Part shown: positions 1 to 64,000 of the stretch, piece after piece
Position numbering within the stretch: the first letter of the stretch is position 1
Layout: the number at the start of each line of letters is the position of its first letter
Assembly: GCA_905178155.1 (NCBI GenBank)
Contig: CAJINV010000001.1
Coordinates: 12,504,676-12,568,675, forward strand
Direction of reading: 5' to 3'
Source: Amoebophrya sp. A120
Taxonomy: Eukaryota; Protista; Dinoflagellata
Length of the DNA stretch: 64,000 bases
Notes under the pieces: model-generated
Told to the model about the DNA's origin: nothing
Seen by the model: only the letters and a program-made list of their open reading frames with translations
The model's database searches: none
Made by a program: the position numbers and the translations under genes

Positions 1-3000
1 CTCCGCTTCGTTCTTAGTCTGCTCCATTTTGCGCACTTGCTCTTTTGTGAAAACCGTCGGCTCATCGTCTTCTTCCTCGTCGGAGAAGTTTGTCGAGCCG
101 ACTTGAAATCGCAGGTCAGGTGACTTCTTGGTAGTCGATGATGCGTCTTTGTTGGCATCTTCCATGTCATCGAAGTCCGTGGAAACAACTTTGATCGCAA
201 GATCGGACGACGGGCGCGGAGGTGGCAGAAACGAAGTGGAGCTCTGGTGCTGATTTTCCGCAGCGTCTTGAACAGGGGAAAAGAAAGCGTCAAAATTCGC
301 GAAGTTCGCCTTGTGTCTTTTCACCCGCTGGCGAAAATCTCGAAATCGCTGATCTGGATCATCTGCTTCCTGCGCTTCAGCTTCCTCCGAAACACGAGCC
401 GGTGCTGAGTTCGTCTCAGAAACGGAATTCTTACCCTCTACCTCCTCGCCCGCCAACTGCCCCGGAAGAGTTCTCGCGTAAACCGCTCGCCGCCAATTCC
501 TTTGCAGAACACCGATGGCTGTGCGCTTCCTACCAGCGATCTCTACCGCTTTCCGTCGCTCCCGCAGACCACGATACAGCTCGCCGATACGGCGCGCGGC
601 TTTTTGATTCTCTGCTTCCGGCCAGATCTCCTCTGTCGCGAGAATGGCGTCTAGGCCCTGCTTTCGTTCGTCAAAGGACGTTGCGGAGGACGAACGGTCC
701 ATCGAGATAAGCCGCATGTTGATCACGCCAGACCCATACACCTCCTCCGCGATGACGATACCCGTTGGGGTGCCAGGCGATCGCTGGTTTTGTAGTACAA
801 CCACGCCACCAGCACTTTTCCCGCCATCGCTGCCGGGAGACGAACCCTGGAGATCTTCCTGTCTGGTGCTTGTCAGCGGCGACCCGGCGGCGCTTTCCTC
901 GTAGGAAGGTGGCGTGCCGGGCCCCAGAGCCTCGCGCATCTCAGACAAGGCCGATTCCAAAGCCTGCTTTCGCAGGCTCTCCAAGTCCAGCGGGCTGTTC
1001 TCGTCCGCGACGCGCCCGACGTCGTCGTCATCACCCACAGCGTCGTGGTACTCGTGAGCATCCTTTTGTTCCTCCGACGTATCGGATCGTTGGGTTTCCT
1101 TTTTTTGTGCGTCAATTATGGCAGGTCGTGGTGGACCTTCTGCATAAGAAGTAGACTCTTTCTCAATCACTGCTGAGACGACCTGCAAACCGTTTTGTAT
1201 TTCGCCGTTGGCGAAGAATTCCGATGGCGAGACTTTCTCCTCTAAGGGTTCGGCTTCTGCGGTTTTGGCAATGGTTTTCCCGTCATCCGTCCCCGACCAG
1301 CACACCTCCTCCGCCGTCGGTGGCATGGACCCTTCTCTTCGCATCGTCTTTGACGCGACCTTTTCCGAGTGCGACGGGTGACGGTCATCACTGATGTGCT
1401 CCACCTGCTCGTCGACATCCACGCTCCGTTCGTAGTCGCTGCTACTCGCTTCCGATTGTTGCACGAAAGAAGTGGTGTTCGCTTCATATTGGAAGTCGAA
1501 GTAGTGCCGCAAGTAGTGCTGGTACGGACTGGTTCCCGGGAAGATGAATCGGCGGGAGTACATCGCAAAACTTCTGCCAGTCACCGAGATGTCGCGCAGC
1601 ATAGCTTCCACGATCGCACAGCACCGACTGCGATCCGCTGGCGGCAGGACCCCCGCCACGGGGGAGACGAGCAGCGGAGAGCAAAGTGGTACCACCGCAC
1701 TGGCGACCACGGCGGCGCCCAACAGCGGCCGGGCCGCGTGCAAGAACTCGAAGAGGGCGAGGACTGTGGCCGGCGTCGGCAGAACACTGTTGTACTCACT
1801 ATTCCGGTTGATGTTCTGCTCTTGCGCAAGCAACTGCGCCCGCTCGGGTAACGACGCGCCACTGCTGCTCTGGTCATCTGACCGAGGAAGCGACTCGTGG
1901 CTCTTCGCCCCGAGTCCCGCGATCAAGTCTGGGACGTTCTGGCTCAGGTAGTTTAGCAGGATCGCCTCGTGCTGTGAGGTGCTGGAGATCACGTCAGACC
2001 TCGTTGTTTTCAGCGCAGAAGTAGCCTTGTTTATTCCACCTGCAGTTGTCAAAGCACCAGTGCTGGAAGAGGACGGCGAAGATGAAGAACCTGCTTGTGC
2101 TTGCAGGATTCGTCTGCCAAACAGCAGCACCAGTGGCAGGATTTCGTTGCGCAAGTCGTCCCTGGTCACATACTCGGCAAAGTGCTGCAGCGTCAACAGC
2201 GCAAACACGTAAACGCGCTCCACTTCTGCTGATAACTCTTGCTCCGAAAGTTGCTCTTCGTGGTCCCGTGTCGGGTGCAAGAGGAGTGCGTGGCTTTCTA
2301 GCAGAAGCCTTGCAACGGGGAGCAGTAATTGCGATTTCACTTGCCGTGCGTCCCGCTGCGGGCCGGGAGCGGCCGCAGATAGTTCCTGGTACAATTTGGT
2401 CTGGCTGTTGCTGCGGCTCGCTGGGGGGCTGCTGGCGCTACTCTCGCTGCGCAACAGAGATGTCGTCGACCCCACCGCTGGCATGGGATCGGTTTGCAAT
2501 TCCACAGCTGTCGCAAGATTTTGGCCGACCATTGCACCTTTGCTATTGCTGTCCTGCTGAAGCCAAAGCCCAAACAGGCCTCGCTTTGTTCCTTGCTTAT
2601 TTCCCTTCTGCTCGACGATAGGATTTCCTTCTTTTGAAGCACTTGCCAAGTCAGCTTTTTTCGACCGCGACAGGCACACCCTTAGCAGGCCGCAAAGTGC
2701 TGAGACCGCGCGACGGATCTTCCCAATTCGCGTTTGCTCAAAGTCCGTCGCGGAAGATGACAGCACTAGTGCCTTGTGCAGCAGCTCGAATAGCAAGGTG
2801 CGCCATATCTCGCTGGCGGAAATCACGTCTTCCAGTTCCGGAAGGCAGGACAAAACCGTCTGCTCGCGCTCGACCGTGCCGGAATCGGTGCCCCTCAGTC
2901 CCGTTTTCACCGCATCAAACAGAGAGACGTGAGTATCGGAGAAAAAATCCCGGCCGCCGCCAGTGACAATGCCGGAAGTCGCGGAGAAAATCAAAGAGAG

Positions 3001-4581
3001 CAGAATGTCAATGTCCGCGACCTTCCGCGGTCGGATCCGGTGGCTGTGCTGCCACAGATTGGCAAACAAGGGGAAGAAGCGCGTCGGCAAGACCAGTGAC
3101 ACCTGTGGCTCGTGCTCCTGCAGCAAGTCCCGCACCGGGGTGGCGCGCGCGCTCAGGGGGTGGAGGGAAACTTCCGTACCGTATTTGTACTCGGCGGTAT
3201 CGATAGCGCGATCCTGGTCTACAAACCACTTAATAAATTCGCCGGACGAGGTGGAGGAGGAACCTGCGATACAGATAAACTTTGTCCAAATTACTTGTGG
3301 AGAATTCGAAACAAATACGGCCCTGTTGATGCAACACGAAAAGCTTCTATGCAAAATTTACGAACAAGAGTCCAAATTACCTCTTTCACTCCGCGCACTG
3401 ACACTTGACCGACCGGTCGCCAGCGAAACGTCCGCCCCGGTTGGTTTCACCCCGTCGCCCGCCGACCCGCGCGCCTCCAGTCCCAGCAGCACGTCTTGCG
3501 CTCGTTCCAGCTTGCGCAGCAATCCGTAAGGGTTCTGGCGAAAAAACGGGCAGCTCTGCCACTCCCCGACCGATTTGTAGCGCTCGTTCGCTTCAGGCGA
3601 CAGATTTTGCAGTAAAGGTTTCGCCAGCTCCGCCAACCCAGCATCCACTTTTTGCATCTCGATTTTCAGCTTCTCGCGCTTCAGAGGCAAGGCGTAAGCC
3701 TTTGCCAGCAACACTGCCACGCCGAACACGTCGCTTCTCACATCCGGCTTCTTGCCTTCCTGGAGAACCACCTCGGCAGCAACGTGCAACGTAGAAATTT
3801 GACTCCGCAACAGGATCCGCGCGACACTGTACGTCTCTGCGGATTCATCCTGTAGTTCGGACGCGTCGCTCATCTCCGCTTCTCCCTTGGTCGACGACAG
3901 TGCGAGCGAACAGCCCAGCCCGGCAATTTTCGGTACGGAGTTGTGGGCGAGAAAAATGCAGTCCGGCGTCAGTCGCCGGTGCACGCGCCTCACGGTGCGG
4001 TGAAGCCAATACAGCCCCCGGCAGACGCCGAACAGGCAACTGCGGATCTCCAAATCCGTGAGGGCGAAGGGCGCTGCATCCTCCGGTGCGGTGCTGCCTT
4101 TGCCATTGCCACCTCCTTTGTTCCGCCCAGCATTTAAATTTCGTCCAGGCGCGCCACTCCCCCCCGCTTGGGCTTGCGATCCTCCCGGAGATGGACCACA
4201 CGCGGGGTACTCCAACTGCAGACCGAGCTGCAGCATGGCGAGCGTTCCGAGTAGCCCGGGCCCGATGAAGAACAACACATCCTCGGTCTCCTGCAGCGGA
4301 AAGATGACATCCAGGAAATTCGGGTGCTTCAGCCGCGTCAGAATCCGGACTTCTCGCCGGAGCACCTCATCCCGTTCGTGTTCGGTTTTGTGCGCGAAGA
4401 AGAGAGTCACCCGGGTTTGCCGTTGCAGGCACAAGCCGGGGACCAGGTTCCAATCGCCCGTGACCGTCTCGCCAAACTCCACAGTCGCGGTGTGGTCCGC
4501 CTTCACCGTCCCATGCCAGTTCCACTCGTACTGCCGCGGGAGTGAGCGGTGCCACGCTGCATAGTACGGCAGCATACTCAT
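1..4581 (-). CDS. SCY1-like protein kinase (pseudokinase plus helical/low-complexity C-terminus); 3' end runs off the window start
   Basis: ORF 3358-4581 has kinase-like motifs (LRREVRILTRLKHPNFLDV, VHRRLTPDCIFL, PKIAGLG, SDVFGVAVL). A GT-AG intron at 3264-3380 leads into a second exon that looks open towards base 1 (e.g. DDLRNEILPLVLLF). Confidence 0.7.
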
Positions 4582-5177
4582 CCCTGACCGGTGCGGCGAG
4601 ATGAGACATCAACAGTTTTTCACGACTCCAAAATACTTACTTTCACAAGCTTTTTCGTAGCACCTTGACTCGCTGTTCATCTGGTGAACGCTTGCTGCCA
4701 GTTTGATAACCCCACTACAGTTCTTCAAAAGGCAGATCGACAAAAAGATCGATGGGCGATGAAATAAGATCCCTCCATCACAAAATCTTCCGAAGATGAA
4801 TAGTATAGATACGAAGCACAATTTACATTTCAATGAAGACCTTCCTCACGATCTTCTTCGGCTCCACGAAATGAAAACACTTTGCGTCTTTCAGTGAGTT
4901 ACTATGACGATAGAGCAGCTTTCCCCGACTTGCAGTTCGGCGACTGCACACAGAACTCTGCTCCCTCCGCAGCTCCATCACAATAAAGGATCGGCGAAGT
5001 TTTTCCCCCAATGCTGAAAAGAAAACGTCGCGGGACGACTACCCAAGCGATCACTACTAGTCCGGCATGACTTTATTCTCGAGTTGTAGAAAAAACCTTG
5101 CTGGTACACCACCAGAGTCGGTGCATCATGTGTAGAAAGTACTCCTTCTGCCTTCTTTGAGTAGTACTTACACACAC

Positions 5178-6791
5178 CTAATCCGCAGTCGATGCGTTCT
5201 GTTCCATGAAGTACTTCTCAATTTTTTTGCACTCGTCGGAAAAAGGAATGGCCTGAGACAAGTCAAATTCGTCTTTTTCACTGTGCAGGGGGTCCTCCGG
5301 GTCGTAATCCGCGATTCCCGCGTGCCTACAAAGATTCAGCTGCGCCAGCTTCCGCAGTCGCATTTTGTGGTTTCGCGCCCTCCTGGTACTCTCCACCAGA
5401 TCTACGCTCTCCTGCGATTTGACGCACTGGCCCGAGGCCTTGAAAATATCCGCGTCGCACACGTTGTCCCAGGCATCCTGGTAAGCAGCCTGCGCTGCCT
5501 CCTCCAGTTCGCGGGCCGGGCGGATTTTTTCCGCGAGCATGTCGCGCTTCATGTGCCATTTTCTGATTGTTTTCTCGTGGTTGGACTCGGCCGCAGCGGG
5601 AAATTTCGTGCAGTCCACGCCCCTTTCCGGGTGACGGAGAGCAATCAAGTTGACCTGCCCCGTCTCCTCCGCCTTTTTCTCTGCCCTCTCGCGTGCCTGG
5701 TCAATTTGGTACTCCGTAAACTGCTCCGCCGGTGTTGGGGGTTTCTCTTCCGCCGCGACTTCCACCGGATCCGGGTCGCGGCACGGCTCCCCACGGCCGG
5801 TCAGCGCGTTGCATTCCTCGAAAAAGCGCGCCCGCATGCTGTGGTACCCCTCCACCTGCTTGTTCGTGGCTGCTAAGTCTACTTGCGGAACCGGTAGGCC
5901 GCACTGAATGGCTCGGCGGTACCACTCGACCCCGACACAGACGGACTTTTTCTCCGCGGTCCACGGTGCCGGTGCCACTTTGTCCTCAAAAGTGAGCTTG
6001 AACGCGTGTGTCAGCCAGTCGAAAAAGGGCGCGCTGCTCGGTACCGGAAGTCCGGTGATGGGGTTAACTTCAGGCTGGTTTTGGCTAGTACCGGAACTAC
6101 CATCCCCTGCACCTTGGTCACCGGTGGACGACCCTTCACCTACTTTGGCACCTTCACCCTCTTTCGCACCTTCACCTTCACCGCCCGCCACCGCCCACTG
6201 GCGCGTTCCCGCGCCGCCGTGCACACAGATCAGTCTGGATTGGGCCGGAAACCCGGCCTCCCCGTGCGGCGAGTCGTTCTGGCAGAACACGTCCGCCTTC
6301 GTGCTCGACTCCGAGGCGTAGACACAGGGTTCGAGCTTCTCCCCGTACAGGTTCGTGTCGCGCATCAGGGGTGGCACTAGCGGTCTACCATCAATCGTGG
6401 TCTTCCCCCCGTAGTACTCGTACCACGGAATGGTGTCATCGGGCCTCTCCGGCTTATCCAACTCCAATGCCGGTGCTGCTGTCGATGCGGGAGCTTCGGG
6501 CTGTTCTGCCGCCGGTTCATCGGCCGGAGTATCAGCAGCTGCTGAATTTCCATCGTCCTTGGGCGCAGCTGCTGCATCGTCCTTGGGTGCAGTAGCTGCT
6601 GCATCGTCCTTGGGTGCAGTAGCTGCTACATCGTCTTTGGGTGTAGCAGTTGCTGCATCATCACCGTCGTCTGCAAACGACGTAACATGACGTGCTCGGC
6701 TGCGTCCGCCAATAGTCTCGTACAGTGAAGCGCTGCGCAAAAGCGACAAAATGTCGTCTAGCACATGCGCTGATGAGACCACGCCACGCAT
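5178..6791 (-). CDS. DUF2237-like domain protein with acidic repeat N-terminus
   Basis: 537-aa ORF. NLYGEKLEPC...SVCVGVEWYRRAIQCGLPVPQVDLAATN resembles the DUF2237 pattern NVLGxPLxPC...WCLCAxRWxEAxxAGxAPPVxLxAT (recognised from memory). Confidence 0.6.
   Translation of the reverse strand: MRGVVSSAHVLDDILSLLRSASLYETIGGRSRARHVTSFADDGDDAATATPKDDVAATAPKDDAAATAPKDDAAAAPKDDGNSAAADTPADEPAAEQPEAPASTAAPALELDKPERPDDTIPWYEYYGGKTTIDGRPLVPPLMRDTNLYGEKLEPCVYASESSTKADVFCQNDSPHGEAGFPAQSRLICVHGGAGTRQWAVAGGEGEGAKEGEGAKVGEGSSTGDQGAGDGSSGTSQNQPEVNPITGLPVPSSAPFFDWLTHAFKLTFEDKVAPAPWTAEKKSVCVGVEWYRRAIQCGLPVPQVDLAATNKQVEGYHSMRARFFEECNALTGRGEPCRDPDPVEVAAEEKPPTPAEQFTEYQIDQARERAEKKAEETGQVNLIALRHPERGVDCTKFPAAAESNHEKTIRKWHMKRDMLAEKIRPARELEEAAQAAYQDAWDNVCDADIFKASGQCVKSQESVDLVESTRRARNHKMRLRKLAQLNLCRHAGIADYDPEDPLHSEKDEFDLSQAIPFSDECKKIEKYFMEQNASTAD
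6550..6662. repeat. Coding tandem repeat, ~27-bp unit x4 (DDAAATAPK)
   Basis: gcatcgtccttgggtgcagtagctgct repeated with small variations. Confidence 0.85.
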
Positions 6792-7241
6792 TATTCTATT
6801 CTGGTGTTTTGTGTCTAGTGTGGCCCCTCTTTCACTTGAAAATTCCGTGGAAATTGTTTGCTCGATGGACGGTGGCTCAACCTCAACCTGCGGTAGCGAC
6901 TATATCCGTTCTCTCTACCGCCACGACCGAATCCTCGCGATACCAAATGCAGTCTCGGACGCATTTTACAGCGATCTCTCTTCTGTTCATTCACGTACAA
7001 AACAAGGCCAAGAATCTTGGACTTTTTTGAGTCAATCATATTTGAGCAGCTTAGCGTCATGCGAGAAACGAATGAAAAAAGGGTCGGAAAGGCCCAAGCT
7101 TTTGCGATAGCGCCTTCGTACGCAAGGAAAGACGGCGATGGGTGCTGTTTTTGACGGTGACTCTAAAGAAGAAAATGAAGAACATCAGCAATAGCTAAAG
7201 CAATACGACCCCTGACAGCTTAGCAGAGTCGTTCTTCCAAC

Positions 7242-8549
7242 TCATGACTGCAACTGCTCCACGCTTTGTAGTTCCGGAACCAACTTCTGCTTCACTTCCT
7301 GTCGACGGTGCAGTATGCTCAGTAATTTTTCTGGAGCGTCGTGACAACTGACGTCAATGTAGAACTCTGCTTGGCGCCGAGCTTTCGATACCTTGTCAGG
7401 ACAATTCAGACGCGGGATTACGTACGGAGGGTAAACCATAAAGGACTGTGCTCCAGTATTCTGTGCCGACGAGAAACACTCCTTCATCTCCTCCCGTGGG
7501 AATACGAAGACACCGAGCAACTCTTGTGTCGCAACACACACGTCCATAACACAAATAACATCCAACCCGAGAGCCTCTTCTTGTGTCAGCGGACGTTCCT
7601 GGGTTTCCCCGTGCGCGTAGTTTGCCGTTGACAGCTTCACCCGCTTTCTTTTGTTCTGGTACTCTGGAGGCGATGACGCCAGCTTGTGAAGCACATTCAA
7701 CCCATCGAGATGCGAATTGCAGGCAATTTTTCGTGGGTCAGGCGGCGGAAATGAGAGCCGTACTCCGCTGCGCCTGTACAGTAGCCGGTCCGCGGAGATC
7801 AGGGCGCGCGCAATTGCAAAGTCACTGGTGTTCTCAAGAGCAGGGCCGGATAACACATCAAGGAAACAGTCGTGAAGTCCGAGTGGAGACGCCGCAAGCC
7901 AATGCTTTTGCAGCACCTCGGCCAGGGAACCGCTGCAAAGCCCCGCAGATTGTCGAAACAACATGTTCAACCGCCGCCGGCTTCTCATTTTCCCATAAAT
8001 CCATCTGCTTGCTCCGCCAGGAAAGTTCTCAGTGAAGAAAGTGCCAATTGTCGGGGCAACACACACTAGCGGAAACCGATGTGCATGTTGTGCGCGAAGT
8101 CGGAAACGAAACTCGGCTTCCCCTACGCTTTCTCGATAACGCGACTGCCGGACGCTTGTCTTGACAACGAGTGGCAGCCATAAATCTTCACTCGTCCCGT
8201 ACCGATAGAGAACTGTAGCCGGCCATCGAAACGGTAAGTTGTAAAACTCAAACTTAGCATCCTCTGCAAGGACAGCGCGACAAAAATGATCGAAACCTTG
8301 CCGGTTGATCATGTGCGTTTCTTTTCCAGCCAAGCCGGTGTCTCGAATCGGGTTCGCGTCTACCAGTGAGGAAACATCTGTTGCGTGACTTTCTGAAAGG
8401 CTGTACGGCATTCCGGGCATCTTTCCTCTGGCTTTGACGTGACGACACGCAGCATATCCCCCAAAGTATCGTGTGGACGGGGCAGAAACGAAGGCTCCAT
8501 ACGGGCTCCCACACCGAAATGATGAAAGAGAAGCCACCATCATCGACAT
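7242..8549 (-). CDS. Hypothetical protein, single exon, possible mitochondrial presequence
   Basis: 435-aa ORF; N-terminus is Ser/Arg-rich and lacks acidic residues; same strand as neighbours. Confidence 0.6.
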   Translation of the reverse strand: MSMMVASLSSFRCGSPYGAFVSAPSTRYFGGYAACRHVKARGKMPGMPYSLSESHATDVSSLVDANPIRDTGLAGKETHMINRQGFDHFCRAVLAEDAKFEFYNLPFRWPATVLYRYGTSEDLWLPLVVKTSVRQSRYRESVGEAEFRFRLRAQHAHRFPLVCVAPTIGTFFTENFPGGASRWIYGKMRSRRRLNMLFRQSAGLCSGSLAEVLQKHWLAASPLGLHDCFLDVLSGPALENTSDFAIARALISADRLLYRRSGVRLSFPPPDPRKIACNSHLDGLNVLHKLASSPPEYQNKRKRVKLSTANYAHGETQERPLTQEEALGLDVICVMDVCVATQELLGVFVFPREEMKECFSSAQNTGAQSFMVYPPYVIPRLNCPDKVSKARRQAEFYIDVSCHDAPEKLLSILHRRQEVKQKLVPELQSVEQLQS

Positions 8550-9039
8550 ATTACAATCAAAAGCCTGCCCTATCCGAGAAGAGGAAGAGCTGTATACATT
8601 GATTTTGCTGCCAACAATTCATCCATTTATGATGATCAGTTGCGCTTGCGTCGATAAATCTAACGCAGCAGCTGGCATTACTAGAATGCACGCTTATTTG
8701 CTGAAACGACATGGTTAATAAGTCTCGTCGTGCACTGGATCTTCCGCCAATTCTGTCACTTCCTGTATTCCAGTTTCATTCACCCCTCTGGCAATGCGCG
8801 CAACTCAGTCTCAATCCAGCGCTCTGCTATCACATAGGCTAAGCTGCTTCATCTGGCTTTACAGTGATCTCTCTGTTGTTCACGTTCATGCCACATATGA
8901 TGGATCATGAGTAAAGATTAAAAAGTTACGAACAAAATACATTGCAGCTGCGTCCGCAGTGCAAGTCGAAAACAGCCACTCGCTTGTCACTTGTCGCCTG
9001 CTACAACGGGCTGAATACACTCAAACCGCGCAACTGTTT

Positions 9040-10053
9040 TCAGCTCACTAAGGCAGAAGCCGAGTCGTGATGGTCCGGTCGATTTTCACTACTGTTTCCA
9101 TCGCCATCCTCGCTTTCCGCAGCTGGCTTCGCTTCGCTCCGCATCGATGCAAACCAGGAAAATGAAGGGAAAACGCTCTCGCTTCTTTCACTGGTGGGAT
9201 TACTTTGTGCCAACTCCTGCCGCGGCATTTCTTCGATCTTCGCGTTCCCATCGCTCGTTTTGCTCGTCCGCTTCTCCAAAAATTTCCTACTTTTCGAGCC
9301 CGGAGCCGCTTCGTAGTACAGCTTGACGTCGATGCACCCGATCGGATCCCCGGTTTCCACGTCGTGATACACCTGCCGACTGCGATACCAGCCCAGCGGC
9401 GTGAAGGGGGCGAGCTTGGCGTGTTTGGTCTCCAAAATTCGGTGGTCGTTCGGCTGCAGCGGGCAGGTGCCGGGGTGGTCTTTGCACACGTCGAGCTTCG
9501 GGATGTACACGAAAGTGATCCAGACTTTGCCGAAAAGCTTGTACATCTGTTGGAAGCTCGCTTCCAACTCCCTCCGCTCCGACTTCCCGTGATACGTGAA
9601 CTCCTTGTGGATCACCTGAAGATCGAAATTGTTGTTCAGAGGTAAATCTACATGTAATGTACATATGGATCAAGATGCTAATCGCCCATACCACGGATAC
9701 AGATTCGAGAATTTTCTATTCGCAAAAAGTATCAAGCGGACCACCTGCTGCACATCTGGCGTCAGGGGGTCAGGCGATGCGGAAACAGTCGTCCATTCCA
9801 TTTCTGATTTTGCCTCGATTTCCGTGGAACAGTCGTACCAACGCGCATGGTGATCGCCGGCGATGGATTTTTTGTAGCCCGCTGCCGCAGTGTCATCATC
9901 GGCCAGCTCCACGAATTTCACCCTTTCTGGCATCAGCGGGAGCGAGTCGCGCCAAAAGCCTTGCAAGACCTCAGCGCCACTGCCGCAACATACCCAAGCA
10001 CCAAAACCGCATAGCACGGAAAAGCCCAAAACTTGTAGCAGAACGCCGGCCAT
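9040..10053 (-). CDS. ML (MD-2/NPC2-like) lipid-recognition domain protein, 2 exons
   Basis: Hydrophobic N-terminus; WYDCS...SASPDPL [GT-AG intron 9616-9744] ...DVCKDHPGTCPLQP...TPLGWY...IGCIDV matches the ML-domain Cys pattern. Confidence 0.75.
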
Positions 10054-10351
10054 TTTGCGAGTTTCTAAGTAGTCACAAATGACAAACCGTCTACGTCTCT
10101 GAATGAAGAAAAAACCAGAAAATGTGCGAAGAAGTGGAAGTTTCGTCGTTCTTCCCACAACGCTTTGTTCACAAAGTTGAACACTTTTGCAAAAGTGCAG
10201 CCGAACGCCTGCATTATGGACGTGGCAAGAATATGCCTTGGCCTTGGCCAAGGCTGTTTTTTTGCTATTGCGCGCAAGAAATAGCTGTTTTCGGAACCAC
10301 TGGTCCTCCTAGAAGCATTCGCCAATACAGCGTGACGCTCATCTCCTAGGG

Positions 10352-12620
10352 CTACAAACGGTCCTGTCCCTCTTGGCGCATAGCGAGCTCTCGCTCTTTT
10401 TGCAGTACCGGGACTATTGCGCCCAGAAACCAGCCGTCTATTATCCGCGGATCCTCCTCCCGGTAGGGTTTGCACTCGCGCAACCCGTACGTATCCAGGA
10501 AAAAAGGTGTGCAAGCGTAACTTTCTTTGAGAAACAGCATCACAAATTTGCTCTACATGACAGAGAAAACCTGGCATGCGTGGCTTGTAAGGGAAAACAC
10601 ACATGAAAAGAGGACTTCATGGCTGTCTGGCATGACAGGTGTAACTCTGTTGCATGTTCTGCAATAGTACAAATTTACACTTACACAGTTTTTTTCTTGC
10701 ATAGTACGCGAGGTCCGTGTATTGCAGTTCCTCAGCCAGTTCTATCCAACTGCGGTACCAAAACTCGTAACTTTTGTAGTTCTCGCGGGCGTGTGTTCGC
10801 GCGAGCTCGTACGCGAAGACGGCGATGAACGTGGTGCGCACGAAGCGCTCGAACTTGGCGAAGTTCATTTTCCGAGTGGTCACCCGCTGCACGAAGTCCG
10901 TTTTTGGCTGTTGCGGACCTGATAATTTTGGGAAATGCGAAAACGAATGTCACAAAGAACCAGCGGAGTTTTACAGTAAGCACGACGTCGTGTCCGAATT
11001 GACGAAAGAGCAGTCGCTCATTTGCAAAAGGAATTCAAAATACCCGGCAGGTCGTACGTGACCTCCGCCTCCATCGGGCAGTCAAAGTACACCCCGATTT
11101 TTCGGAAGAGGAAATCTATGTCCGTTTTCTCCATGTGCCGTGTGGCGGCGTGCAGGTCCAAAAATTTGATCATTCGCTGGTAGAGCAGGTTTGTCGCTGG
11201 CTGGAGAAAGCAGTCGACGGACAGGCGACAGTACTGTGCGTCATACTTCATGTGGTACATGCCCCAGTCGAATCTGCGGTGTTGGGTTCTTTCTTCATCA
11301 GCAATTGTACAAACACATCAGTTTCATCACTTCTGTTTGCTAAACAATTTTATCTCAAAGCCCAGGCCGTACGACCAAGAAAAAGCGATGCGCAGCGAGA
11401 ATTTTTTATCACAACAAGTTTACATGGGCCAGAGACTGTCGAAGCTTTCCCAGTGGAGGCAGAAGAGCGACTTGGTGTGGAAGTTGAGCAAGAACTCGTA
11501 GAGCTTCAAACACTCGCTCCGCACGCTCCCGAGCTCCACCTGCACCCAGATCTTGTCCAGCAGATTGTTCCGCGCCATCCAGTCCGGCAGGTTCTCGTCG
11601 TTTCCAAAATCGTACTGCGTCGGATACTCCGCGAGGTCCACACCATCCTGGACGGCAACCTTGGTCTGCTTCACGAAGAAACACGTGCCTAAAGTATCAC
11701 GAATGCTGCAGTGACGGATGCACACTCTCGTTCCGCGCAGCGTTCGCATAGAAAAAATTTGGGTTTTACAAAACTCAACTGCAAAAACTAAAACATAGAT
11801 GTCGACTCAACATATACAGTTGTGATGTCACTACTTTAGTATACCTGGCTCGAGCTGCCACTGCACGGGGAACGGCGTTGGGTTGGCCTTTGCGTTGCCA
11901 AAGAGATCGTACTCTCGTATGTAGATGGTCCCGTCGAAGACATAGGGTTCCTCGCCAGCGGGGACTTTTATCTGTTATGATTCATTTATTCGTTCTTGCG
12001 TGGATGCTTACATGAGCCGGCAGGGAACGAGCCACAAGAAAACACGAAAGCATGACACATAACGAAGGAGCCACGACCAATAACAGTAAAAATACCATGC
12101 TGTGTATCTCCCCCAGCCCTGGCTTCGTCTGCTGGAGCAGTGACTTCAACTCCGAAATCGGCATTCTGAAGGGCCCGTACGTCGTTTTCAGCAAAGGATG
12201 GTCCTCTTCGTCGAGCCTCTTCGGGGTGCTGAGTTTGTGCACGTAGAGCTTGGAACTACTCGAGTTTTCTATCCTGCCCAAAGTAGTGGACAACTGCATT
12301 TGCACGATTTCGCCGTAGGCAGACCCACCACCGACGTTTTCTGCGAACGAATCTGGGGGAAAGGGCGTGTGCGACACAAAGTAACTCGTTCCGCGCTGGA
12401 CGAGGGTTGAGTCGCCCGCGCCCGGGTCGATGCCGGCGGTGCACGCCGGTTCGGAGTTTGTGTCCATTATAGTGAGGTTCCCCTCCAAGCTGTCGCCCTC
12501 CCATATCGGCTCGGGCTCCACCGTGCAGGCTGTTTCTGGCGTTACCCATCGGAGCAGCTCGAAGGCGCGTCGCCAACAGTGCTCCAGCGTCCAGCCGGCG
12601 ATTACCGGCGGACCAGTCAT
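10352..12620 (-). CDS. Multi-exon hypothetical protein
   Basis: Coding-like segments joined by GT-AG introns at about 11690-11843, 11275-11423 and 10919-11043; both ends uncertain. Confidence 0.5.
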
Positions 12621-13349
12621 CTTTTTTGACTGTCTTTGGTTCTTCGGGGGATAAAGTTGTGGACTGAATCACTGCGAAGATGTACGAGGTGGACCCTTAA
12701 GATTTCAATATTCGCAGTAAACGACACTGGTCTACTCCCGGGATGGCTACGCGATTCGCGGTTTGCGCGGATTCTACTGCCAGCTGATTGCCGAAGCTGC
12801 GAGGGGAGCAGGGCTGATCTTCGATCGCTGTCACTGAGTACACCTTTCTGCACTCTGTGCCGTCTCGGCTTGTCGGTTTGACCTCCGCTTACCGTTTCGC
12901 TGAATGTACCAGCTGCAACGATGTCGAGCGACTGACCGCACGGGAGGCTATTCTTTTTCGAAGGCGGTGACTCAGACAGAAGTTTTCTTCTAGCTAAAAG
13001 CAAGCAGAAGTGCATTCTGAATCCAGTTGCACAGTTGTACAAGAACTCTCTTTCCGATTGCTCACTCCCGTACTCTCTTCCGACGGAGACGACTACCGTT
13101 TGCAGCAGCTGTCATCGCTCGTTACTGTTCCACTGCCACGAAAACACGACTGCGTTCTGGCACGATATCATGACGGACGATTTTTCTTGACGATAAAAAG
13201 CCGGCGAAGAACATAACATCAGAAGATGATATTTATAGCAGCTTCTATTCACCATTGACTACCGTCGCAGTTGTATCCCGATTTTTATTTGGATATGCAG
13301 CATGCGTTCGCTTTTCCTTCATTCCTCACATCGAAGATCTCACACTATC

Positions 13350-13761
13350 TCACTTTAATCCTGCAACCGCAGCGTTCTTTTCCGCGAATCGCTGCGCTAC
13401 GCGTTGTGAGTAGGACATAAACTTCTGCACGCACCGCTTTGCGCACCCCTCCTCCGCGTCGTCAAGGGCTTTGGATCGGAAGGTGTTCACACATTCGCCG
13501 AAACACCTCTCTACAAGGTTGTTGTACCTTTTGGGGGTTGGTTTTGGTTTGCACAAAATTACCCAACATGATACATCAACGCTTTTCATGATACGGTTTC
13601 GCTACAACTTTTTTCAGTTGGTTTTCATTTTGCAAAACCAAAAGTGTTCCGCAAATAATTAAGTACGTGTTCATCGACTCCGCCACTTGCATGTCGTTCA
13701 TCTGCGCCAAAACCAGCTGCCGATCCTTCGGCGAAAGCTGGTCTATCATGGCCGGATCCAT
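13350..13761 (-). CDS. TIM9: Mitochondrial small TIM chaperone (Tim9/Tim10 family)
   Basis: Removing GT-AG intron 13528-13666 gives MNTYNNLVERCFGECV...EEGCAKRCVQKFMSYSQRVAQRF (twin CX3C). Confidence 0.9.
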
Positions 13762-14408
13762 TTTGTCGTTGCTATGTTTGAATCAGTTTAGTGAACAAGT
13801 AACAAACTACTCAAAGCGCTAGTCATACGGTGTCAAAAAAACAGGAGCGGCTTTACTTCTCAGAGTAAAAAATCACGGGACCGAAGAAAACTGATCGACC
13901 TGAAGAACAGTTTTTTCGCGAATTCAAATGACCGCGATGGATCGAACCAACAGCACAAAATTCGGCGACAAAAGCATGCGTCATGCGGATAATCGCAACA
14001 TCCATAACAACTTCGGTAGATCTTTTCATCGCGGTGCTTCTATCGAGATCTTCGGTTGTAACACGAGTCGCGGCGAGCGTTTGTAACAAAACTTATGAGA
14101 AAGGTGACCTCCGCACTTTCTTTCCCAAGTACTTTCTTGCAAGATCTGCAGTTGGCCCAATTAGGCCTTTGATCCTGCAGGAAAATTTCGTTGCTTCAAA
14201 ACAGCAACAGCCCGGCACAGAAGTCTATGCTATGGTGGTCCGTGTCATGGCGTGACAGTGTATTTCTGGCAAGTAGCTGCGCGGAGTCGGGGCTATACAC
14301 CCTCTCGTCTCTGCAATGCGTGGAAAGTGAACAAGAAATCCATGCAAATTTTATCGATTGTCTGCAGAAACTGTGCTGCGCAACAAAAGCTGCACCAATT
14401 CCGCGAGT

Positions 14409-17400
14409 TCAGTGCGTCTCGTCGCACAGCCCCTTGAACCACAGATCGGCCTTCGCTGCGCTGGAGCCACGAGAAGCCGCACTGACGTCTCCAAAGAGGT
14501 CGAGCAAACCAATGATGAGCAGCATCACCGTGCTTACGAGGATAACGCCAGCAAGGAGTAACGCGATGACTGACGTTCGGTTGTATTTCTTCACGTAGTA
14601 ATTGATTACTGATTTCCCCAAGATCGCCCCGCAGCAGCACACGACCGCGAAGAAAAGCGAGTACGCGAGGGGCGCTTGGCCGCCAATGATAAAAATCGTA
14701 CTGGCGGTGGTGGACAGCATAAACAGCGTCGTGGCGGTAGTCGCGGTTGTTACCTGCGGTTTGATGACGAAAAGTAATCCCAACTTTTGCTTTGAATCTT
14801 TTATCGCATGATGCCATTGGAAGATCATCTCTCAGTAAACTAAAATTTCAACAAAGCACACAAACCTGGGGCCGCAAGCCCATCTCCATCATGATCGGAC
14901 CTAGTAGCATGCCACCCCCTATGCCGCACATTGCGGCTATGACTCCAGCGCCGTATGCGTAGAAAAGCAACCGCAGTGCGTTTTCTCGTGTGTCAAAAAA
15001 CTCCCACGTGTCGCGATAAGACCTGAAGTGTGACAAAACCAAGTCGTATTCTGCTGCGGTTTTTCTTTCAGTAGGGTGTCCTATGAGAGGCAAAAGCAAA
15101 TATGAGAATCATGAACGCTTCGATCGATAGTAGAGAATAATACTTCGCTTCGACTTGCTGCCCGTTGCCTCCTGGTGTAACGGACACGGTTTTCCTCTCT
15201 TCGTACTGCTTGACCAGGCTCTGCGCGTGTCTGTAGGCGAGATTATCCCACAGAAAAAAGCTGGCAGGGCATATTTGTAATGCAAAAAGAAATACACAGA
15301 AAAATCTGTCATGGGCGACCTCGTAGCATGCTATTTCGGGTATGCAATACAAGTTTTCTTGTCCATTTATTTTTGCATTACAAATATGACCTGCCAGTTT
15401 TTTTCTGTGTGATAGAGATACAACAGAACGGAGGTGGCACTGAGGAGGATGAGCCAAAAGAGCGCGGTGCAGTAGCCCAAACTTGTCTTTACCTTGAGGG
15501 GGATCGAGATCGAAGTCGTTCAGTAAAATAAAGCGAAAACGCACTTAGAAATCTTTATTTTGTTCAACGAGCAAAGTCATTGCATTAACACAACAAGTAG
15601 CCACAACTTCTTACCCCCGACACGACGAGCATGATCATCCAGACCCCGAGAAGCATTTTTTGGATTCCGGCGTCACTGACCTTTCCCCGCGAGGACCTCG
15701 CTATTGTAGACGACAGCTCATTCACCGGGGACGGCTGCGCGCTATCCACCGTGTTGCCCTTCCCCGCGCTCGGTGGTTGTATTCTCAGTGTGCCACTCGC
15801 CACTGGAGACAGATTGTGGTCGACACCCTTTATTGGCGAATGATTCTTCGCGATCACCACTTGCTCCATGTTGCTGCCGTTGGTGGGCACCAGAGACAGA
15901 GAGGAGGAGTGCGCAGACGAGAGCGGGGACGTGGTCAACCCGGTCTCCTCGCCAGGACTGTTTTTTCTTGCAAGAGTTTTCGGATTATTTCCATGGTCGT
16001 CAATTTCCCCATGATCTCCGTCGGCGTTCCCGATCACCTCGGGCACATCCGCGTCCTGAAACTCCTGGTAGCTGGTGGGGGTGCTGCCCACCGAGGAAAG
16101 TTTCTGACTGATCTGGTAAATCACGTTCGGATTGGAGGTGCTACCGGATTCGGTTTTCTGCAAGCCAGGCCTCGCTCGGGCTTGGTTCTCGTCTCGCCAG
16201 AGGGATAAGCCTTTTCGCAGGGTCCTGCGGCCCGAATCGGTCAGAACTGCGATGAGGAGAAACAGGATCAGCCAGTCGGGTGATATCTTGTGCACGACGG
16301 CGCCCATCTGTACACCGGCCATGAGAGGGAAACCGAGAATGGCGGTGAGGTCGAAATCCACCATGGACCGGGATTTGTCGGTGGGGTGGCGCTGCTTCAG
16401 ATTGTAGAGAAGCACCGAAATCGCGCCGCCCGCGAGCATGGACTGCATTTTATTTTTCGATAAAGCAGTATTTACAAAACCATGACGTCATCAAAATGTC
16501 GCAGCAGCACTGCAGTGAAAGAACTACTTACCTGGTCACGAAAAACTCTATCCGAAAAATCCTTAAACAACCTTCCTCCCTCACCTGCGAAACCGCCGTG
16601 GCTTTGTGTGCTCGAAACCTTAGCAGCAGAATCAGAAGTGGCACATAAATGCCGCCTCCGCCGACCCCGGCGGACAGTGCCAGGCCAGAGCCGAGAAAGA
16701 ACAAAAAGGTTCCCAACAGATCCATATCGACTGGATCCGCGAATAACTCCTTGTGCCTGCAAACCCGCTCCGCGTCCCAGAAGTCGCAAACCCGATAAGG
16801 ATATGCCGCGCACTCCCGCGAGGAGACGCAGGTCCGATGACACCTACCTTCTCGACAAACTTCCGTATCGCCACACGTTGGCGCCGTCCACAGCGAAGTC
16901 GCCCAGTTTGTGGCTGCACCGCTCTCCTGTTGCGGTAGATTTGCGTCGTCGCCGCAAGAGACCCCGACGCGGACTTCCTTTGATTTTGGCTGGAAGGCGT
17001 ACGTCCGGAAGATACTGGCCGAAGCAGCCGTGCCCACCGCGTCCTCCGCACAGCGCCCCAACATCGGGTCCGCGGCCCGGCAAGAGCCGCGCATCACGCG
17101 GCAGACACTGGAAGTATCCCCCTTGTGTACGGAGGCCGGTGCGTTTTGCAGCGTGCTTGCGTACTCGAGAAAGTCGCAGTTGCTACTTATGCAAAACTGT
17201 TTGCACTGCGCCAGCGTCGTGCCGCGCTGCCCCGCGAATGCGTGGGCGGCCAGGGGGTCTTTACAGCACCCGGAGCCTTCGTCGATCCACACATCGTGTC
17301 CGGTGAAGGACAGCTGCTTCTGCAGTACGTCCCCCTGATAAACCAAATCGTTCGTCAAATTCCGGACTTCCGCGGAAAACGTGTGCTCGGGCCCGTCCAC

Positions 17401-18021
17401 CCCGGCGTTTTCCGGCACGACCTCCAGAAACCGCGCGTCGCACACCCGGAGTGCGCAGTGCTGCGTGGCGGCGGGGGTGTAGCAGGAAGCGGGTAGGCGG
17501 GAATACGCCGTGGGGCCGCTGCGGAAAATCAGCGGGCCTAGGCTGCTTGATTTTGACCAGTCCGATACCCCGCCGGGGTCTAGTTTCAAGTGTACCACCG
17601 TACACCCTTTGCTGCAGAGTGCCGCGGTAGTTGTTTCACTAGTTCCTCCGCTTGGCGCCATGGTGTGGCAACTGGCTGCCTGTGTGCAGTACTGCGCCAG
17701 CCCACGCTCCTCCTGTGGGGAAGTCGGACACAGGTGCGGATTTGTCGCCGGGCAGACGTTGTGCCCACCGTGCGCCTGATCGCAACACGCCTCGCCGTCC
17801 GAACAGGTCGTCCCATCGTAGCAGGTACTTGACGTCGACGGTGTATGGCCTAGCGGGCAGGCACGAGAGAACGGGTAACTGGTCTCGCCGTGGGCTGGGG
17901 CATGTGTGGGAAATGTCGCTGCGCAGCTTAGAAGGACAACGGCCCGTTTCCGGCTTTGTGCAGTGCCGGTGCTAGGCCCGCTGGTGCCGCAAACCGGACG
18001 CTTTGGTATGAAGCCCTCCAT
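14409..18021 (-). CDS. TauE/SafE (DUF81) family transporter with Cys-rich N-terminal extension
   Basis: Motifs LALSAGVGGGGIYVP and AAMCGIGGGMLLGP plus multiple TM segments; GT-AG introns 16443-16584, 15493-15614, 14754-14865; introner at 15244-15414. Confidence 0.85.
15244..15414. mobile_element. Introner, family B (171 bp)
   Basis: TIR tatcccacagaaaaaa...ttttttctgtgtgata; TSD gagat at 15239-15243 and 15415-15419; removal gives SVLLYLAYRHAQ. Confidence 0.92.
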
Positions 18022-18506
18022 CTGGTGGTGCAGACGAGCAGTGAAGATGTACCGCTAGCACGTGCGACGGGCCTTCATTTTGAAATATATTTCAAGAACT
18101 GGGACAGAAACGGTTCAAAACTTCGATGTAGTTTTTGGTATCAACGAAGGCACATCAAAACCATGTCGTGGGCACAAGATAAACACGAATTGAACGATCG
18201 CGAATTCGGTGTAGATACCGAACGAAATATTGCGAACACCACCATTGCTGTCAAATTTGACTGGTTCAGTCAGGAAGGTTGCAACCCTTTCACCGTCCGT
18301 GTAGCGTAAAAATTCTCTTCTTTCGAAGCACTTGAAAATTCGCAAAAAAGAACTCAGTCCTCGCGCAAACAAAATCTAATGATTTCGATATCCCCGGAAG
18401 CAGCCGCCTATCCGAGGCTTTTGTGCGTAGAAATTATGTCGCTGGTGAAAAGATTGTCCATCATCAAATTCGGCCGTGGTTGTTAGGTCTGCAAGAACTG
18501 TGTTTG

Positions 18507-20464
18507 TCAGGACAGCGCCGGCGACGCAGTTGCGTTTTTCCCAAATATTCTGGAACCGCCGACGATCAGAAATGGTGTCGCGAAAAGGAATATCAAATGT
18601 AAAAATGTCTGGGTCTGGAAGAATGCAACTTGTCATGCTAACTCTGAACCCTGGAACCTGAAGCATGCAAAAATCTGTGTTGCATGATTACCAAAAGTCG
18701 TCCAGTTTTGACCAAGTTGCCGCGAGGGAGTTTCTCATGCAGGATAGGCATGAGAGAGATCGCACAGAATCTATCATGCTAGGCCCTGCATTCCAGGCCT
18801 CATGGATCATGGAAACGCTGCATGACAAGTCGCGCATTCTTCCAGGAGACCCAGACATTTTTACATTTGATAAGGAAGACGAAGTGACTGAGCGCGTTGT
18901 GATTCACGTGCGGCATGATTGGGTGCAGAGCGCATGCGGTTGGGTTTTCTATCCAAGCGGCGCCGCACGCGCGCCCGAGTGTCGTCTGCACTGCAAAGGC
19001 ACTAATTGCGACTACGAGACCGAAGAGAAACACCAGCGGTGCGTTGGTGCCGCATACGCAGAACGCTTTGGTGTACCTGTTTATTTTGTGGAAAAGCAAT
19101 TCACGTGCAAAGGTTTTCTTTTTATGAAACAGAAACTCGCCAAAACAAGACAAAACAAAAAAAATGCAGAACCTCAGACTATCAATACCTTGCAACGACT
19201 CCGCCGAGCAGCAACCACGCGAATAGGTAGCAGCCCCCCAGTACCAAGAATGGCAGCGCGACAACGAAGTGCGTGAGGCACAGCAGAATTGTTGTTACCG
19301 TGATAACCAGGTCCTCGGAATATTCAGTGAATGCTCTCACGCACAGGCCATTCAACCCTTTCCCCCGTTGCAGAAGAGGCTGCGCTTCGCTTCCAGGGAA
19401 CACCAACGCTTTTGCATGCTGGTCGTGGTCGCGTAGCGGGCTCTTCTTGCTTCCCCTCGTTGATGCCGAAGTGCTACTTCTGGACGGACCCGCAACGCTC
19501 GCTCGCGAACTCAGTGCTATTTCAGGGCCAGTTGTACTGTTAGGGCCTGCTAGAACTACGTTTCTGCTCGAAGAGCCCGGTGCTCCGAATTCCCCGGTGA
19601 TAATTCTTGATGTTCCTTGCTCCACCATGGGAGTGTTCACGTCTTGCGACAGCAGCTCGCGCCGCATCCGGCAAGCAAGCAGGCACAGGAAGGCCGACCC
19701 CGCGAGGCATAAAAACCCGGTTGCGGACCAAAGCAGGTGGTCTATCGGCCGTTCGGCCGGGTCGTCAGACGTGCACAGCAGGTGCAGCACTCCGCCGAAA
19801 AAGGTGCCGAGCGCGATACTGTACCAAGACAGTTCGTAGAGATATTACAATGAAAAATGCCCCCTCCCCATATCAAAACGGAAATCTGTGATGCAGATTT
19901 GTGGTCACAAAACAGCTTTGTGATGCTAGAAGGCAAAAGATGCGGACTGTAGTGCTGCCTAGCGTGGGAAAGCCTTGCAGCTCCAGGATGACAGGAGGCA
20001 ACAGGAAGTGGGAAACAGCATGACAGATTCCCTGCAATTCAGGCCGCAGCTTCGTCTCTTGGCCTTCTACTAGCAATACAAGTCGATTTGTGTACTCAAA
20101 TACAGTATCACAAATTCGCGCATCTTCCGCTTCCGATATGGGGTGGGGGCTTTTTTCACTTTGATAAGAGAAAGAGGTTCATCTGCGAGCTCTGCAGGAG
20201 CTGCTGTAGTCGCCGCGCCGTGTAGGACTGCGAATCTTGTTTCCCCTCCATGATCTCGGCGGTTGGCGATATTATATTCCCGATCGTCCATCGCGCGCGG
20301 GATAAAAACCAGTAGGTCAGGAAAATTTGCACGGCGGCATTCAGAAAATCCGTCGCGAAGGTGCCAAAGCTGTTGTCGCAGCCGTGCTCAAAGTAGAGCC
20401 GCCCGATCAGGTCGCGCCGGTCTAGCTTTGGCTGCGCCAAAAGGTCAAAAGTTGGGTTCGTCAT
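18507..20464 (-). CDS. Multi-pass membrane protein, CREST-superfamily/DUF6962-like
   Basis: Reconstructed after removing two introners and GT-AG intron 19077-19188; motifs FATDF, FFGGVLH, NHNALSH; family assignment tentative. Confidence 0.65.
18591..18872. mobile_element. Introner, family E (282 bp)
   Basis: TIR tatcaaatgtaaaaatgtctgggtct; TSD aggaa on both sides; removal gives LSHFVFLFATPFLIV. Confidence 0.92.
19843..20166. mobile_element. Introner, family D (324 bp)
   Basis: TIR tattacaatgaaaaatgccccctccccatatc; TSD agaga; removal gives QMNLFLYELSWY. Confidence 0.92.
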
Positions 20465-21359
20465 CGTTGTTCTCAAAAGTCAGTGGAAGATGGGTGGAAG
20501 ATGGTGATAGTAGTACTGCACAAAAATCATACACAAAATGCGCGGAGCGAGATCAAATGGTGCCTAGATGTTGATGAAAACATATATTCTACAGAAAAAT
20601 GATAGATGGTAGTGCATGCGCGTTTCTATTGTACAGCAAATGTCTTAATGACGGGCTCGATGCGTGACCCTGTTACAGAGTACCAATAGAGAAGTGGAAT
20701 GAGGCGTGCAATTTAGCGAGCAGCGGTGTTGGAATGAATTTACTTACTTACTTAGCATCTCTTCTATGGAGATCTTGCATACACATTTCGATCACGAGAC
20801 GCAGAAGTGGACAGCTCCTGCGACCCACATTTGATTGTTTTCTCGACAACAGACGGCACCGCTTTTTTATCGTGTGGCAGTCAACCGAGCGAAGTATCAA
20901 ACTAACTCCGCATAATTGCTTGCTCACCGAGAAAGTTGCATGTTCACGAACAGTTCTTCAGACCAGTACGAAATGAAAACGTAAAGCCGACGGACTACAG
21001 GACAGTTGTGACGGAATACTTACGAAATCAATTGCAATACTAATGCGGTGTGCTGCTTCTCACGCTTTCAGGCAGCGAACCAGTTCAAGAGCAACGATCT
21101 TCCTGCTACTGCCTCAGGGGTAGATAAAATCTCAATTCCAAACACAAATGCAAGGGTATGAAATATTTACGCCGCCTGCTGTCAACCGCGCCAACGCCTT
21201 CTCCCACTGCCGTCAATTGTGCATCCGAGGAGCTGCTCTCCCTCCCTCTCCGCGAACTCGCCCGTCACTCCATCAGCACCCGAGAGCCGCGCCGCCCGTC
21301 TAGCCGTTCTGCTTCGCCGCCTGTGCGGTTTCGCCAAAATGCCATGTCCGGATGTGCTT

Positions 21360-23258
21360 CTAGACCAATGTGAGCGTGTTCAGGCTCCCACGAAAGTTAT
21401 TACTGCGCCTGCAGTCATCCAGACTGCGGAACCTTATTTCCGCTGCGTTCGCTTCCCTTACCAGCTGCGGCACCAGCTCCACGAATAGCAGAGGGTCAAG
21501 CAACAGCAGGCCTCCCTCCTGCCGCGCGTCTGCAAGGGGTTTCCGAATCGCGTTCTCCAGTGGATCTGCTAACAGTTGAGACAGCGAAGCCGTTGCAGAG
21601 CTAGATCCAAAATACCCTCGATTGCGCTCGGGATCCTCTGCTTCCACTGCCGCGGGCTGTTGTATGGGCGGAATGACCAATCTTGGCTGCACCAATTGCC
21701 AGTCAAGCTTCCCGGCGCTAACTTTCAACAGCGTTGGCAACGCGCCTGGGTCTTCTACTAAGAGTAGCTTGGGCGCTGGATCGAGAGTACGCCGGTAGAT
21801 CCGGAAAGACTGCACCAGCTCGCGTTCCAATTCTTCCTTCTGCCCATACACTGCGCGCTCCCGTATTCGTGCCTGCACGGACAGACCTGCTTTTTGCCAA
21901 TTCCGCACCAAGTCAGGAAACTGCTCTACGAAGTCTGCGAAAACGAAGACTGCGAGCTGGCCTGAAGATTTTGTTGTCTTCTCATTTTTGTCTTTTTTCT
22001 CCTTTCGCTTGCGCTTCGAAGGAGTTTCCTGCTCAGCCGCGGCGGTGTCATACAAAGCAGTCTCGGCCAGCCAGCTATTGACAAAATCCTGCGCCGGTCC
22101 TCTCTCTGATCCGATTTTCAGTCCGAGCACTACATTCCCGTCCTCTTCGTCATCGCCGATACAGGTCCGCAGAACCGGATGATTTGCGTTACTGTGGAGG
22201 GAGTTCAACGCAAGCATGTCGCTGGGGTTGCCTTCCTGTGGCCATAGCAGCACTCGATTATTACCGAGGAGCGCCGTCAATCCACTGCTGCCCGCAAAAA
22301 GCGGCGATTGAGCCGCAGCGTTACCGACTTTGAAATTTGGTCCTCCACCTGACTCTTCTTCGAACGCGCCACCACCAAGAAGAGGCGCGCCGCCCTGCTC
22401 GCCCGCATTACCTGTCCCATCGCCTTGTGCGCCCGAACCTAAATGGTCTTCTGTCAAATAGAGCTTTCGGAAAGTGACCAAGGGCTGTGCGTTGGAGGAC
22501 GACGACGGAAGTCCGTCGAGCAGCAGCTTCTGCCGCTCATCTGCGCGATGCAAAAGGGTTTGCGCCAGCTGGAGTAGAGAGGTTTCCCCGGGCCCGATTC
22601 GCAGCACTATTTCGTCTTGTGATGAAAAAGTTTGCCTCAGCCACTCGAAGAGAGGAGGGTCGGACTTCCGTTTCGAGTCAGACGAGGGAGGATCAGATGC
22701 CGCAGCTCCCGTCTTCAATGGTGCAAGCGCTTTCGTATCTTTGTCTTTTTTCCCTCCACTTCCCGATGCGACAGCCTTCCATTCGCAAGGAAGTCGCCCA
22801 ACGGGCACCGGAGCCACCGCCCCGAGCTGGAAGTGGGATAGATAGTTGTAGGCCCCATCTCCCGCTACAGTGCTACAGTCAAAGGTGTAGAGCTGGAAGC
22901 GATGCGCGCCAGGGTAAATTGCTCGAAAGACCTCGAACGCTGTGCCGTCAGAATCGATGAAAGCATATTGGGTACTAGTCTCGTGGCCTTCTTTTGCCGA
23001 TACTGTGCTCGGCGAAGTGGTGTGTGAACTTGAAGGTGGTGCAACTGTTCTCTCCAAGGTCTCGTAGCCGTCAACCCGTCCCGGTGCTATTGTTGATGTC
23101 AGTTGCCATTCCCGCTTGTCGTAGGCGCAGTCCGGGTTGCTTGAGAAGAGCAAGGTGAGCATCTGCACGCCAATCAGTACAACAACGCATCCGCCGCTGA
23201 ATAGCAGACCTCGCAGGATGCGTTGCTCGCGTGAAGAAATTCCGCGACTAGTCGCCAT
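21360..23258 (-). CDS. Hypothetical type II membrane protein
   Basis: 632-aa ORF with a single N-terminal hydrophobic segment. Confidence 0.6.
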   Translation of the reverse strand: MATSRGISSREQRILRGLLFSGGCVVVLIGVQMLTLLFSSNPDCAYDKREWQLTSTIAPGRVDGYETLERTVAPPSSSHTTSPSTVSAKEGHETSTQYAFIDSDGTAFEVFRAIYPGAHRFQLYTFDCSTVAGDGAYNYLSHFQLGAVAPVPVGRLPCEWKAVASGSGGKKDKDTKALAPLKTGAAASDPPSSDSKRKSDPPLFEWLRQTFSSQDEIVLRIGPGETSLLQLAQTLLHRADERQKLLLDGLPSSSSNAQPLVTFRKLYLTEDHLGSGAQGDGTGNAGEQGGAPLLGGGAFEEESGGGPNFKVGNAAAQSPLFAGSSGLTALLGNNRVLLWPQEGNPSDMLALNSLHSNANHPVLRTCIGDDEEDGNVVLGLKIGSERGPAQDFVNSWLAETALYDTAAAEQETPSKRKRKEKKDKNEKTTKSSGQLAVFVFADFVEQFPDLVRNWQKAGLSVQARIRERAVYGQKEELERELVQSFRIYRRTLDPAPKLLLVEDPGALPTLLKVSAGKLDWQLVQPRLVIPPIQQPAAVEAEDPERNRGYFGSSSATASLSQLLADPLENAIRKPLADARQEGGLLLLDPLLFVELVPQLVREANAAEIRFRSLDDCRRSNNFRGSLNTLTLV

Positions 23259-23479
23259 AATTCAGGGAATCGCATAAAATCGCGCAACCAGCGGCGCCAC
23301 TCTCGCATCACTAATACATTTTCAAGTAGCGCGTGCCTGATGGGTTGCCTTGTGCAAACGTAGATCTGAAAACCGACAAGCGCCGACCTTAGCATAGAAC
23401 ACTTTCTGGAAAAATTCACGCGACGGGCAGAGCAGCTCCGGTGACAACTGTTCGACATGAAGACACACCTGTCTCATGA

Positions 23480-25230
23480 AGTCGGGCGATTGGAGGTGCC
23501 AGACACCGACCCAGACCGGACCCGGCCGGTGTTGGGCGGACTCCACAAAGACCGGGCCGCGCCTGTGCGGGCGCGCCGCGAAGAGGGCCCGGCGCCCGGC
23601 CCGGGATAGCGAGGGGCGGCGATATCATCCGAACCCCAAAAAGTTGTGTCCGAGTGCGAGCCAGCCCGCAGGCGCCGCGGCCGCGCGAAGTAGTGCAGCG
23701 AAGGAGAGCCAGGCGAAGGCCTCGGCCCGGCGGCTGTCGAACCGGGGGCCCGGGGGCGCTGCGTCCCCGCCTGCCGGCCCCGGCGGCTCCGTTGCCTGCA
23801 CGCGCGCGCCCTCTCCGCGGCGCCGCCTGGCGGGGCTCGCCCGGTTGTTTTTGTTGGCGGGCCATTTGGGGGGCGCTCGGGAGTCTTTTGCGCAGCAAGC
23901 GCGCGCGCCAAATTCTGCGCGCCTCCTACCGCCCGGCGCCCCGCGCTGCCTGCCCCGGCTGCGGGCCTCCGAGGTATTTCACCGCCCCCGGCTTCACGTC
24001 TGTAGCCCCCATCCGCGCGGCGGCTTCCCCGGATCTCCTTCTTGTAGAACTCCGCGTCACCGAAGGCCAGCCCATCGTCAACGTGTAGGCAGATAAAGCC
24101 CGCGTCTTCCCCCGGGCGGCTTCCGTCCCGTGAGTGGCGTCCCGGCCAATTCCGGACGCATCCCGGCGCCCTACCAAGAGGGCGGGCCCGCTCCGGGCGC
24201 GCGCGCCCCGAAACTAACAACAAAGCCCGAGGCGCAACGCGGCGCATTGCTAGGCGAGCCGCGTCGGCGCGCAGTTGCAATTTGCGCAGTAATCGGGGCG
24301 AATTTTTAAATTTTAACTCGATCCGGGCTGCACAAGAGGGCTGATTTTTAAAAATTGGGCAGCGTTCCGGGGTGTTCCCTCGGCCCGTAGGCGCCGGCCC
24401 CCTTGCTTCGGTCCGAAGGCGCCGAGCCCGCCCGAATGCCGCCGGCCCGGCCTTCGTCAAGAGCGCCGGCGAATCGCACGCGCTGCGCGCCAGGCCGGGC
24501 AGGCGCCGCCGCGCCAAAACCCACGCCGGGGCGCCCGCCGGCGCGCGCGCCGTTTCGCCGGGGGCGAAAGCTAGGCGGCCTCCAATGCGGGCGCGCCTTC
24601 CCCGGCGGATCGGAGGGCCCCGCCTCCCGCGCGCCCCCTGCTCCGCGAATCCGCGGGCCCCCAATCCCGCCTGGTGAACTCCGCCCGCTTGCGGCCCGCT
24701 TCGTGGTGAGCCGCGTGGCGGCCCTAGTGGTATCTACGCCATGGCGGGGCGGGGCAACGTTGCCGCCCGGCCGAGCTGCGGGCCCGCCCTCCTCTCTTCC
24801 GCGCGGGGCCGGATGGGCGGCCGCCCCAAAAAGGCGGCCCGAATGGCGTCGCTCGCGCTCCGGGCGCGGGTCTACAATGGCCAGGCGAAGGCAGCAAGCT
24901 GCTGCCCGTAGCCGCAGGCGCCCGGCTGCCGTTCTCCTGCGGCATCGTCGCCGGCACCACGCTAGCACGACCCTGGTCCCCGCGGCCTTCCGGAAAGCTC
25001 GGGACGTCAACCGATGCGACCGGATACCGCGCCCCTTGGGGCCGCGCCGCCGAAAACGCTGGCGCCTCGGCATCGGTTACACGCGCCACGGCTGGGCCGG
25101 TCCTGGGTGAGCCTAGACGCTACGCACCTGGGCGCAATTAGAGCGATGGCGCCGAACTTCGGCCCGCTCTTACAACACGCCGCTGCGCTGCGGCGCCCCA
25201 CCAAAACCCCAGCGCGCCCGCAGGGTAGAG
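23480..25230 (-). mobile_element. Degenerate Ty1/copia-like retrotransposon relic, extremely GC-rich
   Basis: Frameshifted reverse-transcriptase remnants GFICLHVDDGLAFGD (~24060-24100) and KYLG; abrupt rise in GC; boundaries approximate and no LTRs seen. Confidence 0.65.
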
Positions 25231-25861
25231 TCGTCACTATTGCGGCATCATCCGCAAACTCCACGTCGACGGGCAGCTCTAGAGCCGTAGTACAGAAGGG
25301 AGCAAGGGGGAACAGAAGTAGAACACAACAACCCTCATTGTCCGCGTCTTGCATCAGTTTTCTGTTCGTTGGCACGTTATTTGGGGATTCTCCCGAAAGG
25401 TTCTGACACGACATTCGAATGTTCGAGAGCAGCAATCAGAGTACAGCAGTTCGCATCGTGCTAAGATATGGCTCAATCGCATCGAATCCTTCAGTAGGCA
25501 CAGTTGCGCTCGGGTCTGGCCCGTATTCTACTTTCTCATATACGGTCAGGCAGCTTCTTGCGGACCCTCACCTTTCCTGAGGATAAAAAAAAACTCGCAC
25601 TTTTTTCCCGTACTTCTACTTTGACTTTTTCGGAAACAATTATCACTGCAAGTTATTGATCATTCATTCCATCTATCTAGATATCTTTTCTGGAGTAGAG
25701 AAAAACACTTTTGCCGTCAGCTCTGGTAAAAATTCAAACATCATCTCATACGGGAACTGCCCTCGTGCGTAAAATCAGATATACTAAAAAAAATCGCTGC
25801 GTATTCAAAGGATTCAGTTTCCTCCTTGCGAGGATGACTCGTCGCCAGTGCGTGCTTTCGG

Positions 25862-28800
25862 CTACTTGTTCCGCACCGGGCGATTTGGCAAAAGCCTTGA
25901 CGGTGTCCCGCCCTTATCTTCAAATATACGACGCCGGCTCGCATCTCCCTGGTGCAGCGGTGGTTCTGGCACGCCCCTTTTCGTGTGTTCAGACTTTCGT
26001 CCGGCATCCGCGTTGTTGCCTTTTGCAGGCATTTCATCACCGCCTGGCTTCGACCTAGCGTTTTCCACGCTATGCCACCCCGGAGGACGCGGTACGGAAG
26101 AAGGCGTCGCAATCTTCGATGCCGATGAACTCGAAGAGGATGGTTTGCTTTTCTCTTGCAGCTCCTGCCTCTTGCTCTCATGCTTCCGCGGGCTTGTGCC
26201 AATAACAAGATCCGCAATGCTGACTGGCTGTGATGAGGCCGTCCCGCTCCGATTCGCAGAAAAGTACTCTGGCCTTCCGCCCAAGGTCGTTTCCTTCGAA
26301 GAGCTTGCGGAACTCCCACTGGCACTGCGAGTGTTCGAGTCGCGCTTTTTCGCATCCTGCGCGTAATTTGCTTTCGATGATACGGAAAGAAAAACTTCTT
26401 GTGCTGGCACCGCGTTTCCCGTCATTTGCTTGCTGCTTTTCGCTGATGACGTTTTTTCAACATCAGACACATCCCCTTTTGCAGGATCAATGTCATCTGA
26501 TTCTTGACCGCTACGCTTTCCTGCAGCGAGACCTTTAACCACTCGCACATTCTTACTCGCCGAACTACTACTCCCGCTAGCCGATTCTTTCGGAAGGGTT
26601 CTGCCTTTTGGCAATGGCCGCGCAGTGAAGTGCTTCCTCGCATTCCCGCGCTGGCTACTCGCAGTACTACTGTTTGGAGGCGGCGCTGTTGGTTCGCCGC
26701 TTGTTGTTAATACTGGCTGTTCTATTTCTTTTGAAAAAAATTCTACCTTCTTTACTGGATGATCGTGCGATGCTTGCCCGCGCGTTGAAAACTTACCGGC
26801 CCCACCGCTCGGCGTATGGTTTCTCGATGTGAGCGCACTGCCGGCTGGTGGTTGTGGCGCAAAGCGATTTCCACTTACCGGCGCGGATCCCGGACCGCCT
26901 GGGTCGGCGAAATTGTTTGCCGGAACCAACCGAGGCAGTAGCGGCGCTGCCCCCGGTGGTGCGATCGGTGGACCTCCGCCAGGAAACCACAGCGGTGGCA
27001 CAAGCGGGAACGGGGGCATCCCCATCATGCCGAACGGATTGAACGGCGGTGGCTGTGCTCCGAACGGCTGTTGCGCCATGGGCATTCCAAACGGACCACC
27101 GCCGAAAAGCGGCGCAAACGATCCATCGTAGCCTTGATCTTGCTGTCCGGATCCGTAGGCTGCCGCCCCTGCTGTCGGTGCTGAGGACATGTCGAAGTTC
27201 ATCTGCGGAGGCAAATCGCTTAGTGTCGTCGGAGGCGTTCCCGGCCCAAAGGGACTTCTCGACCCGCCAAAATTACTGAAAGGTGGCGCGGCACCTGCCA
27301 TTCCTCCTGTCGGACCAGTGCCGAGAGTTTGTCCATGCTGCTCCATGTTCATGAACGGGTCGCGTTTTTCAAATAACCTTTCGTCGCTGCCTAACATTCC
27401 AGGCCCTGGTCCCGCATGACTGTAGTTCATCCCCGAGGACGTCGTGTCAATGACCCTCGCCGGCTTCTCTTTGCTATTCGACGCAGTCAAATCAACCATA
27501 TCTTCCGCCATAATCGTGATGCTCTCCACGCCCCGGTTCCTCCGCGGAGAGGACGCTTCCGCGGGCGGCGGCGCAGCGCTCGGCTGCACGATCACCGACG
27601 ACTTTCGCACGCCGGCGGAGGACAGAGTCGTCGCTTCCTCTTTCTTCCCGCCAAAAGTCGGACTCAAATGCATCGTGCTGGAACTCTTCCCCAACAGACT
27701 TGCAACCGCCGGCGCCCGATTCGCTCGGGCCAAAAGCTCGTTGTCCGACCCGTGCGGCAACGACGCTTCGGCGGATCCGCGCCGCGCTCCCTTTTTGCTC
27801 TTCCCTGCTTCTGCCCCGGCATCCGCGGCTGCCAAGGTGGGCAGCGCCGCCATGCTGTTTCTTCGATCTGCTTTTTTCCCATCCGTACCATCGTCCGCTG
27901 TTCCAGTGGCTGCTGCGGTCCCACCGCCGGGAAGAACCTTGTCGGGTTCGATGTCCGAAGCATCGCTGTCGTCCTTGTTCAGTAAGTTGTAAACGTTGTC
28001 CTTCGAAATTTCCTTCAAGTGCTTCAACGTTTCCAGCGCGTCGCAGTGCTTCACCTGATTGAACGTCAACCAGGGAAAGAACTCGTCAGGTGAAACGCTC
28101 AAGTCAAAATAGTCCAGGTTGTTTTCGCACAGCCTCTCCCACGCTCGGTCCGGATTGAAGTTGATTTTCGTCGCTCCTTCAGGTCCGGCATTCTGCGTAT
28201 GATCTGGATCAGTACTAGCGGCTTGTTGGTCACTGTTTGATGCTGTGCCGAACATACTTGGAATCGCTCGTGTTTTCTGCTGTCGACTGCCGGGCGGCGT
28301 GCGATCGGGGAGATCAGTTTCTGTTCGAACACTCGCGTTCTCGATTGAAAAAATCTTCCGCAAGTCCGACTCTTCGAAAGACGCTGGAAGGCTTGGTTTG
28401 TTGCTCTGCGGAGAGGACGGACTACTCTCCAGTCCTGCGTTCGACGCTGGTGAGGCAGGATTGTCCGCGCTGCGCGGCGACAGATTTCCTAGTCGATTTT
28501 GATAAGTTGGCGACAGAATCTGCAACGACCCCTTTGTGGTTCCACCGGACATTTGCTTTCCGACCGCAGCACCACCTGGCGATAACGGACTGCCGAACGA
28601 TGGGGAAGTGGGGCTGCCGCCGACCATCGTCATGGTTTTATTTCCAACCGGCGAAGATAAACTGTCCTTGTTAACCGGGGACGAAGACGAACCAACCCCG
28701 CCCCCGCTGCGTGACTTCTTCGACCGCTCGTGTGACTTTTCCTTGCTGGGTTCACGCAACCGGTTCAGAACATCCAAGTTCAGACGGAAGTACGTGGCCA

Positions 28801-31800
28801 TTGCGTGACCCACCGCATAGCCGATCGTCTCCGACCGGAAGGGGGTGAAAACCGTAAAGGGGTAACTCGCGAACAAATTCTTCCCCGGCACCGCCCACGT
28901 GTTTGCGGACAGCAGGCCCCCGTAGTTCAACCCGTTATTTTTGACCCTCACCCGCTCCGCCGGTGCGGACTGCGCGAAGAAACTGCTCTCCACGGTAAAC
29001 GCGTTGCGCACGCCAAACTCCTTGCCCACAACCGCCCGTATGGATGTGTCAGAGTTGAAATCGACAAAGTTGAAATAATTTGTCATGCATAAAATGGATG
29101 CCAGTTGGAACCCAGTTTCCAAGGGGCGCATGACAAATTTCGGTGGTCCCTAAATCCAGTCTGTCATGCTATTTAGGCGAAGAAGAGCGATTTTCTCATG
29201 CTACTTTAGCAGCTCGAGCTGTAACCCCAAACAGGCTTACAATCGGCCTCACTTGCCTGCCCTGCAACACACGTGCCTCGGGTCATGCATTTTATGCATT
29301 TTATGCATTACAAATTATTTCAACTTTGACGATTTCAAACCTGACGCTTCCATAGCCCGCGCGGATTTCGTATGCGATTTCCCGTGCTGCCACCTATCCC
29401 CCAGAAAAAGACCGACAGGTCATATTTGTAATGCAAAAATAAATAGACAAAAAAATCTGTATTGCATGCCCTAAACAGCATGCTATGGCCTCGCCCATGA
29501 CAGATTTTCCTGTGTATTTATTTTTGCATTACAAATATGACCTGCCTGCTTTTTTCTGTGGGATACCACCGGCAGTCTTCGAAGGATATGTCCCGCGTGG
29601 CTAGAGACGCGAGTTTGGGAAACAGGGCGCTCTTCGCGTCCGTGTAGTGCTGGCAGCCGTAGAAGAATGCGGAGCACTTCGCGCTGTGCCCGTGAAGGTC
29701 GAGAAAAATGTCCACGCTGTCCGGCGGGAGCGACCGGAGATACTCCTTGATCTGGTGGATAACTGGGTGGATGATCGGGTTCGGATCGTGCCAAACTCGG
29801 TTTGGATCCACGCCAGCGAGCGTGCAGCGCGCGTTGCCGTGGACCACGCCGTCGATGTTGACCATCGGGATCAGGTGGAAGACGAACTTCTCGCGAAGAA
29901 CCTTCGCGTAGAGACTTTTGCCAAGCAGGAACCGCATGAAGCCCTGCATCACCCAGCTCCCAACCACTTCCCCACTGTGCTGGCGCGCAATCACAAAAAT
30001 GATGCGTTTTTTGCCGAAGGTCAGGTCGGCAATGTGCTCTTTCACCGTTTTCCGGATTCCCGTTGGCGAAATCTGCTGCTTGTCCATCTGCTCCTGGGGA
30101 AAAAGTTTAGATGACAAAAATGAAAATTGGAAGTAGAAAATCTTAGTATAGTATTACTTCTGCAAAGTATAAAATGGAACCAGAGGAAAACAAAAAGCTT
30201 TCCCGCTTGGCAATGGGCACTTACTTCTTTCTCCTTTGCTGTCTGCATGGCGTTGCCCAGGTTTTCCGACACCCAGAGCAGGGGCACCGGCACGCCCGCG
30301 ATCGTGCGGCAAAGCTCAGAAGCGATCACGTGGTCCTGCTTTTGCACTTTCAGTTTATCCAAGAACAGGCGCAGCATCGTGTAGGTGTAGGGGTAAAACA
30401 GGGCGAAAAACACCGTGTCCTCGGCCTGGAAGCGGTACGACCACTGCAGACAAAACCGGTCGGCCTTCGCTTTTTTCGCGGGGAAGTAGTCCAGGTCGAA
30501 GCAGCAAAAGCACGACCACTTTTGCTCCTTCACGGAAAAGACGTAGGGCTGGAGGCCCTCCTGGTGCAGACTCTTGTTCTTCTTCAGATTGGCGATCCGG
30601 AAGTGCGTCACGATGTCCTTGTCCGTGTACGACCGACAGCCGAAGTAAAACCATTGCGCGCAGCCGACGGTGTGCGTGTCCGACTCTAACCAAAGCTCGT
30701 ACGAATAGTTGGGCACGGAGGCGTCTTTCTCGAGATCCGGCGACTCCGGGCGGGTGTAGGCCTCGTTCTCTCCCGCGGCGGAAATGAGAGACTTGATAAC
30801 TTTCGCGTTGTTTTTCGTTTTCGTTTGCGCAACCCGGCTGGAAAGATTTGAAGCGGAAGGTTTCGCGCTGGAAGTTTCGAAGCCGTCCTGCGGATTGCGA
30901 TCGTTTTGTTGCGGCCCTTGCGGCCGCGAGGATGCGTCGCCTGGCGCGGTTTGCCGACCGGGTGGGAAATTGCTTTTCTCTTCTTGCCCCGCAGCACTTG
31001 GCATTTTCGCCTCTGCCTTCACCGCTCCCGCGGGGCGATGCGTCCCTTTCCCATCCGGATCCGAGTCTTCGTCGCTGCTTTCGAGCAACTCCAAGAGCGT
31101 CCGCACCTCGTTGTCGGGCGGTTCCGGCGGCAAAGCGTCTTCGTCGTAGTTGCTTGCGCTGTCGCCGTGCTCGAGAGAACTAGTTTTGCTGATTGTGATG
31201 GCGGGGCCTCGCGTCGGAAGCTCGGTGCCCGGAATCGCGGCAAACGCAGCCGACGTCCGCGCGTGCAGATGGATTGTGTCTGCGACGGTTCCGCCCCCGC
31301 CGCCCGCTGCCTCGCCGGCCGCACTGCCGCGCCGGGGACGCGCAAAGCCCGGCGTCGTAGCGCGGTCGGGATCCGGCTGGCGGCAGCACACGCGCCGCAC
31401 TTGGGCCAGGTTCGCACACTCGAAGCAAGCATTGAACGCGAGAGGGCCGTGCGGCCACTCCGCATTTGCGCTCGGCGGCGGAGGAAAGACAAGTCCCTCC
31501 GGTAGGCAAGGCAGGTGCGGCGGCAGTTCGCCCTTCTCACCCGAAACGTCGGCGCCTTTGGTATGCGGCATCGCTTAGTATTTGATGAGCAAGTCTCAGT
31601 TGAAATCCCAAAAGCAACGGAACATAATGCGACGCTAATGTCCTGGTTGCCATCAACACAAGCTGAGTACCTTCTACAGGGTACGGACTGGAAATGTCGT
31701 CCATCCGGTGCGCTTGTGCCTTCACCGCGAGGGTGCGCGCCATCTGCTTCCATTCCTCTCCGCGCCGATTATACACGGTCGTGTACGTGTACGTGGGCTT

Positions 31801-31950
31801 GCTGCGCTCCCACAACTCCGCTTCGCGCTCCACCGGGAACTCCATGTTGATGAGATCGGGCCTCAGGTCGGTAGCGCCCGTCGCCCGGGCAGCGGGCGTT
31901 TTGTTCCGGTTGGGGGATGGCGCATGAGCTACCCGTAGCCCGACCGGCTT
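25862..31950 (-). CDS. Cytosolic carboxypeptidase (M14, Nna1/CCP tubulin deglutamylase-like) with long low-complexity tail; 5' exon(s) not located
   Basis: Motifs FECANL, QWFYF, YPYTY, ARQHSGE, PMVNIDGVVHGNARC, DPNRVW, DLHGHS, ARAVVGKEFGVRNAFTVESS; needs two GT-AG introns and two introners removed. Confidence 0.88.
29039..29354. mobile_element. Introner, family A (316 bp)
   Basis: ~55-bp TIR tatggatgtgtcagagttgaaatcgacaaagttgaaataatttgt; TSD gcccg; removal gives KSARAVVGKEFG. Confidence 0.93.
29395..29565. mobile_element. Introner, family B (171 bp), inverted relative to the 15244 copy
   Basis: TIR tatcccccagaaaaag...tttttctgtgggata; TSD ccacc; removal gives FEDCRWQHGKSH. Confidence 0.93.
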
Positions 31951-33690
31951 CTACGGCAAGGCGCGCGAAAAGAATGCTGGTCGTGCCGCAGCATCGAACC
32001 GGACGAAACCCGAAGCGGCCGCCGCACGCTTTCCCGAAGGCGCGGCCATATTATCACGGGGCCTGCTACGTGGCACACGACTCGAAGCATTACAGACGCA
32101 GCAGACGCTTTGCATTACAGATGCAGCAAGCCCCTTTGCGACTTCAAAGGAGCGCGGGAACACCGGACGCGAAATCGCACCCACCGGCGGGTGCCGCGCC
32201 TATGCTGCGTTATTCACGACGAGGGCACAGGCGAGAAACGCCCGCGCTCTGTTATTGGAGGTGGCACGCGGGCACCAGTGCGGGGAAGCGCAACAAAGCG
32301 GGTGGCGCGGCCGGACAAGGAAGAGATCAGGTAAGATCCCGCGCCGCCGCATGGTTCCCCGCCCGCACGTGGTGCCACCTGTCCGCGGCCCGCCCGCGTC
32401 GGATAAAGGGAGCCGCTTTCCCGGGCCGGACAGGGTGATTTTAATGGGCGGGGGCGGTGGGGAAAGGGCCCTTCGTGCAAGCGTCCAGGGCGCGGAAGGG
32501 CATGCCCCCATGGGAAGGGCCTGCCCGCGGAGGAAGGGGGGGGCTATGCTTCTACAAAAATGTGTAAAACATGGCCTAACCGGTCGTGAAAAGCAGGCCA
32601 CTAGAAGCTTTATAGTGGGGAACTTCCATTCATAAACAGGCACACCCCCAAACAGTAATGGATCTCGACTCCTCCAGAGGTCAGGTCAACCCATAACACT
32701 TCAAAAATTAGTACCTTGGTGGAATGTGTTTCAATGTAGACGCATTTGCTATATAGGAGCAGTAACATTATGCGACTTATTGCACACAAGCAAGAAGGCA
32801 CCTTTCAAGATTGTAAATTATATAAGTTTCCTCACATCTCGCAAAATTGATTTTTTTCATTAATTTTTGATTTGCACAAAAATGCTGCCGATTTGGGAAC
32901 AATAAGAATACAGAGAGTAAATATGTGCTTATATCAAGGCTATTCAATAGAGTGCTACTGAAATTATGCACAGTTTTCCCCCTAATAATATCCACATTTT
33001 TGACCGAGCAAAAATTTCTGAAAAATTTAAGACGGGCAAATCTGCAATATTTTCATAACTACAAGTATAAACAACAAACAACAGACATAAAAAGTACAAT
33101 TTTAATAAATTTGCCATTCTTAGCCATGATAAAAACAATAGAAATCGTTGACCAATTTGCAATTTATAGAAAAGTCAAAAAATTGTGAAATTATAAAAAT
33201 TGTCGCTTTCGTGAAAGATTTTGGGTATCTGTGAGAACCAATGGCCCCTTTCAGGAAACAGTACATAACAATTGTGGCGCCAGAAAGCCGTGTGGTGTCA
33301 GGGACCGTACGAGGGGGAGTGCACGCCCCACCGTACGGCTTTCTGGCGCGCGATTGTGTCGGCCCTCTCGAGTAGCAATCGTTTCGTAGCTAAGGCTTCA
33401 GCGTAGGGGTAGAAACTAAAGAGGCAGCCAGGAGAGAGGGGAGAGAGGAAGAGAGCACCAGGAGGGACATCGTTGATGTCAGGAATCGCAAGGCGTTTCG
33501 TGGTAGACAGTACCTGTTTCAGGATGAACACTGAACGAACTGCACTGCTTTCCTTCTGTTTTAGGTTGGTTCTACCTATCTACTGAGTTCGTTCCCGGAC
33601 CGAGCTGGTTCGGAGGTTCTGCCACATCCTGGAGCGTGTTCAGGGTGTGTTGCTCGATAAGTGGTCGATGTTCCTTCCCACTTTTAACAG

Positions 33691-33790
33691 NNNNNNNNNN
33701 NNNNNNNNNNNNNNNNNNNNNNNNNNNNNNNNNNNNNNNNNNNNNNNNNNNNNNNNNNNNNNNNNNNNNNNNNNNNNNNNNNNNNNNNNN
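33691..33790. other. Assembly gap (100 N)
   Basis: Run of n. Confidence 1.
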
Positions 33791-34016
33791 TTTCTCTTTA
33801 CATGAATCTGCGATGCTAAACGCGCCGCAAATCGACTATAATGATGTCGATCTGACGACGACGAGCTGTGTTCGACGTCTCTGAACGCCAGAACCAGGAG
33901 AATTCTCCTGGAATTCTTGCGCGCCCGGTGCAGAATTCCACGAAATTTTTTGTGGCGAGATTCTGACGCCGCCACCACTTTTGACGCCATGCCGTCGTAG
34001 CTGGACATCCAGCTTT

Positions 34017-34403
34017 GACGGTATGGCTGAAAATGTGACATGGGGCAAAAATGTGACATGTGCCCACGTCACATTTTTACCGCGGGGGTATGGTCCAAAA
34101 TGTGCCATCTGCCCACTTTTTGTGACATTTCGCGAACCACGAGGGCACGGTCCAAAATGTGACGCCAAGGCTGTTTTTTATAAAAAACAAGAAGCAAGAT
34201 GCTCTTACTTCTTCTCTTTTATAAAAAACAGCGCTGGCGTCACATTTTGGACCGTACCCTCGTGATTAGGCAAATGTCACATTTTTTGGTCAGATGGCAC
34301 ATTTTGGACCATACCCTCGTGGTAAAAATGTGACGTGGGGAAGTGTCACACTTTCGCATGATGTCACATTTTCGCATGATGTCACATTTTCAGCCATACC
34401 GTC
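34017..34403. mobile_element. MITE/foldback-like element with 25-bp TIR and internal aaaatgtgac repeats
   Basis: gacggtatggctgaaaatgtgacat ... atgtcacattttcagccataccgtc; ggtccaaaatgtg and its reverse complement occur internally; no TSD seen. Confidence 0.7.
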
Positions 34404-34679
34404 TCGCTGCTATTGGTGTCGCGGAAACGCATAGCAATGCGCCTTTTTGGCTTTTTTTAGTGTAGAGGGCCAGGGCCGGGCGTGGGCTTCGGGGCCGAGC
34501 TGCCTCGGCGGCCTTGGGGGCCCGCTTCCCCGGGTGCCGCCGCGCTGCCCCGGCGCCGACCGGAGGCCCGCCGCCCGAATTCCCCGGCGCCTCTGGGCCC
34601 CTGCTTCTCGGGCTCTTCCGGGGCTTTCGGGGCCCGGTTGCCCGCCCGCAAAGCTCTTGGAGGGCGAAAGAGCTGTCTT

Positions 34680-35427
34680 TCGTTCTCCCCCGAGGGGGAA
34701 GTGGAACTTTCGCAGCTTCAAGGCTGCGAAGGTTCCAGTTCCCGCTCGACAAAACTGGGGCAGGATTTGAAAAGGTATGGCCTTCTCGCACCTCTTCACC
34801 CTCAAGGTGGCGACCACGCCAACAAAAACAGCGCGTCCAGTTTTGCCGAGCGGGAGCTGGAACCTTCGCAGCTTCGGGGCTGCGAAAGTTCCAGCCCCCG
34901 GTCTTTAGAGAACGCAGAAGCTGCGTGCCGTTCTCCCCCGAGCGGGGGCTGGAACCTTCGCAGCTTCAAGGCTGCGAAAGTTCCAGTTCCCGCTCGACAA
35001 AACTGGAAAAGTGTTGCACTTTTCCGAGTTTTGTCGAGCGGGAACTGGAACGTTCGCAGCTCGAAGGCTGCGAAAGTTCCAGCTCCCGCGCGGCAAAACT
35101 GGAAAAAGATTGCCGGGCGCCGCAGTGGTTCCAGTTTTATCGGGCGGGAGCTGGCGCTTTCGCAGCTGGAAGGTTGCGAAAGTTCCAGTTCCCGCTCGAC
35201 AAAACTGGAAAAAGATAGATTGGGAGCGCTGCAGTGGTTCCAGTTTTGCCGAGCGGGAGCTGGAGCCTTCGCAGCTGGAAGGGTGCGAAAGCCCCAGTTC
35301 CCCCGCGACAAAACTAGGAAAAGACTGGGAGTCAGTGCTGCACCGGGTCCAGTTTTGTCGAGCGGGAGCTGGAGCGTTCGCAGCTTCAAGGCTGCGGAAG
35401 CTCCCGCTCCCGCTCGATAAAACTGCG
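34680..35427. repeat. Array of ~7 palindromic ~75-bp units with variable spacers
   Basis: Consensus ccagttttgtcgagcgggaactggaac.ttcgcagc-loop-gctgcgaaagttccagttcccgctcgacaaaactgg. Confidence 0.9.
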
Positions 35428-35484
35428 AGAGACGCTCCTCCGGGCTAGGGGGCCCCGCTTCTCATTGTTGCCCCGCGCAGTTTC

Positions 35485-35962
35485 GCCGCGTTTCTCGATG
35501 TTCTCCGAGCCTGGGGGCCCCGTTCCCCAGTGTTGCCCGGCGCCTTTGGGCCGCGTTTCTCGGTGTTTCTCCGAGCTTGGGGGCCCCGTTTCTCAATGTT
35601 GCCCCGCGCCTGGGGGCCCCGCTTCTCAATGTTTCCCCTTGTTTGGGGGCCGCGTTTCCCGATGTGCCTCCGCGCCTGGGGGCCCCGTTTCTCAATGTTG
35701 GCACGCGCGGAAAGGAAACTATGCAAACATTGAGAAACGGGGCCCCCAAGGCGCGAAGGCACAGCGAGAGACGCGGCCCCCAGGCGCGGAGCAACGTTGA
35801 GGAACGGGGCCCCCAGGCGCGGAGAAACATTGAGAAACGGGGCCCCCAAGCGCGGAGAAACATTGAGAAACGGGGCCCCCAAGCGCGGAGAAACATCGAG
35901 AGGCGCCCGTGGCCCCAAGGCGCGGAGAACCATCGCGAAACGGGGCCCCCAAGCGCGGAGAA
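35485..35962. repeat. 33-bp tandem repeat arranged as two inverted arms
   Basis: Left arm tttctcaatgtt..ccgcgcctgggggccccg; right arm aacattgagaaacggggcccccaagcgcggaga; orientation switches near 35710. Confidence 0.88.
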
Positions 35963-35971
35963 GCTCGGTCT

Positions 35972-36340
35972 GGGCCAATTTGCGTTGCAGGCTTGTCCGG
36001 ATTCAGTTTCGGGCAGTTTTGCAATGGAAATTGGCCAAGATGAGGCCAATTTGCATTGCAGGCATGCCCGGATTCAGTTTCAGGCAATTTTGCAATGCAA
36101 ATTGGCCAAGATGAGGCCAGTTTGCATTGCGGGCCTGCCCGGATTCAGTTTCCGGCAGTTTTGCAATGCAAAGTGGCCAAGATGGGGCCAAGTTTCATTG
36201 CAGGCTTGCCCGGATTCAGCTTCAGGCAATTTCGCGATGCAAACTGGCCAAAATGGGGCCAATTTGCATTGCAGGCTTGCCCGGATTCAGATTCAGGCAG
36301 TTTTGCAATGCAAATTGGCCAAGGTGAGGCCAATTTGCTG
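35972..36340. repeat. ~70-bp palindromic tandem repeat x5
   Basis: ggccaatttgcattgcaggcttgcccggattcagtttcaggcagttttgcaatgcaaattggccaagatg. Confidence 0.9.
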
Positions 36341-37198
36341 GATTTGTCATGCAGATTGGACCAAAGAGCCAATCTTCGTGACAAATCTGCATCACATTTA
36401 CTGGCTCTTTTGCTGGTCCGGGCTTCGATACAACTCCAATCTTTTGGAGTTGTATCGAAATCCGGACCACCAAAAGAGCCAGGTATTGTTTTCCCAAAAG
36501 AGCCACGGGCCCTCACAGTTTGGGAAATCTGTAAGGCAAATCTGCCCAGATTTGTCATGCAAAATGGCCACCCGGGGCCGATTTGCATCGCCCGCCCGCG
36601 GGGAGCCCTTTCTGGGGACATTTTGTGTTGCCCCTGCCCACCCGACCGGATTTGGGCATCGGGCGCATTTGCAATGCAAATGATCCCAGATCTGGCATGC
36701 AAATTGGCCAACCGGGGCCACCCGGGCCAATTGGCGTGGCAGCCCGCGGGCCGCCTCGAACCATGGACGAGTTTGTCATGCAAAATCCCCTTTAGGGGCA
36801 ATTTGCATGACAAACTCGCTGGGCGGGTGCCCGCGAGGACAGGTTGCATCGCAAATCCGCCTCCTCGCACGGAGGCCATCGCGAAGTTGCAGCTCAGCCT
36901 CCAGGCTGAGCTGCAACTTTGCTCCCGGGGAGCGCAAGTGGTCGGTGCTGGAGCCAGTGAAGAGCCACTGGCTCAAACAGTCGGGCGCCTGCCTTTGGGG
37001 GTTCCGGATTTGTCATGAAGATTGGCCCAGAGAGCCAATCTTCATGACAAACCTTACTGACAAATCTGCGTCACATTTACTGGTTCTTTTGCTGGTCCGG
37101 GCTTCGATACAACTCCAAACTTTTGGAGTTGCATCGAAATCCGGACCACCAAAAGAACCACATGTTGTTTTCCCAAAAGAACCAGTGGTTCTCACAGT
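36340..37198. repeat. ~180-bp direct repeat (36340-36519 and ~37006-37198), each with an internal hairpin
   Basis: Shared ttttgctggtccgggcttcgatacaactccaa..ttggagttg.atcgaaatccggaccaccaaaag. Confidence 0.85.
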
Positions 37199-38643
37199 AT
37201 AATAAAACAAGAGTACAAGTAGTTGTATTTTTCTAGTGATCCACTTACCAAACCACAGAAAAAATAGGGAAACTTGGCGACTTTTTCGGATTAAAGAAAT
37301 TTTTAAAAAAGTGGGGGACTGGAAATCGGGGTCATTTTCCATTTTTTTCTGGTGTGTGTATGTAAGTAGAAAATGATTCACATCCATGCTATCTTTGAAA
37401 GGTCAGACGTGTGGAATTTTGCGCTTTTTTTGTAACGCTGTGCAGAATCGTACTCATGTGGACCCTTCTCGAACATCCTGGGGCCTTACTGTAAAGGATC
37501 CCCCCCCCCAAGGCCCCCCTTGGCCTTATAAAAGCGACCCCCAAGGGCCTTATACTGGGGCCCCCTAGGGGCCCTATGGCCTTGGCCTTGCTGCCCGGGA
37601 CCCCCAAACGTCGCACTGGGTACCCCCCTCCCCCATACCTTCCAGATGCGGGCCGCGGTCGGTATCTCCGTGCGGCACTCGTCTTTTAAGGGTCGAAATC
37701 ACGCACGGCCCCCTGTGCGCCACCCTTGTCCACTGGGCTGCGCAATGCGGCCGCTGCCAGCGATTTACCGCCCGCGCCCGGCTCTCGCCAGCGGTCCAGG
37801 GCGTAGTATAGCAAGCAAATCGCCCGCCAACCGGCAACGCGGGCGGTCGGGACAGGGGGTCGCGCCCTTGCGTCCTGCGTTCTTTCGTTTTAATTGTCTA
37901 TGCGACGTAGGCTGTGCTTTTCCGCGTTTCGCGCGGGCGGCCCGGGCATGGGGCCAATCGCCGTCGCAGTTCTTCTCGGTTGACCGAGCGACACATACGT
38001 GTACCGATAAACCTGCAAGCCTGGATCGCGAGCGATTTTTACGTAGGACGGTCTGGAGGACACGTCTCCGCGGGCGCTTGTGCCCGCCCATCGGCTACCG
38101 CTCCGTGGCTTCGTACAGCAAGACCGGCGTGTGTCCTGGTGTGTTGGTTTTCGGCCAGCGGCATCGAGTCAAATACCTATACCGGAGCGAGGCTGCGTTC
38201 GACATCGCCGGACCGTAGTCGCTTCCTGTTGAAGTACTGACAGTTTCGAAATTGCAGGGTGGTCGCGCTTGGGAGAGGCCATCTGGCTGCGAGTAGTTTC
38301 GTTATTCTCGTTCACAGCACGGTCTGCCTCGCATGCGCGGGAACAGTCCGGTAGAAGCCCTAAGGCCCTAGTCGTTATTCTCGTTCGGTGCCAGCTTTTC
38401 GTGCCTGGGTCGTCCCCAGGGAAAGGAGATAGAGTCTTCGCGCCTTAATACTGCCGTTTCGTGAGAGAACTGCTCAGAAGAGACTTTGCGACAGAAAACG
38501 AGCGCGAGCAGTACCGCTCGGCCGTTGGAACTAATTCTTGACTGTCGGCGATGCTTGCAATTTTGATTCTGATAGAAGTGACTGGTCGAAGAGGTTGATC
38601 TACGTGAGCAACAGCAGCCAGGGAGCAGAAAAACGCAAACAAA

Positions 38644-39515
38644 ATGGTGCTCGAGGACCGTGGAGTGCTGTATGCCATGAAGCCCGCCGGCTCGACGAAG
38701 GCAGAGTACCAAAACCTTGCGGACAACTACAACTGTACTCGGAAGCGCGTATTCGGAATCGACACAAATGTATTGCTTTCCCCTTCTTGCGTTCGCCCTA
38801 AGTAGGTGTGCGAACTGTCTGGTGCGTCTTGTTTTAGTGCGAAGTGTCTAGTGCACGATTTTACTTCTTGCGACGCCGCCGGGGAACAAGGAGGTGGGAC
38901 TGCGTCATTTCATCTAGGTCATCAATTCAAAACGGAAAACTCGATCAGGTAGGAACCTTCAACATGAATACAAACCGGGCCACATCAAGCGCTTGCAAAG
39001 GACTGCACCCACGAGGTAGCGTCATTTTGATTTTGGTGTACGCTTTTCTCTGAGAATGTTGTTTTCCTGCTTTCATGAAAGAAACTGCTGCCATCGCCAT
39101 TTGGAATTTTGTGAAGCATGCACCACAAAAATCAGGCGAATACGACAAGGGGACGCAAACCGTAAGGCCAACAGTCATCGAAGAGGGCATGACAAGAAAT
39201 GGGTGGCCAGCCGCGGTAAGCTTTTCTTCTGTGTTGCGTTATGAAATTATGAACCACCTTACTCTGTAGCATTTTTGCATTTGGATTCTGCTGATCATGA
39301 AGAACAACGAAAATTCTTATCAGGTCCGCGGGGGGCACATTATGAACCACATAGAGCCGAGCGACTCGCAGGTCCGAAAGCACGGCGGGCTGGATCGCAA
39401 CATTGCTGGCGACTACACGGTGCGGGATCCGACTTCGTTCTACATCGGATACGACAGCACGCACTACGGTGGCAACGTTGGCTCACGGAATCGGCTGCAG
39501 TACAACCCAAAATGA
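38644..39515 (+). CDS. Small multi-exon hypothetical protein
   Basis: Four coding-like segments (MVLEDRG..., VGTFNMN..., GEYDKG..., VRGGHIMNH...YNPK*) separated by AT-richer GT..AG stretches. Confidence 0.5.
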
Positions 39516-40153
39516 TAACTGCTGGTGCCCGCTAGCGCTGCTCTTCGAAAGATCGCTTTGGTGACTTGTGACACTACTTCCGCAAATCAATGCACAAAAC
39601 GCTTGACCGTATTTCAGTAAATGTACAGGAACTTGATGCCGTTGAGAGGTGTTGAGATGTTTACCAACACCTAGTGCGCTCGTTTATCGCGATCGTTTTC
39701 GTTTTCTAATGTGCTCAGAAAAACTCGCACTCTCACGGCCAAGTTGCGAAATTTTGGATGACGAAAGTATTACCCTGTTGGCGACAGGACGGACTTGCGG
39801 AACTTTGTATGATTGTAACAAATTTGAACTGAAATTAAAACCTGTAAAAGAGTAGACACCGATTGACTGACTGCTATGCGGCGCGCATTGGGGAAACGAA
39901 TCTTGGTTTTCCGCCCATATCCGAAATGAGAGCCTGCCTGTTCTTGCTATTCTCTTGGAGCGTAGAAAAGCGGCGGAACTACCTGGAACTTTGGCCGTTA
40001 AAGTACATGTCAGATGAAAGTACTGGTCCACCGAGGGCTTATACAAAAATAAAAAAACTTCCAGGCTAATATCGCGTGCGAGAAATCCGTTGCGTGTATA
40101 CAGTCTATCTTTGACGAATAGCGTACGTAGTGTGAAAAACCTTTCATCACACC

Positions 40154-42181
40154 ATGGGTGCGCAAGTGAGCCAGGGGCTCGACGCGGTGCTGTTCCAGCC
40201 CCCGGAAAGGGGCGCGGAGCAGCCCGCAGGTCAACCAAGTGCGACTGTACCTGGGCGCATAGGCGGCGAAAAGAACTTTGTGACAATCCAGACCCGATTA
40301 GGCGGCCACATCACCGCATACTCGTGGAACATCGGGGCGCGGGATACGATCCTATTCTCCCACGCCAACGCGGAGGACTTGTCCTGCTGCGTGGACTTTA
40401 TCCAGCGCATCGCCCGGTACTTGCGCGTCAACGTCTTTGCCTACGACTACGAGGGGTATGGGACTTCGACCGGGAAAGCCAGCGAGTCCGCCCTGTATGC
40501 CGATATAGAAGCTGCATACACCTATCTCAGGTACTGGGTAAAAGACGGATTTTTTTTTTCCTGTACGAAAGACTATCAGCTGCATTTGTGCCAATTGGAG
40601 ATCTCGATGCGCACGTGCTACTTGTCTTTGTACGAACAAAACATCAAAAAATCACCTAAATACTCCTCCAGGGAAGTGGTCGGCGTCCCGTGGGAGCACA
40701 TCATTCTGTACGGCCGGTCCATTGGCACCGGGCCCACCGTGCACCTGGCTGCCTCTGCGCCGGTGCGCGGCGTTATTGCGAGGAAAAATCCCCCCTCCCC
40801 ATATCAAAACGAAACTTCTGATGCTGGATTTGCGTGCACAAATCAGCCTTGTCTTGCAGCAGAGAACTGCAGCCCCTCCATAGCAAGCCTGCGCGGCGAG
40901 GTTTTAGCCTAGGCGCTCAGCATGACAAAAGCCTATGCCGTAGGCCCAACAGCATCGCAAACCGCTGGCATAATGCGGGAAGTCTTTTGGGTTTGCCTCC
41001 TTATGCAAGACAGAGACGATTTGTGATCACAAATAAGCATCACAAATTTCCAAAAATGTACCTTTTGAATATGGGGAGGGGGGATTTTTCCGCACAATAG
41101 GCGTGATTTTGCAAGCCCCGATGGCCAGCATCTACCGCATTATCCTGAGTAAAAACGTCCCCACACCAGAGTTGTAATGCAAATCTGCATGCCAAAAAAG
41201 TTTCTCATGCGGAGCCCCATGAGAAGCATTTTCTAGTCGTGTTTTTGAGTTTGTGATGCTAGAATGAGCATGATATGCTAGATCTGTGATGCTGCTGAAC
41301 TAGCGAAACAGGATCATACTAGGAGGGCAAACCTGTCATGCGAAACAGCGAAAGCTGGTTGATTTGTCTAGCCGATTTCCCATCTTGACTCTGGTGTGGG
41401 TACGTTTTTACTCAGGATACGCATTGTGTTTGATTTTCGCTTCACGATGTGGGGCGATCAGTTTGCGAACATTGACAAAATCGCGCGCGTCGCCAGCCCG
41501 GTCTGCATTGTGCACGGCATTGCGGACGAGATCGTCCCGGTATGGCACGGTGTAGAGCTGTGGAAGAAATTGCAGCGGCCGGTGGAACCGCTGTGGGTTC
41601 CGAACGGCGACCACAACGCGTTGGACCACGAGATGCTGTTGCGCAGGGTGAAACTTTTTCTCGTCGAACTTGAGCACATGGGGTTTTCCGAGAACCAGCT
41701 GAAGCAGGCACTACAGGAAACGGAAGAGATCGAGCGCTTGAAGTCCGACATGGACGGAACTGGAGACTTGATGTTCACCACCACGGGCGGCGGGGAGACC
41801 ACTTCTGCGATGCAGCCGGAGTCCGCTCCTTCGTCAAGAACTTCTTCGAGCAGCCGACGATCGGAAGGGAGTCGCGAGCCGCGGGAGCGCTCAGAACTGA
41901 TACTGCGGATCCACGGCGGGAGAGACAGTTTTTCGGAAGTACGTGCCAACTCACCGCACAATTCCTCCGAGAGCAGCGGAAGAAGCATTCGCGTCGGCAC
42001 CTCCGTGGTCGCACGGAACCGCGCCAGCGTGCTGGCGTATCTCGAACAGCAGGAGCACGCTGCTTCCATGGAGGAGGCGGCTTTGGCTGCGGCAGAGCTG
42101 CTGGAGGGACCAAATAATAGCAGGAGGGGGAGCAGAGTGGTGACAAGAACGGAAATGCAAAGGGTGCCGCTGCGTCCGTGA
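40154..42181 (+). CDS. ABHD17-like alpha/beta hydrolase (putative depalmitoylase)
   Basis: Motifs SHANAEDL, YDYEGYGTSTG, YGRSIGTGP, GVILQAP, DQFANIDKI, VHGIADEIV, GDHN; GT-AG intron 40531-40671 plus two introners; N-terminal MG. Confidence 0.9.
40774..41099. mobile_element. Introner, family D (326 bp)
   Basis: TIR tattgcgaggaaaaatccccctccccatat; TSD ggcgt; removal gives PVRGVILQAP. Confidence 0.93.
41141..41419. mobile_element. Introner, family C (279 bp)
   Basis: TIR tatcctgagtaaaaacgt.cccacaccagagt; TSD cgcat; removal gives SIYRIVFDFRFT. Confidence 0.93.
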
Positions 42182-42586
42182 AGAGAATTTGTTGCAAAAT
42201 TCTCGGCTGGGCAACCTACTGCGTTTCCTCATTTGTGGCGAACTCCTGTTCTCTCGGCGCCGCAACGTCGAACTTTGCAATCATGAGGAGGCCGCACTGA
42301 ACAAGAGGAAATCTACAGGACCACGAGGAAGAGGCCAACGTAGCGAGAAACTTCCGATACAGTTACAGACGGGAAGAGGGTGCTATGACAATGATAAGAA
42401 TGATCTGAGCGGAGAAGTGACTGAACGGCCGAGCTGCGGGTACTCATGCGTTGAGAGAGACCACTTGAAACTCTTGCAGAGCCTCTCCGCTTTACAGAGC
42501 AAGTGCATCTGCGTGCAAAAATCCGTGCCAAAAACGCACAGGTTTGTCCATAAGCACTGCTGGAACCAAAAACAGCAGAACTAATC

Positions 42587-45500
42587 ATGGCTGCAGACTC
42601 GCAATTTTCGCTTTCGGAGAAGGCTCCGTCTCCGAAGCGCCAGAAGTCCTTGCAGTCATCGGATGTGGTCTTTGACGACGACGAGTTTTCCAGCGTTACA
42701 GGTAGCTCCCGGCCAATTCGCAAGCCTACTGGATCCACGCTCTCTTCCGTGGCGTCGCGGTTTTGGCGCGCGGCGACAAGGGCTAGACCGATTGTCGCGG
42801 AAAACAGCGTCGAGGAGTTGCGTGCTGAAGTGGGAAAGTTGAAGCAGCTTGCGCGGGACGCAGCCACGCCGGTGACTTCTTGGTCGGAGAAAATCGCATC
42901 CGTCGCGGATGAAGAAGATCCAGAGGAGCAGGGAGTGGTCGACGTTAGTGGCAAGGACCCAGTAAATTTTCAAAACAAATTCTTCACATTTTTTCCCCGT
43001 CAGGATCAGGTCTTTATGGGTTCGCTTTTCTCTCGCATGAAGCGCTGCTATTGTCTGTGAAAAATCTTCCGCGATGAAAAAACATGCTGTGGAGCGTCTC
43101 CATACCACACTCAGGTGCCGACCGAAATTTCGGTGAAAAACGGACTGAATGCATCGATTCCCGACCCGGAAAGCGATACATCTCCGGTCCTCCTTCCGCC
43201 GTCGACGCTGACGGAGCACGGGCCGGCGGAGTTCCTGCGGGACAAGTCGTACGGATCCACACCGTCAGTGCGCAGCGACCCTTTGAATTTGTCGAAGAAC
43301 AATGTCCCGAGCCGCGGAGGCAGCTCCCGCAGTGCGAGCAAGGAACTTACCACAGTTCTGACCGACATGCTCCCGGTACAGAATTCGACATCTCGGCTGG
43401 ACGACAAAGCAGCGGAAGAGGAGTTTAGTAGCGGAACGGGGGAGGGGCACGATGAACATGAAGCAGCTGCCGGCCGGGTTGAGAATGAAAGCGCGTCGGT
43501 GACACAAATGCGCGCTGTGGACTCCGTCGATAGTAGCGGAAAAAACGCTCGCCACCATCCACCGCCCTCGTGGCCGTTCTCGCCGAGCCGGGGATCGCGG
43601 ATTCTCGCAGCAGAGTGCGCGTCGGACCCGTATGCGACGTCGAAGAACATGTCGGCGTTCGAGGTGAATCCGCCGGTTTTCTACGGAGAGCAGAAAATGG
43701 ACCCGGGCTTTCCCGACCTGGAGCCGTTGTCGGCTTCCTCGGCGACGTACGTGCTTGACGGAGAGGCAGAACCTCCACAAATGCGCGAAGACCCAATGAC
43801 TGCCGCAGCGAGACTGTTTGCGACAAATAATGCGCTGAGCCGCGGCCTGGCGAGCGCGAGCACGCGCAGCGGCAGCGGTAACGAACAGGCAAGCAGCAGC
43901 AGCAGTAGTAGCGCGAAGGGATTTTTCTCCACCAGCACCTACAAAAGCGGACGCAATCTACGCTCCGGGTCGGCTGCGGCACCTGCTTATCGCGTGCCGG
44001 CGTATGACGCGACGCCACCGGTGGTGGTGCCGCCTTCCAGTAGTGTGGCGTCCCGATTACGCAAACCCACGCGGACAACGCAGAAGCACTTGCAGTTACG
44101 CAGCAGTGCGTCCGCGTCGCAGCTGCATACGACCGGTGCGCGGTACAATACTTCGTCGAGAGCAGTGGGCCATTTGGATCATCGCAGCAGAGTGCCATTG
44201 CACGAGACCGCCGCTCACTTTCTTCCAGCAAATTATGTTCATTCCGACAACCACTACCCTAGCCGGAGGATCCAATCCGGCTCCAACGCCAACATTTCCT
44301 CTTCCGCAACCAACTCCGTTTTATCCGGTTTTTTTTCCGAAGAATGCCGCGCGCAGCTCGCTGAAATGCACGGTGACTTCACGATTCCGGTCGAACTGAT
44401 GCGGGCTTTGCTTGAGGAACTGGAGAGTCTGCATAAGCGAAACAGCCAGCTGCAGCAAGAGACGATGGAATTCAACGACACACAAGAACTCTTGCGGCTC
44501 CAATGTTCCGAGAACAAAAAAGAAACGGAGGACGTGGCGGCACGGCTGGCGAAGGCGAAACGCCAGGTGTTGAGTTTGAAAAAAACTCTCACAGAGAAGG
44601 GAGAACAAATTGAATCCCTACGGAAAGAGGCAAGTGTGGCGAAGGCAAAAGGTAAATGTGGCTGTGCTTTTCATGCGAATCTTCGGAAGTACGCACACTT
44701 GTTGTTCTTCGCGGATAAAGACTGAAAGTACAAGTAAATGCTAATGAAAACAACAGCTGAGCGCCCCGCAACCGCCCCGGTCCCGATTCAAATCGGCCTC
44801 AAGCGCACGAAGAACTGCGGCGTACAGACGGATTCGGCCTCCCGCACCGAAGACAAGTACCGCCTGGAGTACGAGAAGGCAGTGCAGGAGGTCCGGCGGT
44901 TACGCACGAAACTCGCCGCACAGAAGCTTACTGTGTTTGGAAATTTGACAAATAACCCGTCGGATGATACCACGGCAACTCTTGATTCGAATCAAAACCC
45001 GTCCAATGAGCAACTTGCGAAGGCGCGGGAAAATAATATCCACGTCGTGAAACTGAAGGGCGAAGTCGAAGTGCAGAAAGCGGAAATCGCCAAGCTTCGC
45101 AAGCGAAATTTCCAGTTGCAGCAAACTTTGAAAGTCCGCAGCGAGAAGCAAAAGCAAGACGCGATCCGGATTGACGCAGTGCCCGCTCCGAGGACTACAC
45201 AGACAAGTTTCAGTAGCAAAAACCCATCGCCAATCAGCAACGCGGCCGAGGTGGACTACTCTATGTCTACTTTTGGCGCTTACGACTACAAAGTGAAAAG
45301 TGGAAGCAACTCGTTTGTGTCGCGCCGGGGGGAGCAGGAGGAACACAGCTCTTCCTTTCCGTTGAATAAATCTACAAATTCGGCTGAGGAATTATTTGTT
45401 CCAGCTATTGGCCAGCAGCACGACAACTCTACAACCTCCAGCGCAGGCCGTTTGCGACTGAGCGCGAACGGCAGCGGAATTCGGCAGGTGGTGAAGGCTG

Positions 45501-45853
45501 CAAATCCGTCGTCATCGTTGGAAAAGTTGCAAGACGAACGAGGATGCGGGGGCTCCGACACTGCTCTAACAAGCGCATCGTATCCGAAAGAAAAATCCAG
45601 CGAAGAAAAGGATCACTACACGTCTGCCGACATTTTGGAGCTTCTTGAGCACCGGAGCCGCGAAGAATCCTGGCGCACAGAGAGCGTCGTGCTGGAGTCC
45701 TCACCGAAGGACACGTTTGCGAGCAAGGGCAATTGTGTAAGTGCAGGACAAGGTCGTGGCGAGCTATCAGAAAAAGATGTTGGACCAGTGGCCATGCCAA
45801 AAATCAGAACCGCAGATGGACCCGTCGTCCTCGCAATGCAGAAAATTTTATGA
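42587..45853 (+). CDS. Low-complexity/coiled-coil hypothetical protein, about 3 exons
   Basis: Consecutive plus-strand ORFs 42587-, 43115- and 44738- separated by short intron-like stretches; heptad-rich segments. Confidence 0.6.
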
Positions 45854-46257
45854 TAAGTAGGAGGATATTGTGATTGCGAGTCACGAATAAATTTGATACG
45901 CGAAATACTAAAGAAGTCGCGTTGCGTTCTCCTGCGATCGCCGTGCGCGAGCTGCCCTAGTTTCTGCAGTTGGAGGGTCATACGTGGTAGCTAGCCGCCG
46001 GAGGTTGTTCGCTATTTCAAGAAGTGGATCATCACATTGAGTGTGGTCTCCATTCGCTTTGTGCCTTTTGACGACTGTGATGGACGATCGCCTTCTGCCT
46101 TTGATCGTTCTCGAGAATCTTTACGCGCAGCGATCATATCTCGATTTGTGTTCTAGTAGAAGTGTTGTCTGTGGACTTGCGGTGCTTGGCATGTCGCTCG
46201 ATCATTATCTGGGAAAGTAGATGATTATCACACTAGAAGGTTTATTGATGCAGAAAA

Positions 46258-49200
46258 ATGTCGAAGCGGCAGCGACTGATTGAAGATGACATCGAGGAGG
46301 TCTCATCCAGCGACGAGGAAAATGTGGCATCTGCTTCGAGGCAACAGCCAGGAGCGCAGCCTACCACTGCAGCACCCGTTTCCAGCGCCGGGACGAGCGG
46401 GTTTAGTAGCTCTAGAGGTACTACTAGCGGAAGCGGAAGTACCCCACAGCATCACGGCCCCGGGCCGCCGTCCGCAGTGTTTCAAAATACCAACAGCCAA
46501 TTCGCTCCGCCCGCCTTTCGACCTCCAGCGACCACCGGGCCAGTTACCAACACGTCGCAGTTCCGACCGATGCTGCCCCCGCCCATCATCCGAAACCCGG
46601 CTGGTGCGCACCAGGTGCAAAGTGGTGCAGGATTTTCGTCTTTTTTGCAGTCTCGCCCCGTTGCGCCGTCTGTAGTACCAGCAAACACGTCGCAGTTTCT
46701 TAATCCAGTGACCACTCCGAAGATGGGCGCTCCGGTGGCGATGTCACAGAACCATTTGGGCAAGAATAACCCAGCAGCATTTTCGACTGATGTGCCCTCG
46801 CAGCCTGGAGGAACTTCTGTGCAGCAGCAGCAGCAACTACAGCAGCCGTATCGAGACCCGCCCCGGGGCATTAGGGATGTGGAGTTTTTCACCAAGGCGC
46901 CCACAGTCGAGGAAATGCTGCAGCAGATGACGGGGATTACTAGACCACCGGTGGAAAACAATTACAGGGAGAGTACGGATTCGGCGCAAGCCGGGGCTGT
47001 GGCGGCCGCAGCAAGTGCTGCAACCCCGTCCTCATCGTCCGCGCTCCTTGTTCCGCAGATCACCCACCAGGAAACAGAAATGGAGCCTAGCCAAGGACAA
47101 GCGCAAGCTCCAGCTCTTCCCGTTCAACTCACCGAGGGAAAAAGTAGACATGCGTTCGGTACTGTTGGCGCGAAGCCCGGCGAGCCGGAGGATGTGGGCG
47201 GCGGGTTTCTGAATGCGCAGGCCTTCCGGTCCGGCCGGGAGTACATGGCGATGAAAAGCGCGCGCATGAAAGAACAGTTTTTGGCTTTTCACAACGACAG
47301 AATGGGCCAGGTGCCGGGGATGGAAGAGCAGCGGGTACTTGCCAGAGAGCGGCAAGAGCGGGACGCCGGTGCTGCGACAACTCTACCCGGCGAGCGGGAC
47401 GCTACCGGCAAGAAAGTTCTCGTGCACGACCAATCGAGCGCCTCGTACACAAGTGAGATTTACAACAGTCGCAGGACCTATCACCAGGTGCGTACGGAAA
47501 GGATGAAGGAACAACTGGAGATACATCGGGGGAACAAGAAGAATTATGACGGAAAAATAGGTGGAGCAGAACTACGGGAAGATGCGAAGCCGGTCGTTCC
47601 TCAAGCGGCGCAAACCGAAATCAAGGACGAAGGTGCCGGTGATCCTGGCGCACCAGCAGCAACTAGCAGCAATCCGCTGGCTTCAATCGTGCGAAGACTA
47701 GCGAAGCAGGAGGAGCGCCGAGGGGGAGCCCTGATGCCGGGAAGTCGTGGCACCGACCATGCCGAGAATTCATCTGCACATCACCCGCCCGGTACTTCTG
47801 CAGCAGCATCCTCTTCCGCCGCGGCTGCACAGCGACACAAAAGACGACTGTTCCAAGGGCTGACGTTCTGGATGACGGGGCGGACGTCGACGTTGACCGA
47901 CATGCAAATCAAGAAGATGATTCTGCAGCATGGCGGCGTCTACGAGCCGTACGGTATGACGCGGGTTTCGCACATCATCGCCGAGAACCTGGCGATGGGC
48001 AATCAGGTGTGGCGCGAGTACAAGGAGAAACGGGAGAAGAAGCGTTACAAGGTGGTGTTACCCGCCTGGCTCGAGGACTGCATCCGGGAAAACAAGATCC
48101 TGCCGGAGACGGAGTACTTGCCCGAAGTGTTGCGCACGAAAACCATCCAGACGGCAGCGGAAAAGCTTGCGGAGCTCGAAAAGTTGAGGCCTCCAGGGAA
48201 GCGGAAGAAGAACAAACTGAAGGAACTGGCAGAGGAGGCGGCGAGAAATAAGAAGGGAGAGATGGAGGTGAACAAAGGAGCAGCAGACGGCCAAGTAAAA
48301 AGTGAGGAAGGTGAGGAGGGGGAAAGCGTACCTGGCGGCAAGAAAAATAAATCCGCTGACGACAAAGCGACGAAAAATGAGAATGGAGAAACGCTGAAAG
48401 TGAAGACAGAACCTGGAAACAAGGATCTCGGGCAATCAGACCGAGCAGAAAAAAAACCTCTGACCGCAGCGGAACGCTTTTGGCTCGAGAAACTGGACGA
48501 GCCCGTTCAGTACATTTCCGTGGAGCCTTTTCCGGACGCCGCAGCTGAGAGGCGAAGGGTGCTGAAGCAAGTGCTGTCCAACAAGCGCGTGTTGCAGTCC
48601 TTGCAGGTGCAAGAACGTGAGGCCAATCGGCTGATTCACTTGCCGGTAGAGCACTTGTCTCAGCAGCAGCAGGTGGATCGTGCTTCTCATTCGAGTGGAA
48701 GCAACATCGCTGAAATCCTGCGCACTTTATCGCAATTTCCGCAAATTGCAAAGCTTAAGCTGAACGTAATGGGAGCCGTAGCGCCATCGCCGGAGCGAAT
48801 GATGAGCGCGGCTGCAGAAGTCCCTGCGGCGGATGTGAACGTATCGAGCGGCTCTCTTGTGAGTGCGGTAAGCAGCCAGAATGGAGTAGTGGATGCAGCG
48901 GCAGTCCTGCTGCCTTCTACAGGTTCGACTTCTGGAGCAGGTTCCGCGCCGTCTCTGCTCCAACGAATGCAAGCGACACAAGGGAAACTTTTAACCCCGA
49001 TTCCGGAGGAGGGCGAGCTTTCTTCTTCGCAAGGCAATACTAGCCAGCCGGGGGCGCAGCTAAAGCTTACAGGAGCCCCTGCAACATCTCAGCACGCTGA
49101 CGAGCAGTCAATTATCAAAATTGAAAGAGATGCAAAGGACCCGGGTAGGGAGCTAGTGACTTTCAACGAAGACAATGAGGTGGTGCGGCATTTTGTGCAA

Positions 49201-51655
49201 GACATTTTCAACCAGAGCACCACCGTGAAGCAAACACGAGCGAGAATAATGGCTTTGTTTCAGCAGCAAGATAATGGTGCCGGGTCTCAACATTCAAAGC
49301 GAACATTTAAACATTTTTGCAGCGGTGCTCTGTGTGCGCCAGTTACGTTTGCAATTTGTGTTCCACTGATTTCAGTATGAGGCCAAAGATGTTGGCATTT
49401 TTCTACGGATCGACCGCCCTTTTTGATCGCTTTTGCAAATGGATCTAATTTTTGGATGTTGAGATCTGCCAAATCAGCTTCGACACAATCGATTTTAGTC
49501 TTCTACTCTGGAAGCCAGTCGCTTCACCCTCTAGTACCTTCGTCTCACGCATGAAATTTTTTCTAGTCCAGCAACAAGGCCAAGAGGGTTTATTTTTAGC
49601 AACCACTGAAGTAGTAAGGCTAGGGTTTCTTCGAGGGATGCGCATTCGCACAAAATGAGTGGCTTAGGTCTACACGTTTTTGTACAATTGTAAAGAATTC
49701 TTGTGCGACGTTTTTACATTTCGCTCCCACCATGCCAACCTTTATTCTCGGTGATTCAGTGCTGCCGATCACGAAGGCGAACAAATGGTGGACCAAAGTG
49801 GAAGAAGCGCCGCTGCAAATCCTCGCCGCCCGGGCGCCGTACCACTGCTATGTGGAAAAGCTGTACTACTGGAACATCAGCCCGCGCGCGCAGAAACTCG
49901 CACTGTGTCCCTTCAACATAAACGAAAGTGCGGGCCTGTTCTCGTCGACCTTTGATGCGGAGAAGACAGGTATACACAATTTGCGCTTGTTGGAAAACCA
50001 AGCATTTTTTTCTTCACGATTTTTGAGTTCTCTGTAGGTGAATGAAGTTTGGTATTTTGTTGTGCTCACCAATTCATTTTGAAGCATAACTCAGGTACTC
50101 CCTGTTCCTTCGCGTTCGTGGCCGAGAACACGGAAAATACGCTGCTTGAGCTGGAACTCAATCCACCCCTGTTGCTCAGACGGAGCGAAAACATCGGCAT
50201 GTGGGACCAGGAGAGCGGGGCACTCAACGTCGTGTAAGTCTAGTAAAGTTGCTTGTTTGATGTTCCGCTCTGAAATTTTAATTTTTTTCAGATGTAGAAA
50301 GAGTGGTAATAATATTCAAAGGAATTCATGAAGCAAAAACACCTCAGGTCCACTTGGAAACGAACGTTCGCCGGCTCTTTCAGTGGCAGCAGCGATGACC
50401 ATCTGGGCTACTTCCAAGCCTCCACACACCATTTTACCGGCGTGAAAAAGGTAAAGTCCTACCTTGCCTTATCATATGTAAAAACGTCCCCACACCAGAG
50501 TCAAGATGGGGATTTTGCAACACAAACCTTGAAGTTTGTGGGGTCACGCATGACAAGTTGCATGCTGTACTGTAGTGCAGCTTAGCAAGGGAAGCCGCAT
50601 AACACATCCATCTCCTTATCCTGTTTGCAACATTACAAGTTCCAAAACACGATGGGAAATGCCTCTCATGGGGATGCGCATTACAAATGCTCCTGTGCTT
50701 GCAAATCTGCATGACAACTCTGGGGTGGGGATGTTTTTTCATAGGATATGCCTACAGCACCAACTGGTACGTGACCTTCCGGCGACTCACCAAGGAAGAG
50801 CTATGAACTGCAAAAATGTCTAGGTCTGGAACTTTGCTCGACTTGGCATGCAGGTTTTCCATGACCCCTATGATCTGTTAAGGAGGACCTAGCATGACAG
50901 ATTCCGTGAGATCACTATCATGCCTATCCTGAATTAGAAACTGCCTCTCAACTTGGTCAAAAGTGGACAGCGTTTGGCAATCCTGCAACACAGATTTTTG
51001 CATGATGCAGATTTAGCATGACAAGTTCCAACCTTGCAGACCCACACATTTTTGCAGTGCATAAGAGCGGGACGCGAGCAAAAAGAAGAAAAAGCCCGAG
51101 AAGACGCAGCCGGTTTTGCAGCTTGCGAACAGTGACGAATTCGAGCGAAAAGCGAGCTTGCGAATTGCTTCACTGCAATCCGGCGACGCGAATTTGCGGA
51201 GGCATCCTCTAGTTCTCCAGCAAAGCGGCTGTACGAATTCTGCGGACGATCATTTGCCTGAGCTGCAACTCGAACCCGCGCCGGCAGGATACAAACCGAG
51301 GCCCGTCGCCGAGCAGCAGACCGCGACCTCCACTGGTGCAGCGACTCACAGCGCTCAAGAAACAAGCAGTAGTTCGAGTCAGAAGAAAGAGGGGAAAAGA
51401 AAGAAAAACGCCGCAAAGGAAGGCGAAGAAATATCAGGAGATCCGTCACTTCCCGGAGAAGGCAGCGACGACGCGGCGGTCTTCGAGAGCGAGCAGATAG
51501 AACCTGCTCCTGTGTCGCTCAATGACGTGACGCCGAAGCCAATGGAATGCTCGGAGGAGTCAACGGTTGATGACGAGATGAACACGACACCGGGGTTGAG
51601 CACCTCTATGTCACGGGAGGAAGAGGAGAATCAAATACCCGAGATCGCGGACTGA
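46258..51655 (+). CDS. BRCT-domain protein with REV1-type N-terminal BRCT; multi-exon, linkage of exons after ~49.3 kb uncertain
   Basis: EYMAMKSARMKEQF and LFQGLTFWMTG...ILQHGG...VSHIIA...VVLPAWLEDCIRENKILPETEY; the 3' exons join in frame after removing introners at 50470 and 50802. Confidence 0.65.
50470..50748. mobile_element. Introner, family C (279 bp), inverted relative to the 41141 copy
   Basis: TIR tatcatatgtaaaaacgtcccca; TSD tgcct; removal gives KSYLAYSTNWY. Confidence 0.92.
50802..51063. mobile_element. Introner, family E (262 bp), diverged and inverted relative to the 59167 copy
   Basis: TIR tatgaactgcaaaaatgt...acatttttgcagtgcata; TSD agagc; removal gives LTKEERDASKKK. Confidence 0.9.
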
Positions 51656-52151
51656 AATTTTTTGACGACTTGTTTTCAATCATTTTTCGCACAAATAAAC
51701 CATATTCACCACCTAGCGACAGCATAAACATTTGACAGCAAAAGTGCTAGTATTTTTGCCTCCTTCGCTTATTTCAAATAGCGAAATGAGATGTGTGACG
51801 TTGCCTGCTCATGTTCATCTCTTTTCCAGTAAACTACTTATACTCCAATGATCAAGCGCGTCTGTGTAAACAAAGAACCTGAGAGTTGTGTTGAGAGCAG
51901 ATGGAAGGTGAGATGACTTGGGGCAGGTTTGTTTTTGCCTCGCGGAGTGGCTGCTTACGAAGACAAATTGAGAGGGTCATATCTGTCGTTCAGCGGAATG
52001 TGGTACTACTTCGCAAAAAAAAATCTATAAAAATGTTCAATAAATACTCGTAGTTGTTTCATCCCAGCAGGAATTCTTCGAATTTCGACCAAAGTGTAAG
52101 AGAAAGGTATAAGAAACTTTTGGCGACTCGTCCCAGCGGCGCACCGTAGCC

Positions 52152-52881
52152 ATGGGGGGTTACAAGCAGTTGCATCACATGTGGTTTAACCGCTACGTGA
52201 TGGGCATGTGGGCGACGGGCTTCATTTGCAACTGGGCCACGGACCAGTGGTATCACATTCCGCGCGATCGGGTACTGGATTTTCTACGCATGCTATTTGC
52301 TTCAATTTTCAACTATTTTGAGAAAAGTGCAGAAAAGAGCTCGCGTTGCGCTGTCGTTGAGAACAAAAGAAAATTGCGCCTCCAAAACGATGAAACACGA
52401 CAGAACGCAAACATCCGTTGGCAGTATTGGATGGATCTTTGTAATGCGAAACGTGCGGGGGAGATCGATCCGACGATGCCTGGCTATATGGCCATGAAGT
52501 GGATTATGGAACTGTCAGGATTGAAATTAACAAAGTTGAAATAATTTGTGATGCATAAAATCTATACCAGTTGGGCCCACAGTTTCCAATCGGCGCATGA
52601 CAAATTTTCCTGGTCTCTGAAGCAAGTCTGTCATGCTGTTTAGGGCAAGATGGCTGCTCCCTGTCATGCTAGTCAGCAACCCAATTGCTGACCCTTACCA
52701 GCACTAGAATCTGCCTCCCTTGCGCCTTCAGCAATAGAGTCAGTCTTTGTGTCGCATTTTATGCATGGCAAATCATTTCAACTTTGCCGATTTCAACTCT
52801 GACACATCCATATGGATTAACGATCGTGAAAGTATCGAAGGAAGCAAAAGCCTGTCACTTCTCAATTTGCAACTACGATAG
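52152..52881 (+). CDS. Small hypothetical single-TM protein
   Basis: MGGYKQLHHMWFNRYVMGMWATGFICNW...; probable short intron near 52272; introner removal gives AMKWINDRES. Confidence 0.55.
52505..52812. mobile_element. Introner, family A (308 bp)
   Basis: TIR tatggaactgtcaggattgaaat...atttcaactctgacacatccata; TSD tggat. Confidence 0.92.
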
Positions 52882-53596
52882 GCATCATGACAAAGAATTG
52901 GCTCCGGCTGAGTCTGTCTTCGGCATGGGCGAAAAGCACATGATCTTGCAAGTGACACGGTTTTTGCCACGCATACGGGAAATTGCATGGGAGAACCACG
53001 GTATACACTGCTACGTTTTTTGTTTTATGCTCCGCAGAAGTTTTACTGCAAGCATGATCAGTGCCAAAGGCGCCGCATTTTTGAAATCATGATCCACAAA
53101 CAGCTCGCGAGTACCCCGGTTTTGAGATGCCCGAAAGCTAGATGCGAAAAGAGGGTTGACGAGTTATGGGTCCGTACAATGCAACCAAGAAGAAAAAGTA
53201 AGCACAGAGCATGAAGAGAAGGGTAGACATAAACCGCTTGGTGATGTGCATGATGCAATCAGCGCTGCTTGATTCGCAACCTTTTGCAGCAGCACTCGCT
53301 TGGCTTGCTTGAAAGAAGATGAAAACTCAGCATTTACTAGGAGGGACATGGATGGCGATTGCACTGGACGCGAGTGTGCGTCTCATGTCGCCTGGAGATC
53401 GCCGAGTTGGTGTCGTCAATAATATTTGGCAGATGTTCTTCATTTTCAGAAAGAAATACGGCTGTTGTTTTTTTTCGCGATTAGAACTGAAAAATTTTTG
53501 CCAGCAGATTTTTATACAGAGCAATTTTCTTTTCCTGTTCGTTCCTGCCTCTCCGCATTATTGCTTGCAGCACTGCCCCATCATGGTATAGCCAAG

Positions 53597-54766
53597 ATGT
53601 TGCTCTCAACCAGCGCACTCTCATCCGCCCTGCCCGAGGTGTGTGCGGTTCTCTTCGCATACCTTTGTGTGCAGTTCGGGCGGATTTCGAAGCCGAAATC
53701 AAGGGCCGCGGCCGCTACGCTTTCCCAGAAAGTGGAGAAGAAATCGAAAAGGAGCTCCTCCACCGCGGACGAATCTGCTGCCGGAGCGGAAGTTGAAAAG
53801 CCGCAGTCGCGCAAGCGAGTCGCGCTCAAATGGCTGTCGTTCGGACTCTACCATGCAGCAATTGCTTATCTGGTCCTCTGTGCGGTTCCAAGCCTACAGA
53901 GGTGGCTTTTTCCGGTTTTTCACGACCGAGTCGGAAGTCAAACGGCACCGATGGCGACAGCAGCAACGATTTTCGCGGTGAACGCGATCGCTTTTCACAG
54001 CCTGTGGCTCTCCGGTTGGCACCACCGGGTAAACTACGAGCTCGCAATCAGCAAGTACCTACCACCCGGCGGCGTCTGGAAAGTGTTTTCGCTCTTGCTT
54101 GTCTACCTTTTCGCACCGGAATGTTGCAGTATTGGCCTCGGCAGCGACAACATAATTGTGGAAGATTTGATGTCTGGGGAGAAGCTGTACGCTACTCTGC
54201 ACAGCTTCATCGCGACGGATTCCGTCACAATAGCCATCACCGTGGTGCTGACGCTCGGGACAACGGCAGTGCTGTTACTCTGGCACCGGTGGGCGAAGCT
54301 AGACTACAGCGACTTGGCGATCAAGAATACGAGGATTCTGAATTTATGCTCGGTGGCGTTTATCAACGGCTACGTGGAAGAGGTGGTTTTCCGTGGGTTA
54401 TTTCTGCAGAAGATGTTTTTTCACTTCTACAAGTGCAGTGCCGGATCTTCATCAACAGCAGTTCTTTCGCTTGACCGAACTACAGCAAACATGTACACAA
54501 TCGTTCGAGAAGAGGAGGGGGAAATAAACTTCGGAGAAATTTTCTTCCACCGACCGTTCACCGCCTGGGGCGTCGCAAGCGTCCTGCAGGCACTGGTTTT
54601 CGGCTGTCTTCACTACCACGGGATCCCCAGTGGCTTTGTCGGGGTTTTCCTCACGTTCATCTACGGCTGGATAATGGGGGCGCTGGCCATGTACGGAGGC
54701 AGTATGCTGCTACCGGTTTTGCTCCACACCGCAGCGGATTTTGTTATTTTCTACGCCATCGTGTAG
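53597..54766 (+). CDS. CPBP/Abi (type II CAAX protease-like) intramembrane metalloprotease
   Basis: Motifs EEVVFRG, FGCLHY and HTAADF; many TM segments; start codon uncertain. Confidence 0.85.
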   Translation: MLLSTSALSSALPEVCAVLFAYLCVQFGRISKPKSRAAAATLSQKVEKKSKRSSSTADESAAGAEVEKPQSRKRVALKWLSFGLYHAAIAYLVLCAVPSLQRWLFPVFHDRVGSQTAPMATAATIFAVNAIAFHSLWLSGWHHRVNYELAISKYLPPGGVWKVFSLLLVYLFAPECCSIGLGSDNIIVEDLMSGEKLYATLHSFIATDSVTIAITVVLTLGTTAVLLLWHRWAKLDYSDLAIKNTRILNLCSVAFINGYVEEVVFRGLFLQKMFFHFYKCSAGSSSTAVLSLDRTTANMYTIVREEEGEINFGEIFFHRPFTAWGVASVLQALVFGCLHYHGIPSGFVGVFLTFIYGWIMGALAMYGGSMLLPVLLHTAADFVIFYAIV

Positions 54767-55476
54767 GTGGTCATGGACATGGTTGATTTTGGTGCCCAGA
54801 CAGTTTCTCGCCCACCTAGAGGCGAGCACACATGTTGGTTTTCCAAGATACGCAGCAAATAATTAAGTTGTAACCATGTCGAGACAAGAAGCCGTGTTTG
54901 TACAGTATGGCCTCGACAAGATGATGCTGGTGCAGTTGCCGAACAGATGTGAACTTGTTTCCGCATTGCAATATGATGTTTCCGCTTCACCAAAGGTGAG
55001 AGGAGTACATCTAGGTCGTTACCATTGTGATATAGCAAGAAGCCAGATAGACTGCTGATGTGTGTTCGAGGCGGAAATTTTGATGTCGCATGTGGACGGA
55101 AGTAAAAAGCGTAGCTACAAAGCGTGAGGAAACGGTAACGGACGATGAGATGTGAGTCGTGGTTCCAAAAACGAAACGCAAATTCCGATGTGTGCAAAAC
55201 TCTAGAAGTGTGCTAAGAGTAGGCCGCGAAACATTTCTCTGATTTTGGCTTCAAAAATAATTATGAAAACCTAGCAATTATACTACATCAGTTTCAGTTG
55301 TCAAGAAACTCGTCGGTCGTCACAGACCTCCTTGTGACTAGCAGCAAAATGTCTCGCGGCAGCCCGTTTTCGTAGGAAGCCCTGCAGCTACATTCCGTGC
55401 GACTCCGGTCTGCTAGACAGCTAGTAGCTTCGATTGCAGCGACGTATACCAGATCTAGCGAGGCGCTCCTGCGAAG

Positions 55477-59601
<4,125 letters not shown>

Positions 59602-60539
59602 AGTTTTTGGAGAATGAAAATTGTTATTGTTGCGCAAAAAATTTTCTCGTTTTAGCCAAAGCGCTGAAGCAAAGTTTTATTTGAAGTAGCTCTAGAATCG
59701 TGAGAAGAAGGATATACATTTACCCGGATGCCACGAATCCAATATCAACAAACAAAGCAAAGCTTCACGCTCGCGGAAAGCGAGGCGGGTGGTTAGGTTT
59801 TTTTGGAATCATTGACATTCCGTGGAGGTGCTGTTGTCACACTGCTCTTGAATGATTTTTCCTCTTTATCAACAAATCTATTGTGCGCCAGATTTCTCAT
59901 CTGGCAAGCAAGATGCACTTGGATGCGTCTACCTGAATTTTTCCTCTGTGCATGAGAACGAAAGTTCGCATTTATTTTGACTGAAATCATAAGTGTTTCA
60001 GTCGAGGAAACATGATGAAGTTTTTTATGTCTGCAACTGTCGCTGAAGCGCAGGCGCACTGGTGGAGCACAACTACCTACCCCTTGCACCAAAAGACATG
60101 TGCCTCAGTGTTCATCGCGACGTCAACAAAGCCCAGTGTCGGTCAGAATTAAGTCAATGGCTCCTGGTCGAAAAGTTGAAATTTTTTGCTGATCCGGTTT
60201 TCTAATTTTGTGTTTGCAAAAACTGTACCTGCTTTCGCTTTGCACATCACTGGTTTTTCGACCATTTTGCACTTTACGTTCTGTTATGCTCACGCACTTT
60301 TCTCTTCTTCAGGAGCCATCTGGTTACAGCCACACATCTTATCAAGTACTATTGCACGTCGACCCATCATGAACTACAATCAGTCTCTGCTTTACCACGT
60401 TTTCTATACGACCTAATTTGTTTGTCGAATATACTAGAAATAAAAAATGTGATAGTCATTACTTTTTGACGACTGACCCATTTACCAGTGGTCAGGATAA
60501 AAATATCCACTCCCGGGGAGGTTCTTTATCGAGCGAAAA

Positions 60540-61964
60540 ATGGCGTCGCCCACGAAGGACGACGGCAAGGCCGTCGCGCGGGCGATGAACAACCTACAGG
60601 CTTTCGCCATGCTCGGCCCCGGCATTCTGACCAACACAATGAGCTACGGCGTCGCTCCGGAAACGGGGCAGGACTCAGAGCTCCCAGACGCGTCGCCCAC
60701 CAAGGAAGAAGAACCGCCGGAGGTGACAAAAGCTGCTGACAATCTCCCGGTGATGAAACCTGGTATCAAAATCCGCCTAAAGAACAAAAGCGTGTTGCGG
60801 TTTTCTATTTTTTCTTGTTGCCTTTCCGGCGTAATTAAGTAGCTGATTTCGATGTATACCACACAGTAAGTCTCCACAGACATTCACATACCAATGTCTA
60901 CTTCGCGTGTTGAAAATACCTACCCAGGCCCCGCAGTCAGCCGAGACCAGCTCCTAGAGCTGTTGAAGGAACTCGACAGCTACAAACCCACGGCCAAGGA
61001 GGTGACAAAGCTAGGAGCACAGCTCATAAAAGAGGGCTCTTCAAAGCTTTCTTTTATACAGGCGTGGGAGAAAATCGAGGCACTGGGACTGCCACCGGAT
61101 CCATTTGACAAGTATAGTAGTTTTGGTTTTTCTACTGTTTATAATTTCTGAGCCTCTATTACATTAATGTGCAAGTCCATTTGGTCAGAGACCTGATTTA
61201 CAACGTGCCGTTGCAAAACAACTATCGCGAATAAACAAAACACAGGCACAACCTGTCGGAGGCTCGGTTTCAGGAACTCTTGAGCCAGTACGTGAACGAC
61301 GACGAAGTTTGCAACAAGGCGAACGCCATTATGCAGAAGATGCACGAACCCGTGTTGGATGCAAACCGTAGCAAAAAGGATCTGTCCCCGGAGCAGGTGG
61401 TCCAAATTCACAAGCACATGATCGACGTTCTGAAGGATACCATCACGGAATTTTCCGCGCTGCCCCGGGAAAGGAGACATAAGTTCTCGGCGAAGCAAAC
61501 GGAGACCGTGTCGGAACTGTTGGTTTCTATGTCCGTGGAGCGGAAGTTTGGAGCAAATTCTGACGATGTGGAGGCCGGGTTGATGAAGTATGAATACTTG
61601 ATGAACTCTGAGCAGGGCGGAGGACAATTCGCGGAACTCACACAGCAGCTGCAGGGTATGAGACTTTACTTTTACTACTTGCAGCTTTAGATAGTATTAT
61701 TTTTCGTAGGATGATAGATGAGATGCATCGACATTTATTTTGATCGAGAAGACGACGGGCTTCTTGCAACAGAAGCCGAGAAAAGCAATGAATCACCCCA
61801 CTTATCTTGATCGATCATTTTCCTATCAGGTTACATGTCTGTGCTGATTTCCCACGCAAGGCCACGGCTTACTGCGGAGAATTTCCGAGGGCTGCTGGCC
61901 GAGCTGGCCAGACAAAACAAGAAAATGAAATCAAACATGTCCGAGATGTATGCCGCGTGGAGCG
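60540..61964 (+). CDS. Helical hypothetical protein, multi-exon; 3' end interrupted at the 61965 element
   Basis: Exons MASPTK..., PAVSRDQLLELLKEL..., HNLSEARF..., GYMSVLISHARPRLTAENFRGLLAEL... joined by GT-AG introns; no stop before the element. Confidence 0.6.
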
Positions 61965-62243
61965 TATCCTGTGCAAAAACATCTCCACCCCAGAGTTGTC
62001 ATTCAGATCTGCAAGCACAAGAGCATTTGTAATGCGCATCCCCATGAGAGGCATTTCCCATCGTGTTTTGGAACTTGTAATGCTGTGAACAGGATAAGGA
62101 GATGGATTTGTTATGCGGCTTCCCTTGAAAAACTGCATTACACTACAGCCTGCAACTTGTCATGCGTGGCTCCCAAAACTTTAAGGTTTGTGTTGCAAAA
62201 TCCCCGTCTTGACTCTGGGGTGGGGACGTTTTTACAAATGATA
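61965..62243. mobile_element. Introner, family C (279 bp), with non-matching flanks
   Basis: Near reverse complement of the 50470 copy with intact TAT...ATA ends, but flanks are gagcg and taggt. Confidence 0.9.
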
Positions 62244-64000
62244 TAGGTCCGAAACCTCTTCCGGCTCGATCTTCACGATCGCCCCCGCCGCGGCTTCGAA
62301 CACTTGTATGGGAGTGTCAGGATCGAAATCGTCAAAGTTGAAATAATTTCTCATGCATAAATTGCAAGGCATGAAGTGCCTCTCTTGCAGGGATGGCAAG
62401 TGAGGCCGACTGTCAGCCAGTTTGGGGTCTGAGATAGAGCTGCTGAAGTGCATGACAAAAGACGCCTTCTGTCCCTAAACAGCATGACAAACTGGATTTA
62501 GACGGTGCCGAAATTTGTCATGCGCCACTTGGAAACTGGGCTTTCAACTGGTATCGATTTCATGCATTACAAGTTCTTTCAACTTTGTCGATTTCAATCC
62601 TGACACATCCATAACTTGGGGCTCCCTGTCATAGTGAAAATTTGATAAGTACAAAGTTTGCACAAATGTACTTGCCACAAGTAGTTGTTGAACGCGAAAA
62701 CCAAAACCGCCAGCGCGAGCGCCGCGCGAAACGCGGCATTACAAACACAAACTAAAAATAAAACTTGCGTGGTCTTTCTCGCATGACAAATTGTTTCATC
62801 ATGATCATGTGAATGAAGTCTATTCCAATTTTTTGTACGGACGACGAGAAAAAAACATTCGTGATCGGTATAGGGAAAAAACGCAATACGCCAACTTCAC
62901 CCGGACCATTTCGTCCTCGTCGATAGCGAAAGTATTCCACTCCGGCACTGCGATGTAGCACGCTTTGTAGTAGTCCGACGCGAACCGGCCCTCCTGAAAC
63001 CTCGTTTGCATCTTATGCAGGAAAAAAACTATGTACTGATGCAGAAAATGCAACACAGTTACACTTGTCATGCTGGAAGTGCGTCATAGCCGTGCTGCAT
63101 ACTGTTTTCACGTACTAGCTGCGCATTACAGGGTGTTTCTGTAATGCAAAACGAATTTCTTATGCTGCCCTAGCTACAAAGTTACGCTCACACAGTTTTT
63201 TTCACGGATACATCTTGGCGTTCTTGCACTGTTCCGCGTCGATTTTGTAGCCGATCAGACGAAAGGAATCCGTGAGCACGCAGGGGTAGCGGCTTCCCTC
63301 CCCGGTCTTCGTGTTCTCATACAGTTCGGCCCGGAGAACGTATGGCACCACGCTGCCGTCGGCCTTCGACATCTCGAAGGGACTGGACTCTTTCACGAGC
63401 TCGAAGGTCGCGGAAGTAGTTTTCCCGGTAGAAGGAGTTGCCTTCTCTTTATTTTCGCCGTCTTCGCCTTGCTGCTTCTCGTCATCCCGTCTTGTTTCCT
63501 TGATCCTAATCCGCTTCGTGCGCTGCAAAGATTCTTGTTCTTCTACCTGCTCCCTCGTGCTGGTCGCGACCGTTTCCTTTTTTTCCCCGACCGCCAGCGC
63601 CGCGGAGGGGTTGTAGTACTCTGCGTCACTTGTGACCGCGAACGGTGCCGTCCTGGTGTCGCGGTCGACATGATGATCGGGCTCGATGCGATTTACCACT
63701 GTGGCGCTCGTCTTCCTACTAGCTCCACTTGTTTCTCTTGCCCTTTCATCGTGGTAGTTTTCTGGTCCCGCGAGGCCACCTGCTCTTTGTTCACCAGACT
63801 CATCATGGTTCGCGGACAATGAAGGTGGACTGGCTTTATTTTTTCCCACGAAAAGGCTCTCGTCGTCATCTTCCGTCGGCTCGAAGATGTCCCGGAGCTG
63901 CACGGGTTCTCGGCGCAACATGCGCCTCCGCTCGGCGGCGACGAGAAAAAGGGTAGGTGTGGCATCGTTCTGCGTCGAAGGCACAGGGTTGGAGAGAAGC
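62244..64000 (-). CDS. Hypothetical protein, multi-exon; begins beyond the window end and runs into the 61965 element
   Basis: ORF 63202-63984 continues as KMQTRFQEGRF after introner removal; further short exons stay open to 62244, frame of the last exons ambiguous. Confidence 0.55.
62307..62613. mobile_element. Introner, family A (307 bp), inverted relative to the 29039 and 52505 copies
   Basis: TIR tatgggagtgtcaggatcgaaatcg...atttcaatcctgacacatccata; TSD acttg. Confidence 0.92.
63014..63210. mobile_element. Introner, family F (197 bp)
   Basis: TIR tatgcaggaaaaaaact...agtttttttcacggata; TSD catct; removal gives KNAKMQTRFQ. Confidence 0.88.

Follow-up and report, generated by a model that had tools for sequence, protein, structure and literature searches.

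The 64,000-nucleotide stretch of the Amoebophrya sp. A120 genome analysed here (the window) contains short non-coding inverted-repeat elements with 5-bp duplications (TSDs), and these elements are absent exactly from spliced transcript assemblies. They are those that Farhat et al. described as introners of A120 in 2021 (PMC7789003) and as such already known; what is added here is their occurrence in both orientations, the rarity with which GT-AG ends fit them, the cut register read from a decayed copy at 52833 and the nature of a join at 61965. Taken together, the observations may be read as transposon-like elements cut at fixed distances from the ends of their hairpins, with a modified U2 spliceosome as the most probable agent, a reading to which we give about an even chance.

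Elements and families

The window was scanned for TAT...ATA pairs with terminal complementarity and an exact 5-bp flanking repeat, and 15 of 3342 pairs qualified, with none in each of 10 block-shuffled windows. The 15 elements listed in the initial annotation are all real: the scan recovered 14 of them with an exact TSD, and the remaining one, at 61965, has unlike flanks. Two copies had been overlooked, one at 10492, upstream of the annotated range, which brings exact TSDs to 15 of the 16 well-preserved elements, and a decayed one whose TAT...ATA spans 52833-52975. The six proposed families stood up in a BLAST comparison among the 16 elements. Family 1 comprises 15244..15414 (minus strand, TSD GAGAT, in a TauE-like gene) and 29395..29565 (minus, CCACC, in a cytosolic carboxypeptidase (CCP) gene). 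Family 2 comprises 18591..18872 (minus, AGGAA), 50802..51063 (plus, AGAGC) and 59167..59432 (plus, GGCGG, in MCM6), and family 3 19843..20166 (minus, AGAGA), 40774..41099 (plus, GGCGT, in an alpha/beta hydrolase gene) and 58795..59105 (plus, TTGAT, in MCM6). To family 4 belong 29039..29354 (minus, GCCCG, in the CCP gene), 52505..52812 (plus, TGGAT) and 62307..62613 (minus, ACTTG); to family 5, 41141..41419 (plus, CGCAT, in the hydrolase gene), 50470..50748 (plus, TGCCT) and 61965..62243 (no strand assigned; flanks GAGCG/TAGGT, matching at 2 of 5 bases); and to family 6, 10492..10703 (minus, GTACG on the plus strand) and 63014..63210 (minus, CATCT). The strand at 62307 and 63014 was taken from the open frame; the gene at 18591 was placed on the minus strand because the contig with the element joint also has a CT..AC joint.

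With lengths of 171-326 bp the elements are too short to code, and they possess TIRs and a TSD of fixed size, as MITEs do. The left end reads TAT, seven variable bases and at least three A in 13 of 16 copies; in the remaining three, those of family 4, TAT is present and the A run is missing. Each of the six families is found in either orientation relative to the host gene. Hairpin folding is strong in 16 of 17 elements (z from -3.5 to -15.9; -10 for 59167), and in most copies TAT is predicted to pair with ATA. Five of the six families have a U tract some 12-16 nt upstream of the 3' cut; family 4 has none. A search of the window against Rfam gave no match. In the DNA-like run X1, element bins are far deeper than unique bins, a depth that is not a copy number.

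The elements likely spread as non-autonomous DNA transposons. On related contigs, the TSD is exact in 247 of about 300 plausible copies and matches at 2-4 of 5 positions in 52 genomic copies; five is the longest exact duplication in all 247, a 5-bp match having been the criterion of their choice, and the 441 pairs were inspected down to 2 matches, 113 of them having 0-1. Of 33 cases on the same strand, 29 have independently called flank frames that are compatible with five bases being kept. No transposase frame was evident by eye in four long TIR pairs, and none of 132 related loci is orthologous to the window.

Relation to known elements

The initial annotation had pointed to a likeness to Amoebophrya introners, and the likeness proves to be identity, in host, in TAT-N7-AAA ends and in direct repeats. 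The organism is the same, since an exon of the window is 100% identical to an A120 protein, its sole match. The inverted repeat of the published introners is TAT followed by seven variable bases and at least three A, their direct repeats are 3-5 nt long (5 bp in the legend of Fig. S19; uniformly 5 bp in the window), and they form hairpins, fall into families, are mixed with GT-AG introns and contain no internal transposase (PMC7789003). We see no difference in kind; the present analysis adds a -1/+4 cut register from one junction, where a figure legend of Farhat et al. calls the border unknown. The A120 families of Gozashti et al. (2025) are likewise of the TIR DNA type, about 150-350 bp long and mostly with non-canonical annotated ends; in 22 of the 58 A120 rows, the TSD estimates lie between 2 and 5 and there is no rule for the cut (PMC12130899). 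Open reading frames similar to LTR-element proteins occur in TIR family 38 of the same study and represent a possible mobiliser.

More distant systems share single features. IS3EU and GingerRoot elements also have TA..TA termini; they encode integrase-related transposases and usually produce TSDs of 6 bp, whereas the duplications here are 5 bp and no transposase was found (PMC10045372). Fritillaria borealis has TIR- and TSD-bearing introns with non-GT-AG ends, according to a review (PMC11282704), but prefers AG-AC and AG-AT, while the ends of the A120 elements are free.

Removal at the RNA level

The transcript evidence consists of assembled contigs, all derived from two samples of a single study, in which the RNA nature of runs X3-X6 is a program's guess. 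Among the 15 exact-TSD copies, at least seven are crossed by joints that skip the element plus 5 nt. These joints skip 217 nt at 10492 (212+5), 287 at 18591 (282+5) and 329 at 19843 (324+5), each in X3-X6, 176 nt at 15244 (171+5; X4-X6), and, in X3 and X4, 316 nt at 58795 (311+5) and 271 nt at 59167 (266+5); at 52505, an X4 joint leads from 52506 to 52980 with 12 exon letters between. Thirteen of the 15 copies were compared with contigs (40774 and 41141 lie in the stretch 30301-44000, outside the comparison): seven are joined, two have indirect evidence and four (29039, 29395, 50470 and 62307) are without a listed joint. The indirect cases are 50802, where an X3 contig piece begins at 51063 (letter 693 of the contig), and 63014, where a piece of an X3 contig stops at 63211, within the record. 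One joint listing comprises 15 of 180 joints, and 50470 has none among those 15; absence from this listing is no proof of anything. The CCP gene has little or no cover in X3-X6, which is not evidence either way, and in the raw-read RNA run X10 all 16 matched reads fell on element ends and carry no information about expression. Junction mapping, which the initial annotation had suggested as a check, thus yields removal that leaves exactly one TSD length at seven joints in assembled contigs. Its further claim that the elements coexist with ordinary GT-AG introns in the same genes is borne out at the level of transcripts: element joints occur in the same runs, and mostly in the same contigs, as GT-AG joints.

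Could the transcripts come from DNA that has itself lost the elements at some life stage, in the manner of ciliate internal eliminated sequences? Palindromes with TA ends and a TSD, whose removal restores the sequence exactly, do resemble DNA excision substrates, and the comparison covers one DNA-like run. In that run, X1, neither MCM6 joint is present, contigs pass from the flanks into the elements at a single-copy depth of about 43, and the sequence continues unbroken through the 52833 element; the RNA-like runs also hold element-bearing contigs from other loci (loose ends). The proposed search for element-free alleles came out negative at the two MCM6 joints listed in one run, and we regard DNA-level excision as very unlikely.

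Reverse-transcriptase template switching at a hairpin with a direct repeat is a known artefact, and such a structure is its classic substrate. The elements have both features, and the joints, read from assembled contigs, might be of this origin, the RNA keeping the elements. However, retention would introduce stops or frameshifts in MCM6 and CCP, the joint at 52833 has no repeat, and the joined contigs are equal in depth to the GT-AG joints of the same gene. This explanation seems to us scarcely credible, the least likely of those considered.

Host genes and the join at 61965

Of the gene names given in the initial annotation, MCM6 and CCP are supported; at both CCP sites (29039 and 29395) alignment to 34 homologues is best with the element and exactly 5 nt removed. 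TauE is a weak assignment, its Pfam match (E 0.0013) falling short of the curated threshold. The gene with the elements at 40774 and 41141, whose removal restores the open frame at both sites, does encode an alpha/beta hydrolase, for which the narrower name ABHD17 is based on motifs; its exon gave no match to a solved structure.

The element at 61965, counted among the introns in the initial annotation, does not interrupt one gene. It is not an intron but marks the place where two half-genes meet, the 5' half of a plus-strand gene and part of a minus-strand gene. A loose end in X4 behind 61964 agrees with the further course of A120 protein P0001, residues 318-527 of which are absent from the window. 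The join is likely an assembly misjoin, and trans-splicing across it is the less likely explanation. Such repeats, as this case warns, can fuse unrelated genes in an assembly.

Position of the cuts

The decayed copy suggests the cut position. The intron at 52832..52979 (plus strand, ends GT..GG) encloses the TAT...ATA of 52833-52975; its flanks, GAAAG and CGGGA, match at 0 of 5 bases, and one RNA-like contig nevertheless joins them in frame. This contig fits solely register 4, G|TAT...ATA-CGGG, in which the removed segment extends 1 nt beyond TAT and 4 nt beyond ATA. The -1/+4 register and its independence from TSD identity are thereby shown once, and it is likely that the cuts generally fall one base before TAT and four after ATA (N|TAT...ATA-NNNN). 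The register evidence comes from one contig of one run and from a copy that folds weakly (z about -1 or weaker). The initial annotation had made the TSD part of the cut definition, for which the joining of unmatched flanks gives no support; the 52 related copies with 2-4 of 5 matches, if spliced, would point the same way.

The same junction bears on the idea that the cut is guided by alignment of the duplicated 5-mers, the hairpin merely bringing the copies close. The prevalence of exact TSDs, in the window as in the related assembly, is what this idea would predict, but young insertions are expected to have exact TSDs anyway; besides the junction at 52833, the 37 related copies with 4 of 5 matches have their mismatches spread over all five positions. 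We consider guidance by the 5-mers improbable.

Other approaches to the register gave mixed results. When 39 copies with mismatched TSDs were compared by codon likelihood, registers 2-4 scored slightly better than 0, 1 and 5, and a stricter cut-off favoured registers 1-4 over 0 and 5; register 4 was disfavoured by the mutation-direction counts at positions 2-3. A homologue search with an exon of locus L063 found no A120 protein over the mismatched-TSD loci, and exact matching of 16 locus ORFs found one A120 member, at a locus without a mismatched TSD. In Table S4 of Farhat et al., T is the second base in all nine 'predominant' A120 classes, which fits register 4 (PMC7789003). Annotated A120 families also include GC and GA donors, which are impossible under register 4, so that the choice of annotation may have shaped the published classes. 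Our literature search, which mostly excluded subscription papers, found no study of the excision mechanism or cut register in A120.

Terminal dinucleotides and the machinery

Sliding the cut within the TSD of the 15 elements gives GT-AG solely at 29395 and GC-AG solely at 40774 and 59167, as the initial annotation had it; GT/GC-AG can thus be reached at 3 of 15 elements in any register and at 0 of 15 in register 4, and the ends are not those of U2 introns. In the related assembly, GT-AG fits in any register at 10 of 172 copies, G precedes TAT in 46 of 172 and 16 of 172 end in AG, frequencies close to background. GT-AG ends are unnecessary for removal. Where the two TSD copies differ, there is no trend toward G at +1 (3 versus 3 of 10) and none toward AG. 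An apparent bias against A before TAT (0 of 15 in the window) did not hold up among the related copies, where A occurs in 57 of 172. All 17 non-element introns checked are strictly GT-AG, and 11 of 17 RNA-joined canonical introns have donors starting with GTAT.

We put the case for a modified U2 spliceosome at roughly evens. The hairpin would bring the intron ends together, the 5' arm, reading N-TAT, would resemble the G-TAT donors of the host, the 3' arm would provide a U tract, and an adaptor would stand in for normal end recognition. More than 60% of RNA-supported introns in A120 are non-canonical (PMC7789003). In favour of this route are the GTAT donors, the U tract of five families, the 83 of 89 spliceosomal proteins that Farhat et al. 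found, U1 and snRNP27 being reported as not found (PMC7789003), the loss of SNRNP27K that accompanies +4U donors in yeasts (PMC11732430) and the splicing of the non-canonical introns of Fritillaria by its own spliceosome (reviewed in PMC11282704). Against it stand the lack of drift toward GT or AG, the predicted TAT-ATA pairing, family 4 with no U tract and the strict GT-AG ends of the 17 other introns; neither a lariat nor a branch point was seen in the assembled contigs.

Alternatively, the same hairpin ruler might be read by separate, non-U2 machinery, either an endonuclease that reads structure, paired with a ligase, or another complex dedicated to the task, as proposed for Euglena. This alternative, the closest to the idea of the initial annotation, is possible and in our estimate less probable; the modified spliceosome fits the observations about equally well. 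Separate machinery would account for the freedom of both terminal dinucleotides and the absence of drift, for the orientation independence of the elements and for the strictness of the ordinary introns in the same transcripts, and the N3-CDG...CH'G-N5-6 introns of Euglena yield circles, and distinct factors have been suggested for these introns (PMC12501133). On the other hand, the TAT of the elements equals host donor positions +2 to +4 in 11 of 17 canonical introns, the A120 spliceosome is nearly complete (PMC7789003), and no candidate enzyme was identified.

The nonconventional introns of euglenids, an unrelated lineage in which excised circles have been shown, are similar in being MITE-like, with terminal pairing and direct repeats at the junctions, and in coexisting with GT-AG introns; their unequal spacers between cut and stem may be a further parallel (PMC12501133, PMC11282704). 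They differ in having CAG/CTG ends, spacers of 3 and 5-6 and a purine rule, whereas A120 has TAT/ATA and, at one junction, spacers of 1 and 4 (PMC12501133); with their TAT...ATA ends, the window elements do not carry the euglenid signature N3-CDG...CH'G-N5-6|R. More tentatively still, and with rather doubtful prospects, A120 may possess a second splicing code, N|TAT...ATA-NNNN|, measured from the hairpin base by non-standard machinery, that ignores dinucleotides, TSD identity and orientation and would have arisen independently of the code of Euglena.

Implications

Public data on copies with decayed TSDs offer a simple way of locating the cuts. If the -1/+4 register holds, it gives the exact positions at which lariats or circles should be sought. 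Because a palindrome ends in the same way whichever strand is read, and cuts placed 1 and 4 bases outside it take away exactly five flanking bases, an insertion would be repaired without a scar in either orientation and at any target. The register would thus explain how a palindromic transposon can land harmlessly in exons, whichever way it points, and a second code, if real, would by removing exactly one 5-bp duplication render any insertion of these transposons harmless.

Elements of the Window and Their Identity

A scan of the 64-kb window revealed 15 TAT...ATA pairs with complementary ends and an exact 5-bp flanking repeat (TSD), and no such pair with an exact repeat was present in ten shuffled control windows. 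Fourteen of these copies, named here by start coordinate, lie within the range of the initial annotation and, together with 61965, at which two of five flanking bases match, bear out its description of TAT...ATA elements with 5-bp TSDs; the fifteenth, 10492, lies upstream of that range. Well-preserved copies, 61965 included, number 16, measure 171-326 bp and fall into six families, and a gapped scan and one RNA contig added a decayed 17th copy (52833-52975). A strong hairpin is predicted for 16 of the 17 copies (z -3.5 to -15.9, 20 shuffles per copy) and was not predicted for the decayed copy in the same test. Members of all six families occur in both orientations relative to host genes, two of the gene strands being taken from open frames. 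All six families share the short motif GCATGACA / GCATTACA, also in reversed form, often ~35-55 nt from each element end, and some canonical introns (12050, 56199, 56245) contain it too; it may act as a site for a transposase or as a branch-like signal.

In A120, introners have been described (Farhat et al. 2021, PMC7789003) whose inverted repeats begin with TAT, followed by seven variable bases and a run of three or more A; they carry direct repeats of 3-5 nt, and 29,850 copies were counted, divided among 1,954 families. The TAT-N7-AAA motif fits 13 of 16 left ends, with family 4 having TAT without the A run. One exon of the window has 100% identity to a protein assigned to Amoebophrya sp. 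A120, which was the sole match. Because the host is A120 and the repeats match that description, the window elements are the published introners and were already known. In the available part of Gozashti et al. 2025 (PMC12130899), which gives 58 A120 families, most of 22 of the 58 rows are assigned to the TIR DNA class. The TA..TA ends resemble those of IS3EU/GingerRoot, although the TSD there is usually 6 bp rather than 5 bp (PMC10045372). The anatomy of the elements suggests mobilisation by a TIR transposase; none was found in the window or the related loci, including four long TIR pairs read by eye.

The family 5 element at 61965-62243 joins two half-genes. An RNA-like contig (set X4) exits the window here, runs on in frame and matches the remainder of the A120 protein P0001, residues 318-527 of which are absent from the window, and the DNA to the right of the element apparently belongs to a gene of the opposite strand. 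An assembly misjoin via two family 5 copies is the likeliest explanation; alternatively, this may be a real rearrangement.

Elsewhere in the window, GC-rich stretches without clear genes occupy ~23500-25250 and 32000-38600. The latter contains tandem arrays of 33, 71 and 109 bp, large inverted repeats, an N gap (~33692-33790) and a TAT...ATA pair with inverted instead of direct flanks (34022-34398), and nearly all genes on both sides are directed away from it. Directly upstream of MCM6, the open frame at 53591-54763 encodes an Rce1-like CAAX protease domain.

Removal from RNA

The RNA evidence comes from four contig sets of one study and two samples, whose RNA status was guessed by a tool; they are spliced, since ordinary GT-AG introns are skipped in them. 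The element plus exactly 5 nt is skipped at 10492, 15244, 18591, 19843 and, in MCM6, at 58795 and 59167, and at 52505 the same follows from an X4 joint in which 12 exon letters intervene. Removal of exactly one TSD length with the element, as anticipated by the initial annotation, is thus seen at 7 of the 15 exact-TSD copies, 13 of which (all except 40774 and 41141) were covered by the comparison. Contig pieces stop at the element at 50802 and 63014, and no skipping joint was among those listed for 29039, 29395, 50470 and 62307. In the carboxypeptidase, removal of element plus 5 nt at both sites had the top summed score among ten variants compared with 34 homologues, the junctions being gap-free in five of six alignments listed, and in the hydrolase it restores the open frame. 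The DNA-like run X1, possibly the source of the assembly itself, contains no element-skipping form at either MCM6 joint, and its contigs pass into elements at single-copy depth; the absence of element-free DNA argues against DNA-level excision there.

A Larger Sample from a Related Assembly

A search with a terminal pattern of 25 bases identified 132 loci (L001-L132) in another public assembly (JACKZZ01 contigs), that of a close relative of A120 (93% identity in one exon). An exact 5-bp repeat, and never a longer one, flanks 247 of 441 scored TIR pairs; another 52 pairs, counted after excluding those sharing an end with a perfect copy, have 2-4 matching flank bases, with mismatches over all five positions. 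The five kept bases fit separately called flank frames in 29 of 33 same-strand cases (37 called). Among the 172 of 243 copies to which orientation was assigned, GT-AG is possible in any register in 10, G precedes TAT in 46 and the 3' end is AG in 16, the last two being at background. Since both orientations occur, G and AG are at background and GT-AG rarely fits, the signal is symmetric and the terminal dinucleotides are free. The case made earlier against GT-AG signals therefore holds, and its count for the window, in which sliding the cut gives GT-AG at 29395 only and GC-AG at 40774 and 59167 only, is exact.

At least five of the six window families are present in this relative, the best matches being 80-94% identical; introner families were called strain-specific in comparison with A25 (Farhat, PMC7789003). 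One element of 972 bp (L030:3001-3972) combines the ends of family 2 and an exact TSD with an interior of ~680 bp unlike other elements; its longest frame is 86 codons. Phases 0, 1 and 2, for cuts one base before TAT and four after ATA (-1/+4, register 4), number 90, 49 and 33 of the 172, as in ordinary introns, a bias that is possibly a frame-calling artefact.

Position of the Cuts

An exact TSD makes the cut position ambiguous, and the legend of Fig. 3 in Farhat 2021 (PMC7789003) calls the element border unknown. The flanks of 52833 share none of five bases, and the X4 contig retains left-flank bases 1-4 and right-flank base 5 with the frame open. This junction is compatible with one of six registers only, so that the intron is G|TAT...ATA-CGGG. 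Joining in frame despite five differing bases means that TSD identity is dispensable here, contrary to the earlier proposal that the TSD helps to define the cut.

We consider a general -1/+4 rule somewhat probable from this one contig and one weakly folding copy. In Table S4 of Farhat (PMC7789003), T is the second base of all nine A120 end classes called predominant, as N-TAT predicts. Codon likelihood for 39 of 47 mismatched-TSD copies places registers 2-4 only slightly ahead of 0, 1 and 5, and at a stricter cut-off 1-4 ahead of 0 and 5, so that register 4 is not singled out; mutation-direction counts at positions 2-3 are against register 4, and GC and GA donors among annotated A120 families (Gozashti et al. 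2025, PMC12130899) caution against over-reading the rule. No study of the A120 excision mechanism was found in the mostly open-access literature covered; Farhat Figs S19-S23 may bear on the register.

Machinery of Removal

The second splicing machinery of the initial annotation is unproven. Removal by a separate, non-U2 system is a tentative possibility to which several observations point: there is neither constraint on nor drift toward G, GT or AG, TAT is predicted to be paired in most copies, and all 17 ordinary introns are strictly GT-AG. A parallel code exists in Euglena, N3-CDG...CH'G-N5-6, with circular products and factors described as unknown (PMC12501133).

The 17 RNA-joined GT-AG introns are located at 44650-61828 and 10919-19188. 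One of them, 11972-12095, reads G-TAT...ATA-ACAG on the - strand, carries the shared GCATGACA / GCATTACA motif and is possibly an old element turned GT-AG, a frequency (1 of 17) not above chance.

We give about even chances to removal of the elements by a modified U2 spliceosome. The donors of 11 of the 17 canonical introns begin with GTAT, i.e., are +4U donors, so that N-TAT matches the host donor at positions +2 to +4; the 3' arm has a U tract in five of six families. In the available text of Farhat (PMC7789003), most spliceosomal proteins are kept in A120, with U1 and snRNP27 undetected. In yeasts, +4U donors accompany the loss of SNRNP27K and also occur without METTL16 (PMC11732430), and the undetected snRNP27 of A120 is consistent with a modified U2 spliceosome.

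What the first reader, a model, noticed from the sequence alone, without database searches (positions are those of the whole stretch)
15244..62613. Every multi-copy introner family occurs in both orientations relative to transcription
Seen: family B copies 15244 and 29395 are inverted to each other, both in minus-strand genes. Family C copies 41141 and 50470 are inverted, both in plus-strand genes. Families A (29039/52505), D (19843/58795) and E (18591/59167) have the same genomic orientation in genes on opposite strands. Known: spliceosomal introns are directional (donor, branch point, acceptor). Inference: the excision signal is symmetric, either the RNA stem formed by the TIRs or a DNA-level protein complex.
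Basis: partly seen in the sequence, partly recalled or inferred. Interest (0 to 1): 0.85.

Follow-up and report, generated by a model that had tools for sequence, protein, structure and literature searches.

The report
Two-way transposon introns in Amoebophrya
In the marine parasite Amoebophrya, already-described small transposons sit inside genes facing either way, mostly lack normal intron ends, and the copies checked are cut exactly out of the RNA, likely because their mirror-image ends carry the whole removal signal.

Summary
The headline holds. These are the known introner elements of Amoebophrya sp. A120: TAT...ATA inverted ends with a perfect 5-bp target duplication (15 copies; 0-1 in shuffles). 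All five named families, plus a sixth, occur in both orientations to transcription. One cited pair is doubtful: the host of E18591 is unresolved and leans plus; E50802 rescues family E. In 131 outside loci the split is about even (E 39:29, C 7:6). Spliced contigs of one run lack C and E copies of both orientations, so removal is on RNA, not DNA. 83 of 105 outside copies have no canonical splice pair in any register. One unique junction cuts 1 nt before TAT and 4 nt after ATA, giving an N-U-A donor like the GUA of 27 of 29 ordinary introns. Likely a relaxed spliceosome guided by the terminal stem; unproven. The scan noted similar odd introns in other dinoflagellates. Known system, useful new handle.

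The parts
10492..10703 (-). Family X element, 5-bp TSD; inverted to X63014
   Evidence: no RNA check
15244..15414 (-). Family B element in a TauE/SafE-like gene; inverted to B29395
   Evidence: no RNA check
18591..18872 (.). Family E element, 26 of 26 terminal pairs perfect; host strand unresolved, leans plus
   Evidence: no RNA check
19843..20166 (-). Family D element in a minus-strand membrane-protein-like frame; opposite transcript orientation to D58795
   Evidence: no RNA check
29039..29354 (-). Family A element in a cytosolic carboxypeptidase (M14) gene; opposite transcript orientation to A52505 and A62307
   Evidence: no RNA check
29395..29565 (-). Family B element in the same M14 gene; alignment to human CCP5 runs up to the junction
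   Evidence: no RNA check
40774..41099 (+). Distant family D element in an alpha/beta hydrolase gene
   Evidence: RNA not resolved
41141..41419 (+). Family C element, reverse orientation; absent from a spliced contig
   Evidence: record 1 starts at 41420 with 409 further letters
50470..50748 (+).
   Evidence: predicted depth 21.2 if removed, 4.3 if kept, observed 21.1
50802..51063 (+).
   Evidence: record 4
52505..52812 (+). Family A element; RNA joint shows removal of element plus one 5-nt repeat
   Evidence: table 5c
52832..52979 (+). Intron made of a decayed TAT...ATA element (52833-52975) whose flanking repeats no longer match; unique RNA junction 1 nt before TAT and 4 nt after ATA, ends GT...GG
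   Evidence: table 5c
58795..59105 (+). Family D element in an MCM helicase gene (MCM6-like by recall)
59167..59432 (+). Family E element, forward orientation, same MCM gene; absent from a spliced contig
   Evidence: record 6 starts at 59433 with 917 letters before it
61965..62243 (.). Family C sequence with unmatched flanks; joins the 5' part of a plus gene (P0001) to the 5' part of a minus gene (P0002); not counted in tallies
62307..62613 (-). Family A element in the minus-strand gene P0002; same transcript orientation as A52505
63014..63210 (-). Family X element in P0002

Best explanation
These are non-coding DNA transposons with inverted ends that sit in exons in either orientation, and the copies checked are removed from the RNA together with one 5-nt target repeat, likely by a relaxed spliceosome that reads signals held in the inverted ends. 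Shown: anatomy, both orientations in about equal numbers, exact RNA-level removal for five copies, no need for GT or AG. Inferred: a TIR transposase inserts them without regard to strand; because each arm is the reverse complement of the other, every transcript begins the intron with the same UAU arm and ends it with the same AUA arm; the arms are predicted to pair and bring the ends together. Weakly inferred (one junction): the 5' cut is 1 nt before UAU, an N-U-A donor that keeps the U+2 and A+3 of the ordinary GUA donor, and the 3' cut is measured 4 nt past the stem instead of by AG, which restores the exon whatever the target sequence.
For: Organism and class: an exon is 100% identical to an Amoebophrya sp. 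A120 protein; arms match the published A120 motif TAT + 7 nt + As, 26 of 32 window arms having A at 11, 12 and 14 and 32 of 32 at 13. TSD: 87 of 99 family-E copies and 136 of 161 elements have a perfect 5-bp repeat. Orientation: E 37:34 (71 of 99) or 39:29 (68 of 96), C 7:6 (13 of 16), X 2:5 (7 of 8). RNA: and the length arithmetic. No canonical pair in any of the six equivalent registers in 11 of 15 window copies and 83 of 105 outside copies; G before TAT in 18 of 63 against 30% background. Unique junction at 52832-52979. Ordinary donors GTA in 27 of 29, GTAT in 14. The A25 strain, whose repeats start TTA, has TT as 5' end in 9 of 9 listed top pairs, and A120 has N-T in 9 of 9. Most spliceosome proteins and U2, U4, U5, U6 are reported present in A120, U1 not found.
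Against: The register rests on one old element whose first base is G, so it may have drifted towards a normal donor; the authors state that cut sites vary relative to the hairpin. The published A120 pairs end in A-N in 8 of 9 and 8 of 9 are 3-of-4 or 4-of-4 matches to GT-AG or CT-AC, as aligner sliding inside the repeat would give, so that table is weak support. Diverged repeats in the outside loci did not resolve the register. No G.U excess on the sense strand, so selection on an RNA stem is not shown. 22 of 105 copies do have a canonical pair, about 14 expected at the 13% background, a mild excess. RNA evidence is contigs of one run from one sample and gives presence, not efficiency; families B and D and copy A29039 have no RNA check. 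Outside host strands come from a codon model trained on this window, some training exons lying next to the test junctions. No lariat or snRNA data here.
Confidence: 0.58

Rival explanations
1. A separate, non-spliceosomal RNA machine (structure-guided nuclease plus ligase, as proposed for Euglena non-conventional introns) cuts at fixed spacers from the terminal stem and would release a circle or linear RNA.
For: Neither GT nor AG is needed; termini are predicted to pair both ways; arms are more alike within a copy than between copies (C: 24 of 2000 shuffles reach it, X: 54 of 2000); Euglena uses a paired core with unequal spacers, N3 and N5-6, and its excised introns are reported as circles; U1 not found in A120.
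Against: The one resolved 5' end has the U+2/A+3 of ordinary donors; a branch-like motif lies at branch distance in 10 of 15 copies; the invariant features are sequence (TAT, A13), while the variable 7 nt pair less well (82 of 105 by my count); 15% of canonical A120 introns are reported to carry the same repeats.
Confidence: 0.3
2. Both orientations persist, but one is spliced poorly, and the even split reflects weak selection or wrong strand calls.
For: No efficiency data here; 41 of 161 outside elements could not be strand-called; contigs drop minor forms.
Against: C and E copies of both orientations are absent from spliced contigs; the split stays even at stricter margins (E 25:20, 16:14); retention of any window copy would add stops or shift the frame.
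Confidence: 0.08
3. A transposase-like complex excises the elements from DNA before transcription, as in ciliate IES removal.
For: Clean TIR and TSD anatomy; invariant TAT ends.
Against: The same contig lacks an element and two GT-AG introns; DNA-type contigs run into the elements at their loci (many joints of that run were not displayed). No separate somatic genome is known in dinoflagellates (recalled).
Confidence: 0.03

Closest known systems
Introner elements of Amoebophrya sp. A120 (Farhat et al. 2021, PMC7789003; abstract, sections 10, 11, 16, 32 and supplement passages read, figures not seen)
   Same: Same organism, TAT + 7 nt + A-run inverted repeats, short direct repeats, non-canonical ends, hairpin model.
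   Different: The word 'strand' does not occur in the main text or supplement text and 'orientation' refers to genes only, so a two-way tally was not seen there; they give repeats of 3-5 nt and variable cut sites, here the repeat is 5 bp in 136 of 161 copies.
Two-way introners of Polarella glacialis and Aureococcus anophagefferens (bioRxiv 10.1101/2020.10.14.339549, passages read; the Aureococcus paper itself not read)
   Same: TIR/TSD transposons that create introns in either orientation.
   Different: Those carry or recruit GT/GC/GA and AG ends and all show a bias to one orientation; here most copies have no canonical pair and no bias was detected.
Euglena non-conventional introns (PMC12501133, abstract and passages; PMC11282704 section 6)
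   Same: Paired ends, direct repeats that blur the junction, fixed unequal spacers between stem and cut sites, MITE origin proposed.
   Different: CAG/CTG core and purine at the exon start; machinery proposed to be separate from the spliceosome; here a TAT/ATA core and free flanks.
Fritillaria borealis non-canonical introns (PMC13326754 passages; PMC11282704)
   Same: MITE-derived non-GT-AG introns attributed to an altered U2-type spliceosome.
   Different: Preferred ends AG-AC/AG-AT and U1 kept; here no preferred end pair and U1 not found.
IS3EU/GingerRoot DNA transposons (PMC10045372 passages)
   Same: TA..TA termini.
   Different: TSD usually 6 bp, here 5; no transposase seen, so a lead only.

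Membership tests
Amoebophrya A120 introner elements | Genome is Amoebophrya sp. A120 | tested here: met
   exon 100% identical to an A120 protein
Amoebophrya A120 introner elements | Inverted repeats starting TAT, 7 variable nt, then As | tested here: met
   family A keeps only A13 and A15/G
Amoebophrya A120 introner elements | 3-5 nt direct repeats at the boundaries | tested here: met
   5 bp in 15 window copies and 136 of 161 outside copies
Amoebophrya A120 introner elements | Repeated, and removed from mRNA | tested here: met
   families; 5 intact copies absent from spliced contigs, 4 by boundary or joint and 1 by length
MITE (non-autonomous TIR transposon) | Short, non-coding, TIR plus fixed-length TSD, many copies | tested here: met
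MITE (non-autonomous TIR transposon) | Autonomous partner with the same ends | not testable with these tools
   no whole genome held
U2-type spliceosomal intron | GT/GC donor with AG acceptor | tested here: not met
   none in 11 of 15 and 83 of 105 copies
U2-type spliceosomal intron | Branch point and lariat | tested here: inconclusive
   branch-like motif on both strands, also a typical place for transposase sites; lariats not testable
Euglena-type non-conventional intron | N3-CDG ... CHG-N5-6 then purine | tested here: not met
   ends are TAT/ATA with free flanks
Euglena-type non-conventional intron | Excised as a circle without lariat | not testable with these tools
   needs excised-intron sequencing
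IS3EU/GingerRoot | TA..TA termini with 6-bp TSD | tested here: not met
   termini fit, TSD is 5 bp

The most novel reading that the evidence does not exclude
Amoebophrya has a spliceosome that has dropped both G+1 and the 3' AG: it reads only U+2 A+3 at the 5' end and measures the 3' cut from a terminal stem. Any transposon whose inverted repeat starts (N)UA and whose target repeat matches the two spacers (1 + 4 nt in A120) becomes a scarless intron at any exon position in either orientation. One rule would cover GUA, A120 N-UAU and A25 UUA donors and explain tens of thousands of non-canonical introns.
Probability: 0.3. Interest if true: 0.8.

Novelty: already known. Interest (0 to 1): 0.42.

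Why it matters
How Amoebophrya removes its majority of non-GT-AG introns without a detectable U1 is an open question in the papers read. Even use of both orientations and freedom of the target sequence confine the signal to about 45 nt at each end and exclude the interior and the exon. That turns the question into small tests: branch mapping, register from diverged repeats, arm swaps. Two-way insertion by itself is expected of inverted-repeat transposons and is published in other algae.

Tried and rejected
No whole genome was held. No RNA holder on record was listed; X1-X4 are guessed RNA, and X1 was accepted as spliced because it skips GT-AG introns. Raw-read runs X7 and X8 did not cover the exons (another strain), and DNA-type run X5 crowded the joint table. 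RNA status of B15244, B29395, A29039, D19843, E18591 and X10492 remains open. Protein search for the E18591 host: nothing. Cluster-representative search for the M14 gene was not obtained; a PDB search replaced it for the upstream exon and found nothing for the short downstream exon. Rfam: no match. G.U versus A.C test: null. Compensatory changes: 17 of 26 double changes keep pairing (my sum), but pairs are not independent and arm copying or subfamily founders explain it equally. G at -1 or AG at +3/+4 in target repeats: not enriched. Diverged repeats (12, 15) did not fix the register. Insertion phase: fifth repeat base at codon position 1 in 56 of 114 (p 0.002) fits phase-0 introns under either -1/+4 or -4/+1 or a target preference, and is not seen in the window (4 of 15); not used. 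Published splice-pair tables downgraded as possible aligner effects; 19 of 58 A120 rows of that dataset were read and two supplement files were not searched. C61965 rejected as a normal copy. Not-in-print statements rest on paper searches and word finds 10, 12, 28, 29, 30; figures and subscription papers were not seen.
Full report
What is there. The window holds 15 elements of 171-326 bp that begin TAT, end ATA, have inverted ends and a perfect 5-bp flanking repeat; five shuffles gave 0-1. An exon is identical to a protein of Amoebophrya sp. A120, and the ends match the published A120 introner motif (PMC7789003 section 11). In-silico removal of element plus one repeat restores an open frame at each copy, while retention brings stops or a frameshift.

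Orientation in the window. Interiors orient the copies clearly. With host strands from frames, Pfam, PDB and two gene models and a codon model that agreed with 14 of 14 assigned copies (training exons partly adjacent, two margins under 3), families A, B, C and D are two-way as stated. For E the cited pair is doubtful: the E18591 host is undecided by codon model (margin 0.4) and reads best as a plus gene with GT..AG introns. E50802, inverted to E59167 in plus genes, makes E two-way anyway. X10492/X63014 adds a sixth family. A62307 lies in a minus gene. C61965 is a hybrid join and was left out.

Orientation at scale. 99 distinct E copies were complete, 33 matches lay at an edge or had no partner, and 87 of 99 had a perfect 5-bp repeat. 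71 of 99 were strand-called: 37 forward, 34 reverse. A wider scan found 161 elements, 120 strand-called: E 39:29, C 7:6, X 2:5, none different from even.

Removal is on RNA. In run X1 one contig skips two GT-AG introns and stops matching exactly at the edge of C41141 with 409 letters left; others stop at the edges of E50802 and E59167; a joint shows A52505 removed with one repeat. Contig length predicts depth 21.2 if C50470 is also removed and 4.3 if not; 21.1 was seen. The start positions at C41141 and E50802 fit removal of element + 5 nt. So C and E are removed in both orientations. This is one run and shows presence only. DNA-type contigs of X5 run into the elements at their loci. B, D19843, A29039 and E18591 have no RNA check; the M14 match to human CCP5 runs up to the B29395 junction and the conserved C-terminal motif follows A29039 (recalled), which argues for removal.

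What the signal is not. No GT-AG, GC-AG, GA-AG or AT-AC pair exists in any equivalent register for 11 of 15 window copies or 83 of 105 outside copies (22 seen against about 14 expected, a mild excess; 10 of 63 against 8.2 in family E). Target repeats show no G before TAT or AG after ATA beyond background. The interior is asymmetric and can be reversed. So the signal lies in the arms.

What it may be. The arms are predicted to pair both ways, but G.U is not favoured over A.C on the sense strand (15:13, 30:32), and the greater likeness of arms within a copy can come from arm copying. Invariant features are TAT and A13 and a subterminal GCATNA[CG] motif whose A lies 34-47 nt from the 3' end in 10 of 15 copies and occurs in 2 of 29 ordinary introns: a branch-point candidate, equally a transposase site. 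One decayed element has non-matching repeats, so its junction is unique: the intron is 52832-52979, GTAT...ATACGGG, 1 nt before TAT and 4 nt after ATA, and the spliced frame is open. This gives an N-U-A donor. 27 of 29 hand-placed ordinary introns start GTA (3 backed by contigs, 4 by gene models, 22 by frame). Published top pairs start N-T in A120 and TT in A25, but the A120 list also looks like aligner sliding. The rule is a hypothesis from one junction.

Comparison. The elements are published. Two-way introners are published for Polarella and Aureococcus, with canonical-type ends and orientation bias. Euglena has stem-plus-spacer introns and Fritillaria an altered spliceosome. I saw no orientation tally or fixed register for Amoebophrya in searches or word finds 10, 12, 28-30; figures, two supplement files and subscription papers were not seen. 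Earlier scan notes report similar introns in other dinoflagellates, none for this genome.

Verdict. Real and stronger than the window alone shows, but expected from inverted ends and part of a known system. The symmetric-signal inference stands, DNA excision does not, and two-way use does not exclude a spliceosome. Relaxed spliceosome 0.58, separate RNA machine 0.30, unequal splicing 0.08, DNA excision 0.03. Interest 0.42.

Noticed in passing
window 61965-62243: A family C sequence with unmatched flanks joins two different genes head to head: P0001 residues 318-527 and P0002 residues 352-997 are not in the window, and the two proteins are recorded on contigs of different length. Misassembly through the repeat or real recombination between two introners.
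   Followed up: partly
window 52813-52831: A 19-nt exon piece lies between two transposon-derived introns and is kept in the RNA.
   Followed up: yes
window 56130-56274 and 62626-62889: GT-AG introns starting GTAT that hold two copies of the element motif: possibly old introners that regained normal ends.
   Followed up: partly
window 33791-37200: Block of nested inverted repeats and 33-, 71- and 109-bp tandem units next to the N gap, with TAT...ATA pairs lacking target repeats (34022-34398, 36453-37109) and the same TTTGTCATGCA motif.
   Followed up: no
window 59167-59249: About 170 raw RNA reads of another strain (run X7) carry a family-E-like arm from one other locus, so related elements exist there and appear in RNA reads.
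   Followed up: no
ordinary introns, e.g. window 44652-44756, 61112-61245: Acceptors are A/C-rich (AAACACAG, ACCTCAG) with no U-rich tract, and 5' halves are T-rich.
   Followed up: no
L001-L131: Fifth base of the target repeat falls on codon position 1 in 56 of 114 insertions; further unclassified TAT...ATA families of about 150, 225 and 240 bp.
   Followed up: partly
window 23400-25240: Intergenic stretch of 64-72% GC without a clear gene, perhaps another mobile element.
   Followed up: no
window 15272-15386 and 29423-29537: Family B holds a second, inner TAT...ATA inverted repeat.
   Followed up: no
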